Source of the DNA: Euglena gracilis
Taxonomy: Eukaryota
Assembly: GCA_039621445.1 (NCBI GenBank)
Contig: CP154954.1
Span: forward strand, 31,458,012 to 31,522,011
DNA length: 64,000 bases
Direction of reading: 5' to 3'
Positions 1 to 64,000 of the stretch are shown here, piece after piece. Under the pieces are notes generated by a model. That model had not been told where the DNA came from. It did no database searches and saw nothing but the letters and a program-made list of their open reading frames with translations. Within the stretch, counting starts at the first letter, position 1, and the number at the start of each line of letters is the position of its first letter. Made by a program: the position numbers and the translations under genes.

Positions 1-319
1 ACAGCATCCCCACTCCTTAGGGTTTTGGTTGATTGTGAGGGATGGGGTTATGTTTAGGGTCTGGACTGGGGTTTGGGTTAGAATTTAGGTCAGTGGGCCT
101 GGATGCAGGCTACATTTAAAATTAAGTAAGTCCAAAATGAGGCCCAATTTCGGCATAACTCCCTAACCTCCCAACTTTGGCCAAACCCCAGCCCACACAG
201 ATTTCTTAACGGCAACAACAACTTTGCTTAAAAATACAGAATTCCTCAAAATATGCTGACGTTAGACGATGGACCCCACATTAAACCACAGGACCCCGAG
301 GGGCTCAGAACCCCCCCAC

Positions 320-835
320 CCCCCGAAAACGGCAGAGTCGGACAGTGGGAAAAATGCACAAAACGGCCATCTGGCCCGAAAAACGGCCGTATCTCGGGCT
401 AGGCGGGGAGTTGCAGGAAATCAAAATACCAGTAGATGGGGCGTTCCAAGGGCTGCAATTTGGGTCTGCGGACATTTCCTTTGATTTGGCTTCATTTTGG
501 AGATATTTTGAAAATTGACATTTTTTGGCCGAAATGGCAGAGTCCAAAGGGGCTTAAAAACGGGGTGGGCCGATCCTACCCAGTTTGGACTCCTTCGTGC
601 GTGCATATTTCGGGCCTGGCGGGGAGTTGGGGGTCAAACCCAGGTGATTCGGAAACTAGAAATCCAGTCGCTCGCGACTGGAAAAAAAAATCCGGGAACC
701 GGGCCGGGATCATGGTGATAATCCGTCGGTTCTCCTGGTGGCCCCGATCCGAGGGGGGGGGGTCGAGGGGGGGTTTTCGCCAGGTGTAAGCTTCACTCTT
801 ACCCATAAAGGGACAAGAGCTCAGCGGCCCCCCCC
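320..835. repeat. Dispersed repeat family (ends TAAGCTTC.CTCTTACCCATAAAGGGA.AAGAGCTCAGCGGCCCCC)
   Basis: Related copies at ~11430-11712 (same strand) and ~61420-61880 (reverse). Confidence 0.75.
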
Positions 836-2037
836 TATGTCCAACCACCAGTTGCCCCTGTCCTCCAACCGGGGGGGGGGGGGTGTCGTTGCACATAGGG
901 TTCTGGCCAAAAGGGTGACAACCAACCGGGGGTCGGTTGTTGGAGAAGGGGTCTAAAAAAAAGTTGGGGGGCACCCGGGACCTCCAAATAAAATCAAATT
1001 TTCCTTCTGCTCTTTGCGCCGAAAATTTGGGCAACTTAATGGCTTGCCCAAATAAGTGCCAAGGTTGGCATTTTGCCAATTTTGGGCCTATTTTGTGCAC
1101 AAAAGTTTTCGGCCCAGCGCTTTGCACCGGGCCAAACCTCCAAAAAGGTGCCCTCTGACCGGGGGGGGGGGTCGTTCGACATCGGGGGGAGGGGGGTGTT
1201 GGACGTTGAGGGGGGGGATAGTTTAAGGGTGCCGCTTCAGTTTCGGCGTTTCGCAAAACCAGACAAACAAACAACCAAAATGACGATTCAATTTGCCATC
1301 TACCAACCAAATAAAGAAAAGCAGGCTGAAAACAGGGAGGCCAGTTGAGTGATTCCCCCAACAAAAGATTTGGCAAGGAGCAGGGGGGGGGGATTGAATC
1401 AGAGGTATTAGGAAAAAATGCGGGTAAATCGTGGGAAACTTGCAGGAATTGCAGTTTTGGGGATTGGTGCACTTTTGCTGCAGGTCTCAGAAAAATTTCA
1501 CACATTTGGCCATTTTGCAACATAGGTGTAATTTTTGGACTGTTATTCACATTTTTTTCCAACAGAAAGGCCCAAAAAAGTGACTTTTGTAATTATGGGA
1601 ACATGCTGATTCTGGAAATATGGAACTTCTTGGGTGAAGAATCCAAAAATGGCAAAAAAAAATGACAAGAGCATTGTTATCAAGTAAAATCTGGTCAGGA
1701 TGCAAAATTTTCTGAGTCCGAAATTATTTCCAAGAAAAAATCGGGGAACACACTGCCAAAAATTTACCAAAATTTGTCAAATTTTGGCAAACTTGCAACA
1801 AAATAGCAAAAAAGCACCTGGATGCTCTTGTGAAACGATCGAAAAATGACAAGAACTCGTTTACCCTGCATTTCAGGTTTGTGCAAAAAAAAAATTGAAG
1901 AAAAGGGGGGAAATTGTGGGAAAATTGCAGAAAACTTGTGGAAATTGCGGAGAAATTGCGGAGAAACTGCAGGAAAAATGTGAATATCAATCCTCCCCTG
2001 CCAGGATACGACACAGCAATGGGGCTCCGTCCTGGGT

Positions 2038-2409
2038 AGCTGAAGGGGTGGCAGTTGGGGTCCCACTCGGCGTGGCGGACGGTGTCCCGGTGGGCGTCGC
2101 CGATGGGGTGCTGGTGGGGGTGCCAGACGGCGTTGCGGAGGGCGTGCCGGTTGGGGTAGCTGAGGGCGTCATTGTTGGTGTGCCAGAGGGCGTCGCGGAC
2201 GGGGTGCCGGTGGGCGTGGCGGACGGTGTGGCGGAAGGCGTGCCGGTGGGCGTGGCTGATGGGGTGGCGGTGGGCGTGCCGGAAGGGGTGGCGGTTGGAG
2301 TGGCGGTTGGGGTGGCGGATGGGGTGGTGGTGGGGGTGCCAGACGGCGTGGCGGAGGGCGTGCCGGTCGGCGTCGCGGACGGTGTGGCGGAGGGCGTGCC
2401 AGTTGGGGT
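2038..2409 (-). CDS. Gene 1 exon 22 (gene continues beyond left edge)
   Basis: 372 nt tandem copy; followed by intron start ACC-CAGGACGGAGCCCC. Confidence 0.85.
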
Positions 2410-5400
2410 GGGGGCAGAAGCAGAGCTCTGAATTGGAAATAGGGTCCAAAACGCTCCAGATGATGAAAGGAAGCTGAGAAAAGAATGTCTTCCAAATGAA
2501 TATTTCCCCCCTTAGTTGCCCTTAGTTGCACTAAGGCTTCTTGTCTGTTTATGGCCTGCGCGAACTTCGCTTCTGGCCCAGTTTGCTGTTTGGTAACCCC
2601 CCCCCCCCCGGAAACTGTCACCTGAGGGGTCGGTGCGGCTCCGGGGCAGGGCGTCGCTAAACCCACCCGGGGGGGGGGGGGTTCAGCTGAGAGGCTGCAA
2701 CGTATGGCAAAGGCTGCTGGCTGACCCCCCCCCCAGGTCTGAAACTAGCCCCGACCCGGGGACGACGACACGGGTGATAAAAATCGAAACTGCACAAATG
2801 CCCCACAAAACTGCCAATTATGCAAGAAATTGATTGTTTGAACCGAAATGCATCCTTGTCAGCCCTTTTCCGACCCACCCCCCCCCTCCATTTTTGCACC
2901 CCCAAAAGCAAAAAAAAAAAAATCCGTCACCGTCCAGCCGCCGCTCGGGCAGCTGGAAAAGATGAAACTCGTCAATGGGGGGGAGGGCGGTTCGAAGCTG
3001 GAAAAAGCCCCCCCCCCCCCTCCCCTGATGGGGTGTCCTCTGGCTAAAGCGACGCACGCACCGGAAATCCTGACAACTTCCTGCTGTGACAGTTTGGCCG
3101 GTACCAGGGACTTTGACAATTTCCCAGATGGAAAACTGTCAGGTTCCCTTCAGGGTCACTCTGGGAAAAGGTTGAACACAAGCATTTTGAAGCACAAAAA
3201 AAACCTTAAACTTTGGCAACAGAAATCGCACGGTTGGGGTCCGTTTTCATGTACACCTTTGTGCTGTTGGTCAGACATGTAAATCAGGCGTTCAACGAAG
3301 GGGATGTCATAAGCCTTTTTTTTTAGCTGTGAACAAACAAAACTTTTTATTTGATGGATGGACACATGTGCAACATGGTATGAAATGAATGAACCGTGAA
3401 TTTTGGCACCTGATCATGCAGTGTATTTCTGAGAAGCGGACAATCGACTCACAAAAATGACGAGGATGCATGAACGCCAAGATGACTGGTGCACTTGTGC
3501 AATTGCACAAAGAAAATTGATTGAAGTACAATTCTTTATTTTCTGTGTCCCATAGTTTCATGGAATGTGACTGTTCCCCTTGTTGCCCCAAGGTGCCAAG
3601 GCACAAAAAAAAGTGGCAGGATCTTCCGCCCTCCAAATTCCCTACACAAATGTCCTTTTGGCCATCTGCCACCCCCACCTCTCAGAGCTCTTAAGGTGGT
3701 GTAACTTGAAAATAACTGCAGGGAGGGTTAGAAATGATGTGATCGTCACCAGGGAACACACGTCCCAAACATATGGGCTGTGCATATAATAAACAGCGAA
3801 GGAGCGAAACACGCTGTGCGTTGAGTTGCATTTGTGGAGCCTTAAACTACTGCCCTTGTGGGGGGGGGGTCCCAGTAAGTGAACGATCGGGGGGGGGGGG
3901 GGTTGGACCTCCTGGCGTTTTCACAACAGGGCCCGAACTCGATTTGTTTTCACTTCCCCAAACAAATGTGTAATACAGCATCTCCACTCCTTAGGGTTTG
4001 GATAGGGTTATGTTTAGGGTTTGGACTGGAGTTTGGGTTAGAATTTAGGCCCGTGGGCTAAAATTGTTGGCTAAAATTAGGCTTAACTTAGTCCAAATTT
4101 AGGCCCAATTTCAGCATAACCCCCTAACCTCCCAACTTTGGCCGAACCCTAACCCGCGTCGCTTTCTAAATGGCAACCACAACCATGACCCTTTGCCTTG
4201 AACGCCTCAAACTATGCCAACGTCAGACGATGGACCCCACATCAAACCACGGGGACCCCCAGGGGCTCAGAACCCCCCCCCATGTCCAACCATCAGTGAC
4301 CCCTGGGGCGGGTTGTCGTTGCACACAGGGTTCTGGCCAAAAGGGTGACAACCGAGCAGGGGGTTGGTTGTTGGATAAGGGGTCTAGCTAGTCTAGGGGA
4401 AAAAAAAGGTTGGAGGGCACCCGGGACTCCCAAATAAGGTCAAATTTTTCCTTCCGCGGTTTGCAGCAAAAAAAAAAGGGCAACTTGATAATTTTTGCCC
4501 AAAAGTGCCAGATTGGCATTTGGCTTTGGTCACAATCTTTCGGCCCAGCGCTTCGCACCGGGCAAAACCTCCAAAAAGTGTCCTCCGACCGTGGGGGGGA
4601 GGGTGGTCGTTGGACATGGGGGGTTGTTGGACGTAGGGGGGGGGTGGAGTTTAAGGGTGCCGCTTACGTTTGGGAGTTTCGCAAAACCAGACTGGTTGGC
4701 CCACCAAACGACGAAAAAAAACAATTTAATATGCCATCTGCCCACTGTGAATAACAATCACAATTACAATTTACACCTATGTTGCAAAATGGCCAAATTT
4801 GTGAAAATTTTCAAAGTCCCCTCCAGCAGAAGTGCACCAACCCTCAAAAACGCAATTTGCGCAATTTTTTTTGCAATTTTTCTGCATTGTTTCCGAAGAC
4901 CTCTGATTTCAAATCCTCCCAGCAGAAATAGGGGGGAAACCTACAAACAGGCCAAAAAATTACCAGAATATGTCAAATTTGGCAAAATTTGGCAAGTTTT
5001 GGCAAACTTGCAACAAAAAAACAAAAAAGCACCTGAATGCCCTTGTGAAACGCCCAAGAACTGGCCGGAACTCTTTTTATTACCTTGCATTTCAGATTCA
5101 TGCGAAAAATGGCGGAAAGGGGGGGAAATGCGGGGAAATTGCAGAAAATTTGCGGAAATTGCAGGGAAATTGTGGAGAATCACTTGAATTGTGGAGAAAT
5201 TGCGGAGAAATTGCGGCAAAAATTGCGGATATCAATTCCCCCTGCGCCAGTGTGCGAGGGAGGATACGACACAGCAATGGGGCTCTGTCCTGGGCAGCTG
5301 AAGGGGTGGCAGTTGGGGTCCCACTCGGCGTGGCGGACGGTGTCCCGGTGGGCGTCGCCGATGGGGTGCTGGTGGGGGTGCCAGACGGCGTTGCGGAGGG

Positions 5401-8400
5401 CGTGCCGGTTGGGGTAGCTGAGGGCGTCATTGTTGGTGTGCCAGAGGGCGTCGCGGACGGGGTGCCGGTGGGCGTGGCGGACGGTGTGGCGGAAGGCGTG
5501 CCGGTGGGCGTGGCTGATGGGGTGGCGGTGGGCGTGCCGGAAGGGGTGGCGGTTGGAGTGGCGGTTGGGGTGGCGGATGGGGTGGTGGTGGGGGTGCCGG
5601 ACGGCGTGGCGGAGGGTGTGCCGGTCGGCGTCGCGGACGGTGTGGCGGAGGGCGTGCCAGTTGGGGTGGGGGCAGAAGCAGAGCTCTGAATTGGAAATAG
5701 GGTCCAAAACGCGCCAGATGATGAAAGGAAGCTGAGAAAAGACTGTCCTCCAAATGAATATTTCCCCCCTTAGTTGCCCTTAGTTGCACTAAGGCTTCTT
5801 GTCTGTTTATGGCCTGCGCGAACTTCGCTTCTGGCCCAGTTTGCTGTTTGGTAAGCCCCCCCCCGGAAACTGTCACCTGAGGGGTCGGTGCGGCTCCAGG
5901 GCAGGGCGTCGCTAAACCCACCCGGGGGGGGGGGTTTCAGCTGAGTGGCTGCAACGTATGGCAAAGGCTGCTGGCTGACCCCCCCCCCCCAGGTCTGAAA
6001 CTAGCCCCGACCCGGGGACGACGACACGGGTGATAAAAATCGAAACTGCACAAATGCCCCACAAAACTGCCAATTATGCAAGAAGTCGATTGTTTGAACC
6101 GAAATGTATCCTTCTCAGCCCACTTCCGACCCATCCCCACCCCATTCTTGTCCCATTTATTGCACCCCAAAAGCAAAAAAAAAAAATCCGTCACTATCCA
6201 TCCGCCCCTCGGGCAGCTGGAAAATAGATAAAACTCGTCAATGGGGGAGGAGGGCGGTTCGAAGCTGGAAAAAGCCCCCTCCCCTGATGGGTGTCCTCCG
6301 GCTAAAGCGACGCACGGCACTGGAAATCCTGACAACTTCCTGCTGTGACAGTTTGGCCGGTACCAGGGACTTTGACAGTTTCCCAGATGGAAAACTGTCA
6401 GGTTCCCTTCAGGGTCACTCTGGGAAAAGGTTGAACACAAGCATTTTGAAGCACAAAAAAAGCCTTAAACTTTGGCAACAGAAATCGTGTGTTTGGGGTC
6501 CGTTTTCATGTACACCTTTGTGCTGTTGGTCAGACATGTAAATCAGGTGTTCAACGAAGGGGATGTCATAAGCCTTTTTTTTTAGCAGTGAACAAACAAT
6601 ACTGTTTATTTGATGGATGGACACATGTGCAACATGGTATGAAATGAATGAACCGTGAATTTTGGCACCTGATCATGCAGTGTATTTTCTGAGAAGCGGA
6701 CAATCGACTCACAAAAATGACGAGGATGCATGAACGCCAAGATGACTGGTTCACTTGTGCAATTGCACAAAGAAAATTGATTGAAGTACAATTCTTTCTT
6801 TTCTGTGTCCCATAGTTTCATGGAATGTGACTGTTCCCCTTGTTGCCCCAAAGTGCCAAGGCACAAAAAAAGTGGCAGGATCTTCCGCCCTCCAAATTCC
6901 CTACACAAATGTCCTTTTGGCCATCTGCCACCCCCACCTCTCAGAGCTCTTAAGGTGGTGTAACTTGAAATAATTGCAGGGAGGGTTAGAAATGATGTGA
7001 TCGTCACCAGGGAATACACGTCCCAAACATATGGCCTGTGCATATAATAAACAGCGAAGAAGCAAAACATGCTGTGGGTTGAGTTGCATTTGTGGAGCCT
7101 TAAACTGCTGCCCTTGTGGGGGGGGGTCCCAGTAAGTGAACGATCGGGGGGATTGGACCTCCTGGCGTTTTCACAACAGGGCCCGAACTCGATTTGTTTT
7201 CACTTCCCCCAAACAAATGTGTAATACAGCATCGCCACTCCTTAGGGCTTGGATAGGGTTATGTTTAGGGTTTGGACTGGGGTTTGGGTTAGAATTTAGG
7301 CCCATGGGCTAAAATTGTTGGCTAAAATTAGGCTTAACTTAGTCCAAATTTAGGCCCAATTTCAGCATAACCCCTAACCTCCCAACTTTGGCCGAACTCT
7401 AACCCGTGTCGCTTTCTCAATGGCAACCACAACCATGATCCTTTGCCTTGAACTCCTCAAAACATGCCAACGTCAGACGATGGACCCCACATCAAACCAC
7501 GGGGACCCCCAGGGGCTCATGTCCAACCATCAGTGACCCCTGGGGCGGGTTGTCGTTGCACACAGGGTTCTGGCCAAAAGAGTGACAACCGAGCAGGGGG
7601 TCGGTTGTTGGACAAGGGGTCTAGCTAGTCTAGGGGAAAAAAAAAGGTTGGAGGGCACCCGGGACTCCCAAATAAGGTCAAATTTTTTCCTTCCGCGATT
7701 TGCAGCAAAAAAAAAAGGGCAACTTGATAATTTTTGCCCAAAAGTGCCAAGATTGGCATTTGGCTTTGGTCACAACCTTTCGGCCCAGCGCTTCGCACCG
7801 GGCAAAACCTCCAAAAAGTGTCCTCCGACTGTGGGGGGGGAGGGTGGTCGTTGGACATGGGGGGTTGTTGGACGCAGGGGGGGGGGGTGGAGTTTAAGGG
7901 TGCCGCTTACGTTTGGGAGTTTCGCAAAACCAGACTGGTTGGCCCACCAAACGACGAAAAAAACAATTTAATATGTCATCTGCCCACTGTGAATAACAAT
8001 CACAATTACAATTTACACCTATGTTGCAAAATGGCCAAATTTGTGAAAATTTTCAAAGTCCCCTCCAGCAGAAGTGCACCAACCCTCAAAAACGCAATTT
8101 GCGCAATTTTTTTTGCAATTTTTCTGCATTGTTTCCGAAGACCTCTGATTTCAAATCCCAGCAGAAATAGGGGGGAAACTTACAAACAGGCCAAAAAATT
8201 ACCAGAATATGTCAAATTTGGCAAAATTTGGCAAGTTTTGGCAAACTTGCAACAAAAAAACAAAAAAGCACCTGAATGCCCTTGTGAAACGCCCAAGAAC
8301 TGGCCGGAACTCTTTTTATTACCTTGCATTTCAGATTCATGCGAAAAATGGCGGAAAGGGGGGGAAATGCGGGGAAATTGCAGAAAATTTGCGGAAATTG

Positions 8401-10334
8401 CAGGGAAATTGTGGAGAATCACTTGAATTGTGGAGAAATTGCGGAGAAATTGCGGCAAAAATTGCGGATATCAATTCCCCCTGCGCCAGTGTGCGAGGGA
8501 GGATACGACACAGCAATGGGGCTCTGTCCTGGGCAGCTGAAGGGGTGGCAGTTGGGGTCCCACTCGGCGTGGCGGACGGTGTCCCGGTGGGCGTCGCCGA
8601 TGGGGTGCTGGTGGGGGTGCCAGACGGCGTTGCGGAGGGCGTGCCGGTTGGGGTAGCTGAGGGCGTCATTGTTGGTGTGCCAGAGGGCGTCGCGGACGGG
8701 GTGCCGGTGGGCGTGGCGGACGGTGTGGCGGAAGGCGTGCCGGTGGGCGTGGCTGATGGGGTGGTGGTGGGCGTGCCGGAAGGGGTGGCGGTTGGAGTGG
8801 CGGTTGGGGTGGCGGATGGGGTGGTGGTGGGGGTGCCGGACGGCGTGGCGGAGGGTGTGCCGGTCGGCGTCGCGGACGGTGTGGCGGAGGGCGTGCCAGT
8901 TGGGGTGGGGGCAGAAGCACAGCCAGGGCTGACAGGTTTGTTGGCTTTGGTAAAGAAAAAATCCACGAGGTGTGTGTATCCAGTGGTTATACACGGGATG
9001 TGCCATTTTCCTGTTGTTGCCTGGGTCGAGAGGAATTCTTCTCCCCGGATTGTTTCCCACCGACCAATTTCAGCGCTCGAAGTGGAGTTAAAGGCCAGGG
9101 GGAAAACCACCATTTGGGGGTTGCTTTAGGGGGTGGTAGGGAACTGGCACCTGGCGGGTTCCCCTTTGGGGACCCACTCATCCTTCTCCCAGATCCCTTT
9201 TCCGAGGTCCCTCTCAGGCCTCCGAGGACTTTCTTTATTTATTTGAAATATTTGGTAAACTGCATGCACCTGACCATCTATTACTTTATGTACCCCCACT
9301 GATCAGCTTCCAGCTGCACACTGTTCTATTCTGCCAAGGGTTTTGGGATCATAAAATTTGAAAACAAAAAAGTGTTGAAGGTTCTATGTCACGTTTTGGT
9401 TTTTTCGAACATATTTGAATTGCCCTGATTTGGAATCGGTGGAAATTAAAAAAAGCAAAATTTGAAAATCTGTGATAAATAGTATCTCACACACCAAATC
9501 AGAAAATTTTGGCCGCCTCTTATGCACCCTTTCGCGGGGGGGGGGGTTCTGTGTGGTTGCACATGGAGTGGTGTGACCTTTGGCTTGGACCACAGGTGCA
9601 TTCAGGTTAAGTCATCAGCTGATTGCAGGATGCGACTCACAAGAGACCGAAACGCTGAGACATTGAAATATGTGTGAAACCCTTTGCAAAAAAAAAACCA
9701 CCGAGGTCTGCATATTTAGCCCCCGAAACTGTCAGGGGCCACCAGTACCGCATTGGTCAGTTTCTTAGTAAACCATTACCAGCGGGGGTGCCTTTGGGAT
9801 TGTGACCTCTTCAAAGAACAATTTCTTCCACATTCATACGCCACAAACAGAAACAGAAGCAATTCATATGGTGAAAAGGATCGTGTATTTTTTTGAGCGA
9901 AATACATTTTTTCTCACAAACCAATAGAATTGCAAAAAGGATTGCCGCCAAATCCTGCTCTCAAATATAGATAGAACCCCCTCCTGAAATGGACCCCCCC
10001 TTACACACTGGCTCCTTCCTGGGCGGCTGAAGGGGTATCCGTGGGTGTTCCGGATGGGGTGGCGGATGGGGTGCCGGTGGGTGTTGAGGAAGGTGTGCTA
10101 GTGGGCGTGCCGGATGGCGTTGCGGAGGGGGTGCTGGTTGGTGTTGCCGACGGCGTGGCGGTGGGAGTGCCGGAGGGCGTCGCCGAGGGGGTACTGGTGG
10201 GGGTGCCAGACGGTGTGCCACTGGGCGTGCCAGTTGGGGTGGGTGCAGAAGCAGAGCGCTGGTTTGGAAACAAAACCCCAAGCAAAATACCGGGAATCTC
10301 ATTTGGGTATCCGATGTTGGGGGCTGGAGTATTA

Positions 10335-10372
<38 letters not shown>

Positions 10373-13300
10373 TATATATATATATATATAATATAATATT
10401 ATATATTATATATATAATATATATAATATATATATATATATATATTATTACTAGAGTATTACAAATATTACTTGGGCACATTTTTCACACTCAATAATAC
10501 CTTTGGGCCACAAAGACGGCGAACAGGAGGTGATAGAGGACCTCCGTGGGTACATTTTGTCTGACCGACACTTCCGGAGATAATTACGTTTTCTTGAGAA
10601 ATTTTCAAAAAATTGATTTCATGACCGAAAACTTCACACCGGCGAAATGACAGAGTCAGGGGGGGTCCGGCCCTGGTCCCACCCACCCCGGGGGTGAGTG
10701 TTCTGAGTTAAAAAGAAGCCCAATGATGACAAAACATTGTGAAGAATAATTTTGAACAAAAACGACAAATATTTTCGGATTTTTGGGGACCCAAATTCAA
10801 GGCCCAAAATGAACTTCAGTGGGGTGTCATTGGCCGACCCGGGGAGGGGGGTTGACTTTTTGTTTCAGAGTGATTGACTGATTTTGGGGTTGGACCCATA
10901 AGCCGGGGGGGGGGGGGCACAAAAAGCCACCAGTGACTCGGCAACAAAGGCCCACCATGAAAAGAATTGGCCACAATCCTTGGCTCCCAAGGTGGCTGAC
11001 GGCTGGGTGGCAGATGGCTGGTTTTGATGAAAAAGGTGAGTCGTTGCTGTTCCTTGGAGCGGAGGTGACCCCCCCCCCCCGCTGGATTGGGGCATTGCCC
11101 ACCGAAAGGGGCCGTGGCGGCGGGTGATGAAGGCCGGCCAGCCCGACCCGACCGTCGTCCAGATATGCGACCCGATCCAGCACGTCCGGAAGGGGCGCTT
11201 AGGCCTTCTGCTGTCCATCTGACCCCCCCCCCCGCCCGCCATAACGTTTGTGCAGACTCCCAGGCCCACTTCACAGCTGTCTATAATGAGGAAATTTCAT
11301 TGTTGGATGTCAACGGCGCATTTTTCGGAGCTTGGAATTTGTGGGTTGGGCGTTGGGCGTGTGGTGTTGTATGTTTTTGTATGTGTGCTGTGGACGTGAG
11401 TGTGCAAGAATCCCCACAAATTCATGCCGCAAACAATCCAAAGGGGGTGGGGGCCAATCCTACCCAGTTTGGACCCATTCGCGGCTGAATAACTTGGGCC
11501 TAGCGGGGAGTTGGGGGTCAAACGGAGGTGATTCGGAAACTAGAAATCCAGTCGCTCGCAACTGAAAAAGAGGATTCTGGGAACGGAGCCGAGATCGTGG
11601 TGATAATCCGCCGGTTCCCGAGGTGGCCCCGAGGGGGGTTCGACCCCCCCTTTTGCCCAAGGGTAAGCTTCGCTCTTACCCATAAAGGGATAAGAGCTCA
11701 GCGGCCCCCCCCCTTGCACACTGGCTCCTTCCTGGGCGGCTGAAGGGGTATCCGTGGGTGTTCCGGATGGGGTGGCGGATGGGGTGCCGGTGGGTGTTGC
11801 GGAAGGTGTGCTAGTGGGCGTGCCGGATGGCGTTGCGGAGGGGGTGCCGGTTGGTGTTGCCGACGGCGTGGCGGTGGGAGTGCCGGAGGGCGTTGCCGAG
11901 GGGGTACTGGTGGGGGTGCCAGACGGTGTGCTACTGGGCGTGCCAGTTGGGGTGGGTGCAGAAGCAGAGCGCTGGTTTGGAAACAAAACCCCAAGCAAAA
12001 TACCTGGGAATCTCATTTGGGTATCCGATGTTGGGGGCTGGAGGGGAATATTACTTGGGCATATTTTTTACACTCGATAATACCCCCCTCCCCCAAAACG
12101 TACATTTTACCATCATTTCTGTCCTTTGTGCACTTGATTTTAAGTTGATATAGGTGACAGCATTGGGGTAGCCGAAGCCAGGTATAGTATTTGGGAGGAG
12201 TATGTTATTGGGAGTGTATTCTTTCGGGGTTAGGCTGCAGCGCCCTATGCACTGTAGCTTTACCCCCTTGGTTCAAGGCTGTGCCATTGGCACAGAGGAT
12301 GTGTCAAAAACGTCCTCGTCGCAGCACTTCAAAAAGAAAAACCTCCAACTGCTGTTGGGATGGGGCAGGTGAATGGCATGGTGTGCGTTGGACAGGTGGT
12401 GGGAACACGTGAAGGGGGTCTCAGTGGGGACCACAGTGCTCAGCAATATCCACAGGCGTGACGAAACACTTGCGGGCAGAAATCACACAACGTTTTCAAA
12501 CTTGGTCAAACTTGGGAAGGTGTCACGGGAGATTACCGCTGGGGGGGGGGGGATAGAAAAGATCCCCCCCCCCAAGAAGTGAGTTGTGTCCTCCCAGTGG
12601 GCTGGCCCCAAATAATGGGGCCAACTGGGGAGCCACAAAAAAACTGATGGTCCAATGATTTGGGCCAGTTTTAAATTCGGGGGTCGGCAAAACGAGGGAA
12701 GTGGCAACAGATGTGGATTCCCTGGGTTTCTTTTACGACATGGACCCCCAAATGAGTATTTGGCTGTCTGGAGGGGTGTATTATTCGGGCATTCGAAGCT
12801 GGGGGCCAGGGCAGGGAATACTTGGGTGTGCTATATTATTTGGGCATATATTTCAAATTCAAAAATGGCCCCCAAAGTGCAGGTTTTTACATTATTTCTG
12901 TGGTATACACATTTTTGACACTAAGTTTAGGCTGACACTGCCTCAGAATTTTTTCCAAACCATGCTCTTTTCTAGGGAAATTCCCTGTCTTGCTTGCATT
13001 CCGTCTCTGGGGTGACGCAGGGGCAGAATACGATTTGGACAACCAAGGTCCTGGGCCAAGGGACTTTTGGTTGTTATGTTTGGGGTTGGTGGGGGGGGGG
13101 GGTTAGTGGCTACTCCATTAGTGGCTTTACTCCAATTGTTGGTTGTGCATGGTGAGCAGATGGACAAAAACTTGGGGTCAAAAAAACGTGGGTGGGAGCG
13201 TTCTGGGAGTAGGAGAGTTGACCAACCAGTCGTCTGACCAGCCAGAACCCCTGGCCACTACTGTTTGGGCTTTGCGGGACAGACTTGACGGGACAGAGGA

Positions 13301-16300
13301 TTTTGGGAATCGAGAAAAACGATTTTCCAGCGCACATCTATGGGGCTCCGTCCTGGGCGGCTGAAGGGGTGGCTGTGGGCGTGCCTGATGGCGTGGTAGT
13401 TGGGGTTCCGGTGGGCGTCGCCGACGGTGTGGTGGTGGGCGTGCCAGTGGGAGTTGCCGAGGGCGTGCCCGTGGGCGTTGCCGACGGCGTGCCAGTGGGG
13501 GTGCCGGAGGGCGTCGCCGAGGGGGTACCGGTGGGGGTGCCAGAGGGTGTGGCGGACGGTGTGTTGGTGGGCGTGCCGGAATTGGGCGCTGCAAACTGCC
13601 GAAGTTTTGGCCACAATGGTCGTTGGTGCGCATCGATAAAGCGTTTTTATGCGTGGAATTTGTTCCGCTCAAACTCACACTGATGGAACTGAGTAGATCT
13701 TTGACGAGGTAGCCTGAATTTTTGACATTCAAAAATGTCAAACATTGCAAATAATGATGGAGGCCACATGAACTTGGCTTGTTGGCAGAAACGCGCATTG
13801 AAATACCTTTGGCTCCGCCGTTTACTTGCAGCCAGGGCGGCGCCTGACGAACCTCCCTCCCCACCCGAGTGCCCACCTCAAAGGCGGGAATAAAGCTGTT
13901 GGTTGAAGGGGTTGCAAATGGAAAAAAGCTGCTCTTAGGTGGCGCATCTCGCACTTCACACAGAGTCGGCTTGCTCCTTTGCACATTTGTGCAAAGGTGC
14001 CACTTTTTGGGAAATCCCAAAGTGGTGCCCATACCCGTAAAATGTGGTTGGGATGTAGTCTGGAACCCAGGACCACAAGGGAAATGCAAAGACTTCGAAC
14101 ATGAGGGTACCTTGGAGCAGGTGTCCCCACAGCATACAGGGCACGAACACCTCGCATGTGTGTTTGAGAACATCTTACGGCTGCCTCATGAACTTCACGA
14201 TGCCATACACTTTGACTTTCAAAAAAGAATTGTTGGTTACTTTGCACAAGTGCACAAAAGAACCACTTGCGCAAATGTGAACACAGGAATGTGCACACAG
14301 GAACCACTGTAACTGCCACAATGGTTTTTGCGCAGCTGCTGGAACGGACAGTTCACCTGGTTCACAAATGGTTCCTTCGTGCATTTGTGCAAATGAACAA
14401 ACAATGTTCCTTTTCGCATTTGCGCAAAATATTATTGTGCGATACCAGTTAGGAATAGGTGCAACAGAATTTGCTGCAATTATGCAAATACATCAACACG
14501 TTAGATTAGTGGAAATTGAGCATGGCAAAGGAACTGCCTTCCGGGCCCGAATTTGGGCTTCTGCAATTGAGCCTGTGAATAACCATTTCTGACCCTGAAG
14601 CATTAAAATAAACGGAACATAAGGTTTCACTGGTGGGAAAAAAATGGGTTGAAAAGTGCCCTTTACCCCTGGTCATTATGTCGAAAAGTGAGGTGCAGAA
14701 CATTGCTTGCGAATGGAACCGCTTGCTGACTGGGAAAAAAAATTGTGTCCAGGGAGGTTCAGGGGCGTGATGCAATACGTTGACATGATTTTCTGGCAAA
14801 CTCAGATATGCTGTGCAAACATCTCGACTTTGTGGACGCGCTGTTTCCACTGTCCTCCTGTCTCAGAAGACCACACTGTTAAGGCCTCGGCGATGAAGTT
14901 AGGAAAAATCACGGATGAACTGCTCCTTTGAGCAATTGCACAAAGGAAGCACTCAGGAAACACAGCAATGTTCATGGGGAGGGGGTCCAGCACCATCGGA
15001 ACACCTGAATGGTAATTATTTTCTAGCGCGAAAAAGGCAGGCATATGAGGTTGTTGGTTGCTTTTGAAAATGGTTCCTTTGCACATTTGTGCAAAAGAAC
15101 ACTGTTTTTTTTTGCTGCTATGCGAGTCTCACAGAATTTCAGTGTAAATGGGTTGATTTGGCCGACCTACCACAGAGCTGAAGTAGTAACCAGAAATTCC
15201 AGAGCTTTCTAACGTTCCGTTTCAACCTGCAAAACAAACTCCTTTCAAACCCACACGATGCTGCATGGCAAACAAAATGCAAGAAAAGGGGACCTTTCAC
15301 CCAGCCTCCAGACCACCTGGCAGTTGCCAGACAGGAAATGGGACCAGGGGTTTTTGGGGTTTTGAGTAATTTTGTGGAATCCATTGATCCTGGATATTAC
15401 CTCCCCCCCCCTTGTCTAAGAACCAGAAAAGATGGGTAAGAACCGGGGGGGTGGTGCTTCTTTTGCCAAAATATGGGTAAGAACCAGGGGGGTGGTGCTT
15501 ACACAAGGGGGAAAAATTTGACTGCAAAAAAAATCCGGCGCTTCGCGCCGAAAAGGAAAAATTCCCCTTAATTTGAAGGAGCACTGTTGAACTTACACAC
15601 ATTTGGATGCAGAAATCAACAATACCTCACCAAATCAGGTCTCAGAAGTTGCAGAAATTTCGAAATTTTTGAGAAATTTCCCTTAAAAATGCACACAAAA
15701 TAAAGCTCCCCGTGACGATGACCTGTAAAAAGATGGGTAAGAACCGGGGGGGGGTGCTTAGACAAGGGTGGTGCTTAGACAAGGGGGGGGGGGGAGGTAA
15801 CTCCAGGAAACAAGAACTATCACCATGTTTCGAAGGGTCAAAACATCAAATTTCAGACTTTCCCCTGGGCTTCACCCCCGAGAAATTGTGCAAATCTGCA
15901 CATACAGGGCCCTGTGAAACAGGCAATTCAAAAAATCAGGACCCCAACCCCCCAAATCAAAAAACGAGTTCCTTTGCACAAAAGCGCACAGGAACACGAC
16001 AAAATTTAAATGCTGGTAAGGAATAAAAACTTGCTTCATTCACTCAACGGGTGTCATCTGTCAAATGAACAAAAATTGCAAGTTTCCCCAAAGACTTTCA
16101 ATTAACCCCCCCCCACTCAAAGCATGGAGGGCGAATGGCTCACACAGACAGACCAGACCGTTGATTTCATATGGCGTGGTGCCCCCCTGAACAAAACCCG
16201 AGATCCACTGCCTAAGGGGTGAGGTTCCTTCCGGCTTAAGGGACGACCTGATTACAGATTAACTTTCTTCCCACAAAGAAGCCACGCAATGCATCCGACA

Positions 16301-19300
16301 CCTGGGGCAAGGTCGACACTTTTTCGGAGGGTCAAAAGACGGTCCTGGGACCACGAGAAGGAGATGGACATGTGCATTAAGCGCCGCAAGGTAAATTAAA
16401 GATGTGCATTTTGGAGACCTATACTGGGGGGGAATTTCGTGCCAGAGATATTCTGCGGCGACAAATTTCGCGGGCGACAAATTTCGCGGGATTCCTTAAA
16501 AATGTCTGGAAATATTTCGCGGGATTTTTTTTCTGTGAGTTTTTGGTTGAACATCGTGAACCATGAAAGATGGAGAGTGAAATGCATCCTCCAATGAATC
16601 AAGGGACTGGACACCTCCAGAACAACAAAAATCCTCAGGAAGCAGATGCCTTGTCCGAGAGGGTTCACCTAATGTTGAAAAACACTCAATATTCGCAGGA
16701 AAAATTTCGCGGGATTCCTTAAAAATGTCCGGAAATATTTCGTGGGATTTGCTTCCGCAAAATTTGTCTGGCAAATTTTCTCTAGGGCAAAATTCACCCC
16801 CCCCCGGAAGTACCCATCACAGGGCAGTGGGAGTCGAAATGACGTTGACGCTCCTTCACTTAACTGGCACAACCAAAAAAACGGAAGGATTTGCAGCGCC
16901 CGAAACAGATGGTGTGGCAGTCGGAGTCCCACTTGGCGTGGTAGTTGGGGTTCCGGTGGGCGTCGCCGACGGTGTGGTGGTGGGCGTGCCAGTGGGAGTT
17001 GCCGAGGGCGTGTCCGTGGGCGTTGCCGACGGCGTGCCAGTGGGGGTGCTGGAGGGCGTCGCCGAGGGGGTACCGGTGGGGGTGCCAGAGGGTGTGGCGG
17101 ACGGTGTGTCGGTGGGCGTGCCGGAAGGCGTGGCCGTGGGCGTGCCCGAGGGTGTGGCGGAGGGCGTGGACGTCGGTGTTTCAGATGGGGTGGCGGTGGG
17201 GGTACCGGACGGTGTGGCGGAGGGTGTGCCGGTGGGCGTGGCAGACGGCGTGGAGGACGGCGTCCCGGTCAGACCTCTCCTTAGTGTGTATCCTAGGTGC
17301 ACAGGGATACACAAAAAATTTTTTGGCGATACACAAGGATACACAAATTTTTTTTTGGTGATACACATGGATACACAAAATTTTTTTTGGCGATACACAG
17401 GATACACAAAAAAAAATTGGCGATACACAAAGAATACATGAATACACAAAAAATAATACAAAAAAGGACGGGTTGATCTGTTGACATCATTGCCGTAAAG
17501 TTGAGCGGACATTGGCCCCGGCTCAACCCGCAAAAGCGTGGCAGGGAATCTCACCCTGCTGCTGTGGTAGGGGGAGGGGCGCTACTCCCTCGCATGGCAA
17601 ATGCAGAGCCCCGGTACATTTGCACATGCCCATACCCCGGCTCACCTGTTTTTTGATTTTTTATTTTTTTTGACTTTGCATTTTTTTGATTTTTTTTTGC
17701 TTTTTAGAGTTTTTTTTGGCACTTGTCAGATGATCACACACATTTGGGATTGAAATTGTCAGTTGGATGTCGATCTAAGGACGCGTTTCTTGGCATCCTC
17801 CAATAACCTTCTCACACCAGGTGGAATGCCCAGACGACTCATGTCTTCCACGCTGAGAAATTGAATTGTTTCTTTGGTGTCAAACCCCTCATTCCGCAAT
17901 GAAGTTGCAAAACGGCCGAGAATCGGATTGTTGGTAACGAGATCTTGAAACCATGAGCAGGAATACAACGCACTGTCTGGGGGGACATTTTGTGGCTCCT
18001 CTTCTTTTTTTTGAGGGACGATTGGAGGAGGGTGAACTGTCACAGATGCAGCTGACGATGTTCCCTCCGAATGTTCATTCAAATAAGAAGAAGCGGAATC
18101 AGAATTTTCTGATGTACTCTCTGTGTCTCCATCACTCTCTGCATCAGAAGATGAAAACCCCTCCGAGGAGGAGTCCACCTCGTCAGCCCGGGAGGTCCGC
18201 AACTGCCTTTGGGCTGTCCTGCGGTCGCAGGAACCAGCCCACCGGCGAACTGCTTCCGCCACCAACTCCGCATCGGGACAGGTGCTGGTTCGCACCGCCA
18301 CCTCGTCGACGACGTGGTTCCTCGCAAGAGAAGAGCGCCGTGGATTGCAGACAAGCTTGACAATCGAGTTTAATACAGGTTGGCGTGTCACACTGTGGTA
18401 TCCTGTCAACAGAAGCATTTTGCGGCAGGCCATTTCCACAGAGAGCTGCCTGGGGCTTCCAATGGATGAACACACAATGGTGGCGGGTTAGAGGATGGCG
18501 GCGGGTTAGAAGCGGTGGTCAGAGAATCTGACAGATGAGAAACCTTGCAGCCCTCTCTGGAGTGCTTGTCAAAAAAAAAACTGGATGAAAGACCAAAAGA
18601 TGACGCCAACCTGGTTGAGTTGCTCGCAATGTGTTTGGCTGAGGGGAACCGTGCATTGGCAGAGATGGTTGTGAACCTTCATTCCCACTTTTAAGATTTT
18701 CATACATTTGGTCGCGCAATGCACAACCAACTCTGGGCACAATCGGCAAGCACATTCCAAAATCAATGCAAAAATATCTTCCATTGTAACACTGTGTAAC
18801 AAAAGTCATGGAAGATACTTTGGACGCTTGGTGATCTTTTCCTTGTGGACTGCAGGCTGCAAACTCCCAAGTCCGCACCACGTCAAGGGACCGGATTCGA
18901 CCCGATTTGGACCTGCTTGGGGGGAGCTCTTGACACAATTTTTTTGCCACTGAAATGAACGAAACGTAAGTAAAATGAACGAAACGTAAGTAAAATGAGG
19001 GGTCCGAACGAAAGAAACAAGTTGGGGGGGCACTTTCACCCGTGGTTGTGTAGCGGATGGTCAGAATGCGTAACGTTCAAATAACTTTCGAGTGTCGAGC
19101 AAAGCGAGGGGGGGGGGCGGCCCGAAGGGCACGCTTACCCCCACGAGGTGTGGCACGGTGCGGCGCACGGTGCAACGGTGCGGGCAACGGGGCAGCGGTC
19201 AGCCGCGTGCGTCTGCCGCATCACCAACGGGGGGAGGGGCTTTAGAGGCCCCGTACCACCCCCACCACCGCGGGTCTCCTCCACGATGCCTCCGCGGTGA

Positions 19301-22300
19301 AGGTCCGCGTATGTGTAAGTCGTGTGTTGTTGCAATGTGGCTGGGGGTCAAAAAAACAAACGGGGGGGTGTATTGGGATAGGTCGTCTCACAGCCCGTCT
19401 TGCCAAGGGTTGCGTTGCAACTCGAAAGTTGCACGGCAAGCCTTAACAAGCTCAAATGCACACACTCCCCTTTCTGATTTTTGGCTTTTTTGTTGTCCTT
19501 AAGGAACTTTCCGACTTTTTTTGAACGTCTTTTTTTTTTGACGTCTCTTAGAACCAAACCACCTTTGTGGTTTACCGCTTTTTTTTTTGTTGTTGCGCAA
19601 CTTTTTTTGTGGGTTTCCACCTCTTTATCCAACCGTTCGAACCACTTATTGATTGCCTTTGTGTGTGTTCGTGTGTCTTTCGATCTGTTACCCGCTGCAG
19701 ACGAGTACCAAAAATCAAAAGATCGAAAAAGAAAGCGACCCCGCAACCTGCGGGACCGATTCCCCACGAAACTTGGCGCCTTGAAAAAAAAAACTGAAAA
19801 AATCTGAGAAATGGAGAAAACCCCTGAATTCCTCACACGGAACCCTCCCGAATTCTCTTTTTGAAATACGCCATGAGGTCGATTTTCAAATTTGCCTCCT
19901 CGGCGTAAACAAAACATTCTCGGGCGTAACGATGGAAAAAATGCCCGATGGGTTCCCAAGTGTTATCCGATTCATCCCAACCCTTCCATTTCACAAGAAA
20001 TTGCCATTGTCCATTTGGACCTTTTCTATGTGAAATAATTTTTTCCACAACATATTGTCCGGGGGTAGCTTCCACATCCTCGGTTTCGCTTTGGTAAAAA
20101 TTCAATGGTAGGGGTTCTCCAACGAATTTGTCTTCCGCATGCAATTTCAATTGTGTGATGTGCACGCTTTGCATTATACCAGGTTTCACCTCAACCTGGT
20201 ATGAACCTTGACCCAAACGTCGTTTGACCTCACAAGGACCCAACCAACGGCTTTTCAAGTTTGCTTGCAAATTGGATGGACGCAAATACCAAACTTTCTG
20301 CCCAATGTCCAAAATTGGTTTTTCAGCCCTTTGAGAGTTCAAAGCCTCAAAACGTTGTAAATGAAGGGCGTTCAATTTTTCAGCAATTTTTGAATCCAAC
20401 TCGGACATTCTTTTGAAAAAATCTGAAGCTTCCTCCGCTTCGCGGGGAATGGGACGAGGAAAACCGGCCAATAGCATGTTTCGTCCAAAAACAATTTCGT
20501 AGGGGGATAAGCCACTTGGCCCAGGGATGTTATGAAATTTCCTCCTCACCAATGGCAAAATTTCAACCCAATTTGTGTCCATCTCGTCGCAAACTTTCCT
20601 TAGCCAAGTTTTGAATTCTTTTCCTTGCACTTCCGCCCTACCGTTGGCTTGATGGTGATACGCTTGCGCCTTTGCGCTTCGTATCCCCATGCAACCGCAC
20701 ATCGTGAGCCACCATGCCCCTGAAAATTGGGGGCCTTGGTCACTCGTGATGACCGTTGGCAAGCCAAATAAATCCAACCACCGATTAAACATTTCCTTGG
20801 CCACCGCCTTAGCCGTACACCCTTTTCTCCTATGGGGTGTTACTATTGTCCAACCGCTTAGGCGATCTACACAAACCGCCATGCAATCAAATTCTTGCCC
20901 GTCAAATTTTACACGGGGCATGTTAAAGAGGTCGATCGAAACACTTGACCCCAAAAATGGTGGTATGATGGTGGGACGCAAAGGCCCCTTCAAAGAAAAA
21001 CATGGGGGGCTGTGCGCTTGACAAATTTCGCACATTTTTGAAACCGACAAAGTGATTTCTTTTGCCCCCACCAAAGGTGAAAAATGAAAGTGTTTTGTCA
21101 TTTCCAACCACAACCTTTCCCCACCCACATGTCCCACGTGGGCGTGGTACTCCCGGACAAAAGGTCCAGTTACACCGGCGGGTACACACAAAAGTCCTTG
21201 GAAAAATAGCCGGTTGTCCAAAATTTGAAAATTTTCAGGCCAATTTTCCGAATGCGGTTTGTGTAACTCCTCCCAAATATCCTTAAAATACGCACACCGT
21301 GCATACAAAGTGGACCAATCCCGGTGCATCACAGGTTCCTTGGACAAATTTTCGTCCTCCCCCCCTTGATTTTCAGGGCCACCAAGGGGAAAATGCTGCC
21401 CGGGAAAGTTTTCCGTCTCCCCCCCTTCCTCCACTTCATTGCCCATGGTATCCACAGGGGAGATCATTTTTTCCAACACCGAAATCTGCCGTGAAAAATC
21501 AAAATCAACAACTTCACCGTTTTTGTGCAAGCGAACAACCATGCAAGCTCGTTCCATTTTTTTCTCATCGTTCATGCACCAGTGACATCAAGACCTTGAA
21601 CACCCGGAAAATGCAATTGCAACACTTGTAACTGCTTTGTGACCTCTGTGTGGTCAAATTTCAAATCAGATAATGGCCATGTCCGTCTGTCAAACACACT
21701 GGCACCCCACCCTGAAACCGTCTTGAATAACGTTGGAAGAACAGCCCATTGCGCTTGTGTGGAAAGTGAAAGAGTGGTCAAAATGGCAGCCCAACGCTCA
21801 TAAATAACCATGCCGCCCACCAGCAGAACACTTTGGCTTTTTTTCAACAGATTGCGTGCCTTTCGTTGTTGCTTATTTGGGAATTGGAATTCACCCAAGA
21901 ACACCTGGTATGCTTTCAAATTATTCAACCAAGCATGAGCCGCCGCGCGTTTCCAAAAGATGTACCTGTTTTTTTTGGACTCTTTTGAACTTCAACAAGC
22001 GTTTGCGCCCAACAGGCACCTGACCTTGGTTGATGTGATACCCCAAATCACGGGCAACCTTGCGCAGTGCGGCCCAGCGCTTCGTGGACACGCTGAACAG
22101 GCGAGCTGTCTTGGTGAGCAACGAGTTCAAGCGCTTCGCCGTGGCTCGCACCTGTTGGGCCTCCTGATCATCCCGGTCCGCTTTTGGAACAGCTGTGACA
22201 TCAAAATCAACACGCTGTGTTCTGTGGGAAGCACAATACCACTGGATTGCATTTGGCGCTTCTTGCTGAATATCCTTGTGCAATGCATGGAGCAAAACAG

Positions 22301-25300
22301 ATGCACCGTCAACACACAAGGCAACCAAATTGGCATCCAACCAGGCGGTGACATTAACTCCAGCAAAAACTTTGGCCACGGCAGCTTTAACAGATTGTGC
22401 ATCTCGCCCTTCACCAAGTATTTCCTCGACACCAACAACAAACTGGGTAAATGTCTTTTGGCTGAAAATCCGGGCTGTCACGGAGACCCATTGACGGCCG
22501 GCCTCCGTCACCTCATCGATCATCACTGCCCGCGCCGTTGCCAGCGCCCACAGCTTGCGTGTGTGCTCCCTGGATGCATCAGCAAGATGCTTCAGGACCA
22601 CTGGGGTGTAGCGAGAAGCGTAGCGCAGATCATAATCCACCCCATTGGCCTGCTGCAACTCCAACAAAGGTCGGAGTTTGGTGTAGCTCAAACCATTCCT
22701 TGCCATGAACAGAACTGTCCGAAATAACACCTTTGCCTTTGGAATCACTGATGCTGGTAAGGAAATCATGGCCTGGGATAAAGATGTGTTCATTGAATTC
22801 ACCATTCCAACAGCAGCAACGTGATATGATCCATCCTCGTGGTTCTTGACATTCCGATAAAAAAACAATTTGGTGGGCAGCATGAGGGCGTTCTTTTTTT
22901 CCCCCCGCCACAAACTTTGGGATGTTGTCTGAAAGCATGGCACACAGAGCACCACATTCCCACAGCTGGATCATGCTGGAGCCACGGACGACCATTTTGC
23001 CAATTACTTTGGAATATTTTTGCTTTCATTGGCCTGTCACGGCCAGGCAATTTCAATTTCTTTCTGGGTGGGACATTGGAATCTCCAGGGGGCGATTGAG
23101 GGCTGTCGCTCTCCATGTCCTCCTCCGATCCCGCCTGGTTGTTGTCCTCGCTCCGCACCGGCGCAGAAGAAAAAGCAAGAGACATTTGCTTCATTGCTGT
23201 GAGGAGAGACTGAGATACACAGGGATACACAAAAATTTTTTTGGTGATACACAGGAATACACAATTTTTTTTTTGGCGATACACATGGATACACAATTTT
23301 TTTTTTGGTGATACACAGGATACACAAAAATTTTTTTCGGCGATACACACTAAGGAGAGGTCTGGTCCCGGTTGGGGTGGTTGCAGGGGCAGAGCTTCAA
23401 GGAACACACTATAACTCTCCCAGCGCACAAATGGCACATAACGTTCAACAGCACTCACCTCTGTTAAATTCTTGATGCTCTCTCTCCCCCCTCCCCGAAA
23501 TCTTTGCCCCTTGTGCAAGCGGATTTGCTGCACGATGATTGTATGGGTGTACTCGTGTCTTTCCATTTGCAAGGAACTCACTTTTGTTGCCAGTGTTCAT
23601 GTTGTCCTCGTTTTGAAAATACCCCAGAAAATTGTCCTCAACTTGATGCTCGCTGTCGGGAAGAGAATGCCATCACCCTCTTCCAGGATCCTTGGGCCTT
23701 GGGCCCTCCAATACACAAAGTATAAGGTAACAAATTGGGCAAAGCTGAGGAGGGGGTGACAATTGTACACTTGGGTAAATGGAAAATGAAATTTCTATTT
23801 GCATTGAAGTACATTTTTGAGTACTTTGAAAGCATGTGTAAACCCAAAGAGAAACTCATACAAATGTGTGTGTGGAATTAATGACCTCCCCCCCCCTTGT
23901 CCAACGACCACTAATGTTCGTCTCTGACCGGGGGGGGGCAGTCGCTAAAATGGCCAATGTTCGTCTCCGACCAGGGGGGTGGTCGTTAGACAAGCGGGGT
24001 GGACCCCAAATCGGAGAAAAATTTGCCATAGATGGGGGCATATGGCCATTTTTGGGCTGTTTTTGGCCATTTATGCTATTTCTTGACTACGGTTGGCCAC
24101 TTTTGGCCATTTTTGGACATTTTTGGGGCACTTTTGGGAATTTTTAGGCATTTTTGACCGCTCTTTGCCATGTTTGGTCGCTTTTGGCCACTTTTGGCAA
24201 CTGTTGGCCACACTTTGGCCCCCTTTGCCCATCTTTGGCCACTTTAGGCTGTTTTTGGTTACTTTTGGCCATTTTTGCCGTATTTTTGCTATTTTCGGCA
24301 ACTTTTTGGGCACTTTTGGCCATCCTTTGCCCATTTTAGGCCATTTTGGGCTATTGTTGACTGTTTTTAGCCAACCTTTAGCAATTTTGGCCGAACCAAC
24401 ATCGTACACAAAAAGATCGTCTCTGACCGGGGGGGGGGGGGGGGTTGTTAGACAAGCCAGGTCGTTGGACAAGGGGGGGAGGGGGGGAGGTATATTAATT
24501 TTTTGTGCGTTGCAGAATAAACGGGGCAGGGGGCAGAGAATTGTCTGGCATAGAGAGAGGGGTGACGTTTTCAGCGGGTGACAAATCAGCCAGAACGGGA
24601 ATCGCAGTGGTCTGCCCTGGAGGTTCAGCAGATGTTTCGAAGGGACTCAAACATGTTCACGGATCGACCTTAACCCCCGAAATTTTCTTCCCCGACTCCT
24701 CGGAAACCGAGCCTCCTCCGATGGTCATGGGAATGACAATAACAAAGCAAACAAGACCAATGTATGGCAAAGGCAAGACCTTTCCTTCAACCACTTCACC
24801 CACTCCATGGTGGCATTCGGGGAAGGGGAAAATGAGAAAAATGGAAAGAAGTTGCCAGATTTCCTTTGAATTGCCAATCAGGTTTAGAATAGGGGGGGGG
24901 GGGCGATCAGGGCAGATGGCTCTGCCCTGGGAGGCGGACGGTGTGGAGGTTGGCGTGCCGGTTGGGGTTGAAGAAGGGGTGCCGGTCGGGGTCCCGGATG
25001 GGGTGGAAGTGGGGGTGCCGGACGGTGTGCCCGACGGGGTGCCCGTCGGCGTGTCAGAAGGGGTGGCGGTTGGTGTCCCAGTCGGGGTGGCTGCAGTGGC
25101 AGGGCCCACAGGGCCATACAATTTTTTTTAACTGACCCCTTACTGGGGGGATCACTTCCATTCTTCCAAAAAACAGTCACTCACTTTTTTCGGAAAACCA
25201 GTCAGTCACTGCCCCCCCTTGGGGTGGTCGGTCACTCTGAAATCCAAGGGAAGTTTGACCACAAACGGGGAAAAAAGGCCAAAAAATTGCTGGTCGCTTG

Positions 25301-28300
25301 GTCACTTTGAACTTTAGTGTTTTTTTTTCAACCCCCCCCCGGGAGGAGGGGGTCCAAAACAAAAAAAACCAGTCAGTCAACTCTGAAAAAAACCAGTCAC
25401 CCAGCCTTGGGGGGGGGGGTCGGCCAGTGATTAAATGATTGTATGTGCAGGGCTCTGTTTGGTGGAAAAGTCCACAGCAGTCCTTCCTACCCTGCTGACC
25501 GGAAGTTGTCACAGCGAGTGTGAGCCTGGGGCAACTTCCTGGGGAGGCCCTGCAGCGGACTTCCCATGGCAGCTGTACAGGCCCCAAGGTGGCTGCTTCC
25601 CGGGGCAGGCGACAATCTCACGGAAATGACAAATTCCCTGGGGGGTGGGAGGGACGGAGATGACAAAGCGAGGAGATGAACAAGAATGAAAAGGCAGAAC
25701 AAAGGCAGGCGTCCTTTGCCAGTGGCGGAAAGGCTCTGCACTGGACAGTGGAGGGGGTGGTCGTGGGCGTGCCGGTTGGCGTGGAGGAGGGCGTGCCGGT
25801 GGGGGTTGCGGACGGCGTGCCGGTGGGGGTGCCGGACGGTGTGGCGGAGGGCGTGTGCGTCGCCGTGGCGGACGGCGTGGAGGAGGGCGTGCCAGTGGGG
25901 GTCGCGGACGGTGTGCCCGTAGGCGTGCCGGTGGGTGTACTGGACGGTGTGCCGGTGGGCGTGCCGGAGGGCAGGGCCAGAGTTGCATTCAAAGCCTGGG
26001 GATCTGCAGTCAACTTGAATGTGACCAACCCCTGGGGGGGGGGGCAGCTGACTGCCCCCCCCCCGAGGTGGGGTCCACCACATCTCAAAATTCAGCCTGC
26101 CTCCAGTGCCTCAGTGCCTGTTGGAGAGAACAATGCTGAAACCCAGGGGGAAATGCAGGGAATGGCGTTCTCATTCAACAAACTGCAAAGGTTCTGTTTT
26201 GGGGAAGCAAAAAGTTCTCTTCCCCAAAAGTTTCACTGCAGAAAGCAAACCCCCAAAAATGCCCCAAGAAATGGGACTCCCTGGAAGGGGCCCTCAGGCG
26301 GGGTGTCAATTAATGGGGGGGAGGGGGGTGGTCCCGGACCCTTCCCCTGGGGGGGGGGTAGACCCCCCGGGGAATTAACCTGGCGCGAAGCGCTGGAATT
26401 TCTTCGGGGGGTTCAAAAAATCTAAAAATGTGGTTTCAGGTGATTTTTTTCGCAAAATTGACAAAAAAACAGCTGGTAAAAGCATAAGTTTTCCGGCCAA
26501 AGTGCCAGGATTTCTTTTGGTTCCAGGGAGGTCCCCGACCCCCCCCCCTCCTCAGGGGGGGAGGTGGCCCGGGCCTCCCTCTCCACCCTCCACCTGTACC
26601 CCCCCTTGTCCAACGATCGTCTCCGACCGGGGTGGGTGGTCGCTAAAAAGGCCAATGTTCGTCTCTGACCAAGGGGGGGGGGTCGTTAGACAGGGGGGGG
26701 GGGGTTGGACCGCAGGTCGGCAAAAAAAGTTGGCCACAGATAGGGGTACATGCCATATTGGGCTGTGTTGGTCATTTTAGGCATTTTTTTTGGCAACTTT
26801 TGGCCAGCTTTACCACTTTATGCCATTTCTGGCCATTTTCGCCATTTATTTTTACCATTTTGGGAAAATTTTACCAACTTTCAACAAACTTTTTCCCGTT
26901 TGTCACAATCTCGCACGCCGACATCAATTTTAGTCATTCTGGGTTATTTGGAACCATTTTTTTGGAGTTATGCCGTTTTGGGCATTCTCAGCCAATTTAT
27001 GGTAATCATCACAACAAATTACAAAAAAAAAGATTCTCCGAAATACACAAAGCAGAAAGGCCATAAAATGACTCCCACAATGATTGAACCATTGTATTCA
27101 AAAGAAATCACATCTGACCAGGGGGGGGGGGCGTTGGACAAGGGGGCGGGATGTACAAACCCAACGTTCACTTAATACCCTGCCTTCAGGCCCAGACTGG
27201 CTAACTTAGGTTCTTCATAGATGCCACCCTCAATTATTTCCCCAAAAATTCTGGGGAAGGGAGTTGGACAACTCCAGTCCTGCCCAGAAAGATGGCACGA
27301 TGGGAAGTTCCCGGGGTATAATGGCTAGCTGTGCAGTGCCTATCTACACCGCCGGGAAAGTGTGTTCTGAAACCCAGTTAATTGACTGACCAGTGAACTC
27401 TCTGACATGTTCTTTTGGGACCTTTTCTCCATATCTTGTACCGACTGTCCTGTCTCCTAGCGATTTTTTTTGCGAATTTTCACCTTTTTTGTTGAAAAAA
27501 GCCTAAATACAAGGCTAAAAATAAACTGGGAACGTTCCTTTCAGATTCTGATAACAAATCAGGGTGCTTGTTAACGACCCCCCCCCCGGGGGGGACCTCC
27601 GAGCGAAAATTTCATTGCGGCATCTAACTTGGCCCTTGGCAAGTCTACAGTTTTCAGTGATGAGGTGGAGTAATTCGAAAATGCACCTGTTTTGCCTCAA
27701 ATCATATTTTGGGGACAGCTTATGGATAACAGGCAGGAATGAGAACACCAAAAAGGAAACCGTGCGAAAACAACCGGAACAAACTGTTGGTCCAGCTCAG
27801 AGGCTGGGAAATTTGGGCTGGCTGGAAAAAGGCTGCTGGTTGACCCCCCCTTCCCCCAAGGGGTCCCGAACTGGAACTGGGCCCGACCTGGGGTCGAACC
27901 GGGTACCAAAAAAAATCGAAATTGCAAAAATGTCCAAAAAATGCCAATTCTGCAAAATATCGATTTTTTTGACATCAAGTTTGCCCTTTTCAGCCCTGTT
28001 TCGACCTATTTTTGCCCATTCTCGGCCCATTTTCGGCCCATTTTTCGCCCATTTTGCATCCCAATTAGCGAAAATTCCGTTACCGTCCAGCCGCCCTTCT
28101 GGAAAACTCGTTGATGGGGGGATCCGAGGCTGGAAGGAGGCTGCTGGCTGGAAAAAAGGCTGCTGGCTGGAAAAAGGCGGCTGGCTGGCTGACCCCCCCC
28201 CCGGGCGGTGGGGTCAAATTTTCTTAAGCTACGCCCTGTGACAAATACGTTCTGTATCTGTGGGAGTTTCGCCTGTTTTGTTCTGACCTGACCTCGGAAA

Positions 28301-31300
28301 CAGTCTCCAGGGATCCTCACACGTCTGTGTTGGCCGAGGCTAAAATGCATCCGTGATTTTCCATGATTTTCCGTGATTTTCCGTGATTTTCCGTGATTTT
28401 CCTGTTTCCAGAAAAGGTCAAAAGCCACATTCCATTTTGCACCGGAACCATATTTAGGCGGTTGTGGCAGCAGTTCATTTCACCACATTATGGTCCTGGA
28501 GATCCCCCAGGGGATTTGCACCCCTGAGGCCTATGAGAGGACTCCCCGCCTCGCAGCAAGAAAAGAAAAGGCGAACAGTACCGGAGGCTAATGTCTGCCT
28601 TACTCCTTAAGCCTTGTGAAAGCGTTCCTCGACGTCCCCGTTATGAAACATGCAGATTGCTGCTTGCCTCAAACTTGATCCCATTCGCTGCCTGTTCCTT
28701 GTGTCACTCAGGCCTGAAAATGGAAATGGGAGGCATGGAAAGAAAAAAAAAACAGCTGCCAGAAAGGGTTTTCATATTTTTTCATATTTCCTCCTCGGTC
28801 CCACTTCCTCTTCTTTGCAGCCTTGGCACCACACCATTGCTTAGCGACCTCTGGGGGGAGGGGGGTCACTTTCCACTCTGGAAAAACCATGTTCTCATCG
28901 GACGATTTGGCACTGTCCAAAGACGATGAATCCCTCTCGTCATCTGACACACAAATGTCTTGTTTGGAAATTCATGGAAAAAAGTCCAAAAAAATTCAGG
29001 TGCCTTCGGCGCCAGGCCAGCCACTTTTCATTTTCGGGATTTGAAAAAACAAGTCAGTCACCCCTCTCTGGGGTGGGGTGGGACAGGTGTCAAGCAACGA
29101 TATGCTTGGCACCTTGCTGTGCCGTTGAACTGTCAGCATCCGGACATGAAAGCTCTGAATTGGACGACATTGTCTGTTTGGAAAAGCAGAGAATGTGCAA
29201 AGCATCCCATTAAAATGCATCTGCACAAACAAAGCACATTCAAAAAATCACCCAAAATTTTTTCCAAACCCTCCGCCTCATCCGTGAATTTCCGTGATTT
29301 TTCGTGATTTCCGTGAAAATGGCCTTCCGCCCATTTCCGTGATCCTCTGTGAATTTCCGTGAATTTCCTTTTCAGGACGTGCGAGGATCCCTGCAGTTTC
29401 CTGGAAACAATTTCCTGCCTTTGTGCTTGTGACCTGTCTGGAGAAGCATCCCGAGGGGGTGTCGGCATGCATCCTGCCATCCTCTGCTCTCATCAAGGAC
29501 CTAAAAAGGGGGTATGCACTACATAGCAGCCCCCTCCTCCACACATGCGTGTCAGTCCGTCTCATCCTGTCTGCAACATCAGGAGTGGCAAATCCTCAGT
29601 AGATTTCTACCCCTCCCCCTCCACCCGCCAGGATGAGGGATGGGAGACCTCCCCTTCCCAGGGCTGTACAGGAAGGTCTGGGGGGGGGGGTCAACCTGGC
29701 CACCACAGCACCGCCCATGGAAAAATTCCTTGGTGCCGAAGGAAATTTTTGACCAAAAAATCATCGTGCAGCCCACCCTCCACGCCATAACTTCTGATCG
29801 TCATCCCAGAGGGTCGTTATCTCGTTGTAAGTACAGGGACGACAATTTTTAGCAGACAAAAACCCTTCTGCAATTTCAAAGCGTGATATTATATATTATA
29901 TATAATATAATATATTTATATATTACATTTAACATATATTGGAAAGAAACTGCATACCTCCCCCGGGAAACTGTCTCCAGAGAAGCAGCGAGTACAGAGG
30001 TTGGAGACAGGTCTCCATGGGGACCAGTCAGCAAGCACAGAAGAGGACAGATTCCCAGGCAGGTCCAAGGTCAGAGGGACAACGTTGACATTTTGATGGC
30101 GATTAAAATCTAGAAAAATGATTCACATATTTGTGATCAGCAGCCTGGAAAAAAAATGTCCTTAGCTTTTTTCAACCCAGGAAATTACCGTTTTTTTTAA
30201 AAAAAAATAAATGCAAATAATTCTCAAGAAATTGTCAGGAAAGCGGGTCCAAAGGTATCCAGAAGGACAGGTAAGGGGACAGAGGGTTGAGGACAGTTTC
30301 CTGTTCCCAGGGGGGCAGGGGGAGGGGGTAATCTTCTTTCCTTGACATGTGAAGTGTTCGATGGCCAAATTATTTCAAGCCAACCATTGTGCTCAAATAA
30401 TGCTCAATTAGTTCAACTGAAACCACCAAAATTGGGGTTTGTGGTGTTCCCTGTGTGGTGTTTGTAGTGCTCCCTGTTACAAGGAGTGGTACACCCCCCC
30501 TCTGTCGTCTGTTCTTGACACGTCAAAATACGGGGGGAATGCAGTTGACAGGGGGGATGTCATGGACACGCTGTGTTATGTGCACTGGACAAAAAAGAAA
30601 ATGGCATTTTGGGTGCGGGAAAAGTGCGGTGCGGGGGGGGGGGTGGAATCAACCAAGAACCTTCCAACATAGCGACACGCCCGTGCTGGATCGCTGGACT
30701 CACAACAGGGGGGCAGCCCTGGACGTATCGGTGGGCGTGCCGGTTGGCGTGGAGGAGGGTGTGCCGGTTGGCGTGGAGGAGGGTGTGCCGGTGGGGGTGT
30801 CGGATGGCGTGCCGGTGGGGGTGCCGGACGGTGTGGCAGACGGCGTGGAGGAGGGCGTGCCGGTGGGGGTGGGGGCAGGGGCTGAGCTGGCACGACCATG
30901 GCAGCAGCCTCACGCTAGTGGGCCCCGGGGGGGCACCAGTATGAGGAGGTTGTCCATCCATGATCCAAAAAAGCGTGATATGCGTACTCCGGGAATCTCT
31001 GCCCAACGGGAGTGGTTTTTTTTGAATCTTTCGCTGAGGGTGAGAATTGACGCCGAGTTCAAGGCCGAAATGCCCAACCCCAACTCCTTTCCTCCGAATA
31101 TGAAATGCAAGGTGCGAGATGCAACTCGTGCCTGTCCACGCTCCGCGCTTGAAAAACGTCCAATACTCTTTAAGGGGGATGCAAGGGGACCACTAATATG
31201 AGGCTGCCAGCATGGCTTCCAATCAGCCCATCGCTGCAAATGTCGGTGGATGCATCTCATTTGTTGCCATTAAAGGCTGTATGGGAAGGCCATGAGGGGG

Positions 31301-34300
31301 GGGGGGGGGCAACACCCCCTCCACCGACAATGTCACCACGCAAAAAAAAAAGATTCACCAACATAAATCCAAAAAATATGGGAAGGTGGTCGCTCGAGCT
31401 CCTGGAAAAATGGGAAGCTGGTCGTGGGATGGGGGCCACACCCCACCAGACAAACCCGTCAGTGATGTGGGGGGCTTGCCGCCTGTCCCAACCACCCAGA
31501 AGGCGCCTGGGATTCCCACCAGGCTGTTTTTTTTTACCAACCCGGGGGGGTCCGGAGTGCCTTGGGGTGCCTTCCCAGGCAAGCCCTGCCCGCCCCCCTG
31601 GGGGGTCGGATTTTGACCTGTGCCCAGGCACATTCCTTTGAAAAATAGGCCATTTTTGGCTCCCTGGCGCCTTTGGCGCCGGGGTCTGTGCTAAGGCACT
31701 TTTGGCCGTGTGCCTTACCCCCCCCCCCCCGGCCGGGGTTGGCACCCGACTAAAATACAGCCTGATTCCCATCCAGCCACAGTTCAGGGGGCAAGTGTTT
31801 GGGGAGTGTTTGGGGCTTCAAGCTCCCGGTGCAGTCACAAATTTGAGCCCAGTACCGTGTATGACAAGGGCTGTACGGGAAGGCCTGGTGGGGGGAGGTC
31901 GACCCCCCCACCACCCACCAACCAAAGGGTTTCGAGTGTTTTTGCAGCGCCACCTGTTGTGCCTGAGCAAGGGCATCTGCCTACGGCGGGCCTGGGCCAG
32001 CAGTTTGGGAAGCCGGACGGCCCAGGTGTGTGCACACGACGGACAAGCCAGCGTGCGCATGATGGGTTGAGAGGGAAAAACGCGAGGAGCAAAAAAAAGG
32101 CAGAGGCAGAAAATATGAGGGGCAGCTGAGGCAGTTTCAATGCAGATTCACCCTCAGCCTCTCCTCCCCCCAGAGGATTGAGGTGCCACTTTCTCGTGGA
32201 CCATTTTTGCAGGTCAAGTGTATTAACCGGCGCTCACCGTCACGCACGGCTCAGCCCTGGGCAGCAGAGGGCGTGGCCGTGGTGGAGGCGGTGGGAGTGG
32301 CGGATGGAGTGCCCGAAGGGGTGGCCGACGGCGTCGTGGTGGGTGTTCCGGTTGGCGTGGTGGACGGTGTGCCGGTGGCCGTCGCGGACGGCGTGCCGGT
32401 GGGGGTGCCAGATGGCGTGGCGGAGGGTGAGTGCGTCGTCGTGGCGGAGGGTGTGGCGGGAGTAGGCGGCGGGGAGGTAGCCCAGAAATATGAATGAATG
32501 TGAGAAACTTATTTACCCCCCCCGGACAGGGTTGGATGGGAAGCCTTGAGGGGGGGGGGGGGGTCGGACCCCCCCCCCTCCTACCTCGAAACTGAGGAGG
32601 GGCCGAAATTTTTTCGATTTCATGGACGGGCAAAGGGCCGGAAATCGGGTCGAAATCGGTCAAAAATCCCTGATTTTTCTTTGAAAATCGATCCAGAAAT
32701 GCTCATTTTTTTTGAAATTTTTTGAACATTTTTTTTGGGAAAAATACCAACACATCAAAAAATGAGCAATATGGCCAAAAGTCAGCAAAAGGGGTGTTTT
32801 TGCTCATTTTCCGGCGCACAGCGCCGAAAGAAAATTTTCTGCTATTTTTGGCACCTGTCAAGGAGGGGGGGTCCGGACCCCCCCCTCCCAACATCTAGGG
32901 GGGGGGGGTGGTCCGGTCCCCCCCTACCACCTTACCCCCCTAGGGGGGGGGGGGGGTCGGGACCCCCCCCCTACCACCTACCTCAATACCGAAGGGCTTC
33001 CCGTCCAACCCTGCCCCTGGGGCATTGACCTGACAAGTCAGCGAGTACGGGCGCGAGAGATTATCCAGAGTCAAAAATATTTTCCAGAAAAAAATCAAAA
33101 ATCTCTGGGGAGAAAAACGCAAAAAAAAAATGCAAAAACTTAGGAGGAGGCTCTGGAGCCTCTTGAAATGTCGTTTGAGGTTGGAGGAAGCTCAACAGCC
33201 TCCTCAAATGTTGTTCGAGGGGGCCCTTACTTTGAGGAGGAGTATCCAGGACCCCCCAAATCTCAAATTTTCTTCCCAAACTTCCGTCCAACATTTTTTG
33301 TACTTAGGACAAATTTCCGCCCAAAGAAGTGCCTGGAATGGCATTTTGGGCCGATTGGGGGAAACTTTTCCAGCCTGGCTCTTCGCGCCTGAAAAAGAAG
33401 GTCCTCTGGTCCCACCTGCCCTTCGTTGAACCCTGCCCCACCCCTTCCCCAAGGGAAGTCGACCGCCCACCCACCCAACCCCACCCAAAATCAACCGAAA
33501 CCCCCAAAAGACATTTTCCGGCCCAGCTTTCGGTCGTGCTGGACTGATCCATGGGGTCCCCCAAAGCCTGGGGACAGGGGCCCGCAACCACCCACCCACT
33601 CTTGAAAACCGAAACCTCCCAGGGGAGGGGTTACGCAAGAGTTAAAAGAACGAATCTACCATCGCATGTTCTTGAAGTCTATGTTCTGGGAATGACAAGT
33701 AGGTGTCAATGGCATTTGTGTTTTGGACGGGGGGGGAGGGCGGGCAGCAATCCTGCAAATTGGACAGTGGCAAACTATCCATTTCCATCGAACAAGTTGG
33801 CTGGAGGGGGGACCTTGATTGGTGTTTTGACTACTCAAAGAGTACCACAGGCCAGACAACTTCCCCGGCACGGAGGTTTCCAAAGCGGAGGTAGGAAAGG
33901 ATGCCAATAATAAAAAATGCAAAATTGGGGAAGGTTGGGGTATTCATGAGCAAACATACATTATCATATCTCAAATAGAAATTGGGGGGCAAGGTGTGCA
34001 TGTTTCGAGCGGGAAGAAATGTTGGGCGGAAAAAAGGGTGTTGAGGAAGTGTGCACTTGCGTGGCTGGCCCTCTGCGCCACCTAAACAGAAGGGGTGCCC
34101 GAAGGCGTGGCTGTTGGGGTGGCGGTCGAGGTACCGGATGCAGTGGCAGTCGGCGTGCCGCTGGGGGTGGGCGCAGGGGCAAAGCAGCAAATACCACACC
34201 ACACGGCGCTTTTGTGGGTGCAGCATGCTCAGAACCGGATCTGGACCTATTCGCGCCACTGCAGAACCTCGAAGGCGTGGAGCAAAGTCGGACGCACAGA

Positions 34301-34525
34301 CAGGAGTGGTCTTGACACCGGCCCATTCTGATCCCGAAGAAGAACCCCCTCCCCAAAGTTTTGGCTCCTTGGGGGTCTTAAACAGTGGGACATAGAAGTC
34401 TGAGTGCGGTTTGTGTGTGTGTGGCTGCTGTCTGAACCATTGCCTGTGGCATTGTATTTTACTCCAATTGTCCTCAGGGCTCAAAGCTGACTCAATGCGA
34501 TGCACGCACTCACGCACGCACGCAT

Positions 34526-34580
<55 letters not shown>

Positions 34581-37500
34581 CTCACTCGCATGCATGCCTG
34601 TAAACTTGCATGAGTGAGTGAGTGTACACTTGCATACACATTCACTCATTCACACGCATGCATGCACAGGCATGATCGCGCACACACATGCGCACACGCA
34701 CACAGCATTGCCCTGGGCGTTGGACGGCGTCCCTGTGGGTGTTCCGGTTGGCGTGCCGGAGGGGGTGCTGGTGGCTGTCACAGACGGTGTGCTGGAGGGG
34801 GTGCCAGAAGGCGTGGCGGTCGGGGTCGCCGTGGAGGAGGCGGTGGGCGTGCTGCTTGGCGTGGGGGAGGGTGGGGCCTGGAGCGGGAGTCCGGTACCGC
34901 TGTGCCCCGGGGTTGATCAGGCATCTTTTTGAGGCCCGTGGCGCGGGGGGGGGGGGGGCACCCACCCGGCCCAGACCCACCCCGAGGGTGGGGGAGCGGC
35001 GGAGACCCTAGAAAATCTGGCTGTCTAAAATCATTTCGAAAAAAAAATTCGGTGCTTTGCGCTGAAACCCAGGTGCGGGCCTCTGGCCCGGGACCGCCTA
35101 GGGGGGGGTCTGGCCCCAGATCCTCCCCCCTCCCCTGGAGGGGAGTCTTCTGAGTTAAAAAGAATCCTGGCTGGAATACCCCAGGGGGAGGGAACAATGA
35201 AAAAAAATTATTTTTCCAGAAATCATGCACGATTGCGCGGTAATTATACGGGATCATGCGGGAACACACAGGGGGGAAAAAAGCGGTGGTGATGACATGT
35301 GGGATGATGGGAAATGATGCAAAAGAATGGGGGATTGAACTGCATGACACTACCCGCGCTTTAAGAACACATGTTTTGCCTCCCAGGTGGAACCCCCCCC
35401 CCCCAACAAATAATGAACGCAACCCCTGAGGACCAACCTTGACAGCCTAAATAATAGCCCTCCCTGTGAGCCAAACGAAAAAGAATCACAGAGGTCACCA
35501 GAGACATGGAAAATAACAAAAATCAAAAAGTGGGTGGGAATTACAAAAAGAAATGCACCCATTGCACACACAAAAAAAGTCCGAAGAACCAAAGCAAGAG
35601 GGGACCAGGCCTGCCAGGCCTAGTGCAACTTTTTGGGGTCAATTCTTGACCTCAAAAATTACGCAAGATCCTGAGGGATAATGCAGACAGCAGGGCTTGC
35701 ACAGGATGGTGATCTCTTTTGCCCTTGCTGTTCCTTTTTGAATTTTGAGGTTTTAAAATTCAAGCTGTTCTTAAGACCAAACCATTTATAATCCCAGCAG
35801 TGGAGAGGTGATCCCTGGGGGGTGGCCCTTGGGCAAACCAAAACATAATATTAAAAAAACAAAAACCTCAAAACAAAAAATACTTCTCCACGTGCCAGGG
35901 TGTGGCAGTTGCGGTGTGGGTGGTGGTGCTGGTGGGGGTGGAGGTCGGGGTGCTGGATGGCGTGGCGGTAGGGGTCGCAGTGTCGGTTTCCGAGGCGGTG
36001 CCTGTAGCGGAGGGGGTGGCGGAGGGGGTGGCGGAGGGGGTAGTGGTAGGGGTGCTGGAGGCGGTGGCGGTGCGGGTGGAGCTGGCTGTCGGTGTCGCGG
36101 TGCCGGTTGACAGCTGGGGCCCATTCAATGGTTTGCCCAGATGGACGGGGAAATTGTGGGTGGGTCATTCTCAACCTGCACCTTGCAGGGTCGCAGGCCA
36201 ACACGTGATAAAAACCCACATAATCTGTGCTGGGTTGGAGCTTGCCAGAAGAGGTGGCCAGCAACCGAATCGTCTCAAATCATCTGAGAAAAAATGAATA
36301 GGGCCCATGTCGAGGTTCTGGTCGTGGTCGGGGTGGAAGTATCGGTGGCATACAACTGCTTACCGACCCCCGGGGGGGGGGGGGAGGGGGGGTCACTCCA
36401 CTTTTTTAAAAACCAGTCAGTCACTCGTTTTCAAAAAACCAGCCAGTCACTACCCCCCCCCCCGGGGAGTGGGGGGTCGGCCACTCAGAAAAACGGCCAC
36501 TTTCCAGTCACTTTAGGCCATTTTAGGCCCAAAAAACTTTTCCGGCACCTTCGGTGCCGGGGTCACTCAAGCAACTTTTGCCCACTCCTGGCCGACCCCC
36601 CCCCGGGGGGGGAGGGGGTCCGGGCCAAAAACCAGTCAGTCACTTTGAAAAAACCAGTCACCCACCCCCCCCCGGGGGGGGGGGGGGGTCGGTCAGTGCT
36701 TAAGCAATTGCCTGATCGGTGGCGGTGCGGGTGGGGCTGGCAGTGGGGGTGGGGGTGGGCGACGGGGTGAAGGTGGGGATGACGGTCAGGGTGCCACTGG
36801 CGGTGGGGGTGTCCGTCTCCGAGACCGTGTCGGTCTCCGTGGGGCTGGCCGTGGAGGTCGCAGTCCGGGTCGGGGTTCTGGTGGGCGTGGCGGTGGCCGT
36901 CGGTGTGCCTGTGGAGGTGATGGTGGCGCTGGGAGTTTGGGTCGGGATGACAGTGGCGGTTTGGGTGCTGGTGGAGGTGGCCGAGAGAGAGGCCGTCCCC
37001 GTAAAAGTACGTGTTGGGGTTGGGGTTGCGGTCTCAGTGGCAGTTGCTTCCGCAACCCACCTTCTTCCCCCAGGGGGAGGGGGGTTTAGTCAGCTGTGGA
37101 TGCAAAGCCATTGAGCAAACAATGCAAATTTTCCGGGGACCACCCCAATGCTTTCCCCAGGGACCACCATTTCAGGACGCAACAATTTGATTGCTGCATT
37201 TTTTAATTAGTTTTGTATGTGATTGCACCATTTCATCACACAGAAAGCATTTAATTTATGGCCAAAAAAAAACAAATTCAGAAGATTGAAATCCTTGCTT
37301 CTCCAATAGTTTGTAATATTAGTTGCCAAACCATGATCCCAAGGGAGGTCTTTGAATGAGTGGGGTGCACATTTGCCTTTTCAATGAAGAAGAAAACTCT
37401 ACAATTCTATTTGAAAACACAAATTCCAAAATGTAATAAAAATCAGAAAACCATCTGTGTTTTCAGAGCAGAGATTTTTTGATTTTCTCGGTATAATATA

Positions 37501-40500
37501 CTCCTGCCAAATATTAACGCCAGAGTCATTAGAATCCTGCCCAAAGAAAACACAGAACGCCGAATCTCCCCTCCTGTTTGGTTTGAAGGCAAGAAAGAGG
37601 GGGTGCTCATTTGGCCAAAAATATCAACAGCAAAAACGGAATAAACCTGGGGGCTCAGACAAGGGGAATCTGAATAAAAAAAAAACCTTCAATTTTTGCC
37701 GAAAAAAATTCCATTTTTGGGGATCCTTTTGGGGGGGAATTGCTGACATTATACGTTGGCTTCACTTTCAGTGTAAATTTTTATAATTTGAATTTGTTGA
37801 AAACAAAATCAAATTAAATTTTGGGTTTTTATAATTTAACTGTCCAAAGAGTGAAAAGAGCCTAACCCCCCCCCTTCTAAACCCCCAATTATAACCCCCC
37901 CCCCTGGGCCGACCAACCAAACCTTGACTTACAAGAGGAAGAAAAATGAAAACCGCCAAAGACGATTTTTTTCGGCCGCAAACCACCCAAAAACTGATTT
38001 TTTGGCAATTTATTCGAGACCAACCATCATCAAAAATACCATTTTTGACCATATTTGCCGAAAATTGGAGACATGGCGTAAAGTGGAGCCCCCACAGTAC
38101 CCCACAGTACCCCACAGTACCCCACACACCCCCCCACACACCCCCCCACACACCCCCCCACACACCCCCCCCACACATCCCCCCACACACCCCCCCACAC
38201 ACCCCCCCACACACCCCCCCCCCCCCCCCCACCCCCCCCCCCACACACCCCAACACACCCACCCCCACAACCCCCCCCACACACCCCCACACGCATACCC
38301 CCCCACACACCCCCCCACACCCCCAACACAACCCCCCACAACCCCACAACACCCCCACCCCCCCCCCACCCCACCACCCCCCACCCCCCCCCACCCACCC
38401 CCCCACACCCCCCCCCACACTCATGTTGACTGTGCGCAACTGTTCGGGTGTCATTTTTTTGACTTACTCGGCCTTCGGCCTCGTCGCGCCGCGGCCTTCG
38501 GCCGCGGCACGGGGGGGGGGGGGGGGGCGGCCCCCCCCCCCCCCCCCCCCGGACCCCCCCCCCCAGAACCAAAATAACATTATACCTTGTGTGTGCAAGG
38601 CAACGGAAAGAAAATCCACTTTGTTGGATTACAGTACCATGGGTGAGCAACAGCCTGATTCTTTTTTGAAACCCAAGTTGAATGCGCGACTGTTCGGGTG
38701 TCATTTTTTTTGACTTACTCGGCCTTCGGCCTCGTCGCGCCGCGGCCTTCGGCCGCGGCCCGGGGGGGGGGGGGGGGGCCCGCCCCCCCCCAAGCACACC
38801 CCCCAGAACCAAAATAACATTATCCCTTGTGTGTGCAAGGCAACGGAAAGAAAATCCATTTTCCTCAGATTTGGCACCCCCCACACACCCCACTCACACC
38901 CCCCCACACTACCCCCCCACCCCCCCCCTTCCACTCCCCCCCCCCCACACACCCCCCCACACCCCCCCCACACACCCCCCCACACACCCCCCCACACCCC
39001 CCCCACCCACCCCCCCCACCCCCCCCCACACATACCCCCCACAGTACCCCACACTTAAGTGTGGGGGCTCCACTTTATGCCATATGTCAAAAATTGCCAA
39101 TCTGGGGGGGGCTGAGGTCATTTTTGTGGGTCGAATTTTCACCAAAAATTCCTTGACTTATAAACCCCCAGACTTGTGACCAAACCAGATCCTATAAACC
39201 CCGGGGGGTTTATAAGTGGGGGGGTTGATTTTTAATATTTTTGTGCTCCTTTTGTTGAGAGACAAATTATCAATTCCTTCTGGTCAAATTTTATGAAAGA
39301 TTCCTATAAAAATAGATATGAGTATGCAAATATATTGATATATGGATATAGATATATAGTCACATGTGATACATATAGAAGATGTACCTCCTGGCCACCC
39401 CCTCCCGGTTAGGGGGTGACCTGAGGTTCTGGCACTGACCGTGGACGTTTTTCTCAGTGTCACCTTTTCTGACTTCCCTGCAGCGTCCCCGCAATGTCCG
39501 TGGTGGGTCGTGGAGTGCTTCTCCCTCCGCGATCTGGCGCATGTTCTCTCTCACCTGCATGGCACCACCTCCCTTGAGGTGTCTTACAGGTTCCATGTCC
39601 CAGTTGTTTGCGCCCGACCCTCCACCACGTGGACGGGGCCCAAGACAGTGGCAGTCGGCCGCAGCTAGCTTCCGGAACATGAGCTGCATGCCCGCTCACT
39701 GGGCAGCATGCAGTTTTCGCATGCCGTTTCGCCCCAAGCCGCTATGCGGGTCGGAGCACAGGAGGCCTGATTTGCAACCTGCGCGTGAACGATCTGCTAC
39801 GTGATCTGGTCGCGCGGTCAGGAGGAGGTTGGCCAGTTGATCCAGTGCAGGCAGTGGCAGCTGATGCATCCACCTTCACCAGGGCACCCCTGCCATGGGA
39901 GATGTTCTGCTCCTCCGGGATGGCGACCATGCAGCAAAAGTGGTGGATGAGACGGAGCTGGGCCGGCAGGCGCCGAACATAAGCGGTCCATCCACCGCCA
40001 TGGCCTGCTGACTGTCCGAGAGGGGCAGCGACGCTCGTACACACTCTTCGGGGCCATCCTGGATGGCGAGGCGCAGTGCTTCTGCCAACTCCCACGGTGC
40101 CACCAGACGGTAGGGCACTGCTGTGGGGTGTTCACGCGTACGAGGCGCTGTGCAGCCTTCAACATACAATCTCCAAAACCTGGCTCTGAAATCCTGGCTC
40201 CGCGCCAAAGGCAGCATTCTGGCGGTGGCACCGACCTGACTATGTCAGGGAATACAAATGGTTTGTGAACATTCGCGGCGATGACGGCTTCCTCCAGGAG
40301 CTGGGGGCCATCCGCTGGGCCAGCATGCAGGACTGACCCAACTGCCACCACCACACTTACTAGCCGGACACCATCCTAGCATCTCTTAGGGCTGTGAAGG
40401 CGGCATATCCTGTTCACCAGTCAGCATTCACGGTCAGTGCCAGAGGTTTAACCTTAGGAACCCCTGGCCGGGGGGGGGGGGGGGGGGGCCAGGTGGTACC

Positions 40501-40619
40501 TGTTGCAAACAGACAGACAGGCAGGCAGGCAGGCAGGCAGATACAAGGCAGGCAGACCAGACAGACAGACAGACAGACAGACAGACGGACGGACGGACGG
40601 ATGGACGGACGGACGGACG

Positions 40620-40650
<31 letters not shown>

Positions 40651-43600
40651 AGACAGACAGACGGACGGACGGGCGGGCGGACAAACAGACAGGCAGGCAG
40701 ACAGAGAGACGTGTATGTAAGTATGCATGTAGGCAGGTATGTATGTAGGCAGGTAGGGAGGTAGGTGGGTAGGAAGGTAGGTAGGTAGGTAGGTAGGTAG
40801 GTAGGTAGGTAGGTAGGTAGGTAGGTGGGTAGGTAGGTAGGTAGGTAGGTAGGTAGGAAGGTAAGTAGGTAGGTAGGAAGGAAGGAAGGAAGGAAGGTAG
40901 GTAAGGTAGGTAGGTGGGTGGGTAGGTAGGTAGGTAGGAAGGTAGGTAGGTAGAAGGAAGGAAGGTAGGTAGGTAGGTACGTAAGGAGGCAGGTAAGAAA
41001 GAAGGTGGGTAGGCAGGTATGTAGGTAGGTAGGGAGGGAGGGAGGTAATAGGGTGGGTGGATAGGAAGGTAAACCCCCAACCCAACCCTCAACCCTCCAA
41101 ATAACACCCCCCGGTGTGTTATTTGTTATTCGAACTGCGGCCCAGGGGGGGGGGGGGTGTTATTTGGGGGGGTATTTTTACATGGAACACCAAAAGAAAA
41201 CAGGGGGTGTGCTATTTAGGCACTCAAAATCGGCCCCCGAGGGGGGGTGTTGTTTGGGAGGGTGTTATTTGGGGGGGGGGGTTAGGCAGGTAGGTAGGTA
41301 GGCAGGTAAGCAGGCAGGCAGGTAGGGTTATATTCAGTAGTAAATCGGGAGGGGGTCATATTTGGGGAGGATATATTCGGGGGACGTTGCTGGAATTTAG
41401 AAGTAGCAGCAGGATTCTGGAGGCCCCCCTCCTGGGGGGAGGCCTTTGAATTTCCAGGGGGGGGGGGTATGGCGGCACCGGGGTCCGACTTCGGGGGAGA
41501 TCGGGTTATTGTTCGGGATAGGGCTAGGGTTACAACAGAATTTAGGCTGAATTTTGGTAAAATTCCGACAAAAGCGCACCCTAAGAGTCTTCCGAAGCAG
41601 GGACCTAACTTGCGACCTAACTCTGCCCTAAATAAGGCTGATTCTCGGCGTGCCGATCCTAACCCTGACCCTATTCCTAAAAATAAAGTGCCAATCATGA
41701 ATGTTTTCACAGAATGATTTGGGGGGCTTAAAAGTGGAGGGTTAGGTTTTGGGGGTTGTTTGAGAGGGACATAAAATGGCAAATCGCAATCTTCGCAACA
41801 ACTCGCAACCTTCAATAACGGCTCACTTTACTGGGAGAATCCCGTAGAAAAAGTGAGCAGCGGTCATGGAGGTGGTGGAGGTGATGGAGCTGCTCCGGGT
41901 GAACGTCCGGGTTGGGGTGGGTGTGGCAGTAGAGGAGCTTGTGATGCTGGTGGTCGTGGTGGGGCTGGCGGTGGCGGTCGTCGTGGACGTGATGGTGGCG
42001 CTGCGGGTGCGCGTGCCCGTGGAGGTCGCGGTGGTGGTGGGGGTGGCTGTAACTGTGGACGTGATGGTGGCGGTGCGGGTGGGGGTGCGTGTGCCTGTGG
42101 GTGTCGCAGTGGCGGTCGAGGTGGCAGTTGTTGTGGACGTTATGGTGGCAGTGCGGGTGCGGGTGGAGGTGCAGGTAGGAGTCGCCGTATTTGAGCGTGT
42201 CATGGTGGTGCTGGGGGTGCTGGTGGTGGTGCTGGTAGGAGTCGCTGTCAGAGGGTTTTTTTGAGATAGGAGAGTTGGTTACCATCTGTCCACCCCCCTG
42301 GAGAGGGGAAGTGTGCTCCAGGGATGTATGGGAAATCCTGAGATCGCCTCCTAACACAGACTGGGGGGGGGGGTCGGACACCCCTCCTATCCAGGGCGTT
42401 GCTTAAGGACCCCCGTGGGGGTTCACCTCAAGCTCAGAGGCTGGAAAATTTGGGCTTTTCTTTTTCTGAAATTTTTGTTATATATTACTTCTCATGTGAA
42501 AAAAAAACGTCCAAAAAATGTGCTTAAATGTGGGGGGAAACAGATTTTTGCAGAAGAAAAATTTTATCCATTTTTAGACCAAATGCACCCCTCCCAACCC
42601 ACACCCACACCACCTCCCTCAATGCTGACGGGCTTCCCAAACATCGCTGGGGGACCCAGTGAGGGGGTAAAAAGGTGGGGTCCAACCCCCTCCCAGTATC
42701 CAAAAGTTAAAAAGGTCTCTGGTCGCCGTATCTGAGGCCGTGAGGGTGGAACTGGGGGTGGTGGTGGAGGTTCGGGTGGGGGTCGCCGTCGTGGTGGGGG
42801 TGGCGGTCGACGTGGCACTTATGGTGGCGCTGCGGGTGAACGTGCCGGTTCTGGTGAAGGTGGCCGTCGTGGTGGGGGACGCCGTTGCGGTGGCGGTGGT
42901 GGTGGAGCTCGGGGTGAGCGTGCTCGTTCGAGTGGGGGTTGCCGTTCCGGTGGGGGTTGCTGTGGAGCTTGAGGTGGCGGTTGCCGTGGGGGTTATGGTA
43001 GCACTGCGGGTGAACGTGCGCGTCCTTGTGGGAGTGGCCGTGGCCGTGGTGGTGGACGTTCTGGTTCTGGTGGTGGTGGCACTGCAGGTGGACGTCCTGG
43101 TTCGGGTGGAGGTTGTGGTTGCAGTTGGGGTGGCGGTCGTTGTGGCTGTTAGGGTGGACGTCCGGCTGCGGGTGGAGGTGCTGGTCGGGGACGCCGTTCT
43201 TGGAGGCAGGGCCGGAGCCGCACCGTTCCGCAACTCGAAAATAGGAAGAAGCAACCCCCTCCTTCAGCTTGATCCTACAAACTGGGGGTTGGGAAATGGG
43301 GGGGAGGGGGTCACAACAGCAGGGTCCAAAGAGAAAAGCAACTCCCCGCTGACAGAACGAGCGTCCATCACATAAGCACCCTTCTGCAGGAAACTCAACC
43401 AGTCATTCAATGGAGACAAGACAATTTGTGGTTGCAGCTGACCTGAAAAAGCAAACTCCAGCATAAAAACAAAGCAAAGCGTCACATTTTCTCTCGACAT
43501 TTTTTTGCTCAAAAAAGCGCTGGCTCATACAGAATGAAGCAGCCAAAAAAAAAAGATACGCAATGTCCAGAACATGCCCCCCCAGCTAAAGGATCGATCC

Positions 43601-45399
43601 ACGACAGCATCCGACAAATGGGGAGGGGGGCGATCTCTCACTCAACAGGTAGTGGGCTTTGGGCATCACCACAATCAAGCAAATGCCAATTTTCGAACCC
43701 CTGAGTGTGCCGTCCGAAGCACTCAAAGGGTTCGTAAGCACCTCTGTGGGGGGAAAAGGTGGCAGGGGGACGGGCACCGCAACACACAGGCTGGACTCCT
43801 GGCCCAGCCCTGGCCGTCGGGGTTGCGGAGACAGTCGGCGAGTTGGTGGCAGTCTCCGATGCGGTGTCCGTTTCCGACGGGGTGGCGGTGGTGGTGGGCG
43901 TCGGAGTCGGGGTGGCTGTGACGGAATGGGTGAGGCCGGCGGAAGGGGGGTATTGGCTGAAGGCTTCAACTGCCCCTGCCGCCTGCCGCTCTCCACCCCG
44001 TCCCCAGCGACAACCGACGCCTACCGCCGCTTTCTGCGCGAGTTCGCACCCCTGTATCCATTGGCAACGTTGGGATTGGGCTGTGGGAGTGGCATTGAGA
44101 TGTGTTTGGGCCGCTGTGAGGCGCGTCGCCCGGTCAGCCCGATATGGTTTCCATGCGATGTTTTGCAGACTTGCGCATTTTGTGTTCAATTTGTTCAAAA
44201 TATTTCTTGAGAAACGTTCTCGATGGCAGTGCGAACAAAAGACCAAGTAATCTTAACGTAGTCTTAGGAAGAGACCACGTTGTAAGGATAAATTAAACCA
44301 AATGTGTCCAAAAATACAAACTGTGTGACAGAACTTGTGGACATCTCGTGATTCGTGTTGTTCCTCGGGGTCAAAGCAAACCATTTACTTTTTGGACGGT
44401 GGCATTTGTACCTTGCAATACCTCCAAATTTGATTAAATTTTTTTGAAAACAGATCTGTTCTCCGCTGTGGCGATTGCCCATTCTTTTCGCCCAGCATTG
44501 CTCCATGCCAGCATGCATGGGCCTAGACGGCCGATATTCGGCCTCCAAGGTACAAAATTCATTTTTGATAATTTGGGCAAAAATTATAAAAACCTTTCAA
44601 TAAAGTTTGTCCTCCGTAGTTGGAGGTTTGAGGATCAATGTGTTTTCTCTTGTTATTTTTGGTAAATTTTCTCTCAGATTGAGATGGACATGAAGCGTAA
44701 TGGGCTGTGTGTCCATGCTTGTGTGGCCTTGCATCCAGGTCTCTGGTGGGATTTCTCAAAGACCTCAGAGGGTCCAGCCAGCCAATAAGCCAGCTGAGGA
44801 GCTCGTGACTGGACCCCTCCCCCCAGAGTCCAGTGTGCTCAGGCGCATGCCGGGCAGGACTGACTGGCAGCAAAAACACCTCCCAATTTCGACTGGTTTG
44901 ACCTAAAAAGCAGCAAAAAAGGACCCCAAAAAATACCAATGCCGACCACTTTTCTAGACATATTTTTCGTCCAGAATTTATTTCGGAACCCCGGGGGCCG
45001 GGGGGGGGGGGGGCATTGGCAGCAGCTGGCTGAGCAAAAGGTGCTCGCTGGGGGCCTCCACCCCCTCCGGCCGCAGAAAATACCTGATCTTTTGGGCTTG
45101 GCTGCTGGGGGAGGCTGCTTGGTCATGAGAAAACTTTGCGGAAATATGAGCTCCGCAAAATGACCTTGAGGATCAAGGTCACTTCCGTGGTTGCAGATTG
45201 ACAATCCGATGTTTCCATCCGAATGCAATGCATACCGATGCAAAGCAGATGTGCTTGGCATATGCCCATGCACGATGAAGAGCCACAGGAATGTGCGGCC
45301 CCCCTCCCCTCCTCTCACGGCCATCGACGGAAGGGGCACACCTTCGGGGCCTGGCATCAGGCACAGCAGCAGGAGGAGCCACAGACTCCACCGCGGCAT
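2038..45399 (-). CDS. Gene 1 (whole model): secreted mucin-like Thr/Pro/Ser/Ala repeat glycoprotein; 22 exons in window, 3' end beyond left edge
   Basis: Exons 5'->3': 45342-45399, 44711-44742, 43816-44129, 42725-43201, 41866-42243, 36718-37045, 36309-36343, 35902-36111, 34719-34872, 34088-34168, 32263-32457, 30725-30870, 25747-25966, 24933-25088, 23368-23378, 16907-17264, 13359-13577, 11738-11953, 10025-10240, 8535-8906, 5296-5667, 2038-2409. Total 4920 nt; phases match at all junctions and the TPSA/TPTG repeat register is usually kept across them. N-terminal signal peptide [17 protein letters not shown]. Confidence 0.85.
5296..5667 (-). CDS. Gene 1 exon 21
   Basis: 372 nt tandem copy. Confidence 0.85.
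8535..8906 (-). CDS. Gene 1 exon 20
   Basis: 372 nt; one of three near-identical tandem copies. Confidence 0.85.
10025..10240 (-). CDS. Gene 1 exon 19
   Basis: 216 nt; CTG-CACCC| and |GCC-CAG. Confidence 0.85.
10338..10450. repeat. (TA)n microsatellite
   Basis: Direct reading. Confidence 0.95.
11738..11953 (-). CDS. Gene 1 exon 18
   Basis: 216 nt; near-identical to 10025-10240. Confidence 0.85.
13359..13577 (-). CDS. Gene 1 exon 17
   Basis: 219 nt; upstream intron ends pair over GGGCGCTGCAAA/TTTGCAGCGCCC. Confidence 0.85.
15388..15807. mobile_element. TIR element, TACCTCCCCCCCTTGTC family
   Basis: TACCTCCCCCCCCCTTGTCTAAG / CTTAGACAAGGGGGGGGGGGAGGTA inverted ends; internal AAAAGATGGGTAAGAACCGGGG repeats; exact termini uncertain. 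Confidence 0.7.
16907..17264 (-). CDS. Gene 1 exon 16
   Basis: 358 nt TPSA/TPTG repeats; begins inside the hAT TSD. Confidence 0.85.
17759..18950 (-). pseudogene. hAT transposase C-terminal part (dimerisation-like region, acidic linker, SAM-like domain), degenerate
   Basis: Resumes VAKKLCQEL after the [12 protein letters not shown] resembles the hAT LP.S.A..ER motif; RSSL...EAVRRW..RR; terminal [37 protein letters not shown] resembles SAM. Confidence 0.65.
18951..19464 (-). mobile_element. Putative 3' LTR of the chromovirus
   Basis: Polypurine tract AGAAAGGGGAG then TG at 19464; ends ...CATTTCA at 18951 where transposase sequence resumes; no second LTR available to confirm. Confidence 0.6.
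19833..21575 (-). mobile_element. Ty3/Gypsy chromovirus pol fragment: integrase (HHCC, DDE) + chromodomain
   Basis: 580-aa ORF with [37 protein letters not shown], and chromodomain [10 protein letters not shown]...[18 protein letters not shown]. Confidence 0.93.
21582..23194 (-). pseudogene. hAT transposase, N-terminal and catalytic part (ZnF_TTF, ZNF862/ZMYM1-like), frameshifted
   Basis: [27 protein letters not shown] zinc finger; IDEVT, VDGAS and CASH(CxxH) motifs; frameshifts in homopolymers near 22900 and 21970; truncated by LTR insertion. Confidence 0.9.
23368..23378 (-). CDS. Gene 1 exon 15: 11-nt microexon (ACC CCA ACC GG)
   Basis: Cut off from exon 16 by the hAT insertion; needed to restore [11 protein letters not shown] and the frame. 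Confidence 0.75.
23876..24500. mobile_element. TIR element, CCCCTTGTCCAACGACC family
   Basis: Inverted ends CCTCCCCCCCCCTTGTCCAACGACC / GGTCGTTGGACAAGGGGGGG..GAGG; TTTTGGCCA-rich interior; relative at ~26595-27156. Confidence 0.7.
24933..25088 (-). CDS. Gene 1 exon 14
   Basis: 156 nt; CTG-CAGCC| and |TCC-CAG. Confidence 0.85.
25747..25966 (-). CDS. Gene 1 exon 13
   Basis: 220 nt; CTG-CCCTC| and |GTC-CAG. Confidence 0.8.
30725..30870 (-). CDS. Gene 1 exon 12
   Basis: 146 nt TPSS/TPTG repeats; CTG-CCCCC| and |GTC-CAG. Confidence 0.82.
32263..32457 (-). CDS. Gene 1 exon 11
   Basis: 195 nt; CTA-CTCCC| and |GCC-CAG. Confidence 0.82.
32527..33013. mobile_element. hAT-type MITE nested in intron 32458-34087
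   Basis: TIR CAGGGTTGGATGGGAAGCC / GGCTTCCCGTCCAACCCTG; degenerate TSD CCCCCGGA/CCCCTGGG. Confidence 0.8.
34088..34168 (-). CDS. Gene 1 exon 10
   Basis: 81 nt [12 protein letters not shown]...; CTG-CGCCC| and |GTT-TAG. Confidence 0.8.
34500..34580. repeat. (CACG)n microsatellite
   Basis: Direct reading. Confidence 0.95.
34719..34872 (-). CDS. Gene 1 exon 9
   Basis: 154 nt; CAG-GCCCC| and |GCC-CAG. Confidence 0.8.
34918..35169. mobile_element. Older CAGG...CCTG MITE nested in intron 34873-35901
   Basis: CAGGCATCTTTTT / AAAAAGAATCCTG ends; TSD not recognisable; similar end near 10700-10720. Confidence 0.55.
35902..36111 (-). CDS. Gene 1 exon 8
   Basis: 210 nt, first TPSA repeats; phase 2 to phase 2. 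Confidence 0.8.
36309..36343 (-). CDS. Gene 1 exon 7 (35-nt, [11 protein letters not shown])
   Basis: Separated from exon 6 by a MITE with perfect 8-bp TSD; lower boundary could alternatively be 36324. Confidence 0.7.
36349..36714. mobile_element. hAT-type MITE forming nonconventional intron 36344-36717
   Basis: Perfect TSD ATCGGTGG (36341-36348; 36715-36722); TIR CATACAACTGCTTA / TAAGCAATTGCCTG; AAAACCAGTCAGTCACT motifs also at ~25170-25430. Confidence 0.9.
36718..37045 (-). CDS. Gene 1 exon 6
   Basis: 328 nt Thr-rich; GCG-GAAGC| and |GAT-CAG. Confidence 0.85.
38090..39055. repeat. C-rich (CACACCCCCC)n tracts flanking a duplicated ~175-bp hairpin-rich unit
   Basis: Unit CTGTTCGGGTGTCATTTTTTTGACTTACTCGGCCTTCGGCC...AGAAAATCCA at ~38440-38618 and ~38690-38858. 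Confidence 0.9.
40508..41065. repeat. Compound (GACA/GACG)n and (GTAG/GAAG)n microsatellite
   Basis: Direct reading; source of the spurious YLPT and QTDR ORFs. Confidence 0.95.
41866..42243 (-). CDS. Gene 1 exon 5
   Basis: 378 nt, [15 protein letters not shown] repeats; CTG-ACAGC| and |GAC-CGC. Confidence 0.85.
42725..43201 (-). CDS. Gene 1 exon 4 (Thr/Arg-rich repeats)
   Basis: 477 nt, phase 2 to phase 2; flanked by CTG-CCTCC| and |GAC-CAG. Confidence 0.85.
43816..44129 (-). CDS. Gene 1 exon 3 (ATRLTAAQ...[34 protein letters not shown])
   Basis: Open frame entering Thr-rich repeats; 3' junction AC|GGCCAGGGCTGG pairs with CCGGCCCTGCCTCC|; 5' boundary less certain. Confidence 0.7.
44711..44742 (-). 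CDS. Gene 1 exon 2 ([11 protein letters not shown]), boundaries tentative
   Basis: CCACCAG| acceptor in phase 1; downstream intron starts ACACAGCCCATTACG and pairs with CATATCGGGCTG near 44135; a longer exon starting near 44852 is an alternative. Confidence 0.45.
45342..45399 (-). CDS. Gene 1 exon 1 (signal peptide [19 protein letters not shown])
   Basis: Hydrophobic signal peptide; ends GAAG|GTGTGC (GTGTG donor); pyrimidine-rich ...CCTGCACAG 9 nt upstream of ATG. Confidence 0.75.
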
Positions 45400-45440
45400 G
45401 GTGGTGGGCTGTGCAGGCGACGCAGGGCACAGATGGACCC
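45400..45440 (-). promoter_or_regulatory. Putative spliced-leader trans-splice acceptor of gene 1
   Basis: Minus strand GTCCATCTGTGCCCTGCGTCGCCTGCACAG|CCCACCACCATG; SL use is inferred from euglenozoan biology. Confidence 0.45.
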
Positions 45441-45496
45441 GCCAGCGCCACCGGGCGGAATCGAAGGGTCCGGCAAAAACGGTGGAGGGGGGCAGC

Positions 45497-45892
45497 CAGG
45501 GTTCGATATAAGGACAGGTGGGGGGGGGGGTCCGGACCCCCCCCTGCGGGCCAGGAGGGGGGGGGGGGGGGGGGGGGCACCCCCCCCCCACCTAAACAGG
45601 TGCGCGGTCTGGGTTTCAGAATTTCGGCCCGGCGCAAAGCGCCGGGCCGAAAATTTTTGACCCCCCAAAACGACCAAAAGTGCCATTTTTGGCACTTTTT
45701 GGGCAAAAATGTGCCAAAAATGCAAAAATTTTCGGCGCAAAGCGCCGGAGGAAAAAAATGACCCTTTTTGGGGGGGGTCCCGGGAACCCCCCCGAGGGTC
45801 GGTCCGGACCCCCCTGCGGGCCAGGGGGGGGGGGGGGGGGGGGGACACCCCCCCCACCTAAACCATGTACGCCCTCCTTATATCAAACCCTG
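45497..45892. mobile_element. hAT-type MITE (TIR CAGGGTTCGATATAAGGA), upstream of gene 1
   Basis: TIRs at both ends; perfect 8-bp TSD GGGGCAGC (45489-45496; 45893-45900). Confidence 0.93.
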
Positions 45893-47276
45893 GGGGCAGC
45901 ACCGAGACAAATCGCATCCATTTTGCTGGCGTTGCATTCTGTTCCCCGGGCAAGTAGTGCTTGGCTTGCTTGGCTTGGAGGGGGGGGGGTGATCACCCAC
46001 CTTGAGGACGTGGGTGGCCAGTCACCAGCTGTGTTATATGGAGTTGCAGATTTAGCTTTGAGCTCAACTCCCAAGCCAAAAATCTGGGAAGTCTTCAATG
46101 AGCCAACCAATACTCCTTTTTCATTGAGAGGAGGGTAGTGGTGGGGGGGGGTGACTTCATGCATGCCCTCATAACGACATAAATGACGTCACCTATGATC
46201 TAGATCGAAGTCTATTTTTTGCAGTAAACCTCCCCCAAATAACTTTGCAGTGCCCTAAAGCTCTGCGTGCCCGAGCAACTTTGTAGGGGGAAGGCCGAAG
46301 AAGATCGGTCCAAATAACTTTGCCTCCCCTTCACAAAGAAAAAAAATGTGAAAAATGATGCATCTTTTGTGGAAATCAGGAGGTGGTAAGCACAAGGAAA
46401 CATCTGAAATGCCATAATATTGAAAAAAGAGAAAGCAAAAAGACTTTTTCAGGGCGAAAAGGAAAGCTTTGGACATACACTGCACCACCCCCCCCTCGGG
46501 TTCGACCCCCTTGTACCCCCCAAATGGCCAAGGGTCCTCATCAGACATGCCGAACCTTCGACACAGACATACCATAGATGCACCATTGTTGCCATTGGCA
46601 TCACACTGATCCAGACAAACCAGGCTGACACAACCAAGCTGACAGAAACACACACATGAAAGGCACCATGGAAGATGGGCTTTGCCCATTTTCGTCTCAT
46701 CACTAACCTCACTTTACACACTTTCTGTACATGCAGAGACAGGGGACAATACATTGTCCTAATATTTGATGAATAGAAGCATTAAATAATTAATAAACAG
46801 CTGACAATAACAAACGTGAACCGTGGCCAATGGCTCCATCGATGGTTTTGTGCCCAAATAAATTTGCAGGGGTTCGGGACAAAAAAGATCCGTCCACTAA
46901 CTTTGCAGGGGGCAAAGCTATTTGGGGGGGGGGGCAAAAAGGCAGGGAAAACAGGTGAGCAAATTTTATGCAATCCTGGTTGGACTCTGTTTGCAGGGGG
47001 GAAAATGACATCCTTTAGTTTTCATTAAGTTTCATACAAATAAATGTCGGCACCGAACCAGGGGGTTGCCTTTGGATAAGTTGGCAATGCCAGGAGGCCA
47101 ACTGCTTAAAAGGCCAGGAAATGAGTACAGAAGGACTGGATGGATGCCCCCCCAAACATCAACCGTTTTAACTTGACTTTCATCTGATAATCCTGTGCAA
47201 AAGACGTTAAGAAAATCCCGTGAAAAAAAAATCCTGTGAACTCTGGAAAAATTGAAAACAAACTGGTGGGAATGGT

Positions 47277-47713
47277 CAGGGTTCGATATAAGGAGAGGGG
47301 GGGGGGGGTGGTCCGGACCCCCCCCCCTGCGGGCCGGGGGGGGGGGGGGGTGGGGGGGACACCCCCCCCCACCTAAACAGTGGTGCGGTCAGGGTGACCG
47401 ATTTTCGGCCCGGCGCGAAGCGCCGGGCCGAAAATATTTGACCCCCCAAAAGGACCAAAAGTGCCATTTTGGGCACTTTTTTGGGCAAAAATTGGCCAAA
47501 AATGCAAAAAATTCTCAGCGCGAAGCGCCGGAGGAAAAAATTGACCCTTTTTGGGGGGGGGGGGTCCCGGGTACCCCCCGAGGGTCGGTCCGGACCCCCC
47601 TTGCAGGTGGGGGGGGGGGGCCGGACCCCCCCTGCGGGCCAGGAGGGGGGGGGGGGGTGGGGGGGACACCCCCCCCACCTAAACCATGTACGCCCTCCTT
47701 ATATCGAACCCTG
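47277..47713. mobile_element. hAT-type MITE, same family as 45497-45892
   Basis: Same TIR and interior; perfect 8-bp TSD GGAATGGT (47269-47276; 47714-47721). Confidence 0.93.
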
Positions 47714-48214
47714 GGAATGGTGAGTGAGGCTAAAACTCTGTATGAGGCAATAATCCAATAGGCCACCTTCCCAAGGCGCAAAATGCCACGGTGCTAAAGC
47801 TAAAAAAACCCAAAGTTCATTCATTCTTCTTTCTTTCAATTTGCGTGGGTTGTCAGTGGGAGGGGTGTTCTTTCCTCTTTGGGCGGAAATAGGCCATCTG
47901 TGGTTCCCGCAGAAGGATGCAAAATAAATGCTTTTCTTTTAATCCCTCGTGCATGTTTCGCCCATGTTGTTTCCTTTTATATAAAAAAAATCGGTTTTTG
48001 AGCTTGTGACAAATTTTGGACCGTTTTCACCATTCTGACAAAAACAAAAAATTGGGACATTCCGACAAAAATTGCAGACTATGAAAAATTATTTCTCCCA
48101 TATATATGTATATATTTTTCCACTCGGAAAAAATAATTTTTTTCTGCAAAAATCTTAGACGGCCGGGAAGGCACTTTTCTTGTTGAGTCACAAAATTTAG
48201 GCAGTTTTAGTGAA

Positions 48215-51200
48215 AATGCGCATCCGCGCATTTTGGACACGGAGTGCACAGGTGCGCATTCCGGACACTCCACACGGCATGTGGAACACGGGCGACACAG
48301 GGAAGCCTGGACCTGGGTGTGACACCTTGTGTTCACCGATGTGTGCTGATGGCTTCTGGGGGCCTGGTGAACCTGGGATGAGCAAGGGAGGGAACACCTT
48401 GCAGCCACAGAGACACAGCCCTCCCAAGGTCAAAGCAATGGGGGTGTCACTGAGTGTCAAGCAGGCACCTATGGTCATCCAGGATCCCAAACCCAGTCAC
48501 GCCCAGTCACGCCCAGTCACGCTAAGAGAAATCCCAGTCTATCCAAGCTTCAAGCAGACGTGATGCCGAATGACATGATGCAGAATTTCGCAAAGCAACA
48601 AAATAAGTGAGGGTCTCTCGGGTCTGCAACTCAGTCATGCAGTTTGATGGAAAAGAGATGGCGGTTAATGTAAATGAAGGTTATTGCTGAGAGAGTGTCA
48701 TTGTGCATATTCAAGCGGTCATCCGTCTGGATGATGGGCAATGATGCTTTCATCCATGAATCAAACGATCAGTCTTGCTTCCCATCAGAAAAACTGGGCT
48801 CAGATTCAGTGGGTTACCCCCCGCGGGATCCACGACCTTTTTCTGGCAAGCCCAAATTTTCCAGCATTTTTCTTTTTTCCAGCGACGCCTTGACGGGAAT
48901 CCCCAAAACCTTGTGGTGGAAGTGTGGTGCTAGGGGGGAGGGGGCACACACCCACCCCTGTATACCCCCCATATCCAAGCATCACAACCGACATGCCCAA
49001 GGAGCGAAAACGTTCGCTCAGCTTATTCAAGCACATCTAATCAACCAGTCACACCCAGTCACGTCAAGTCACCGCACCTTTCAGGGTCCTCGAACCCAGT
49101 CACGCCCAGTCACGCCCAGTCACGGAACCCCACCTATGGGGGTCCTCAAACCCAGTCACGCCCAGTCACGCCCAGTCACACCCAGTCACGCCCAGTCACG
49201 CCCAGTCATATCATTGGTGCTTGGTGTCAAGGCCGAAGAATGCGCACCTGCGCATTTTTTGGAAACCCAAAAGAATGCGCAGGTGCGCATTTTTTGGTAT
49301 GGACACAGGCTGTGGGAAGGGGGAATGCGCACACGCGCATTGACGTTGAAGGACACACTGGGTATGGCCTGTTGTTTGCCTGCCTTGAATCTGAGCTGTG
49401 CACCGCTATGATGTGGTTTTGGGCTTGCAGAACATGGGTGTGTGAGGGGGAGATGAACCAACAGAATCACCCTGGGCAACCATGTCGCTGTACCAGACCA
49501 CACCCTGAAACACCACACCTGCAGCAGCATGAAAAACCCTGGGCTCGGCGACGGCAGGTGTCAAGGCACGAATTGATGTCCTTCAGTGACAGGGGAACTA
49601 ACCCCCTGCAGCGCAAGTCACCAAACAAATCAGAATGCGCACCTGCGCATTCCACTTCACCCGCTGCATCCAGTGCCCAGCTGAGTCACACTGCTCTAAT
49701 GAACGTGCGGAGCAAGTCACAACGCACATGCAACCGTCCACCACCTGGGGGAGGTGACAGGGAGGCTGCTGCCAGCGTTGTCCGACCCCACGCCCCAGAG
49801 CGTGCATGGCAGCACACAGCCAATTGGCTCCCTGAACAACCTTATGTTGGGCTGCAGTGCACGGTGCCAGGAGCACTGTGTCCCACAATCAGGGTCAACG
49901 CAGGGGGTCGTGTCTGGTTCCACACACAGTGCTCACGGGGTTGGCACCTCGAGAGCGAAACACGCCTGTCGCCACCTTCGGCATCATTCCCAAAAACGGT
50001 CTGTAAACACAGAAATAATTCACAATCCAAATGGACTCAAAGAAGCGAACACCACTGGTTAGTCCTTGCCCCAAATTTTCTCCAGGCCCTTGAGATCGTG
50101 AGACAGGCACAAGCACATCACAACAAAAACTTGCCGATAAACCCAGGAATTTTTTTCGTTCTGCTTTTTCTGTGTATTACACTGTGTCGTACCAAGGGAA
50201 AATGGATGAGAAAGGGACTTCATTGCCCGAGGAAATTCCTCAGTGACGGGCACCCTAATTCCCAAATGTGGTCAGCAGTCCTTCATGGCATGAGGGAAAA
50301 GCCGGTGAATGCGCACATGGCAAAAAATCGTCCTGTGCCTTTCTTTGAATGACAGCCACACCGTCGAATATTTTCACTCCCAGGTGGGCATGCCACCACC
50401 CACGCCAACTCCCCCCGCCTGGCCTGGGTTTGAAACCACACGGTTGAAGTGCAGACCTCCCTGTGAGGATCCAATGGTGTCCGAGGACGAGGCAGCCCTG
50501 GGGCGAAACACGGCAGAGGATGACCACCACCTGTGACCTTGTTGGCAAAAAACGTCACCCACCACACAGAACCCTTTTTTATCATGTACTCAGAGTCGAC
50601 GCTCCAACACTGCAAACTGCACAACCCCTGGTGGCTGCGAAGACCAAGGAAAGCACATGTGAACACACTTTCTCCACACACTCCATCCGCAATGGCTGCA
50701 GTCAAACATGGCACATCGGGGTGAATGCGCACATGCACATTCCCTCTTGTGTCTCCCCTTCACCACGGCACATCACCATGTGCGACCACCTGTGTTCAGG
50801 TCTGCCGTTTGGGATGGGGTGCTGGGTATGGAAGGGGGGGCTGGCTTGCACTCTTCTCCTGTGTGTCACTGGTTTTAAAAGCTACGGAGCGGAGCCCCAC
50901 TTCAACGCTTTTTGCCACAGACAACACCCTCCAGAACAGCCCTCACAAACGATGTAAAATGGCTCCTCTCCGAGGTTGCATGAGGCACAAGAATGCGCAC
51001 GCGCGCACTCTTGAGGCCATTCCTTCGCTGGCTGGCTATGATTCTATCTGCAGGAATGCAGGAGGGGAGCAGCGCTGGGCATCCACAAGAGTGCGCCTGC
51101 GCATTCCGTGAGGGGGAGTGCGCATGTGCGCATTCTCTGTGTTGTGGGGAGCTGTGTCCCGCACTCCTGAACCCAGTGCCAGCACAGCGTCGTGGCAGGG

Positions 51201-51735
51201 CAACCCCCATGGTGCACTGCTGGCCTTTTTGTCAGCGATTTCAGAGGCGTCTCATTGCACAGGAGGATGCCGCCAGAGTAGGGTGTATGTCTCCCAGGCT
51301 GTGCCTCCACCTTGTGTGCTGAGTTGTTGGGCATCGCCCTGCCTATGAGAAGGCACATGCGGAGCAGACTGCATGCGCCACTGGAGGGATGCTGTGCCTG
51401 CAAGTGTCAAGGAGGGGTGCAGTGCACCGTGTGGAATGGTAAACAGCACGCGGCCTGAGGAGGGTAACGAGCCCTCCCTTACAGACATCTGGTCTTGATT
51501 TTAACACACACCCCCCACCACTCTCTGAATGCAGACTACACGCACACACCAAACATTCGCCAGCGCCCCCTCGTGCCCTGCTCCCAACACAGGGCACAGA
51601 ACCTCCTCTCCACTCTAACCGCAGAGACCACGGTACCCCCTTCCCACAACCACCCCCGGGAGCCACAATAACCGTCCAAAACTTCAGGAAAAGGCCAGGA
51701 CGGGGAGGGGGGTGAATGCGCACCTGCGCATTCAC
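48215..51735. repeat. Intergenic region with about 12 dispersed GAATGCGCACCTGCGCATTC palindromes and CCCAGTCACG decamer arrays
   Basis: Motif near 48217, 48244, 49238, 49273, 49323, 49633, 50307, 50723, 50991, 51089, 51116, 51714; decamers at 48492-48521 and 49040-49208. Confidence 0.85.
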
Positions 51736-53956
51736 TCGGCACCACAAAACAGGGGGGACAGCGACAGGTACAACGCCTTCACCTGACGAGGGTTCGTCCT
51801 CGTAAAACAGTGTTTTGTGTCGCACCTACTTCGGCAGACGGGGGTTTTCCCTTGGTCCGCGGAGGTGCTAAACCGTCATTTTCAAAACGAAAAAAGTCGG
51901 TTTGCCCAGAAAAAAACCCGGGGGTCGAAAGCAGTGGTACCCATTTTGGTACCAGGGGTTTCAGCTGACGGGTGCGCCGCCCTGTCAAGTGATGGCGACA
52001 CACTTGGTCACAAAAGAATGTCAGGTGCGCAAAAAAACCACCAAAAATGAAAAGTGCATTCCCGGCCGTCAAAGAAAATTTCGGAAATATTTCCATTTTT
52101 TTTCGGAAAAATTTCAGGTACAATGTTGCCGGCAAGGTCACATGGCCGTCGGTTTGAGGGAGGAGGGACCTGTTTGCCATCTCTGATCGTCAGGTAGACA
52201 CAAGGCATCACAGTCTGGTCCTCTCCTGAGTAAATTGAAAACTACTGCTTGAAAGGGATGCCTGTGTTTGGGGGTTTTCATTTTTTGCGTGTTTTATTGT
52301 TCTCAAAATTGGTGTTTTTTTGTTGTTTTTGATCACCAAGATTCAACACATCAACAAAATTCAACTGTTGGGTGAAATGAACTGGGGGGGGACTTGAACG
52401 GGAACAAAAATGGTGTGGGAAAAATTGTAGACGAAAAATTTCGTCCAGGATTTTCCACGACTTTTTAAGGATCCGCCCAGAATTCTTTCTGGTAAGTTTA
52501 AGAAAAGTCCAATTTCCTCCAGTGAACACCAAAAAAATTCCTGCTACGCTTCGCACCGATCCTTGATATGTGTTTCTTGTTCCAATCACCTGTTCAAAAA
52601 TGTGTATTGATCATCCAAAATGAACGACTTTGGCGGATATGAAGAGGAGGAAGCGGAAAACCACTTCCACCAAAATTGAAGTGGAATCTCGATTTCTTGA
52701 ATGCCGCTTCCTGCCGCTTAGAATGACCAGGAAAAATCCTTGGACGGAGAAATTTCATAACTGATATTTCAGGGAAATCATTACAATTAGTGCCAAATCT
52801 CAGGTTTCCAAGAATTCAGAATCGTGGGATACACCAAAAAAAAAAGAAAAATCCTTAAAAAAAGTTAAATCTTAAACTCCAAATTGCAAAAAAAAATGGG
52901 AGTGTCAAGATTGAAGGCATCCAGGAATTTTCCCGGCATTTTAAGGATTCGTAATAAAAAGGGCAGTCTTAAACTGCAGCCCCGGGGGGATTTAACCGAG
53001 GTGAAAAATTGTGTTTAACAAGACCCAATTTTAGCTAAATTTAATCGTAATCCTAACCCTCACCCTGTTCTAACCCTAACCATGACCCAATAAACCAAAA
53101 CTTAACCTTAAGTCTTGGGTCGGCCGTCCATGTTACACCTGCGTTGAGGACATCGCCTTGGGAGAGTGAAAATTCAGGACATCACCAAAAGGGTGGTGTG
53201 GGACGCACATCCACAAATAAAATCCTCTTCATCGTTGAAGAACCACACAAGAATGGGATTGGTTCATAAAAACTCGGACTTTTATTTTGTTTGTTTTAAA
53301 TTGGAAGATAAATTTTGGGAGAAAAGGTGACAAAACTTTGGCAGAAACACAACCAAAACAAAATACGAACAATTAATACAAAATATTTCTCTTCAGAGTC
53401 ATCAGGGATTCATTAGGGATCTCTTAAAGGGTGGGGGACCTGTGTCCATTCCATGTTTCATCGCCACGAAATTAAAGGGTTAGTTTTTATTCCTGGCTTT
53501 TTTTCAAAAAAAAAATCATCTGAAACTCCCCCCGTTGTTTCTCTCAGGCTGCATTTTTATTGGCATTCGTAAATTAGCCCCTCCCCCCAGAAGATCAATG
53601 GTTTAGCAAAATCAGGACGAATTCTCAAACACGCCCGTTTTGCCGGCATTTTTATGAATTTGTTTTTTTTTTCAGGTTCTTGTTCAGGGTTCTCAAGAAT
53701 GGGTCCAGCCAAGGTTGGGGTTCGGTGGTCCGTCAAAACCAGGCCGAAATTAGGCCGAACTTTATCGGGCAATCGAGCAGCCTTTCAGGCCCACCGTTGG
53801 CAAGGAAGGGAGGGATGGCGGGACAGGAGATCGGCGGCAACGCGTGCGGGGGAGGAGTGGGTGAATGCTTTGGCCCCGTCTGAGGGTGCGGGGGAGGCGA
53901 GGGGGAGCGCGGCCGGCCGGGCCGGGGCCGCCTCACACTTCCCCCCGCCGGGGCGG

Positions 53957-54200
53957 TCACTCGCTCTCCCACATGTACTTCCGCTTGCGGTCCCCGCCAG
54001 GCCGGGTGTCCCGACCCGCCCGCCGGGGGCTGGGCCGGTCCGGGCCCCGCCCCCGGCTCCGCTCCCGCTCCCGCTCCCGGTCGCGGCTGCCGCCCCGCCG
54101 CACCGGCCAGTCGCCGGTGCTCGGGGACCGCTGCCGTGCAGTTCCGGGGTTGATGTGCGGGGAGGGCGGTCCGGGGCGTGGGCAGGGCGGGGGCGGCGGG
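53957..54200 (-). CDS. Gene 2 probable terminal exon (RDRERERERSRGRGPDRPSPRR...KRKYMWESE*)
   Basis: GC-rich R/E/D/S low-complexity frame ending in TGA; 5' boundary unresolved. Confidence 0.6.
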
Positions 54201-57200
54201 ATGCGGGGAACAGCGTTGCGCGTAGGTCGTGCGCCACATTGCAGGGGGAGAACGCAACGGAAAACGCAACGCAAAGAAATAACAAAGAAACACCAATTTT
54301 GCCAAAATTGAAAATCAAAAAAAACGGGTGAAACTGCATTTGCCACCCCCCCGCACCTAATTACTGCTCTGGGTCAGAAGCGTTGAAGAGGGCAAAAACT
54401 ACTTCTGCCGACGTTGCCCGGACAGCCCCTCGGGTGTTCATTGTCCCACTGGATGTGGGGATCCCAGCAATGCCATGGATGCAAATTTGTAAAGTCCACC
54501 CCCGAAATTGAGCCTCTTTCAGAGCAGCCAGCCGCAACTGCTCACCCTCCGACAGCAATGGACACAGCTGATCCACGCTTCCATTCCCGAGAAATCTGAG
54601 ACCCTGCCTTCGGGCCTGTACGGGAAAGGTTGATGAGGGAAGCCGACCCCCACCTGGGAGGGGGATGGGACACCCACCCCCACCACAGCACCGCAAAAGA
54701 AAAAATCTACCAGGTGGCAATTGGCTGCAACTTTTCAGCGGATCGCCGCAGCAGGGGTTGGCTGCCCAATAGGAACTGCTGGCTGGGGGGGGGGGACTGA
54801 TGGGATCCCCTTTTTTGCCTTTGGCTGAAGAAATCACCGTTTTCGGTCCGACCCCCACCCCCATCCTGGAGGACGCAGAAGGAATGCTTCTTTGCGGTGG
54901 GGGTGGGAAAGTCCCACCCACCACCGGCCGGGTTTCCCGGGTATTCAGCCCTGCCCCCGCTCCCACCGTTTGGAGACTGCGGGGCCCAAGGTGCGAAGAC
55001 CCCAATGCAGTGACCGCTGCTATGGCGTCAGCGTATGTGGAAGACCCCCTGGCGTTCGAAGCGGAACGGCCGGCTGCCTGAGCCGCCCCCCCGGCAGGCG
55101 GCCGGCGCCCGGCGGACCCGGGGCTGTGGCGGGCTCGAGCCGGCGACCGCGACCGTGACCGTGACCGCGCCCAGGCGCCGAGGGCTTCCCACGCCTCGTG
55201 TCGCCGCTGCAGGGTCAGAAGTTCAGTTCCCGGACGTTAGATCCGGAAAACCAAATCCAACGCTGTGAACGTCAGTCTGCCTGTGGATGAGGGCGGGGGG
55301 GGGGGGGCTGCTCCTCGGTGCCTGAGAGGGACCGGGATGGGGACCGCCGTGAGCGAGGGGGGTGGCGAGCCTGCGGAGGACACGAAAACAGGAGGCGGTG
55401 GTCATTGGAATGCAGCTCTGATCAAAATCAAACCAAAATCCCAGCAACACCGAGCCATGCCATAAAGAATACCAATCATCCCATCGTCTGCTAATACAAG
55501 CAGTGGCGTGTGCACAAAACTGCAAGAGGCAGCGTTGCACTTTTTTGAAGAAAAGATGGCGAAAATACACAAAATTAATTGCTGGCAGATTGCCATTTGC
55601 ACATTCAGACAGTCATCTTTCTGAACGGTTCGGCGGTTGGCAATGAAGCTTTCAACAAGGAACTGTTCCCCCTGAATTTCTGGATACTCAAATCTTTCAA
55701 TCATGCCCAGCCATGCCCAGTGATTGATTGGATTGGAGACTTTCATTCATTTGACCTGCAATATGGCCAAAAAAGTGGTCGACAATGGCCCAAAATGGGC
55801 AAAATATGCCCAATGGTGACCAAGATGACGGAAAACGGCCCAAAAAGGAAGGCAAAGCCCCAAATAGTATGAAACGGCCCAAATTGACACCAAAGAAAAA
55901 TGCGCAATATGCGGAAATGGTGGAATCAGGGTTTTTTTTAAGACCGGGGGCGGAGGGGGGGCTCCCCCCCACCCACCCACCCCCTGGGGGCCCCCCCCCG
56001 GGGGGGAGGGGGTCCCGGGGGACCCACAAAAAATGGCCGAAAAAATCGCGAAAAGTGCTAAAAATAGCATTTTTTTCGGCGCCTGCGGCGCCGAAAAGTA
56101 TATCCCACCCCCCTCCGGGGGGACCCCCCCTCCGGGGGGACCCCCCCCCGGGGGGGGGGGGGGGGGCTCAGCCGGACCCACCCACCCTACCCCCCCTCCC
56201 CCCCTGTGTGCACTGTGGCTGTTTTTTTGGTGCCTTTTATCCCTTCTTCTGGCCTGGCGCTGTTGTTCGCCTCTGGCACTTTTTGTCTGTGTGCGTGGAG
56301 GTGGCCGGAGCCTGGCGGGACCCCCCCCCCCGGGGGTCCACGACTAAAAAAAATCCCTGGGTGGAATATGCGGTAGAAAACTCCTGCAAAACCTCAAAAT
56401 ATGCACAAAACATGCGAAATGTGAGCGCCCCCCCCCCTTTTTCCCACCAACCACCTTGTGTACCGACCAACCCCTGGTCAGGGGTTGTAACCAGGGGGGG
56501 GATTATGCAACAAGGATCCTCAAAATATGCAATGCAAAAAATGCAAAAAAAATGCAAAGAAAAAGTGCAAAGAAAATGTCAAAAATGCAAGCCACCTGTA
56601 AATTCCTTTGAGGGCTCCCCAGGGCTGTACACATTTTTGCTGGAGAGGACTTCGAAAAAATTCACCTGCCCCAAAATGAAACACCAAAGGAACATATGCT
56701 GCAAACCTGCGAAGTGATATGGTTCGTTCACCTAGTTGCATCATCCACATATATTTCGGTATACAACTACTGGTAATGTGAAATTGGTCAAAAAAAGTGA
56801 GGCATGCAACTACCAGTTGTCCGAAAGTGGAGAAAGTTTGCCTTTACAAACACCCCCAAAAAAATGGAAAGGCAAAATATTCAAAAAAAATGCAAAAATG
56901 AGCCTTTTCACAAATTTTCCACTATGCATAAAAATGCAAATTATGCACCTTGCACATTCCTCCCTTGCTGTAACCCCCCAAATTTAAGCAACCCATCCAA
57001 AATTAAGTGCCCCCCACCACTGGGGTCTTCAAGCAATAGCCCGGAAGTCAGCGATGAAAGAAAGGGGTGTGATTTCTAAAACAAATGATATTATAAGTAC
57101 CCCGGCCAAAAAAAAATAGTGAAATGCGCTATATATGCGGAAACGTAGGCAAAATATGCACACCCATATATCCCCGGGGGTCCACTGGCTAGCCAATTTG

Positions 57201-60200
57201 CTAGACACTGGAAAAAAATGGACCAGCTGGTCCCCCCCCCCCAGGGTCACCTCGACTGGAAAAAATATTTTGCTAGCTAGCCCTGCTGGCGGACCCCCCC
57301 CGGGGGGGGGGGTACACAACGATTTCCAGTTGTCAAATTTGGAATAGTTGCAGTCCAGCCCCCCAGGGGGGGGGGGTACTGCGAATCCTTGAGCAATAGA
57401 CTGCAGTTCAAAATCTTCACAGGGTGCTGCAGGCAATCAGAAAGAAAGCAAAGGGGTGGGCCTGTCACTGGACCTCCAGAACACTGCTTGGCACTGGCAG
57501 TTGCCATGCAGGAAATGTGGCGGACAAGACCAGGGGTTTCGTGTATTTTGGGTAACATCTTATTTTTCCCGGGGGGTCAACCGGGGAGGAATCGCAACTT
57601 GGCGACATGTTTCGGAGGGCCAGAAACACCAAATTTTGACCCCCAGGTTTCAACAACGACAACAACTGGAAAATGGGGAAGATCCACAGACATAGGGTCG
57701 GCGTATCCCCCAACGCGTTCCAGGCGTCATCATAAAAATCCGATGTTGTTGGGGGACCCAGACACCTTCAAGGGCAGGTCACTTGGATGTGTTTTTAGAA
57801 ACTTGCCGTAAAAACACGATAGCATTTTTTGAGCCCCAAGTCGTCAAAATTTTCTGAACCTTTTCTGAACCGTTCGATTTCCCATCCTAAATTTTGTCCA
57901 CCCAATTTTCTACAGCTTACCCCCAATATCCCCAGGGCTTTCCCTCTGACCGGTCCAAACCTGAAATCAACAGCCTGCTTCAGAAGCAGGCTGAACGGGG
58001 AACATGGAAATCATATGGTGGGGGTGGGGGTGGAGTGGGGTGGGGAGCCCCCCCCCCCCAACACCTCCCCCACTTATAACTCGCTGAGTATTATAGAATC
58101 TGGTTTGGTGGTTGTCTCTAGGGGGTGTAAGTTGAGGCTCAGTGGAGCCACAAAAAAAACGCCCTCTTTGCCCAGGGTTGCTGTGGGAGGGGGCAGTGCA
58201 TTTGGTTGCTGCCACAGCCGGCCGCGGCTGGCTATGGCTGCATCAACCGCCATTTGGTGGCCGGCCACCGCTGGCCGCGGCTGCTCGCCGTTCCGACCAA
58301 CGCATTTCTGGGGCGGATGGATTTGGCCCCGCCGCGCTGTTCGCGGCCAGCTTGCCGTCGGCTGCGGTCAACTGCGAGTCAGCTGCAGCTACCCGTGGCG
58401 AGGAAAACTCCAACCAGCCTGGTTGCAACGGGTCGTCTACTTTCCAGCCAGTCAAAAATCCGTCCCTGGCCTGGTTGGGTTTTGTACAACTGCAGCTGAC
58501 TACAGCCAGCCAAGGTTTCGACCAGGCCTGACCATCGATGGCCGTGGTGTTGCCACGGACGGCAGTTGACAAACAGAGAACTTCAAAGCGATGACAACAA
58601 TTCGAAATATTTGCAAACACATTCTGCATTCTTTCCTGACCTCATGTGATAATTTGTGTGTGCGCGCGTGTGTGTGGGTATGCGTGCCCAGTTTGCAATC
58701 TAAATGACTTGGATTGTTCATCAACGGAGGAAACCAAACTCGAATTTTGGATGATTTTTTGTTCCTTTGCACGAATTGTGCAAATTAAGTCAAGGTCCAG
58801 GTTTTGGGGGTCCACACCCACCCACCCACCCTTGGGGATCCCCGGGAGGGGAGATGGAGGGACCCCCGCTTTGAAGGGTCAATTTTGGACTCAAAAAAAA
58901 GTTTGGCGCTTCCGCCAAAAATAGAGGTCACCCTCCAGGGGGTACCCAATCGGCCAACCCCCACCCTCCTCCCCCAGGTCCCAAAGCTTAAAAAAAAAAA
59001 ATCTGGTGGTCGGAGCCACAAACTTCTGGCTGCACTGTGGGGGGGGGGGGGGGCGATGCCCGAGCAACACCATGGCGGCACACCTCCCGGTCAGGCCGGG
59101 CACTGGTGGGCTGGACCGTCGGGTTCCGGGCGGCCGCGCTCATGGAGACGGAGACAGTCAGGGTGAAGCGGCCGACGCCGACGTGCCCATCCAGCTCTGG
59201 ACATGCGTGTGGGATGGGGGTTGACAGACGACAGCAAACAGCGTGGACCGGCCCTCCCAGCTCTCCGCGTCGGGTTTCACAGATAAAGATGAATGATCTT
59301 TTGTTTCCCTTGTTGGACTTCTTCCAAACGAATTCTCCTCTGGACGGGACAAATGTGGGCCAAGGAGAATTCTCCGGAGTTGCACCCTTTGTTTCATTCA
59401 ATCCGGGTTCATCGGCGCCTTCGGCGTTTTAACACATCATGAGAAGCGTACCGAACATGAGCTGTGGAGTCAGGAGGTGTGCGCACATGCACGAGCGCGT
59501 AAACGCGTGCATGCAGCTGCGCGTGCACATCCACATGTGTGTAAATGCGGCTTAGGAAGCGTAAATTACCCAAGTAATATCTGTATATAATAATATATAT
59601 AACAAGGAAATGACTCGAACACCCTGAAAATGGCCACTTACAACGAGTTCACAAGGTCTAGGTGGGTGGATGCTGGCGGGTGGGTGGGTAGGTGGGTGGG
59701 TGGGTAGGTGGGTGGCCGGTGGGTGTTGGTGTGGATGGATGACATGGTGTCATATGCAAATCTGGCAACCCGCTGTCGATCATTGTCACCCACACCTAGG
59801 CACTTCCGAAAGCTATCCCAGGCATGGAAGGTGAAGAAGCCGTAGTGCTTGGTGTGCAACGTATCCCGGATGACCTTCTGGTGCATCAGTGGACCGCACT
59901 GGGTGGTGAGGAACGACATGATGTCCTCATCCGACAGCAATGTGTCCAGCCCTAAAGAGTGGTAGCAACACCCTGTGCAGAAGGTCGACGTCCAACTGCG
60001 GTACACAGCTACAACAGACTACAAATCACAAGTGTGTACAGCCCAGTTTACAAACAGATACCTTTGAGGAGAAATACAGGAGAAGTTTGGAAAAAATCAT
60101 CCGTGTACCAAAGTTCCATCACGGTAGTTATTTCAATCAGCTCGACAATACCAAAGGAATTGAACCTCCCTGCCTTTGGGGTGCTTCTGAAAGGGCAGGT

Positions 60201-63200
60201 GCACGTATTCGCCTGCAGTCAGGCCGGCGGTTATTAGGCCACCCACGCAGGCAGAAGATCAGGGAGGGGAGTGAGGCCGAACTCAGGCTGGCCAGACTTA
60301 ACCCTAACCTTGCGCCCTCACTAACCCCAAGGCAAACCCCGTGGCATACCTGGTGTCAAGTTTAATGACCCCCCAGGGGCGGTACTAAACTTAACACTTG
60401 CCATGTGTCCATCTCTCCACACCTCCGACATCTCCATCTCCAAATATTAGTTTCCCCTCTCAAAATGGTCATTTTGAGGTTGATAGCTCGTGGAATATTC
60501 ATCAAAACTTGCCAAAAATGGTATTTTTGGCCATCTTCGGTCAAAAAAGTGCCCTTGTGGTGAACTTCACTGGTTTGGGCTTGGTAGAGGGTTCGGGACT
60601 CCCTGGTGAAGGTTCAAACGGGGGTCCAAAAATGATCAAAGTCTGCTGTCTGATCTCACCACATGCATTTTAATGCTATTCCTGGGGATTCATGCTATTC
60701 CGGGCTTCATTTGGTTTCATTGAAGAACAACCTTGTAAAAAGGTAAGCGCAAGAAGGAGCCTCTTTCGGATGCCGAGGCTGCACGTGTGCCCAAATGAGT
60801 CCCACTGCAGGGGGGCTCGAACCAGACAGGTACTAGCTGGACCCCCAGGTGGGGTCGGAGGGGGAGGGGGGGCACGGCCAGCTGGCAGCTGGACCTGGTT
60901 GGCGCTCAAAAAAAAAGTACAAACCCACTGGATTGGAAATGTTCAGCCCTCAAAAAACGCTCAACCATTTTTGGCATTTTCCCCCTTTTTTGGAGACATT
61001 TTCTGCGCTTTGTTCCAAAAAAAACTTTCGGTCCAGCTGACGAGAGTGGCTGACCTCCTCCCAGGGGGTAGGATCCCCTCTGGCTTAAGAAAAAAACTGC
61101 AACCCGGGGCTTGTTTGACCCGAAGCTTGTTTCCGGCCAATTGAATGTTTCCATTTCTGGAACCCCCCTGTGGATGAACTTTAATTCTTGTCTCAATCTC
61201 TGAAGGGCTTTTCAACAAATGATTCTTCTTTTCCATTCTGGAAAGTTCTGGAAAGTGATTATTTACAATCTGTGATAATGACAAAATGCATCAAACTGGC
61301 TTTTCACGGGGGGGGGGGGGGGTGCCAACAAGCCAGCCGTCCTCGAGAACAGGGCCACAGTCTTGCAACTTTGTCGTTTTCGGCCCTTTTTTGGTCAAAA
61401 AAAGATCAATTTTTCTGAAATTTCTCAGAAATGGTGGGGAGTCAAAGGAAATGTCCGGAGACCCAAACTTTAAAATGCCCTATCTAAGGGTATTTTGATT
61501 TCCCGCAACTCCCCACCCAGCCCGAGTTACAATCATTTTTCGGCCAATTTGGGCAATTTTGTACAGTTTTGGCCTGTTTTGACTTAGACGTTTTAGGCCA
61601 TTTCGAAAAAAAAATCGGAAAAAAAAATGTCCGAAACGATGTTTTCTGGCCTCCTGGACCCGTTTTGACGGTTTTGGCAATGGGCAAAAATGTCTCAAAA
61701 ATGATAATTTTTTACCGTATTTTATTTCAAAACACGTTTTTGGGGGGGTGCATTTTCGAAAATTCTACGGTGGTCAATTTTTTGGAGTTCCCTGAAAATC
61801 CTGAGTAGGGGTCTTATTTGGGGGGGGTCGCTGAGCTCTTATCTCTTTAGAGTAAGAGCGAAGCTTACCACCCGGCGGAAGGGGAGGGCCAGACCAACCC
61901 AACACCCACCACACCAGCCCCCACCACCCCCCCCCCCCCCCCCCCCCCCCCCACGCCACGCCCCCCCCCCTCCCCGGGTCGGCCGGGGGGCCTGAGGATT
62001 ATCGTTGTGACCTGATTTCCTGGTTCCCAAAATGAATGGCCTAGGTGCAGAACAGCCACACCGCGCGACACCCTGCACAGCAGCGCACAGGCATCCATCA
62101 CCATGACCAGGCCTCGGGCTCGACGCAGTGAGGAATCAAACAAACGTTCAACGTTATTATTTTTTCTGGGAGTGAAGGTTTTCTGCAGTGGATTAGCTTC
62201 GCACGCCATTTTCTGCGGCGTCCGCACACCGGAGATGTAGAGGGTGGGAGGCTTCTCCCCGAGGCGTTCCCGCTCTTGCACCAGGTGGCCGGGTGAGCGG
62301 CGGCCGGAAAGGGTTGCCGGGGCCAAGTTTCCGCCCGGTGGGAGGACAGCGGCAGGCCCCGCGAATAAAAAGCTCATGGGTGTCCCCTTGCCTTCTCCAT
62401 TCAGCTGTTCCTTTTGCTCATGAGGCTGGAAAATTGGGTTGGTGGAAAAGGATGCTGGCTGACCTCCCCCAGAAGGGTCCTTTGGCTGGAACTGGGCCCA
62501 AACTGGGGGTCAAACCGGGTACCAAAAAAAATGAAAAATGCGAAAAAAAAATCCAAATAAAAAGCCAATTATACAGAAGTACCGTTTTCCGACCCATTAT
62601 TGCCCATTTTCGGGCGGTTTTTGTTTGCAGCTCCGAAGTCAAAAAGGCTTCTAACGGCTGAAAATTAAATAAACTCGTCGATGAGGGAGGAGGGGTTCGG
62701 AAGTACAGTTGCAGTGACGGCATCCCACCCCCCACTGGAGTCTATTGAGGAGGGATTTTTGGTCGGCTTGGCTGGTTGGTTTGGTTGGCTTGAATGGTCG
62801 GATTATTCAATGGTTTCTTAATGGATTAGCTCGTTAACCGCTGGTCAGCCCTGGTTGGCCCTGGTCAGCCCTGGTCGGCCATGGTCGGCAAATAGTCTAC
62901 CATAGGTGGGGGCAACCCAGCAAACCAGATTTCTTTGTTGTACAGCGGGGGGGTATACTAACCTGCAGCCTCAAACCCTATGGGCTGTGGTGTCTGGAAA
63001 AAGCTGCTGGCTGGCTGGCATGGTGTCCAACTTGGAACGACGCCCTGATTAAAATACAGGAGGAAGAAGAAGGTTTCTGATTTCAAAATGGCCAAAATGG
63101 AGAAAACCCAGTGGCGAAGGGGGAATATAGGCAATGGAAAACACATCAAACTTTTTTGCAATTTTTTTTGAGCAATAGCTCTTCTGTGAAGAAAATATGA

Positions 63201-63781
63201 AGATTGATTCATTCATTGTCAAGAAGGAAGGCGCAAACAGCGAGCTCGCGCCTGTTGCCCACACCCCGTCCCCACAACCCCTTCCCCCCTCTCCCCTGGC
63301 CTCCCTCCCCGCCGGGCCACGGCGGGGGCTTGGGCGCGGCGGCCAGTGCAGGGTCCTGCACCTGGCCGAGGTGGTCCCAGCCGGAGGGGCGGTGGGCCGC
63401 CCCGCCCTGCAGGCAACAGGGATGGTGGGGGGGGGGGACGAGCAGCAGGGTGTGACAGAAGGGCAGGTGGGGGAAGGGGGGGCTGAACGGAGCAGTGGCA
63501 TGACCAAATTCGGCCGGCGGAAGCGGCGTGGCTGCCGACAGTGTCGGAAAGCGGCACACTCCCCCCACAGAACGGCCGACAGGCACAGAGCAAAACCGTC
63601 AAAACCCTGAAACCCCCCCTGTGACCCCCTCTGAAGAGGACAGCAGCCACGGGGGGGGGGGGGGGGGGGCACACCTCTGCGCCCAACTCCCGCTCCCGCT
63701 GCAGCTCCAGCTCCTTCAGCCGCTCCTTGTCCGCCAGCTTCTGCCGCAGGTTGGCCGCGATGCGCTCCAAGGCGTTGGCCC
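53957..63781 (-). CDS. Gene 2 (whole model): RRM + Arg/Ser-rich SR-like RNA-binding protein; 5' end beyond right edge
   Basis: Exons 63675-63781, 63362-63406, 62230-62347, 59796-59951, 59084-59196, ~55030-55206, ~53957-54200. Splicing yields a full RRM: PTLYISG|LDTLLSDEDIMSFL...KHYGFFTF...FRKCL|ELDGHVGVGRFTLTVSVS, then RSRSRSRSP and RDRERERERSR. Confidence 0.8.
55030..55206 (-). CDS. Gene 2 RS-domain exon (RRHEAWEALGAWARSRSRSRSPAR...), 3' boundary unresolved
   Basis: CCCTGCAG| acceptor in phase 0; GC-rich open frame that may extend to ~54760. Confidence 0.65.
55927..56359. mobile_element. hAT-type MITE inside an intron of gene 2
   Basis: TIR CAGGGTTTTTTTTA / TAAAAAAAATCCCTG; perfect 8-bp TSD GGTGGAAT (55919-55926; 56360-56367). 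Confidence 0.9.
59084..59196 (-). CDS. Gene 2 exon completing the RRM
   Basis: CCAG|AG acceptor; GAG|GTGTGC donor; LDG...GRFTLTVSVS. Confidence 0.82.
59796..59951 (-). CDS. Gene 2 RRM core exon (RNP1 KHYGFFTF)
   Basis: TTTAG| acceptor, G|GTGTGG donor, RRM motif. Confidence 0.88.
62230..62347 (-). CDS. Gene 2 exon ending in RNP2 (PTLYISG)
   Basis: Donor G|GTGTGC in phase 1 matches the next acceptor. Confidence 0.8.
63362..63406 (-). CDS. Gene 2 exon (GGAAHRPSGWDHLGQ)
   Basis: TTGCCTGCAG| acceptor; downstream intron starts GTG-CAGGACCC and pairs with GGGGCCTG-CCGCT|. Confidence 0.6.
63675..63781 (-). CDS. Gene 2 exon (coiled coil ANALERIAANLRQKLADKERLKELELQRERELGAE)
   Basis: Nonconventional 3' site CTG-CGGCC|; donor GAG|GTGTGC. 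Confidence 0.75.
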
Positions 63782-64000
63782 GGCCGCAGCGCCGTGGGGG
63801 TGGGGGGGGGGGGGGACACACAAAAAATGGTCCAAGAAAATGGCCATGTTTCTGGCATGCTTGAACCTTCGCCCATCCACCTAAACCATCGAAATGTGTT
63901 TCTCGCTTTTTCAATTTCGACCCGGGCGACACTCGAGCCGACCGTTTGCCGGCCTTTCGGCCCAAGGGCGGCCCTTGAAGGTGTCCCTCAAAAAAAAAAT

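Follow-up and report, generated by a model that had tools for sequence, protein, structure and literature searches.

Nonconventional introns have been known in euglenids for decades. Of 649,158 introns in E. agilis, about 72% are of this kind (PMC12501133). According to the same study, the splicing code consists of a 3-nt and a 5-nt spacer, the trinucleotides CAG and CTG, pairing of the intron ends, and a purine on the acceptor side, each of which is required. The code was worked out with introns of about 50 bp, and five fully artificial 50-bp introns were spliced with the code elements alone (PMC12501133). A MITE-like origin of these introns has been proposed (PMC3935182). No transposon superfamily or transposase is named for them in the literature surveyed.

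Transposons that are removed from RNA are known from other organisms. Giroux et al. reportedly found in 1994 that RNA processing removes Ds of maize, a hAT element, from transcripts like an intron. The removal of Ds is said to be imprecise and to be carried out by the spliceosome at cryptic GT-AG sites, whereas the hAT-family insertion in an exon described here is predicted to be taken out exactly, as the element plus 8 nt, by a signal of non-spliceosomal type. Introners and MITE-derived introns occur in Micromonas, Aureococcus, Amoebophrya, Polarella and Fritillaria, where DNA transposons that have inverted ends and duplicate their target turn into introns in bulk and the duplication contributes part of the splice signal (PMC11282704). 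These properties recall the present locus, but introners are mostly short and non-autonomous, have duplications of 3-5 nt or other lengths, and mostly use the spliceosome, in some cases adapted; the available text gives no hAT link for euglenids (PMC11282704).

The inserted element and its family

The locus lies in a 64-kb stretch of DNA, the window. It contains a hAT-type element of 6,095 bp (17270-23364) with perfect 23-bp inverted ends, CAG...CTG, whose arms are complementary at 23 of 23 positions (Table 1). The 23-mer is found at these two places only in the window with up to three mismatches allowed, and none is expected from 100 shuffles. The element is flanked on both sides by GTCCCGGT, an 8/8 target duplication which the neighbouring bases on either side do not extend. 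The motif GATACAC occurs eight times below the left end (17306-17422) and eight times at the right end (23214-23342), where the last copy falls within the inverted repeat; elsewhere in the 64 kb it occurs once on that strand. Both arrays have a period of 32 nt. The perfect inverted ends, the 8-bp duplication and the subterminal GATACAC arrays had been described in the earlier note and were confirmed by direct reading or repeat search. The 8-bp duplication, the short CAG-starting inverted ends and the subterminal repeats are those of hAT elements (Ac/Ds, hobo, Hermes; zf-C17orf113 subgroup), unlike which the two arrays here are oriented alike. The ends of hAT elements have the consensus (C/T)A(A/G)NG. 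The tip of this element, CAGAC, agrees with it at four of five positions, the fifth base being C where the consensus has G. CAGGG tips are found on four further small elements of the window, whose 8-bp duplications match at 6 to 8 of 8 positions.

The host frame is a Thr/Pro/Ser repeat on the minus strand, and the gene of the element is in sense orientation to it. Paralogous exons in the window begin with ACCCCAACTGGCACGCC immediately after the intron end, so the insertion is 11 nt inside an exon, in agreement with the original placement of the element within coding sequence. The host gene is comprised of many near-identical exon-intron modules. That the element is a hAT transposon copy inside an exon is held with high confidence.

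Table 1. Positions of the features of the element and its surroundings in the window
Feature	Positions	Strand	Evidence
Interrupted Thr/Pro/Ser-repeat exon, portion downstream of the element (approximate 3' end)	16890..17264	-	
Left target-site duplication GTCCCGGT (gene strand: ACCGGGAC)	17262..17269	.	sequence
Predicted 6,103-nt unit for removal under the nonconventional-intron code, GAC + CAG...CTG + ACCGG	17265..23367	-	
Left TIR, 23 bp, CAG start	17270..17292	.	repeat search, shuffles
Left subterminal array, 8 GATACAC, 32-nt period, A/T runs	17293..17460	.	repeat search
Last transposase exon: acidic/Ser-rich linker and C-terminal SAM-like domain (17762-17971), stop 17759-17761	17759..18370	-	blastp to P0004 3e-38; fold match
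Predicted 246-nt nonconventional intron in the transposase gene	18371..18616	-	homology to P0004
Transposase segment, C-terminal hAT motif holding the catalytic Glu; extra stretches relative to relatives	18617..18961	-	
Nested 2,612-bp foreign fragment	18962..21573	-	Chromo match, DNA joint, frame continuity
Transposase 5' two-thirds: ATG 23194, zinc finger, both catalytic Asp (MIDEV, CVDGAS), CxxH	21574..23194	-	
Right subterminal GATACAC array, oriented like the left array	23214..23341	.	repeat search
Right TIR, CTG end	23342..23364	.	repeat search
Right target-site duplication	23365..23372	.	sequence and DNA run X7 contig
Predicted 11-nt micro-exon ACCCCAACCGG, remainder between the upstream intron and the element	23368..23378	-	
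Upstream neighbouring intron of nonconventional type, TCC + CAGGGCAGAGC ... GCTCTGCCCCTG + CAACC	23379..24932	-	

The element belongs to a family that is mobile-like in its behaviour in DNA contigs of public runs. The transposase parts have contig depths of 279-983 compared with 16.7-20.2 for the unique flanks, and the family is present at about 15 to 55 times the flank depth. Five internal-deletion joints were found in the contigs, four of which carry 1-8 filler letters; deletion derivatives with filler letters are also known from hAT elements, and one of the Ds-like forms is about 177 bp long. Comparison of the copy in the window with the family contigs shows 12 differences over 1,650 positions. 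Its insertion junction was recovered at unique-flank depth in an independent DNA run of 2018, and a 573-nt contig of DNA run X7 covers 23339-23911 with 0 differences. The copy is a recently inserted, structurally damaged member of a multi-copy euglenid family of the hAT superfamily.

The transposase gene and its lesions

The transposase has to be stitched together from broken frames, as the earlier note had indicated. From start to stop codon the gene encodes a zinc finger, a DDE core, a hAT C-terminal region, an acidic linker and a SAM-like domain, and the catalytic Asp, Asp and Glu are all readable (MIDEV, CVDGAS, HCEQ) at invariant or aligned columns. The same architecture is found in all eight full-length relatives (719-922 aa, 45-57% identity), the nearest of which in the protein collection is 57% identical. 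A Pfam scan of the window frames and eight close relatives gave no hAT match at E<=0.1, and a profile search of PDB sequences with the transposase family found nothing. The hAT assignment is therefore made through transitive profile and fold evidence. When Pfam domains were scored in 10 long matches picked from the 150 listed by a profile search, the hAT dimerisation domain, PF05699, was above the cut-off in seven and at E<=0.01 in nine, and zf-C17orf113 was at E<=0.01 in all 10. Alignment of the family with an alignment of proteins containing the hAT dimerisation domain (hhalign) gave a probability of 100% and an E of 1.5e-47 over 628 columns. In this register the Asp, Asp, CxxH and Glu motifs all line up, SQxSCER of the family (SQTHCEQ in the window) standing opposite STAxCERGFS of the PF05699 proteins. 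At the position of the ZnF_TTF domain named in the earlier note, relatives carry zf-C17orf113.

The fold was modelled on relative P0001, which is 55% identical to the window frame, the protein of the window itself being broken. The 10 best PDB matches of the AlphaFold model (pLDDT 85.5) are all Hermes transposase (E 4.6e-10 to 1e-7; TM (target) 0.44-0.60 over 566-639 columns); the next match is ISCth4 (E 2.4e-4). As in Hermes, the modelled RNase-H-like DDE core is split by an all-helical insertion domain. The SAM-like C-terminal domain matches SAM domains with a best Z of 8.8 and an rmsd of 1.9 over 65 residues. The zinc finger, the DDE core with its helical insertion, the C-terminal Glu region and the modelled Hermes-like fold indicate that the transposase is a divergent hAT member, and the original description of the element as a DNA transposon of the hAT superfamily that carries a transposase gene is borne out. 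Unlike known hAT transposases, it escapes the Pfam hAT models and the PDB sequence profile, carries the SAM-like domain, and is encoded by a gene with a predicted nonconventional intron.

An uninterrupted transposase frame, as expected of an autonomous element, is absent in this copy. The gene is split by a nested foreign fragment with an open frame of 584 codons (19833-21587, minus strand) that encodes an integrase and a chromodomain (Chromo 4.1e-13; rve 1.1e-6, which is under the cut-off). The transposase frame becomes continuous once the fragment is taken out; the joint 18961->21574 without it is present in DNA run X7 at a contig depth of 279, and other copies of the family lack the fragment. 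The integrase part has a summed depth of 10,000-16,600 in the DNA contigs and is far commoner than the hAT family. There is a 9-bp microhomology at one edge of the fragment. In comparison with the relatives and with a family contig, the insertion domain has lost about 68 codons near 21710-21740, and 1-nt frameshifts occur in two homopolymers, G6A7 (22894-22906) and A8 (21969-21976), both of which could be assembly errors. The transposase gene of this copy is disabled by the nested fragment and the deletion. The earlier designation of a 'master-type' element is not supported; the note had overlooked the nested fragment, the deletion and the frameshifts.

Comparison with the nonconventional-intron code

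Together, the element ends and the duplication contain all the cis signals that the published Euglena code calls for. On the gene strand, a spacer of 3 nt (GAC) precedes CAG, which thereby stands at +4..+6, and one of 5 nt (ACCGG) follows CTG, at -8..-6. The ends form 23 consecutive base pairs with a duplex energy of -45.4 kcal/mol, and the first base of the acceptor-side exon is a purine, G at 17264. GT-AG or GC-AG borders are found in none of the nine registers possible across ACCGGGAC, as the earlier note had stated for GT-AG. The likeness it had seen to the neighbouring introns also holds, since the upstream intron shares the geometry of 3 nt + CAG and CTG + 5 nt. Flanking direct repeats, which make an intron 'slidable', are a further likeness to euglenid nonconventional introns; the differences are the 6.1-kb length, the transposase gene, the perfect 8-bp direct repeat, and removal being a prediction. 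Excision of 17265-23367 does yield ACC GGG ACG CCG TCC, as had been claimed, but any perfect duplication restores the frame automatically, so the restoration is not evidence of splicing.

The transposase gene itself contains a second sequence of this geometry. Its 246-nt predicted intron has a 3-nt spacer and CAG, 11 bp of perfect pairing to CTG, a 5-nt spacer, and an acceptor exon that begins with A. The unspliced frame has stops, and removal joins the frame gaplessly against residues 696-755 of P0004. This homology supports removal of an intron of the same geometry from the transposase gene.

Two RNA-seq runs, about 5-6% of each, were compared with 13.2 kb around the element. The depth over the flanking exons was 0.04-0.67 per strand class, with most reads only 95-99% alike. 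At exon depths below 0.7, joints were seen neither at the element nor at any control intron across the 13.2 kb, so this RNA comparison has no power. The weak coverage bears on the case of an untranscribed gene, which the earlier note had named as contrary to its reading, but does not decide it. A protein search for a spliced product returned low-complexity look-alikes only.

Proposed mechanism and alternative explanations

The following sequence of events is proposed. Intact members of the family would move this copy in trans by ordinary hAT cut-and-paste, creating the 8-bp duplication. In a transcript of the host gene, CAG and CTG at the tips of the two inverted repeats would pair as RNA and, with 3 nt of one copy of the duplication and 5 nt of the other, would make up a complete nonconventional-intron signal. 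The nonconventional splicing machinery would then take out the element with 8 nt and restore exactly the frame that existed before insertion. Considerations for and against this chain as a whole, a damaged hAT copy in an exon, mobilised in trans and removed as a nonconventional intron, are evenly weighted. Much the same balance applies to its central step, the predicted removal of the element from RNA. Counting against removal are the 6.1-kb length, with a gene, a nested repeat and an internal intron, compared with tested introns of about 50 bp, and the 11-nt micro-exon that would have to survive.

The element might instead be an ordinary disruptive insertion in a silent or redundant tandem mucin-like gene, removed inefficiently or not at all, with the match to the code a by-product of the CAG/CTG ends and the 8-bp duplication. 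This explanation is a serious one, although we place its probability distinctly under even. The near-zero RNA depth of the host exons in both runs, the repeated modules of the host gene and the automatic restoration of the frame are all in keeping with it. The perfect ends and duplication mark the copy as young, which leaves a short time for selection to have worked on it. The insertion may just be tolerated, in a host gene that may be silent or may be redundant within its tandem array. On the other hand, the published code sufficed for fully artificial introns and the element has all its parts, the insertion is present at full flank depth in an independent DNA run, and an intron of the same geometry is, by homology, evidently removed from the transposase gene of the family itself.

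An autonomous 'master' copy whose working transposase drives an intron-generating family is very improbable. The gene order is entire from the start codon to the SAM-like domain, the catalytic motifs are legible, and both frameshifts, being homopolymeric, might vanish in a corrected assembly, but the foreign fragment, lacking in other copies, and the missing insertion-domain codons argue against a functional gene. Still less credible is the reading that there is no mobile element and that the inverted repeat arose by chance or through misassembly, for which no supporting point was found: the end 23-mer is not expected by chance, the right junction is exact in a contig of an independent run, and the parts are multi-copy, with deletion derivatives.

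A broader hypothesis is that the nonconventional code originated as a footprint left by hAT transposition. CAG and CTG would be the tips of hAT inverted repeats, the spacers of 3 nt and 5 nt would be a single 8-bp target duplication divided between the two intron ends, and this hAT clade would be the source of the ~70% nonconventional introns of Euglena. We regard this as tentative and slightly short of an even chance. That a protein descended from the SAM-domain hAT transposase helps to recognise the RNA hairpin is, at most, highly improbable. The sum of 3 and 5 nt, equal to the hAT duplication of 8 bp, would explain both scarless removal and the 84% of introns that are 'slidable'. The hAT family includes a coding member as well as Ds-like derivatives and a form of MITE size; the element is thus a concrete candidate source, and the question of the origin of nonconventional introns becomes directly testable. 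If the hypothesis is true, every full-length, Ds-like or MITE-sized member of this euglenid clade of hAT elements that inserts into a transcribed exon would be born as an exactly removable intron, and the RNA-processing system of the host would neutralise a whole transposon superfamily at birth.

Ends of the element and its insertion site

The element is a transposon copy of 6,095 bp (17270-23364) that interrupts a minus-strand mucin-like gene made of Thr/Pro/Ser repeats. Its inverted arms, 17270-17292 and 23342-23364, are complementary at 23 of 23 positions, starting CAG and ending CTG, and GTCCCGGT lies on either side of them (17262-17269 and 23365-23372). The description of these ends in the earlier note was confirmed by reading both ends and by a repeat search. 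Elsewhere in the window the 23-mer arm is not matched even with three mismatches allowed, the chance expectation being 0. The motif GATACAC is present eight times under the left end and eight times at the right end, and the other 58 kb contain it once on that strand. The arrays have a period of 32 nt and an orientation that is identical at both ends, which is unusual. No locus was found in metagenomes with either the 23-mer or the transposase protein alignment as the query.

In the minus-strand frame of the host gene, the repeat peptide is found in many exon modules spanning at least 1987-26091. On the gene strand, the intron upstream of the element reads TCC CAGGGCAGAGC ... GCTCTGCCCCTG CAACC and is followed by ACCCCAACCGG, then by the element, and then by GACGCCGTCC... 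Four paralogous exons in the window, which represent uninterrupted sister sites, start ACCCCAACTGGCACGCC immediately after GCTCTGCTTCTG and 5 nt. Because these exons show the uninterrupted exon start, the element is placed 11 nt inside an exon. In an independent DNA run of 2018, one contig covers 23339-23911 with 0 differences at a depth of 20.2, and the unique flank contigs of that run have depths of 16.7-19. The insertion is therefore real, as an independent contig crosses the junction at flank-like depth. In the 2018 run every copy of the locus seems to carry it, although an empty allele could be absent from the contigs, which drop rare variants, or from the 15 of 112 joints listed.

The host gene consists of near-identical tandem exon-intron modules with a period of about 3.2 kb. 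The ends of the nonconventional introns are identical between modules, and introns here therefore spread also by segmental duplication. The repeats inside the introns (24025-24465 and 15205-16086) have DNA contig depths that sum to 100,000-240,000 and take most of the RNA reads mapped to the region; the repeat of the upstream intron is a periodic sequence of the GGCCAAAA type.

Features of the host gene, the element and its family, and other elements of the window
Feature	Position	Strand	Remarks
Host-gene modules	1987-2511, 5098-5769, 8337-9125; also 10001-10405, 11540-12067	minus	
Nested fragment, 2,612 bp	18962-21573	minus	open 584-codon frame 19833-21587, integrase core and chromodomain
Predicted intron in transposase gene, 246 nt	18616..18371	minus	after ...SQTHCEQL; carries stops
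Internal-deletion joint	17361 to 23288		DNA; 8 filler letters
Internal-deletion joint	17402 to 22906		DNA; 1 filler letter
Internal-deletion joint	17478 to 21896		DNA; 1 filler letter
Internal-deletion joint	18250 to 22978		DNA; 3 filler letters
Small element	31520-31764		CAGGC end; duplication 7/8
Small element	32527-33013		CAGGG end; flanking repeat 6/8
Small element	45497-45892		CAGGG end; duplication 8/8; same family as 47277-47713
Small element	47277-47713		CAGGG end; duplication 8/8; same family as 45497-45892
Small element	55927-56359		CAGGG end; duplication 8/8

The transposase gene

A Pfam scan of nine frames of the element found no hAT model. For the 349-codon frame at 21921-22970 there are eight full-length relatives (719-922 aa, 45-57% identity), in which Pfam likewise finds no hAT model. 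Aligned back onto the window, the relatives delineate one minus-strand gene, from an ATG at 23194 to a stop at 17759-17761. Its product begins with an acidic N-terminus and a zinc finger. A core containing MIDEV and CVDGAS comes next, followed by a CxxH motif, a helical region, a 12-residue motif and an acidic/Ser-rich linker, with one more domain at the C-terminal end.

A profile of the eight relatives gave nothing meaningful against PDB sequences and matched 799 proteins of a representative library at E<=0.001. Ten long proteins, picked from the 150 listed of these 799, were checked for Pfam domains: zf-C17orf113 is found at E<=0.01 in all ten (above the curated cut-off in six), Dimer_Tnp_hAT at E<=0.01 in nine (above the cut-off in seven), and a SCAN domain in one. 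When the euglenid alignment was compared with 14 such proteins by hhalign, the probability was 100% (E 1.5e-47, 628 columns) and all motifs were in register. An AlphaFold model of the full-length relative P0001, computed from a 39-row alignment, has a pLDDT of 85.5 and a pTM of 0.74. The best 10 PDB matches of the model are Hermes transposase (E 4.6e-10 to 1e-7), beyond which come ISCth4 at 2.4e-4 and then the P element transposase at 0.01. On account of the profile link and the Hermes-like predicted fold, the transposase is filed under hAT, the sequence link being transitive and the fold being that of the relative P0001; the superfamily put forward in the earlier note was the right one on these grounds.

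In the window's own frame, the C-terminal 70 residues (17762-17971, minus strand) have a predicted fold with a pLDDT above 90. Its highest-ranking structural matches are all SAM domains (best Z 8.8, rmsd 1.9 A over 65 residues), although Z values of this order are common for helical bundles. Pfam gives a weak hint of SAM_2 in one relative. The C-terminal domain is thus SAM-like in its predicted fold. It is present in the relatives of 862-922 aa and missing from those of 719-741 aa. A SAM-like C-terminal domain is not known from described hAT transposases.

The earlier note had also taken this copy for a master-type element, which does not hold, because the gene is damaged by the nested fragment, the loss of about 68 codons and two frameshifts. 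In contigs of the public DNA run X7, position 18961 is joined straight to 21574 at a depth of 279, equal to that of the adjoining family sequence, and other family copies therefore lack the nested fragment. With the fragment excised in silico, the minus-strand frame is open across the joint, with no stop. Pfam finds a chromodomain in the fragment (4.1e-13), and the integrase core is below the cut-off. The repeat behind the fragment has a summed DNA contig depth of about 10,000-16,600, compared to 17-20 for unique sequence, and its other copies extend past 21566-21568, so that the fragment is incomplete. One edge shares a 9-bp microhomology with the flank and, judged by its sequence, would be repair-type filler rather than the product of integration. 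A few RNA reads fall on the integrase-chromodomain fragment.

The missing codons, which are present in the relatives, belong to the helical insertion domain; a family contig has 202 further letters at 21710 that do not fit the window. Each frameshift is in a homopolymer, one in G6A7 (22894-22906) and one in A8 (21969-21976), and both may be assembly errors instead of mutations; family contigs are one A shorter than the window in the A8 run. No intact member of exactly this family was found, the closest full-length protein being 57% identical. Compared to the relatives, the gene has two extra stretches on the minus strand, one of about 87 nt near 18740-18860, which is in frame and contains a 14-bp hairpin (18771-18821), and one of 61 nt near 18650-18710, which shifts the frame. 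Both were rejected as introns, since neither holds a CAG/CTG pair in the register required.

The element's family and its neighbours

Contigs matching parts of the transposase have depths of 279-983, compared to 16.7-20.2 for the flanks, the ratios not being calibrated copy numbers. The window copy differs from family contigs at 12 of 1,650 aligned positions. Four further internal-deletion joints were found in DNA among the 15 of 112 joints listed (see the table), and two of them also occur in single RNA reads, too few to build on. Internal deletions with filler are the Ds-like pattern of hAT elements. The form with the deletion from 17361 to 23288 would be about 177 bp long, the size of a MITE. 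The element's family looks mobile.

In a scan of the window, 404 CAG...CTG pairs were complementary at 10 or more of 12 bases. Four of these, including the element itself, have a perfect 8-bp duplication and one has a 7/8 duplication; when the flanks were shifted by 10 nt as a control, 0 of 404 reached 7/8. The five small elements in the table are 245-487 bp long and have CAGG... inverted ends. The outcome of the scan indicates that it is common here for small elements to have hAT-type ends and duplications.

Correspondence to the nonconventional intron code

The code of the nonconventional introns consists of paired ends with a 3-nt spacer before CAG and a 5-nt spacer after CTG, in place of GT-AG. 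According to the accessible part of PMC12501133, CAG and CTG, each of the two spacers, the pairing behind the motifs and a purine at the acceptor exon were each required in knock-ins, and five fully artificial 50-bp sequences combining all the cis features were spliced. Read on the gene strand, the sequence across the element is ...ACCGG / GAC CAG ... CTG ACCGG / GACGCC... Its ends have 23 paired bases (duplex -45.4 kcal/mol), the first exon base is G, and GT-AG occurs in 0 of 9 registers. The geometry claimed in the earlier note is thus correct and, with spacers, CAG/CTG, pairing and purine all present, the element has every known cis requirement of the code.

The published code and the structure of the element suggest that the two intron spacers are one 8-bp duplication split 3 + 5. 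Removal would therefore be scarless; the duplication as a single copy, the form expected of an empty site, is ACCGGGAC. The unit taken out would measure 6,103 nt and, like nonconventional introns in general, would be expected as a circular RNA in which its two ends are joined.

The predicted intron inside the transposase gene reads AAC CAGGTTGGCGT ... ACGCCAACCTG TATTA, then A. Its geometry is likewise 3 + CAG / CTG + 5, its ends pair perfectly over 11 bases and its flanking repeat is a degenerate 5/8; on account of this repeat and the 11-bp inverted ends (CAGGTTGGCGT) it is itself MITE-like. With the 246 nt taken out, the window protein aligns without gaps to the full-length relative P0004 across the junction (3e-38). 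The contigs that carry the relatives, 3.1-4.3 kb long, look like transcripts. This alignment supports the view that sequences built in this way would be removed by the organism, and that their removal would be needed by the transposase gene too; the support does not extend to the 6.1-kb element.

From two raw-read RNA runs, 1.93 and 1.24 billion letters were analysed (about 5-6% of each run). Over 13.2 kb there are 99 and 120 reads, most of them 95-99% alike and only 17 and 14 alike at 99% or more. RNA depth on the flanking exons is 0.04-0.67 per strand class in both runs, and the host gene is therefore barely, if at all, expressed in both samples. No RNA joints, starts, ends or loose ends were found at the element or at three control introns, the reads being too sparse for power. 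A further run labelled 'RNA?' (X16) has a depth profile that parallels the DNA run and was counted as neither RNA nor DNA. A protein search for the spliced product with the interrupted exon gave 286 matches, all low-complexity PT-repeat proteins and none near-identical. With the host gene so nearly silent in both samples, it is possible, if somewhat doubtful, that the element is a plain insertion that is tolerated. The full chain, in which transcription of a hAT copy would be followed by its removal as a nonconventional intron, stands at about an even chance; its removal is predicted from the complete set of cis features.

The supplementary figures of PMC12501133 on sliding distances could already hold an 8-nt peak. 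The accessible literature on euglenid nonconventional introns describes the repeats as 'TSD-like' and the source as 'MITE-like', puts 'slidable' introns at 84.4% and names no transposon superfamily; a search of the openly accessible literature for Euglena with hAT or transposase gave nothing relevant. The nonconventional intron code may be the footprint of a hAT transposon.

Follow-up and report, generated by a model that had tools for sequence, protein, structure and literature searches.

Putative nonconventional introns at a mucin-like locus of Euglena gracilis as candidate hAT-type insertions bordered by split 8-bp duplications

The origin of the nonconventional introns of euglenids, and the reason why their borders follow a rule of 3 nt on one side and 5 nt on the other, have been open questions for decades, and both are raised by a locus in the window analyzed here, a stretch of 64,000 nucleotides of Euglena gracilis DNA. 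The minus strand, roughly from 16.9 to 44 kb, probably carries one or two mucin-like genes with Thr/Pro-rich repeat exons; two runs of exons each have a terminal hydrophobic tail and a stop codon, and two genes may therefore be present. What lies between the exons matches the anatomy of euglenid nonconventional introns, which is also the anatomy of hAT-type DNA transposons. In the portions of the literature considered here (Milanowski 2014, PMC3935182; PMC4770533; Nomura 2025, PMC12501133; PMC11282704), euglenid nonconventional introns share with those of this locus a CAG at +4 to +6 and a CTG at -8 to -6, a pairing stem, 3-nt and 5-nt spacers, a downstream exon that begins with a purine, and junctions that often carry direct repeats ("slidable" introns), and a MITE-like origin is already in print. 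Splicing is established for those introns, whereas the present locus is known from its sequence and its introns are putative. According to the parts of PMC12501133 consulted, the 3-nt and 5(-6)-nt spacers are required for splicing, as is the pairing of the intron ends, which was shown by knock-ins, and nonconventional introns make up ~70% of the introns in E. agilis.

Eleven introns were curated by reading frame and by the signature N3-CDG...CH'G-N5, with borders drawn from sequence only, and two exon-exon gaps were left out of the set. One of the eleven, 17265-23367, encloses the 6.1-kb element described below, and the others are listed here with the identity of their donor and acceptor 8-mers.

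36344-36717, minus strand: putative intron or MITE, 374 nt; TSD 8/8; 3' motif ATG, not CTG
42244-42724, minus strand: putative nonconventional intron or MITE, 481 nt; CAG...CTG ends, TSD 7/8
34873-35901, minus strand: putative intron, 1,029 nt; CTG...CAG configuration, TSD-like 7/8, short stem
25095-25746, minus strand: putative intron of CAG(T/G)GC type; 6/8
23379-24932, minus strand: putative intron of "CAGGGC" type, 1,554 nt; 5/8
30871-32262, minus strand: putative intron of CAGGGC type; 4/8; nested MITE inside
34169-34718, minus strand: putative intron of CAGGGC type; 4/8
25973-30724, minus strand: putative intron of CAGGGC type; 3/8; alternative acceptor 25967
36133-36323, minus strand: putative intron, 191 nt; 3/8; weak stem
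43202-43815, minus strand: putative intron of CAGGGC type; 3/8; stem of 10-12 bp

CDG follows a 3-nt spacer, at +4 to +6, in 11/11 of them (10 CAG and 1 CTG), an anchor that was also used for the borders, and the complementary CH'G at -8 to -6, followed by the 5-nt spacer, is present in all except 36344-36717 (10/11), which has ATG. Every downstream exon opens with a purine (11/11), the acceptor at 25973 of intron 25973-30724 having been preferred over that at 25967 by this same purine rule. At 42244-42724, an open Thr-rich frame spans the site once the element and one TSD copy are taken out. The intron 23379-24932 has paralogues in 30871-32262 and in the units at 2-9 kb. The upper border of 43202-43815 is also the coordinate at which the span marked by the first-pass annotation ends. 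A search for copies of the introns within the window gave short partial matches only, a comparison of the 3.2-kb tandem units for filled and empty sites gave no indel of at least 14 bp, an Rfam search gave no match, and Pfam gave no domain in nine other long ORFs of the window.

The first-pass annotation had compared the last 5 nt of the exon plus the first 3 nt of the intron with the last 5 nt of the intron plus the first 3 nt of the next exon, and had proposed that the two 8-mers are the copies of an 8-bp TSD split 5|3. The five scores that it gave are reproduced on the minus (coding) strand, namely 8/8 for 17265-23367 and 36344-36717, 7/8 for 42244-42724 and 34873-35901, and 5/8 for 23379-24932, and they are not reproduced when read on the plus strand; its coordinates run from low to high on the plus strand, while the gene and the 8-mers lie on the minus strand. 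The excess of identity at 5|3 over a null that it had predicted is borne out for the 11 curated introns of this locus. Donor and acceptor agree in 58/88 cells at -5 to +3 (10, 6, 5, 7, 8, 6, 7 and 9 matches per position, n = 11), versus 22/77 at -12 to -6 (2, 4, 4, 4, 6, 0 and 2) and 26/99 at +4 to +12 (5, 2, 0, 1, 6, 6, 3, 2 and 1), so that the block of identity ends sharply at -5 and +3, with the caveat that the CAG/CTG anchor on which this test is defined had also served to choose the borders. The mean score is 5.27 for the 11 introns versus 3.38 for 110 cross-pairs of donors and acceptors (permutation p = 1e-4), and scores of at least 7/8 are reached by 4/11 true pairs versus 0/110 cross-pairs (p = 3.5e-4).

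In principle, a similarity of this kind could be an artefact of the composition of the repeat, which is C-rich and codon-periodic: the exons are rich in ACC, CCN and TCC, the cross-pair mean is itself 3.38 of 8, and 7/110 cross-pairs reach 6/8. The exons being C-rich repeats, the 7/8 at 34873-35901 is weaker evidence. As an account of the whole pattern, however, composition is disfavoured and has only a very slight chance of being correct, in view of the lack of any cross-pair at 7/8 or above, the sharp edges of the block, and the occurrence of 8-bp repeats around CAG...CTG elements in parts of the window that are neither repetitive nor coding.

The reading as split TSDs draws further support from the intron 17265-23367, whose contents are as follows.

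17270-23364, minus strand: defective transposon of predicted hAT type, 6,095 bp, in a Thr/Pro-repeat exon, with TIRs, a TSD and remains of a transposase
17262-17269, no strand assigned: left TSD copy, 8 bp, GTCCCGGT on the plus strand
23365-23372, no strand assigned: right copy of the same 8-bp TSD
21581-23272, minus strand: hAT-like transposase gene, N-terminal and core pieces, disrupted by frame changes and one internal stop, located by tblastn
17780-18980, minus strand: hAT-like transposase gene, C-terminal pieces, located by tblastn
18962-21573, minus strand: insertion nested in the transposon, 2,612 bp, with an integrase (rve) and chromodomain ORF at 19833-21587

The TIRs of this element are 23 bp long and perfect, subterminal GATACACA repeats stand at each end, and its borders conform to the code N3-CAG...CTG-N5|purine on the minus strand. 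A paralogous, uninterrupted "empty site" for the insertion is found at 30843-30878. The nested ORF matches the Pfam chromodomain (Chromo, E = 4e-13) and, at 29.3 bits and thus under the 32.6-bit cut-off, rve (E = 1e-6), and among PDB sequences Ty3 Gag-Pol matches it best (E = 3e-16). In run X1, one contig connects 18961 with 21574, which implies other copies without the nested insertion, and internally deleted as well as insertion-free copies of the element were seen in a DNA run.

The ORFs of the element are 45-57% identical to a family of proteins of 719-922 aa, and tblastn with two members, P0004 and P0002, places HSPs of 47-57% identity over 322-330 aa on frames -1 and -3 of 21581-23272. 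The copy in the window is broken by frame changes, a stop and a deletion of ~57 aa, and the stretch with the family's conserved C-E-R motif (the region of the candidate catalytic E) is unaligned. Pfam assigned no family to the transposase ORFs at the curated cut-off and gave nothing for five relatives (P0001, P0002, P0004, P0005 and P0008), so that neither a C-terminal hAT dimerisation domain nor an N-terminal BED-type zinc finger was matched by profile, and sequence searches of the PDB returned no transposase; membership of the hAT superfamily therefore rests on the predicted fold of a homologue rather than on the protein of the window. That homologue is P0004, which was aligned with 7 relatives and to which the window ORF is 47% identical over 330 aa. 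Its AlphaFold model has a mean pLDDT of 59, with core blocks mostly at 60-93. The best 12 Foldseek matches of the model are all Hermes chains (E = 1e-10 to 3e-8), and in VIA residues 196-745 of the model align to 114-609 of Hermes with Z of 19.8-22.5 and rmsd of 4.7-5.7 over 389-402 residues, the next fold having Z of ~10. The modeled homologue thus appears to have the RNase H-like core with an all-helical insertion domain of the Hermes-like fold, and the family alignment contains invariant D260, D329 and E709 in conserved motifs, which are candidates for the catalytic D, D and E. Judged by this model, 17270-23364 is predicted to be a hAT-type transposon. With Hermes and Ac/Ds it has in common an 8-bp TSD, short TIRs beginning with CAG, short repeats near the termini, derivatives with internal deletions, and a transposase family predicted to fold like Hermes. 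It departs from them in that the copy in the window, into which an integrase-chromodomain insertion is nested, is defective, and in that its proposed removal from RNA would follow a code other than that of the spliceosome and would not depend on cryptic GT-AG sites. Splicing of maize Ds as a de novo intron is represented in the part of PMC3935182 considered here by an entry in the reference list.

Elements with the same ends and duplications are present elsewhere in the window. A seeded, complexity-filtered scan yielded 157 CAG...CTG pairs with complementarity of at least 11/14, and flanking 8-mers identical at 7/8 or better occur 5 times at offset 0, versus 0, 1, 0, 0, 0, 0, 0, 1, 0, 0, 0 and 0 times at control offsets 1-12 (2 in total). 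Among other terminal trinucleotides scanned in the window, none had adjacent 8-bp direct repeats, which were confined to CAG...CTG; a TIR scan open to all terminal trinucleotides, with neither seed nor complexity filter, was dominated by poly-G/C and AT repeats. The flanking repeat is exactly 8 bp at 17270-23364, where the flanks also match trivially at 2 bp, and at 45497-45892, 47277-47713 and 55927-56359, and it is 7/8 at 31520-31764 and 42249-42721. Four of these elements have not been introduced above.

31520-31764, no strand assigned: CAG...CTG MITE, 245 bp; TSD 7/8; nested in intron 30871-32262
45497-45892, no strand assigned: CAGGG...CCCTG MITE, 396 bp; exact 8-bp TSD
47277-47713, no strand assigned: MITE, 437 bp, of the same family as 45497-45892; non-coding context
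55927-56359, no strand assigned: CAGGG...CCCTG MITE, 433 bp; exact 8-bp TSD; non-coding context

The TIRs of the MITEs are complementary at 12-14 of 14 positions, and every one starts with CAG. The terminal consensus of hAT TIRs is YARNG, and at the fifth base CAGGG and CAGAG fit it and CAGAC and CAGGC do not. The MITE at 47277-47713 is 88-94% identical to that at 45497-45892, and the two have different exact 8-bp TSDs; by their sequences they appear to be independent insertions of one family.

These elements also bear on the possibility that the 8-nt repeats are footprints of double-strand-break repair during intron gain rather than TSDs made by a transposase. In the part of PMC4770533 (Milanowski 2016) considered here, an 8-nt direct repeat of a gapC intron that had been newly gained is attributed to break repair, and a transposase is absent from most of the introns of this locus. 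Against such an origin, the inverted repeats that lie between the direct repeats all begin with CAG, the direct repeats are exactly 8 bp long in four elements, one element holds a transposase gene with a predicted Hermes fold, one MITE family is present twice with different TSDs, and deletion derivatives occur in a DNA run. We consequently regard break repair as improbable here and transposition as the preferred source of the repeats.

The same introns had been taken in the first-pass annotation as a continuum of ages, from fresh insertion to decayed intron, within one gene. This part of the interpretation is not supported as it stands. The correlations of TSD identity with TIR identity (rho = 0.50, p = 0.12, n = 11) and with stem energy (rho = -0.34, p = 0.31, n = 11) are non-significant, and the seven lower-scoring introns exceed the null by no more than a narrow margin (p = 0.07). 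Many of the low scorers are tandem paralogues: introns of the "CAGGGC" type occupy homologous exon positions and are related by tandem duplication of exon and intron, and from their sequences they would represent a single old event that was copied, not serial insertions. In place of a continuum, the locus probably holds two classes. The younger one consists of insertions into the interior of exons, with 7-8/8 identity, including the 6.1-kb defective element of predicted hAT type, and the old class of one CAGGGC intron copied with its exon by tandem duplication, with 3-6/8.

Taken together, the introns on the minus strand are probably hAT-type insertions of these two classes, from which the nonconventional code would remove the element along with one TSD copy. 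The 3+5=8 arithmetic of the first-pass annotation is thereby retained and made more specific, in that CAG and CTG would be the termini of the TIRs and the adjoining 3 and 5 nt the two halves of the 8-bp TSD, and its proposal of a hAT insertion spliced within its TSD fits the splicing code in the consulted parts of PMC12501133. The process can be considered as follows. A hAT-type transposase would cut the target with an 8-bp stagger, as established hAT behavior suggests, and leave an element that starts with CAG and ends with CTG between two 8-bp TSD copies, an arrangement seen directly in five or six elements. In the transcript, the ends of the element would pair and form the structure that the nonconventional splicing machinery requires. 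From the arithmetic of the spacers, we infer that the machinery would cut 3 nt upstream of CAG and 5 nt downstream of CTG, so that the element and 8 nt, that is, one TSD copy, would be removed. The frame that existed before insertion would be restored in either orientation if position 6 of the TSD is a purine. Later, the constraint on the two intronic TSD halves would be one of length only, and the halves could drift while the direct repeat fades. Such a model would explain the common pyrimidine|purine pattern at both junctions. A broader and more tentative idea, which we would rate at somewhat less than an even chance, is that most euglenid nonconventional introns descend from hAT insertions and that the asymmetric 3/5 rule exists because 3+5 equals the hAT duplication, the machinery having co-evolved with this one superfamily as an RNA-level "precise excision," so that any insertion of a hAT element in an exon would be almost neutral when it arises.

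With CAG...CTG elements bounded by exact 8-bp duplications, the window offers a concrete candidate that makes the hypothesis of origin testable, and one candidate element combines a transposase gene of predicted Hermes fold, a position inside an exon and borders compatible with the code. A transposon origin with "TSD-like" repeats has already been published, and the present result refines that hypothesis without adding a new kind of system: in the consulted parts of the review PMC11282704, CAG/CTG are labeled TIR and the junction repeats "TSD-like." The duplication length of 8 = 3+5, the name of a superfamily and a transposase-bearing element are absent from the parts of PMC3935182, PMC4770533, PMC12501133 and PMC11282704 considered; a count of words gave 0 for both "hAT" and "duplication" in PMC12501133 and 0 for "hat" in PMC11282704. 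In the literature searched, neither the assignment to hAT nor the arithmetic of 3+5=8 was found, and the supplements of PMC12501133 and PMC4770533 may hold a distribution of repeat lengths. The introner elements of Micromonas, dinoflagellates and Fritillaria are comparable. As described in the portion of PMC11282704 covered here, they depend on the spliceosome, have TSDs of 3-5 nt and co-opt one splice site from the TSD; they resemble the present elements in being DNA transposons bounded by TIRs and TSDs that can be removed from mRNA at birth and whose TSD helps to form the splice borders, and they differ in that both cuts proposed here lie inside TSD copies and keep a constant distance from the ends of the TIRs.

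In another explanation, the elements are ordinary unspliced transposon insertions with TIRs and 8-bp TSDs in an unexpressed or decaying mucin-like tandem array, and the "introns" are an illusion that comes from the frame staying open across repeat exons. Reads or contigs of runs X1, X15, X21 and X24, which comprise raw reads from two RNA runs together with Logan contigs from a DNA run and from a run that may be RNA, were placed on 16801-36800. Within that interval, the RNA depth of the exons is near zero (~0-0.3) in the two raw RNA runs, of each of which ~5% of the reads was sampled, and no host exon-exon joint is present among the 15 listed of 879 joints; coverage this sparse is compatible with splicing as well as with its absence. 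For 34000-43900, no RNA run with matching sequence was listed. A comparison of exon 41829-42242 with longer proteins in search of a junction gave 4 matches, all of them low-complexity and Thr-rich, and none to a transcript-derived protein. The 3' ATG of 36344-36717 violates the published code, and similar MITEs occur in non-coding DNA. On the other hand, borders of the form N3-CDG...CH'G-N5|R allow an in-frame closure of 11/11 gaps between exon blocks, with complementary ends in 10/11, and the old "CAGGGC" introns retain strong stems (down to -37 kcal/mol) despite diverged interiors, which suggests selection for splicing. We therefore consider unspliced insertion unlikely, though a good deal less so than break repair, and favor hAT-type insertions removed by the nonconventional code. 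In the same data, word depth reaches 3e5-9e5 in some intron bins versus 1e2-5e2 in exon bins, a depth that is distinct from copy number and was given no weight here, and the high-depth intron bins include G/C homopolymers and nested repeats.

Read on the minus strand, which is the coding strand in the window, the five 8-mer scores of the first-pass annotation, each comparing 5 nt of exon plus 3 nt of intron at the donor with 5 nt of intron plus 3 nt of exon at the acceptor, were all reproduced exactly; on the plus strand the comparisons do not reproduce.

17265-23367, minus strand, putative intron, TSD score 8/8
36344-36717, minus strand, putative intron, TSD score 8/8
42244-42724, minus strand, putative intron, TSD score 7/8
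34873-35901, minus strand, putative intron, TSD score 7/8
23379-24932, minus strand, putative intron, TSD score 5/8

Two criteria alone, an unbroken reading frame and the published N3-CDG...CH'G-N5 signature, served to curate eleven putative introns. The purine rule decided one acceptor (25973 over 25967), and the set leaves aside two exon-to-exon gaps, at about 41.8-37.1 kb and about 34.1-32.5 kb. Donor-versus-acceptor matches, out of 11 at each position, were 2, 4, 4, 4, 6, 0 and 2 at positions -12 to -6 (22/77 cells), 10, 6, 5, 7, 8, 6, 7 and 9 at -5 to +3 (58/88), and 5, 2, 0, 1, 6, 6, 3, 2 and 1 at +4 to +12 (26/99). Because identity is confined to -5 to +3, the edges of the block are exactly those predicted by a TSD split 5|3. 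Against a shuffled-pair null (110 cross-pairs, mean 3.38/8, none at 7 or more), these 11 introns show an excess, with a mean of 5.27 (permutation p 1e-4) and 4/11 scoring at least 7 (permutation p 3.5e-4). A second test used no intron model but 157 CAG...CTG pairs from the whole window with terminal complementarity of at least 11/14. Flanking 8-mers matching at 7/8 or better were directly adjacent in 5 cases, and at displacements of 1-12 nt numbered 0, 1, 0, 0, 0, 0, 0, 1, 0, 0, 0 and 0; no other terminal trinucleotide in the window scan behaved like CAG...CTG. Four elements have an exact flanking repeat of 8 bp; one of them, 17270-23364, which lies within the first putative intron listed, also matches trivially at 2 bp. 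The 5|3 observation is real and significant.

CAG and CTG mark the ends of the TIRs. The two 8-bp TSD copies each have an intronic half, one being the 3 nt that precede CAG and the other the 5 nt that follow CTG. In 17270-23364 the TIR is perfect over 23 bp, and a short subterminal repeat forms arrays at both ends. Its ORFs, on the minus strand, are fragments of a single protein, with which the full-length relatives, P0001-P0008 (719-922 aa), share 45-57% identity. Pfam and PDB sequence searches with these ORFs and their relatives yielded no transposase identification, and an AlphaFold model of P0004 was built from an 8-sequence alignment (mean pLDDT 59, core blocks mostly 60-93). Its 12 best Foldseek matches were all Hermes transposase (E 1e-10 to 3e-8), followed by P element (E 1e-2). 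In VIA-align the Hermes match (Z 19.8-22.5, 389-402 residues) covers the RNase H-like core and the helical insertion domain, and Z was about 10 against bare integrase cores. The copy in 17270-23364 is defective: its frames alternate, it contains an internal stop codon and it lacks about 57 aa, and a conserved C-terminal stretch with an invariant E lies outside the alignment. For young elements the hAT/TSD reading is well supported.

The flanks of 17270-23364 plus one TSD copy form a 36-nt site that matches the uninterrupted paralogous exon start at 30843-30878 with 5 mismatches, and those at 2382, 5640 and 8879 with 7 each. The element is an insertion and no ancient intron. Other elements in the window carry similar duplications.

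45497-45892, MITE, exact 8-bp TSD
47277-47713, MITE, exact 8-bp TSD differing from that of 45497-45892 (the two MITEs 88-94% identical)
55927-56359, MITE, exact 8-bp TSD
31520-31764, MITE nested in an intron, TSD 7/8

Two of these MITEs lie in sequence with no open frame, which shows that insertion by this family is not limited to exons.

Splicing of such structures in Euglena has been shown to require spacers of 3 nt and 5(-6) nt and a purine opening the next exon, the spacer sequence being otherwise unconstrained (PMC12501133). The minus-strand borders of 17270-23364, N3-CAG...CTG-N5 and then a purine, fit this code. The intron signature is also the ground on which the DNA was taken as euglenid. 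Because 3+5=8, the putative cut would take out the element with one TSD copy, and the pre-insertion mRNA would be regained whichever orientation the element has. The TSD model would also explain why both junctions have a like pyrimidine|purine pattern, reported as common to them (PMC4770533, PMC11282704). The hAT/TSD reading gives the published code a neat rationale. Within 16801-36800 the exons had an RNA depth of about 0-0.3, and the 15 joints listed, out of 879, included no host exon-exon joint. The TIR/8-bp TSD anatomy and the borders are those of a hAT insertion that would be spliced within its TSD.

A MITE-like origin of nonconventional introns was put forward in 2014 (PMC3935182). The 8-nt direct repeat of a newly gained gapC intron was ascribed to break repair in 2016 (PMC4770533), a 2024 review termed CAG/CTG a TIR and the junction repeats "TSD-like" (PMC11282704), and in 2025 the code paper, with 84.4% "slidable" introns (PMC12501133), and a diplonemid paper (PMC12621601) again suspected MITEs. 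In the texts searched no hAT assignment and no transposase-bearing element for such introns turned up, nor a statement of an 8 = 3+5 duplication, although supplements may hold repeat-length data. What is added here to the proposed MITE-like origin and "TSD-like" repeats is the hAT type and 8 = 3+5. The locus is a concrete new case of a known hypothesis, which it usefully sharpens, but no new kind of system.

The age continuum from fresh insertion to decayed intron within one gene, also suggested by the annotation, found no support. TSD identity correlated significantly with neither TIR identity (rho 0.50, p 0.12) nor stem energy (rho -0.34, p 0.31), and rho with length was 0.07 (n=11 throughout); the seven introns below 7/8 had a mean of 4.0, compared with 3.38 in the null (p 0.07). 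"CAG(G/T)GC...GCCCTG" termini are common to six low-scoring introns, which occupy homologous positions at the ends of the repeat exons and have homologous downstream exon starts. These six are one old intron multiplied by tandem exon+intron duplication. Rather than a continuum, the introns form two classes, young insertions in exon interiors and an old intron that has been duplicated.

That the whole exon span is one gene is also doubtful. Thr/Pro-rich repeat exons lie in runs on the minus strand with non-coding stretches between them, one type from ~16.9 to 36.2 kb and an xTxT type from 36.7 to 44 kb. Two exon runs, with their ends near 41.8 kb and 16.9 kb, finish in a similar hydrophobic tail and stop codon.

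41826-41870, minus strand, exon-run tail ...GILPVK, then TGA
16859-16900, minus strand, exon-run tail ...VVPVK, then TGA

The tails share a CCAGT(A/T)AAGTGA context and could be the GPI-signal-like C-termini of two separate mucin-like genes, or a common conventional GT donor. An ORF with a signal-peptide-like stretch (about 45250-45330, minus strand) immediately precedes the Thr-rich exons in the direction of transcription and may represent exon 1 of the 44-41.8 kb gene. At 1760-8923 a ~3.2 kb unit is tandemly duplicated, its copies 94-96% identical with no indels of at least 14 bp between them. It holds more Thr/Pro-repeat exons, and their introns likewise begin with "CAGGAC/CAGGGC".

The hAT-like element itself carries an insertion.

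18962-21573, 2,612-bp insertion nested in 17270-23364, with a Ty3-type integrase (rve) + chromodomain ORF

This ORF is open (584 aa) and Ty3-like by PDB sequence match, and the nested segment lacks a reverse transcriptase. Word depth in one DNA run is several-fold higher here than over the rest of the element, and the segment is therefore probably part of a more abundant retroelement family. DNA-run contigs contain the joint 18961 to 21574, representing element copies without the insertion, and internally deleted forms, one joining 18250 to 22978 with 3 filler bases and another joining 17478 to 21896 with a single filler base, which look like Ds-like derivatives; such copies are as expected for a cut-and-paste family. 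The joint 18250 to 22978 is also present in one raw RNA read.

The large gap that runs from the 41.8 kb exon block to the one at 37.1 kb contains a ~0.7 kb CAGG/TACC-type microsatellite (40414-41160) with three open minus-strand frames ("YLPTYLPT..."). Long inverted repeats of G14-20 facing C14-20 recur in intronic DNA (38500-38800, 32550-32980, 36370-36690), where RNA and DNA reads stop in loose poly-G and word depth is inflated.

Follow-up and report, generated by a model that had tools for sequence, protein, structure and literature searches.

Three introns of a minus-strand gene in Euglena gracilis, which we number 1 to 3, are very probably euglenid nonconventional introns that carry minority clamp triplets in place of the usual CAG/CTG. 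Their host appears, from the intron anatomy, to be a long gene in euglenid nuclear DNA, with a Thr/Pro/Ser-rich repeat protein as its likely product. Contigs presumed to be RNA-type support removal of intron 1 directly, of intron 2 indirectly and of intron 3 at its 3' junction, while the 5' junction of intron 3 probably lies at 41865, as suggested by 13/14 pairs, the reading frame and the Y/R pattern. All coordinates are counted from the first letter of the window, that is, the whole 64,000-nt stretch analysed (GCA_039621445.1 CP154954.1:31458012-31522011).

Gene structure and intron ends

The exons (Table 1) are low-complexity Thr-codon repeats that carry a Thr-X frame, the phase of which is kept over introns 1, 2 and 3. 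Every minus-strand frame is open in the Thr-rich exons, which makes frame conservation weak evidence. An Rfam search returned 0 matches.

On the minus strand, the ends are GTT-TAG-GTGGCG ... CGCCGC-CTA-CTCCC/G in intron 1 (32458-34087), ACC-CTG-GCACGTGGAG ... CTCCCGCTC-CAG-GCCCC/A in intron 2 (34873-35901) and GAC-CGC-TGCTCACTTTT ... GAAGGTGGGTT-GCG-GAAGC/A in intron 3 (37046-41865). These termini confirm those of the original prediction, as do the spacers of 3 nt on the 5' side and 5 nt on the 3' side and the preserved reading frame, with the spacer register given by contig-defined junctions in introns 1 and 2 and by an RNA anchor at only the 3' spacer in intron 3. The Y/R...Y/R pattern holds at 12/12 junction positions, with a purine opening each downstream exon, and positions +4, +5 and +6 pair with -6, -7 and -8 in 3/3 cases in each intron. 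Their termini had been called compensatory; the triplets pair fully, but paired substitutions from a CAG/CTG ancestor do not follow, with no paralogous copies of the intron 1-3 ends within the window.

It had also been proposed that these are not GT-AG introns, and we observe no GT/GC-AG ends at any compatible cut position: intron 1 reads GT..CC or TT..CG, intron 3 reads GA..GC, and 0/7 slides of intron 2 give GT-AG. A conventional spliceosomal identity, with GT/GC-AG ends, a C-rich pyrimidine tract and a U1-complementary 5' end, does not fit introns 1-3 (the E. gracilis conventional 5' consensus is given as GTGTG in the cited part of PMC11170887). Introns 2 and 3 could form an extra C-G pair (+3/-5) beyond the triplet (register 2,4), yet the cuts remain 3/5 from the triplet, so the ruler cannot just be the outermost pair that could form. 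The proposal that the machinery measures from a stem end therefore stands insofar as the cuts lie 3 and 5 nt outside the triplet pairing, but not as an outermost-pair ruler. At position 37051 (-6) of intron 3, the sole X20 DNA contig covering the site has A for G on the minus strand, equivalent to plus-strand C>T, at 30.5/30.5 depth.

Table 1. Exons, introns and helix arms of the Thr-rich gene (/, cut site)
Feature	Coordinates	Strand	Evidence
Thr-rich exon upstream of intron 3	41866..42243	-	Thr-X frame
Probable upstream edge of exon 41866..42243	~42243	-	Candidate CAG/CTG intron 42244-42724
Intron 3, 4820 nt, GAC-CGC...GCG-GAAGC/A, non-slidable	37046..41865	-	3' junction, RNA-type contigs; 5' junction, predicted
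Intron 3 5' helix arm, +4..+17	41849..41862	-	Pairing
Intron 3 3' helix arm, -6..-19	37051..37064	-	Pairing
Thr-rich exon	36718..37045	-	X5 record 19 (36975->36715); X1 records 5-7
Nonconventional intron D, GAT-CAG...ATG-CCACC/G	36344..36717	-	X5 record 19
32-nt micro-exon	36312..36343	-	29 nt left unaligned in X5 record 19; Thr-X frame
Nonconventional intron C, GAC-ATG...CAG-CTGTC/A	36109..36311	-	Contig pieces stop at 36108-36110
Thr-rich exon	35902..36108	-	X1 records 2-4, X5 record 19
Intron 2, 1029 nt, ACC-CTG...CAG-GCCCC/A, slidable -1..+5	34873..35901	-	X1 record 2
Intron 2 5' helix arm, +4..+16	35886..35898	-	Pairing
Intron 2 3' helix arm, -6..-17	34878..34889	-	Pairing
Thr-rich exon	34719..34872	-	X1 record 1 and X5 record 17 span 34851->34719
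Canonical nonconventional intron B, GCC-CAG...CTG-CGCCC/A	34169..34718	-	Joint 34719/34168 in X1 record 1, X5 record 17
Thr-rich exon, 81 nt	34088..34168	-	Contig pieces
Intron 1, 1630 nt, GTT-TAG...CTA-CTCCC/G, slidable +1	32458..34087	-	Joint in X5 record 17
Intron 1 5' helix arm, +4..+12	34076..34084	-	9 contiguous pairs, one G-U
Intron 1 3' helix arm, -6..-14	32463..32471	-	Pairing
Thr-rich exon	32263..32457	-	X5 records 16, 17
Canonical nonconventional intron A, GCC-CAG...CTG-CCCCC/A	30871..32262	-	X5 record 16 departs at 32263; 3' end predicted

RNA-type contig support for the junctions

Contig alignments were examined over 30300-38080, with X1 and X5 being contig runs from two studies, presumed to be RNA-type, and X20 a DNA run. 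X1 and X5 have zero depth at 9 unique intronic bins, where the X20 DNA depth is 16.7-189, and depths of 2.8 to 27 in exon bins; the zero depth in the nine bins supports their presumed RNA nature. No usable joints came from X21, a run of raw RNA reads.

The intron 1 joint is seen directly in X5 record 17 (34168->34087, then 32456->32379), and 34087/32456 is the predicted intron 1 mRNA given a 1-nt slide. This contig links three exons over intron B and intron 1 in pieces of 133, 82 and 78 nt with 0 differences, and X1 record 1 is of equal length and has the first two pieces in common with it. RNA depth is zero across 33160-33939. For intron 2, X1 record 2 aligns over 36005->35897 and then runs off the genome; 35897 equals 35902 minus the 5-nt ACCCT slide, matching the intron 2 model, and this departure point is the contig support, while the three bins of 34980-35759 have an RNA depth of zero. 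On the 3' side of intron 3, variant contigs of X1 and X5 stop at 37045, where the first base of the exon is predicted, as read from inclusive counts from the contig end (4 at 37042 and 10 at 37036) that were calibrated on three other contig pieces. These contigs represent a diverged allele or paralogue over 37036-37045 (A>T at 37036, A>G at 37042) rather than the window's allele, and RNA depth is ~0 in the intronic bin 37060-37319. Support from these contigs is uneven, with a joint for intron 1, a departure point for intron 2 and one of two ends for intron 3.

Introns A and B in these contigs are textbook GCC-CAG...CTG-N5/A, so that one gene also holds the canonical form at RNA-verified junctions, and intron B serves as an internal canonical control. 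Intron C has a 2-nt slide and a duplex of -20.2 kcal/mol. The two junctions of intron D share a 9-nt direct repeat, and the bulk of this intron is a G/C-palindrome repeat of very high copy (X20 depth of ~5x10^5 over 36280-36799). The micro-exon between these two introns is based on X5 record 19, in which a gap of 29 unaligned nt separates 36715 from 36108, corresponding to 32 nt minus a 3-nt GAT slide, and on X1 records 3-4, which extend to 36110 plus 6 more letters.

Helix strength

When the junctions are fixed by RNA, the (3,5) register comes 1st, 2nd and 3rd among 88 for the three introns. Their duplex energies (-24.2, -17.2 and -21.1 kcal/mol for introns 1, 2 and 3; null mean, -8.3) fall at 1.4%, 6.5% and 2.6% in a set of 3000 random end pairs. 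When boundaries are freely chosen, stems of 9-10/12 pairs are found in every exon gap, and stems by themselves are therefore no evidence.

Comparison with known intron classes

According to the published rule for euglenid nonconventional introns, +4..+6 pairs with -8..-6, the spacers are 3 nt and 5-6 nt, and a purine opens the next exon (PMC12501133). Milanowski 2016 describes complementarity, rather than sequence, as conserved, with 22/55 introns lacking CAG/CTG yet still paired (PMC4770533). The knock-ins described in the cited sections of Nomura 2025 (PMC12501133) show that the machinery needs the helix and is sensitive to spacer length. There, one substitution within CAG or CTG was enough to abolish splicing, as CAG>TAG and CTG>CTA each did alone, and CTG-CAG, which was spliced, is the sole working second-position complementary swap. 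The resulting code is N3-CDG ... CH'G-N5-6/R, with C at +4 and -8, G at +6 and -6, a base other than C at +5 and its complement at -7 (PMC12501133). Intron 2 satisfies this code, whereas intron 1 breaks it at +4 and -6 and intron 3 at +6 and -8. At the outermost clamp pair, intron 1 provides a natural double exception, U-A for C-G, that is spliced. In intron 3, the whole clamp triplet is replaced. The original prediction that structure, not sequence, defines the splice sites was thus overstated: the triplet pairing holds, but the sequence constraints reported in that part of Nomura 2025 show that sequence counts as well.

The CAG/CTG majority class (Tessier, Canaday, Milanowski 2014/2016, Nomura 2025) resembles introns 1-3 in its non-GT-AG borders, pairing, spacers and Y/R pattern, as well as in the downstream purine and a terminal helix through which the two ends meet, and its members A and B are found on the same transcripts. 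It differs in the clamps, which are TAG/CTA, CTG/CAG and CGC/GCG in introns 1, 2 and 3, respectively. The configuration of intron 2 (N3, N5, purine) is identical to that of the CTG-CAG minority class of E. agilis, with no difference detected from the description in the cited part of PMC12501133, and intron 2 adds an instance of this known, experimentally functional variant. In Dataset S8 of that work, CTG-CAG accounts for 4018/649,158 E. agilis introns and the unclassified group for 187,325, and 40,569 unclassified introns are non-slidable (Dataset S7; PMC12501133). Introns 1 and 3, with full complementarity and long helices next to the triplets, would belong to this large unclassified group, to which they are assigned by class description and not by listed triplets; like its members and the 22/55 introns of Milanowski 2016, they lack C-D-G/C-H'-G and keep complementarity.

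Intron 1 also resembles the "intermediate" euglenid introns in starting with GT next to a nonconventional helix, but it ends in CC instead of AG; such 5' GTs are attributed to purine preference and not to spliceosomal ancestry in the cited part of Milanowski 2016 (PMC4770533). Structure-defined cut sites are shared with the bulge-helix-bulge introns of tRNA and archaea, an analogy drawn both in the original prediction and in Milanowski 2014, where a tRNA-type endonuclease plus ligase was postulated (PMC3935182). That geometry has two 3-nt bulges around a 4-bp helix, whereas introns 1-3 have one helix with 3-nt/5-nt single-stranded basal spacers, and the nonconventional fold is described as unlike that of tRNA introns in the cited part of PMC6221363. 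The tRNA type does not fit introns 1-3, given their predicted single basal helix and 3-nt/5-nt tails. MITE-derived introns and introners are similar in terminal inverted repeats and high-copy repeat content, and target-site-duplication-like junction repeats are present here (ACCCT, 5 nt, in intron 2; 9 nt in intron D), but we found neither a transposase nor family-level copies of the intron ends in the window.

Alternative explanations

The exon at 37045 could join elsewhere within the 4.8 kb or near 41865, making the CGC/GCG pairing coincidental. This is improbable, even though 41865 lies outside the contig coverage of 30300-38080 and the G-rich 3' arm is promiscuous, with 166/14,914 scanned positions reaching at least 11/14 pairs. 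Only 5/14,914 reach 13/14; among these five best partners, 39691 ties at 13/14 pairs (9 Watson-Crick), and 41865 ties for most Watson-Crick pairs and is the only one adjoining the end of the Thr-X frame, with frame, x-T dipeptide phase and Y/R kept. The intron 3 interior, which holds microsatellites and nested repeats, has no Thr-rich block on the minus strand from 37065 to 41853, and 0/7 tested ORFs have a Pfam match. Removal of intron 3 by the spliceosome as a conventional GT-AG intron (37047-41831, GTAAAG...GGAAG) is very improbable. The minus strand does have GT at 41831-41830 and AG at 37048-37047, but the RNA-type contig alignments stop at 37045 rather than 37046, the 3' end lacks a pyrimidine tract and is rich in purines, GTAAAG departs from the conventional 5' consensus, and the frame would shift to a stop at ~36786, inside an exon that contigs carry on to 36718.

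We likewise give little credence to the joined contigs stemming from paralogues or alleles that lack the introns, or from false de Bruijn joins of Thr-codon repeats that resemble one another. Repeats of low complexity make up the exons, a false repeat-induced joint (35940->36964, side 20) occurs in both X1 and X5, diverged copies are expressed (9 differences in X5 record 19, 6-8 in X1 records 3 and 7), and loose ends at 30872 and 35920 run into sequence not in the window. Against this, X5 record 17 matches its three exons perfectly, its junctions agree exactly with the N3/N5 rule at canonical intron B, no such joint is among the 15 of 333 X20 DNA joints listed, and the DNA contig X20 record 11 continues through the intron 1 boundary at 34087. 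An appreciable, though minor, probability attaches to sequence still mattering, with introns 1 and 3 taking another or a less efficient route of removal and tolerated only through unusually long helices; they would then be uninformative on the main machinery. The published requirement for C at +4 and G at -6, single changes of which abolish splicing (PMC12501133), speaks for such a route, as do the strict-register helices of introns 1 (9 contiguous pairs) and 3 (13/14), which are longer than those of introns A and B, where a bulge follows 5 pairs. However, spacers, Y/R pattern and transcripts are common to the canonical neighbours, and introns A and B also form strong bulged helices (-23.5 and -18.0), leaving no clear trade-off among n=7 introns.

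Implications

Under the preferred reading as nonconventional introns, the machinery would recognise the helix of the two intron ends (+4..+6 with -8..-6) and place the 5' cut 3 nt upstream of that helix and the 3' cut 5 (sometimes 6) nt downstream of it, a purine opening the next exon. One machinery presumably removes introns 1-3. We know of no enzyme identified so far that removes euglenid nonconventional introns, and work by Guminska in 2021 is said to have found that they leave as a full-length circle, not a lariat.

The structure-defined introns are known Euglena biology rediscovered and not a new mechanism. Complementarity over sequence has been in print since 2016, and unclassified introns number hundreds of thousands in a related genome; our finding therefore adds examples but no concept. 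The introns are real, ordinary for the lineage and of low novelty, with the double exception of intron 1 as one useful point. What is new here are RNA-supported natural cases beyond the only genetically defined code. If the ordinary machinery removes introns 1 and 3 efficiently, the 2025 code is not a base-specific contact; tentatively, and with some reserve, C at +4 and G at -6 could be one way of satisfying a purely geometric requirement that is relaxed where a long uninterrupted helix follows. The strain allele of intron 3 with G>A at -6, still cut at 37045, may point in the same direction. Whether bases or helix geometry are read narrows the enzyme candidates, to a sequence-reading RNP on the one hand or a structure-measuring nuclease plus ligase on the other.

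Anatomy of the introns and RNA support for their junctions

The termini of introns 1, 2 and 3 of the Thr-rich repeat gene lie exactly where the original prediction had placed them on the minus strand, and in all three the 3-nt and 5-nt overhangs stand outside fully complementary triplets at +4..+6 and −8..−6 (the (3,5) register). The bases flanking the junctions are pyrimidine before and purine after each cut, in 12 of 12 positions, and intron 1 forms nine contiguous pairs, the first exactly at +4/−6. The reading frame is kept as well, with the Thr-X frame continuing over the joint in each intron. Since these low-complexity exons read open in every one of the three minus-strand frames, frame conservation alone has little weight, and continuity of the repeat phase over the joints (e.g., intron 1) is a slightly better argument.

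Table: Features of the window; the slash in the last column marks the 3′ junction
Feature	Coordinates	Strand	Ends or remark
Intron 1	32458-34087	-	GTT-TAG-GTGGCG ... CGCCGC-CTA-CTCCC/G
Intron 2	34873-35901	-	ACC-CTG-GCACGTGGAG ... CTCCCGCTC-CAG-GCCCC/A
Intron 3	37046-41865	-	GAC-CGC-TGCTCACTTTT ... GAAGGTGGGTT-GCG-GAAGC/A
Intron B	34169-34718		GCC-CAG ... CTG-CGCCC/A
Intron C	36109-36311	-	GAC-ATG ... CAG-CTGTC/A; one triplet mismatch
Intron D	36344-36717	-	GAT-CAG ... ATG-CCACC/G; one triplet mismatch
Micro-exon	36312-36343	-	32 nt
Candidate nonconventional intron	13579-16904	-	TTC-GGG-CGCTGCAAA ... TTTGCAGCG-CCC-AATTC/C
Thr/Pro/Ser exons, 127-129 aa	2032-2418, 5296-5676, 8535-8915	-	near-identical, spaced about 3.2 kb
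Exons, 75 aa	10025-10249, 11738-11962
Open frame, 584 aa	19836-21587	-	chromodomain, integrase core
Palindrome-bounded intronic repeats	31340-33159, 36280-36799		bounded by G/C-homopolymer palindromes
Insert in intron 3	38065-39091		~1 kb

Four sequencing runs (X1, X5, X20 and X21) were aligned over window positions 30300-38080, and joints were read from aligned contig pieces and from_end values. X1 and X5 are contigs from two studies, taken by guess to be RNA, X21 consists of raw RNA reads, and X20 is apparently DNA; none of the runs listed for the window is recorded as RNA, and the 19 with a small share are RNA by guess. The tables, which give 15 of the 333 joints and 24 of the 1182 loose ends, are dominated by repeats from X20. 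Nine unique intronic bins (33160-33939, 34200-34459, 34980-35759 and 37320-37839) have zero depth in X1 and X5 and a depth of 16.7 to 189 in X20, while exon bins have a depth of 2.8 to 27 in both X1 and X5, so that X1 and X5 behave as RNA. Neither joints nor strand could be read from the 463 aligned X21 reads (459 partial, mostly poly-G).

RNA supports two of the three introns, and half of intron 3. The X5 contig record 17, 293 nt long and with 0 differences, falls into the pieces 34851->34719, 34168->34087 and 32456->32379; X1 record 1 is equally long, with identical first two pieces. The first joint of record 17 is the textbook intron B and its second is intron 1, which the aligner places one base off (slide +1) because the first bases of the intron and of the next exon are both G; N3, N5 and a purine result only from the originally predicted placement. 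The opening five bases of intron 2, ACCCT, are also the opening five of the next exon (slide −1..+5), and a spliced contig is therefore predicted to leave the genome at 35902 − 5 = 35897. This is what X1 record 2 (155 nt) does, aligning 36005->35897 with its other 46 nt outside the listed pieces; the probability of a chance five-base extension is about 1 in 1000. For intron 3 the support is on the 37045 side only: X1 and X5 contigs over 37036-37045 stop aligning at 37045 (from_end is 10 for 37036 and 4 for 37042), where the junction cannot slide and the exon is predicted to begin. RNA depth, 22-27 in 36800-37059, is 0-0.2 in 37060-37319. The from_end values were calibrated as inclusive and as running up to where the aligned piece stops; three further pieces served for this (35958/35920, 36006/35976 and 36086/36110). 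A joint 35940->36964 in X1 and X5 was rejected as a repeat-induced artefact, since both flanks carry CCACCAGCACC.

Neighbouring introns and intronic repeats

In X5 record 19, 29 unaligned nt separate the pieces 36975->36715 and 36108->35920, a gap that fits the micro-exon between introns C and D with its first three bases, GAT, absorbed by slide; X1 records 3-4 also back this exon. The seven RNA-supported introns in 30300-38080 thus comprise two with CAG/CTG, one each with CTG/CAG, TAG/CTA and CGC/GCG, and two with mismatched triplets. At 35920 and 30872, RNA-type contigs depart from the window sequence for >255 nt, and 20-mers from both loose ends have 0 matches in the window at ≤2 mismatches; a diverged copy of a member of the Thr-rich gene family, paralogue or allele, is therefore expressed from elsewhere.

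The palindrome-bounded intronic repeats reach a summed X20 depth of 10^4 to 5 × 10^5 and are present in RNA-type contigs too. Intron D is nearly all repeat of this kind, which is consistent with the proposed MITE-like origin of nonconventional introns.

Terminal pairing

With the junctions fixed by RNA, introns 1, 2 and 3 have the (3,5) register in 1st, 2nd and 3rd place among 88, respectively. Their 22-nt ends form duplexes of −24.2, −17.2 and −21.1 kcal/mol (null mean, −8.3), a strength reached by 1.4%, 6.5% and 2.6% of 3000 end pairs drawn at random from this region. Given RNA-fixed junctions, the pairing of introns 1-3 is beyond chance. When boundaries are free (±60 nt, frame only), stems with 9-10 of 12 pairs occur in every exon gap, and the search fails to put the RNA-verified introns B and 2 in first place; because such stems do not discriminate, the structural argument of the original prediction needed junction evidence. 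When 80-nt intron ends were compared with the window by blastn, a second copy is absent for 12 of 14 ends, and both ends of intron D match only the G/C-palindrome repeat.

Intron 3

The RNA alignment reaches 38080, and pairing together with frame makes 41865 the quite probable 5′ end of intron 3. Across 14,914 upstream positions scanned against the 14-nt 3′ arm (G-U allowed), 166 have at least 11 of 14 pairs and five have 13 of 14, with 41865 and 39691 tied for the most Watson-Crick pairs (nine). Of the best partners, 41865 alone adjoins the end of a Thr-X frame while its joint also preserves both frame and x-T phase and reads T/G. A metagenome scan for this 5′ junction with NNN at +4..+6 returned 0 matches.

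One other reading of intron 3 is very unlikely, and a second was rejected. A GT-AG intron at 37047-41831 ends one base from the contig end, lacks a pyrimidine tract, and shifts translation to a frame that stops within the RNA-covered exon. A CGG/CTG intron (cut after TTTTT, with 3′ CTG-CCACT/G) pairs poorly, shifts the frame, and conflicts with the contig end at 37045.

X1, X5 and X20 carry only sequence that differs from the window at 37036 and 37042, and at 36976-36993 too; the RNA contig of this variant allele still ends its alignment at 37045. The one X20 DNA contig at this place has 37051 C>T, which turns the −6 G of intron 3 into A on the minus strand (GCG to GCA). The interior of the intron has long low-complexity arrays at 38.1-38.4 kb and 40.5-41.05 kb, as well as an (ACAG)n and a (GTAG)n microsatellite, about 200 and 320 nt long (40509-41047). 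Inverted repeats of 32 nt (88% complementary) delimit its ~1-kb insert, which contains CCCCACAC arrays and a 250-bp tandem duplication.

Gene and window layout

The window is GC-moderate eukaryotic DNA, rich in G/C homopolymer palindromes and microsatellites, with 19 minus-strand blocks between ~2 kb and 44 kb that translate as Thr-X and TP(S/T)(A/G) repeats; introns 1-3 divide four of these. A protein search with exon 36718-37044 found no homologue at E ≤ 0.001 among 8000 scored candidates, Pfam gave 0 families in two Thr-rich exons and seven ORFs within intron 3, and Rfam gave 0 matches in the entire window.

The sets of 127-129-aa and 75-aa exons both indicate that exon-intron units were duplicated in tandem; one 3′ clamp among these copies is GTG where its paralogues have CTG. 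The 584-aa open frame (chromodomain, E = 4e-13; integrase core, E = 1e-6, below Pfam's cut-off) is probably a remnant of a Ty3/gypsy-type chromovirus and sits in a ~7.7-kb gap between the Thr-rich exons at 24927 and 17272. The candidate nonconventional intron is in frame; its terminal helix is perfect over 12 bp and its clamp is GGG/CCC, with pyrimidines at positions that are usually purine.

Relation to known nonconventional introns

Introns 1-3 match euglenid nonconventional introns in every feature. Excised introns of this type are reportedly circles.

Milanowski et al. 2016 (PMC4770533) describe 55 nonconventional introns in which +4, +5, +6 and −8, −7, −6 are most conserved, with CAG/CTG in 33 of 55, a purine at the intron start in 51 and at the next-exon start in all 55, and a pyrimidine at the exon end and the intron end in 49 each. 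The original prediction favoured a nuclease and ligase over U1/U2 recognition; a tRNA-splicing-like endonuclease followed by a ligase is tentatively postulated by Milanowski et al. 2014 (PMC3935182). Knock-in tests by Nomura et al. 2025 (PMC12501133) found that single CAG or CTG changes abolish splicing, that the post-triplet helix is required, that spacers must be 3 nt (5′) and 5-6 nt (3′), and that the next exon should open with a purine. Working clamps include CGG-CCG, CGG-CTG and CTG-CAG. Their code, N3-CDG ... CH′G-N5-6/R, covers 61.2% of nonconventional introns, and their Dataset S8 lists CTG-CAG in 4018 of 649,158 introns and 187,325 as "unclassified." Intron 2 is an ordinary member of an experimentally validated minority class, whereas introns 1 and 3 fall outside the code, within the large unclassified remainder.

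The claim that structure, not the CAG/CTG sequence, defines the splice sites holds in part. CAG>TAG alone or CTG>CTA alone leads to loss of splicing (PMC12501133), whereas in intron 1 TAG and CTA co-occur, the U-A pair is restored, and the intron is removed. Against a purely structural rule, CTG-CAG alone worked among the complementary second-position swaps in the same study. The further idea that the machinery measures from a stem end does not, in its simple form, agree with introns 2 and 3, where +3 C and −5 G could form an extra outer pair and yet the cuts lie 3 and 5 nt from the triplet; the intron 2 contig rules out the shifted cut expected from such a pair.

The observation is real and is accounted for by biology already known; these specific introns are new members of a described type, and the principle behind them is an old one. 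Intron 1 is the more interesting of introns 1 and 3, as a natural counterpart, in a different backbone and with an unusually long helix, of the stem disruption and compensatory rescue experiment proposed with the original prediction.
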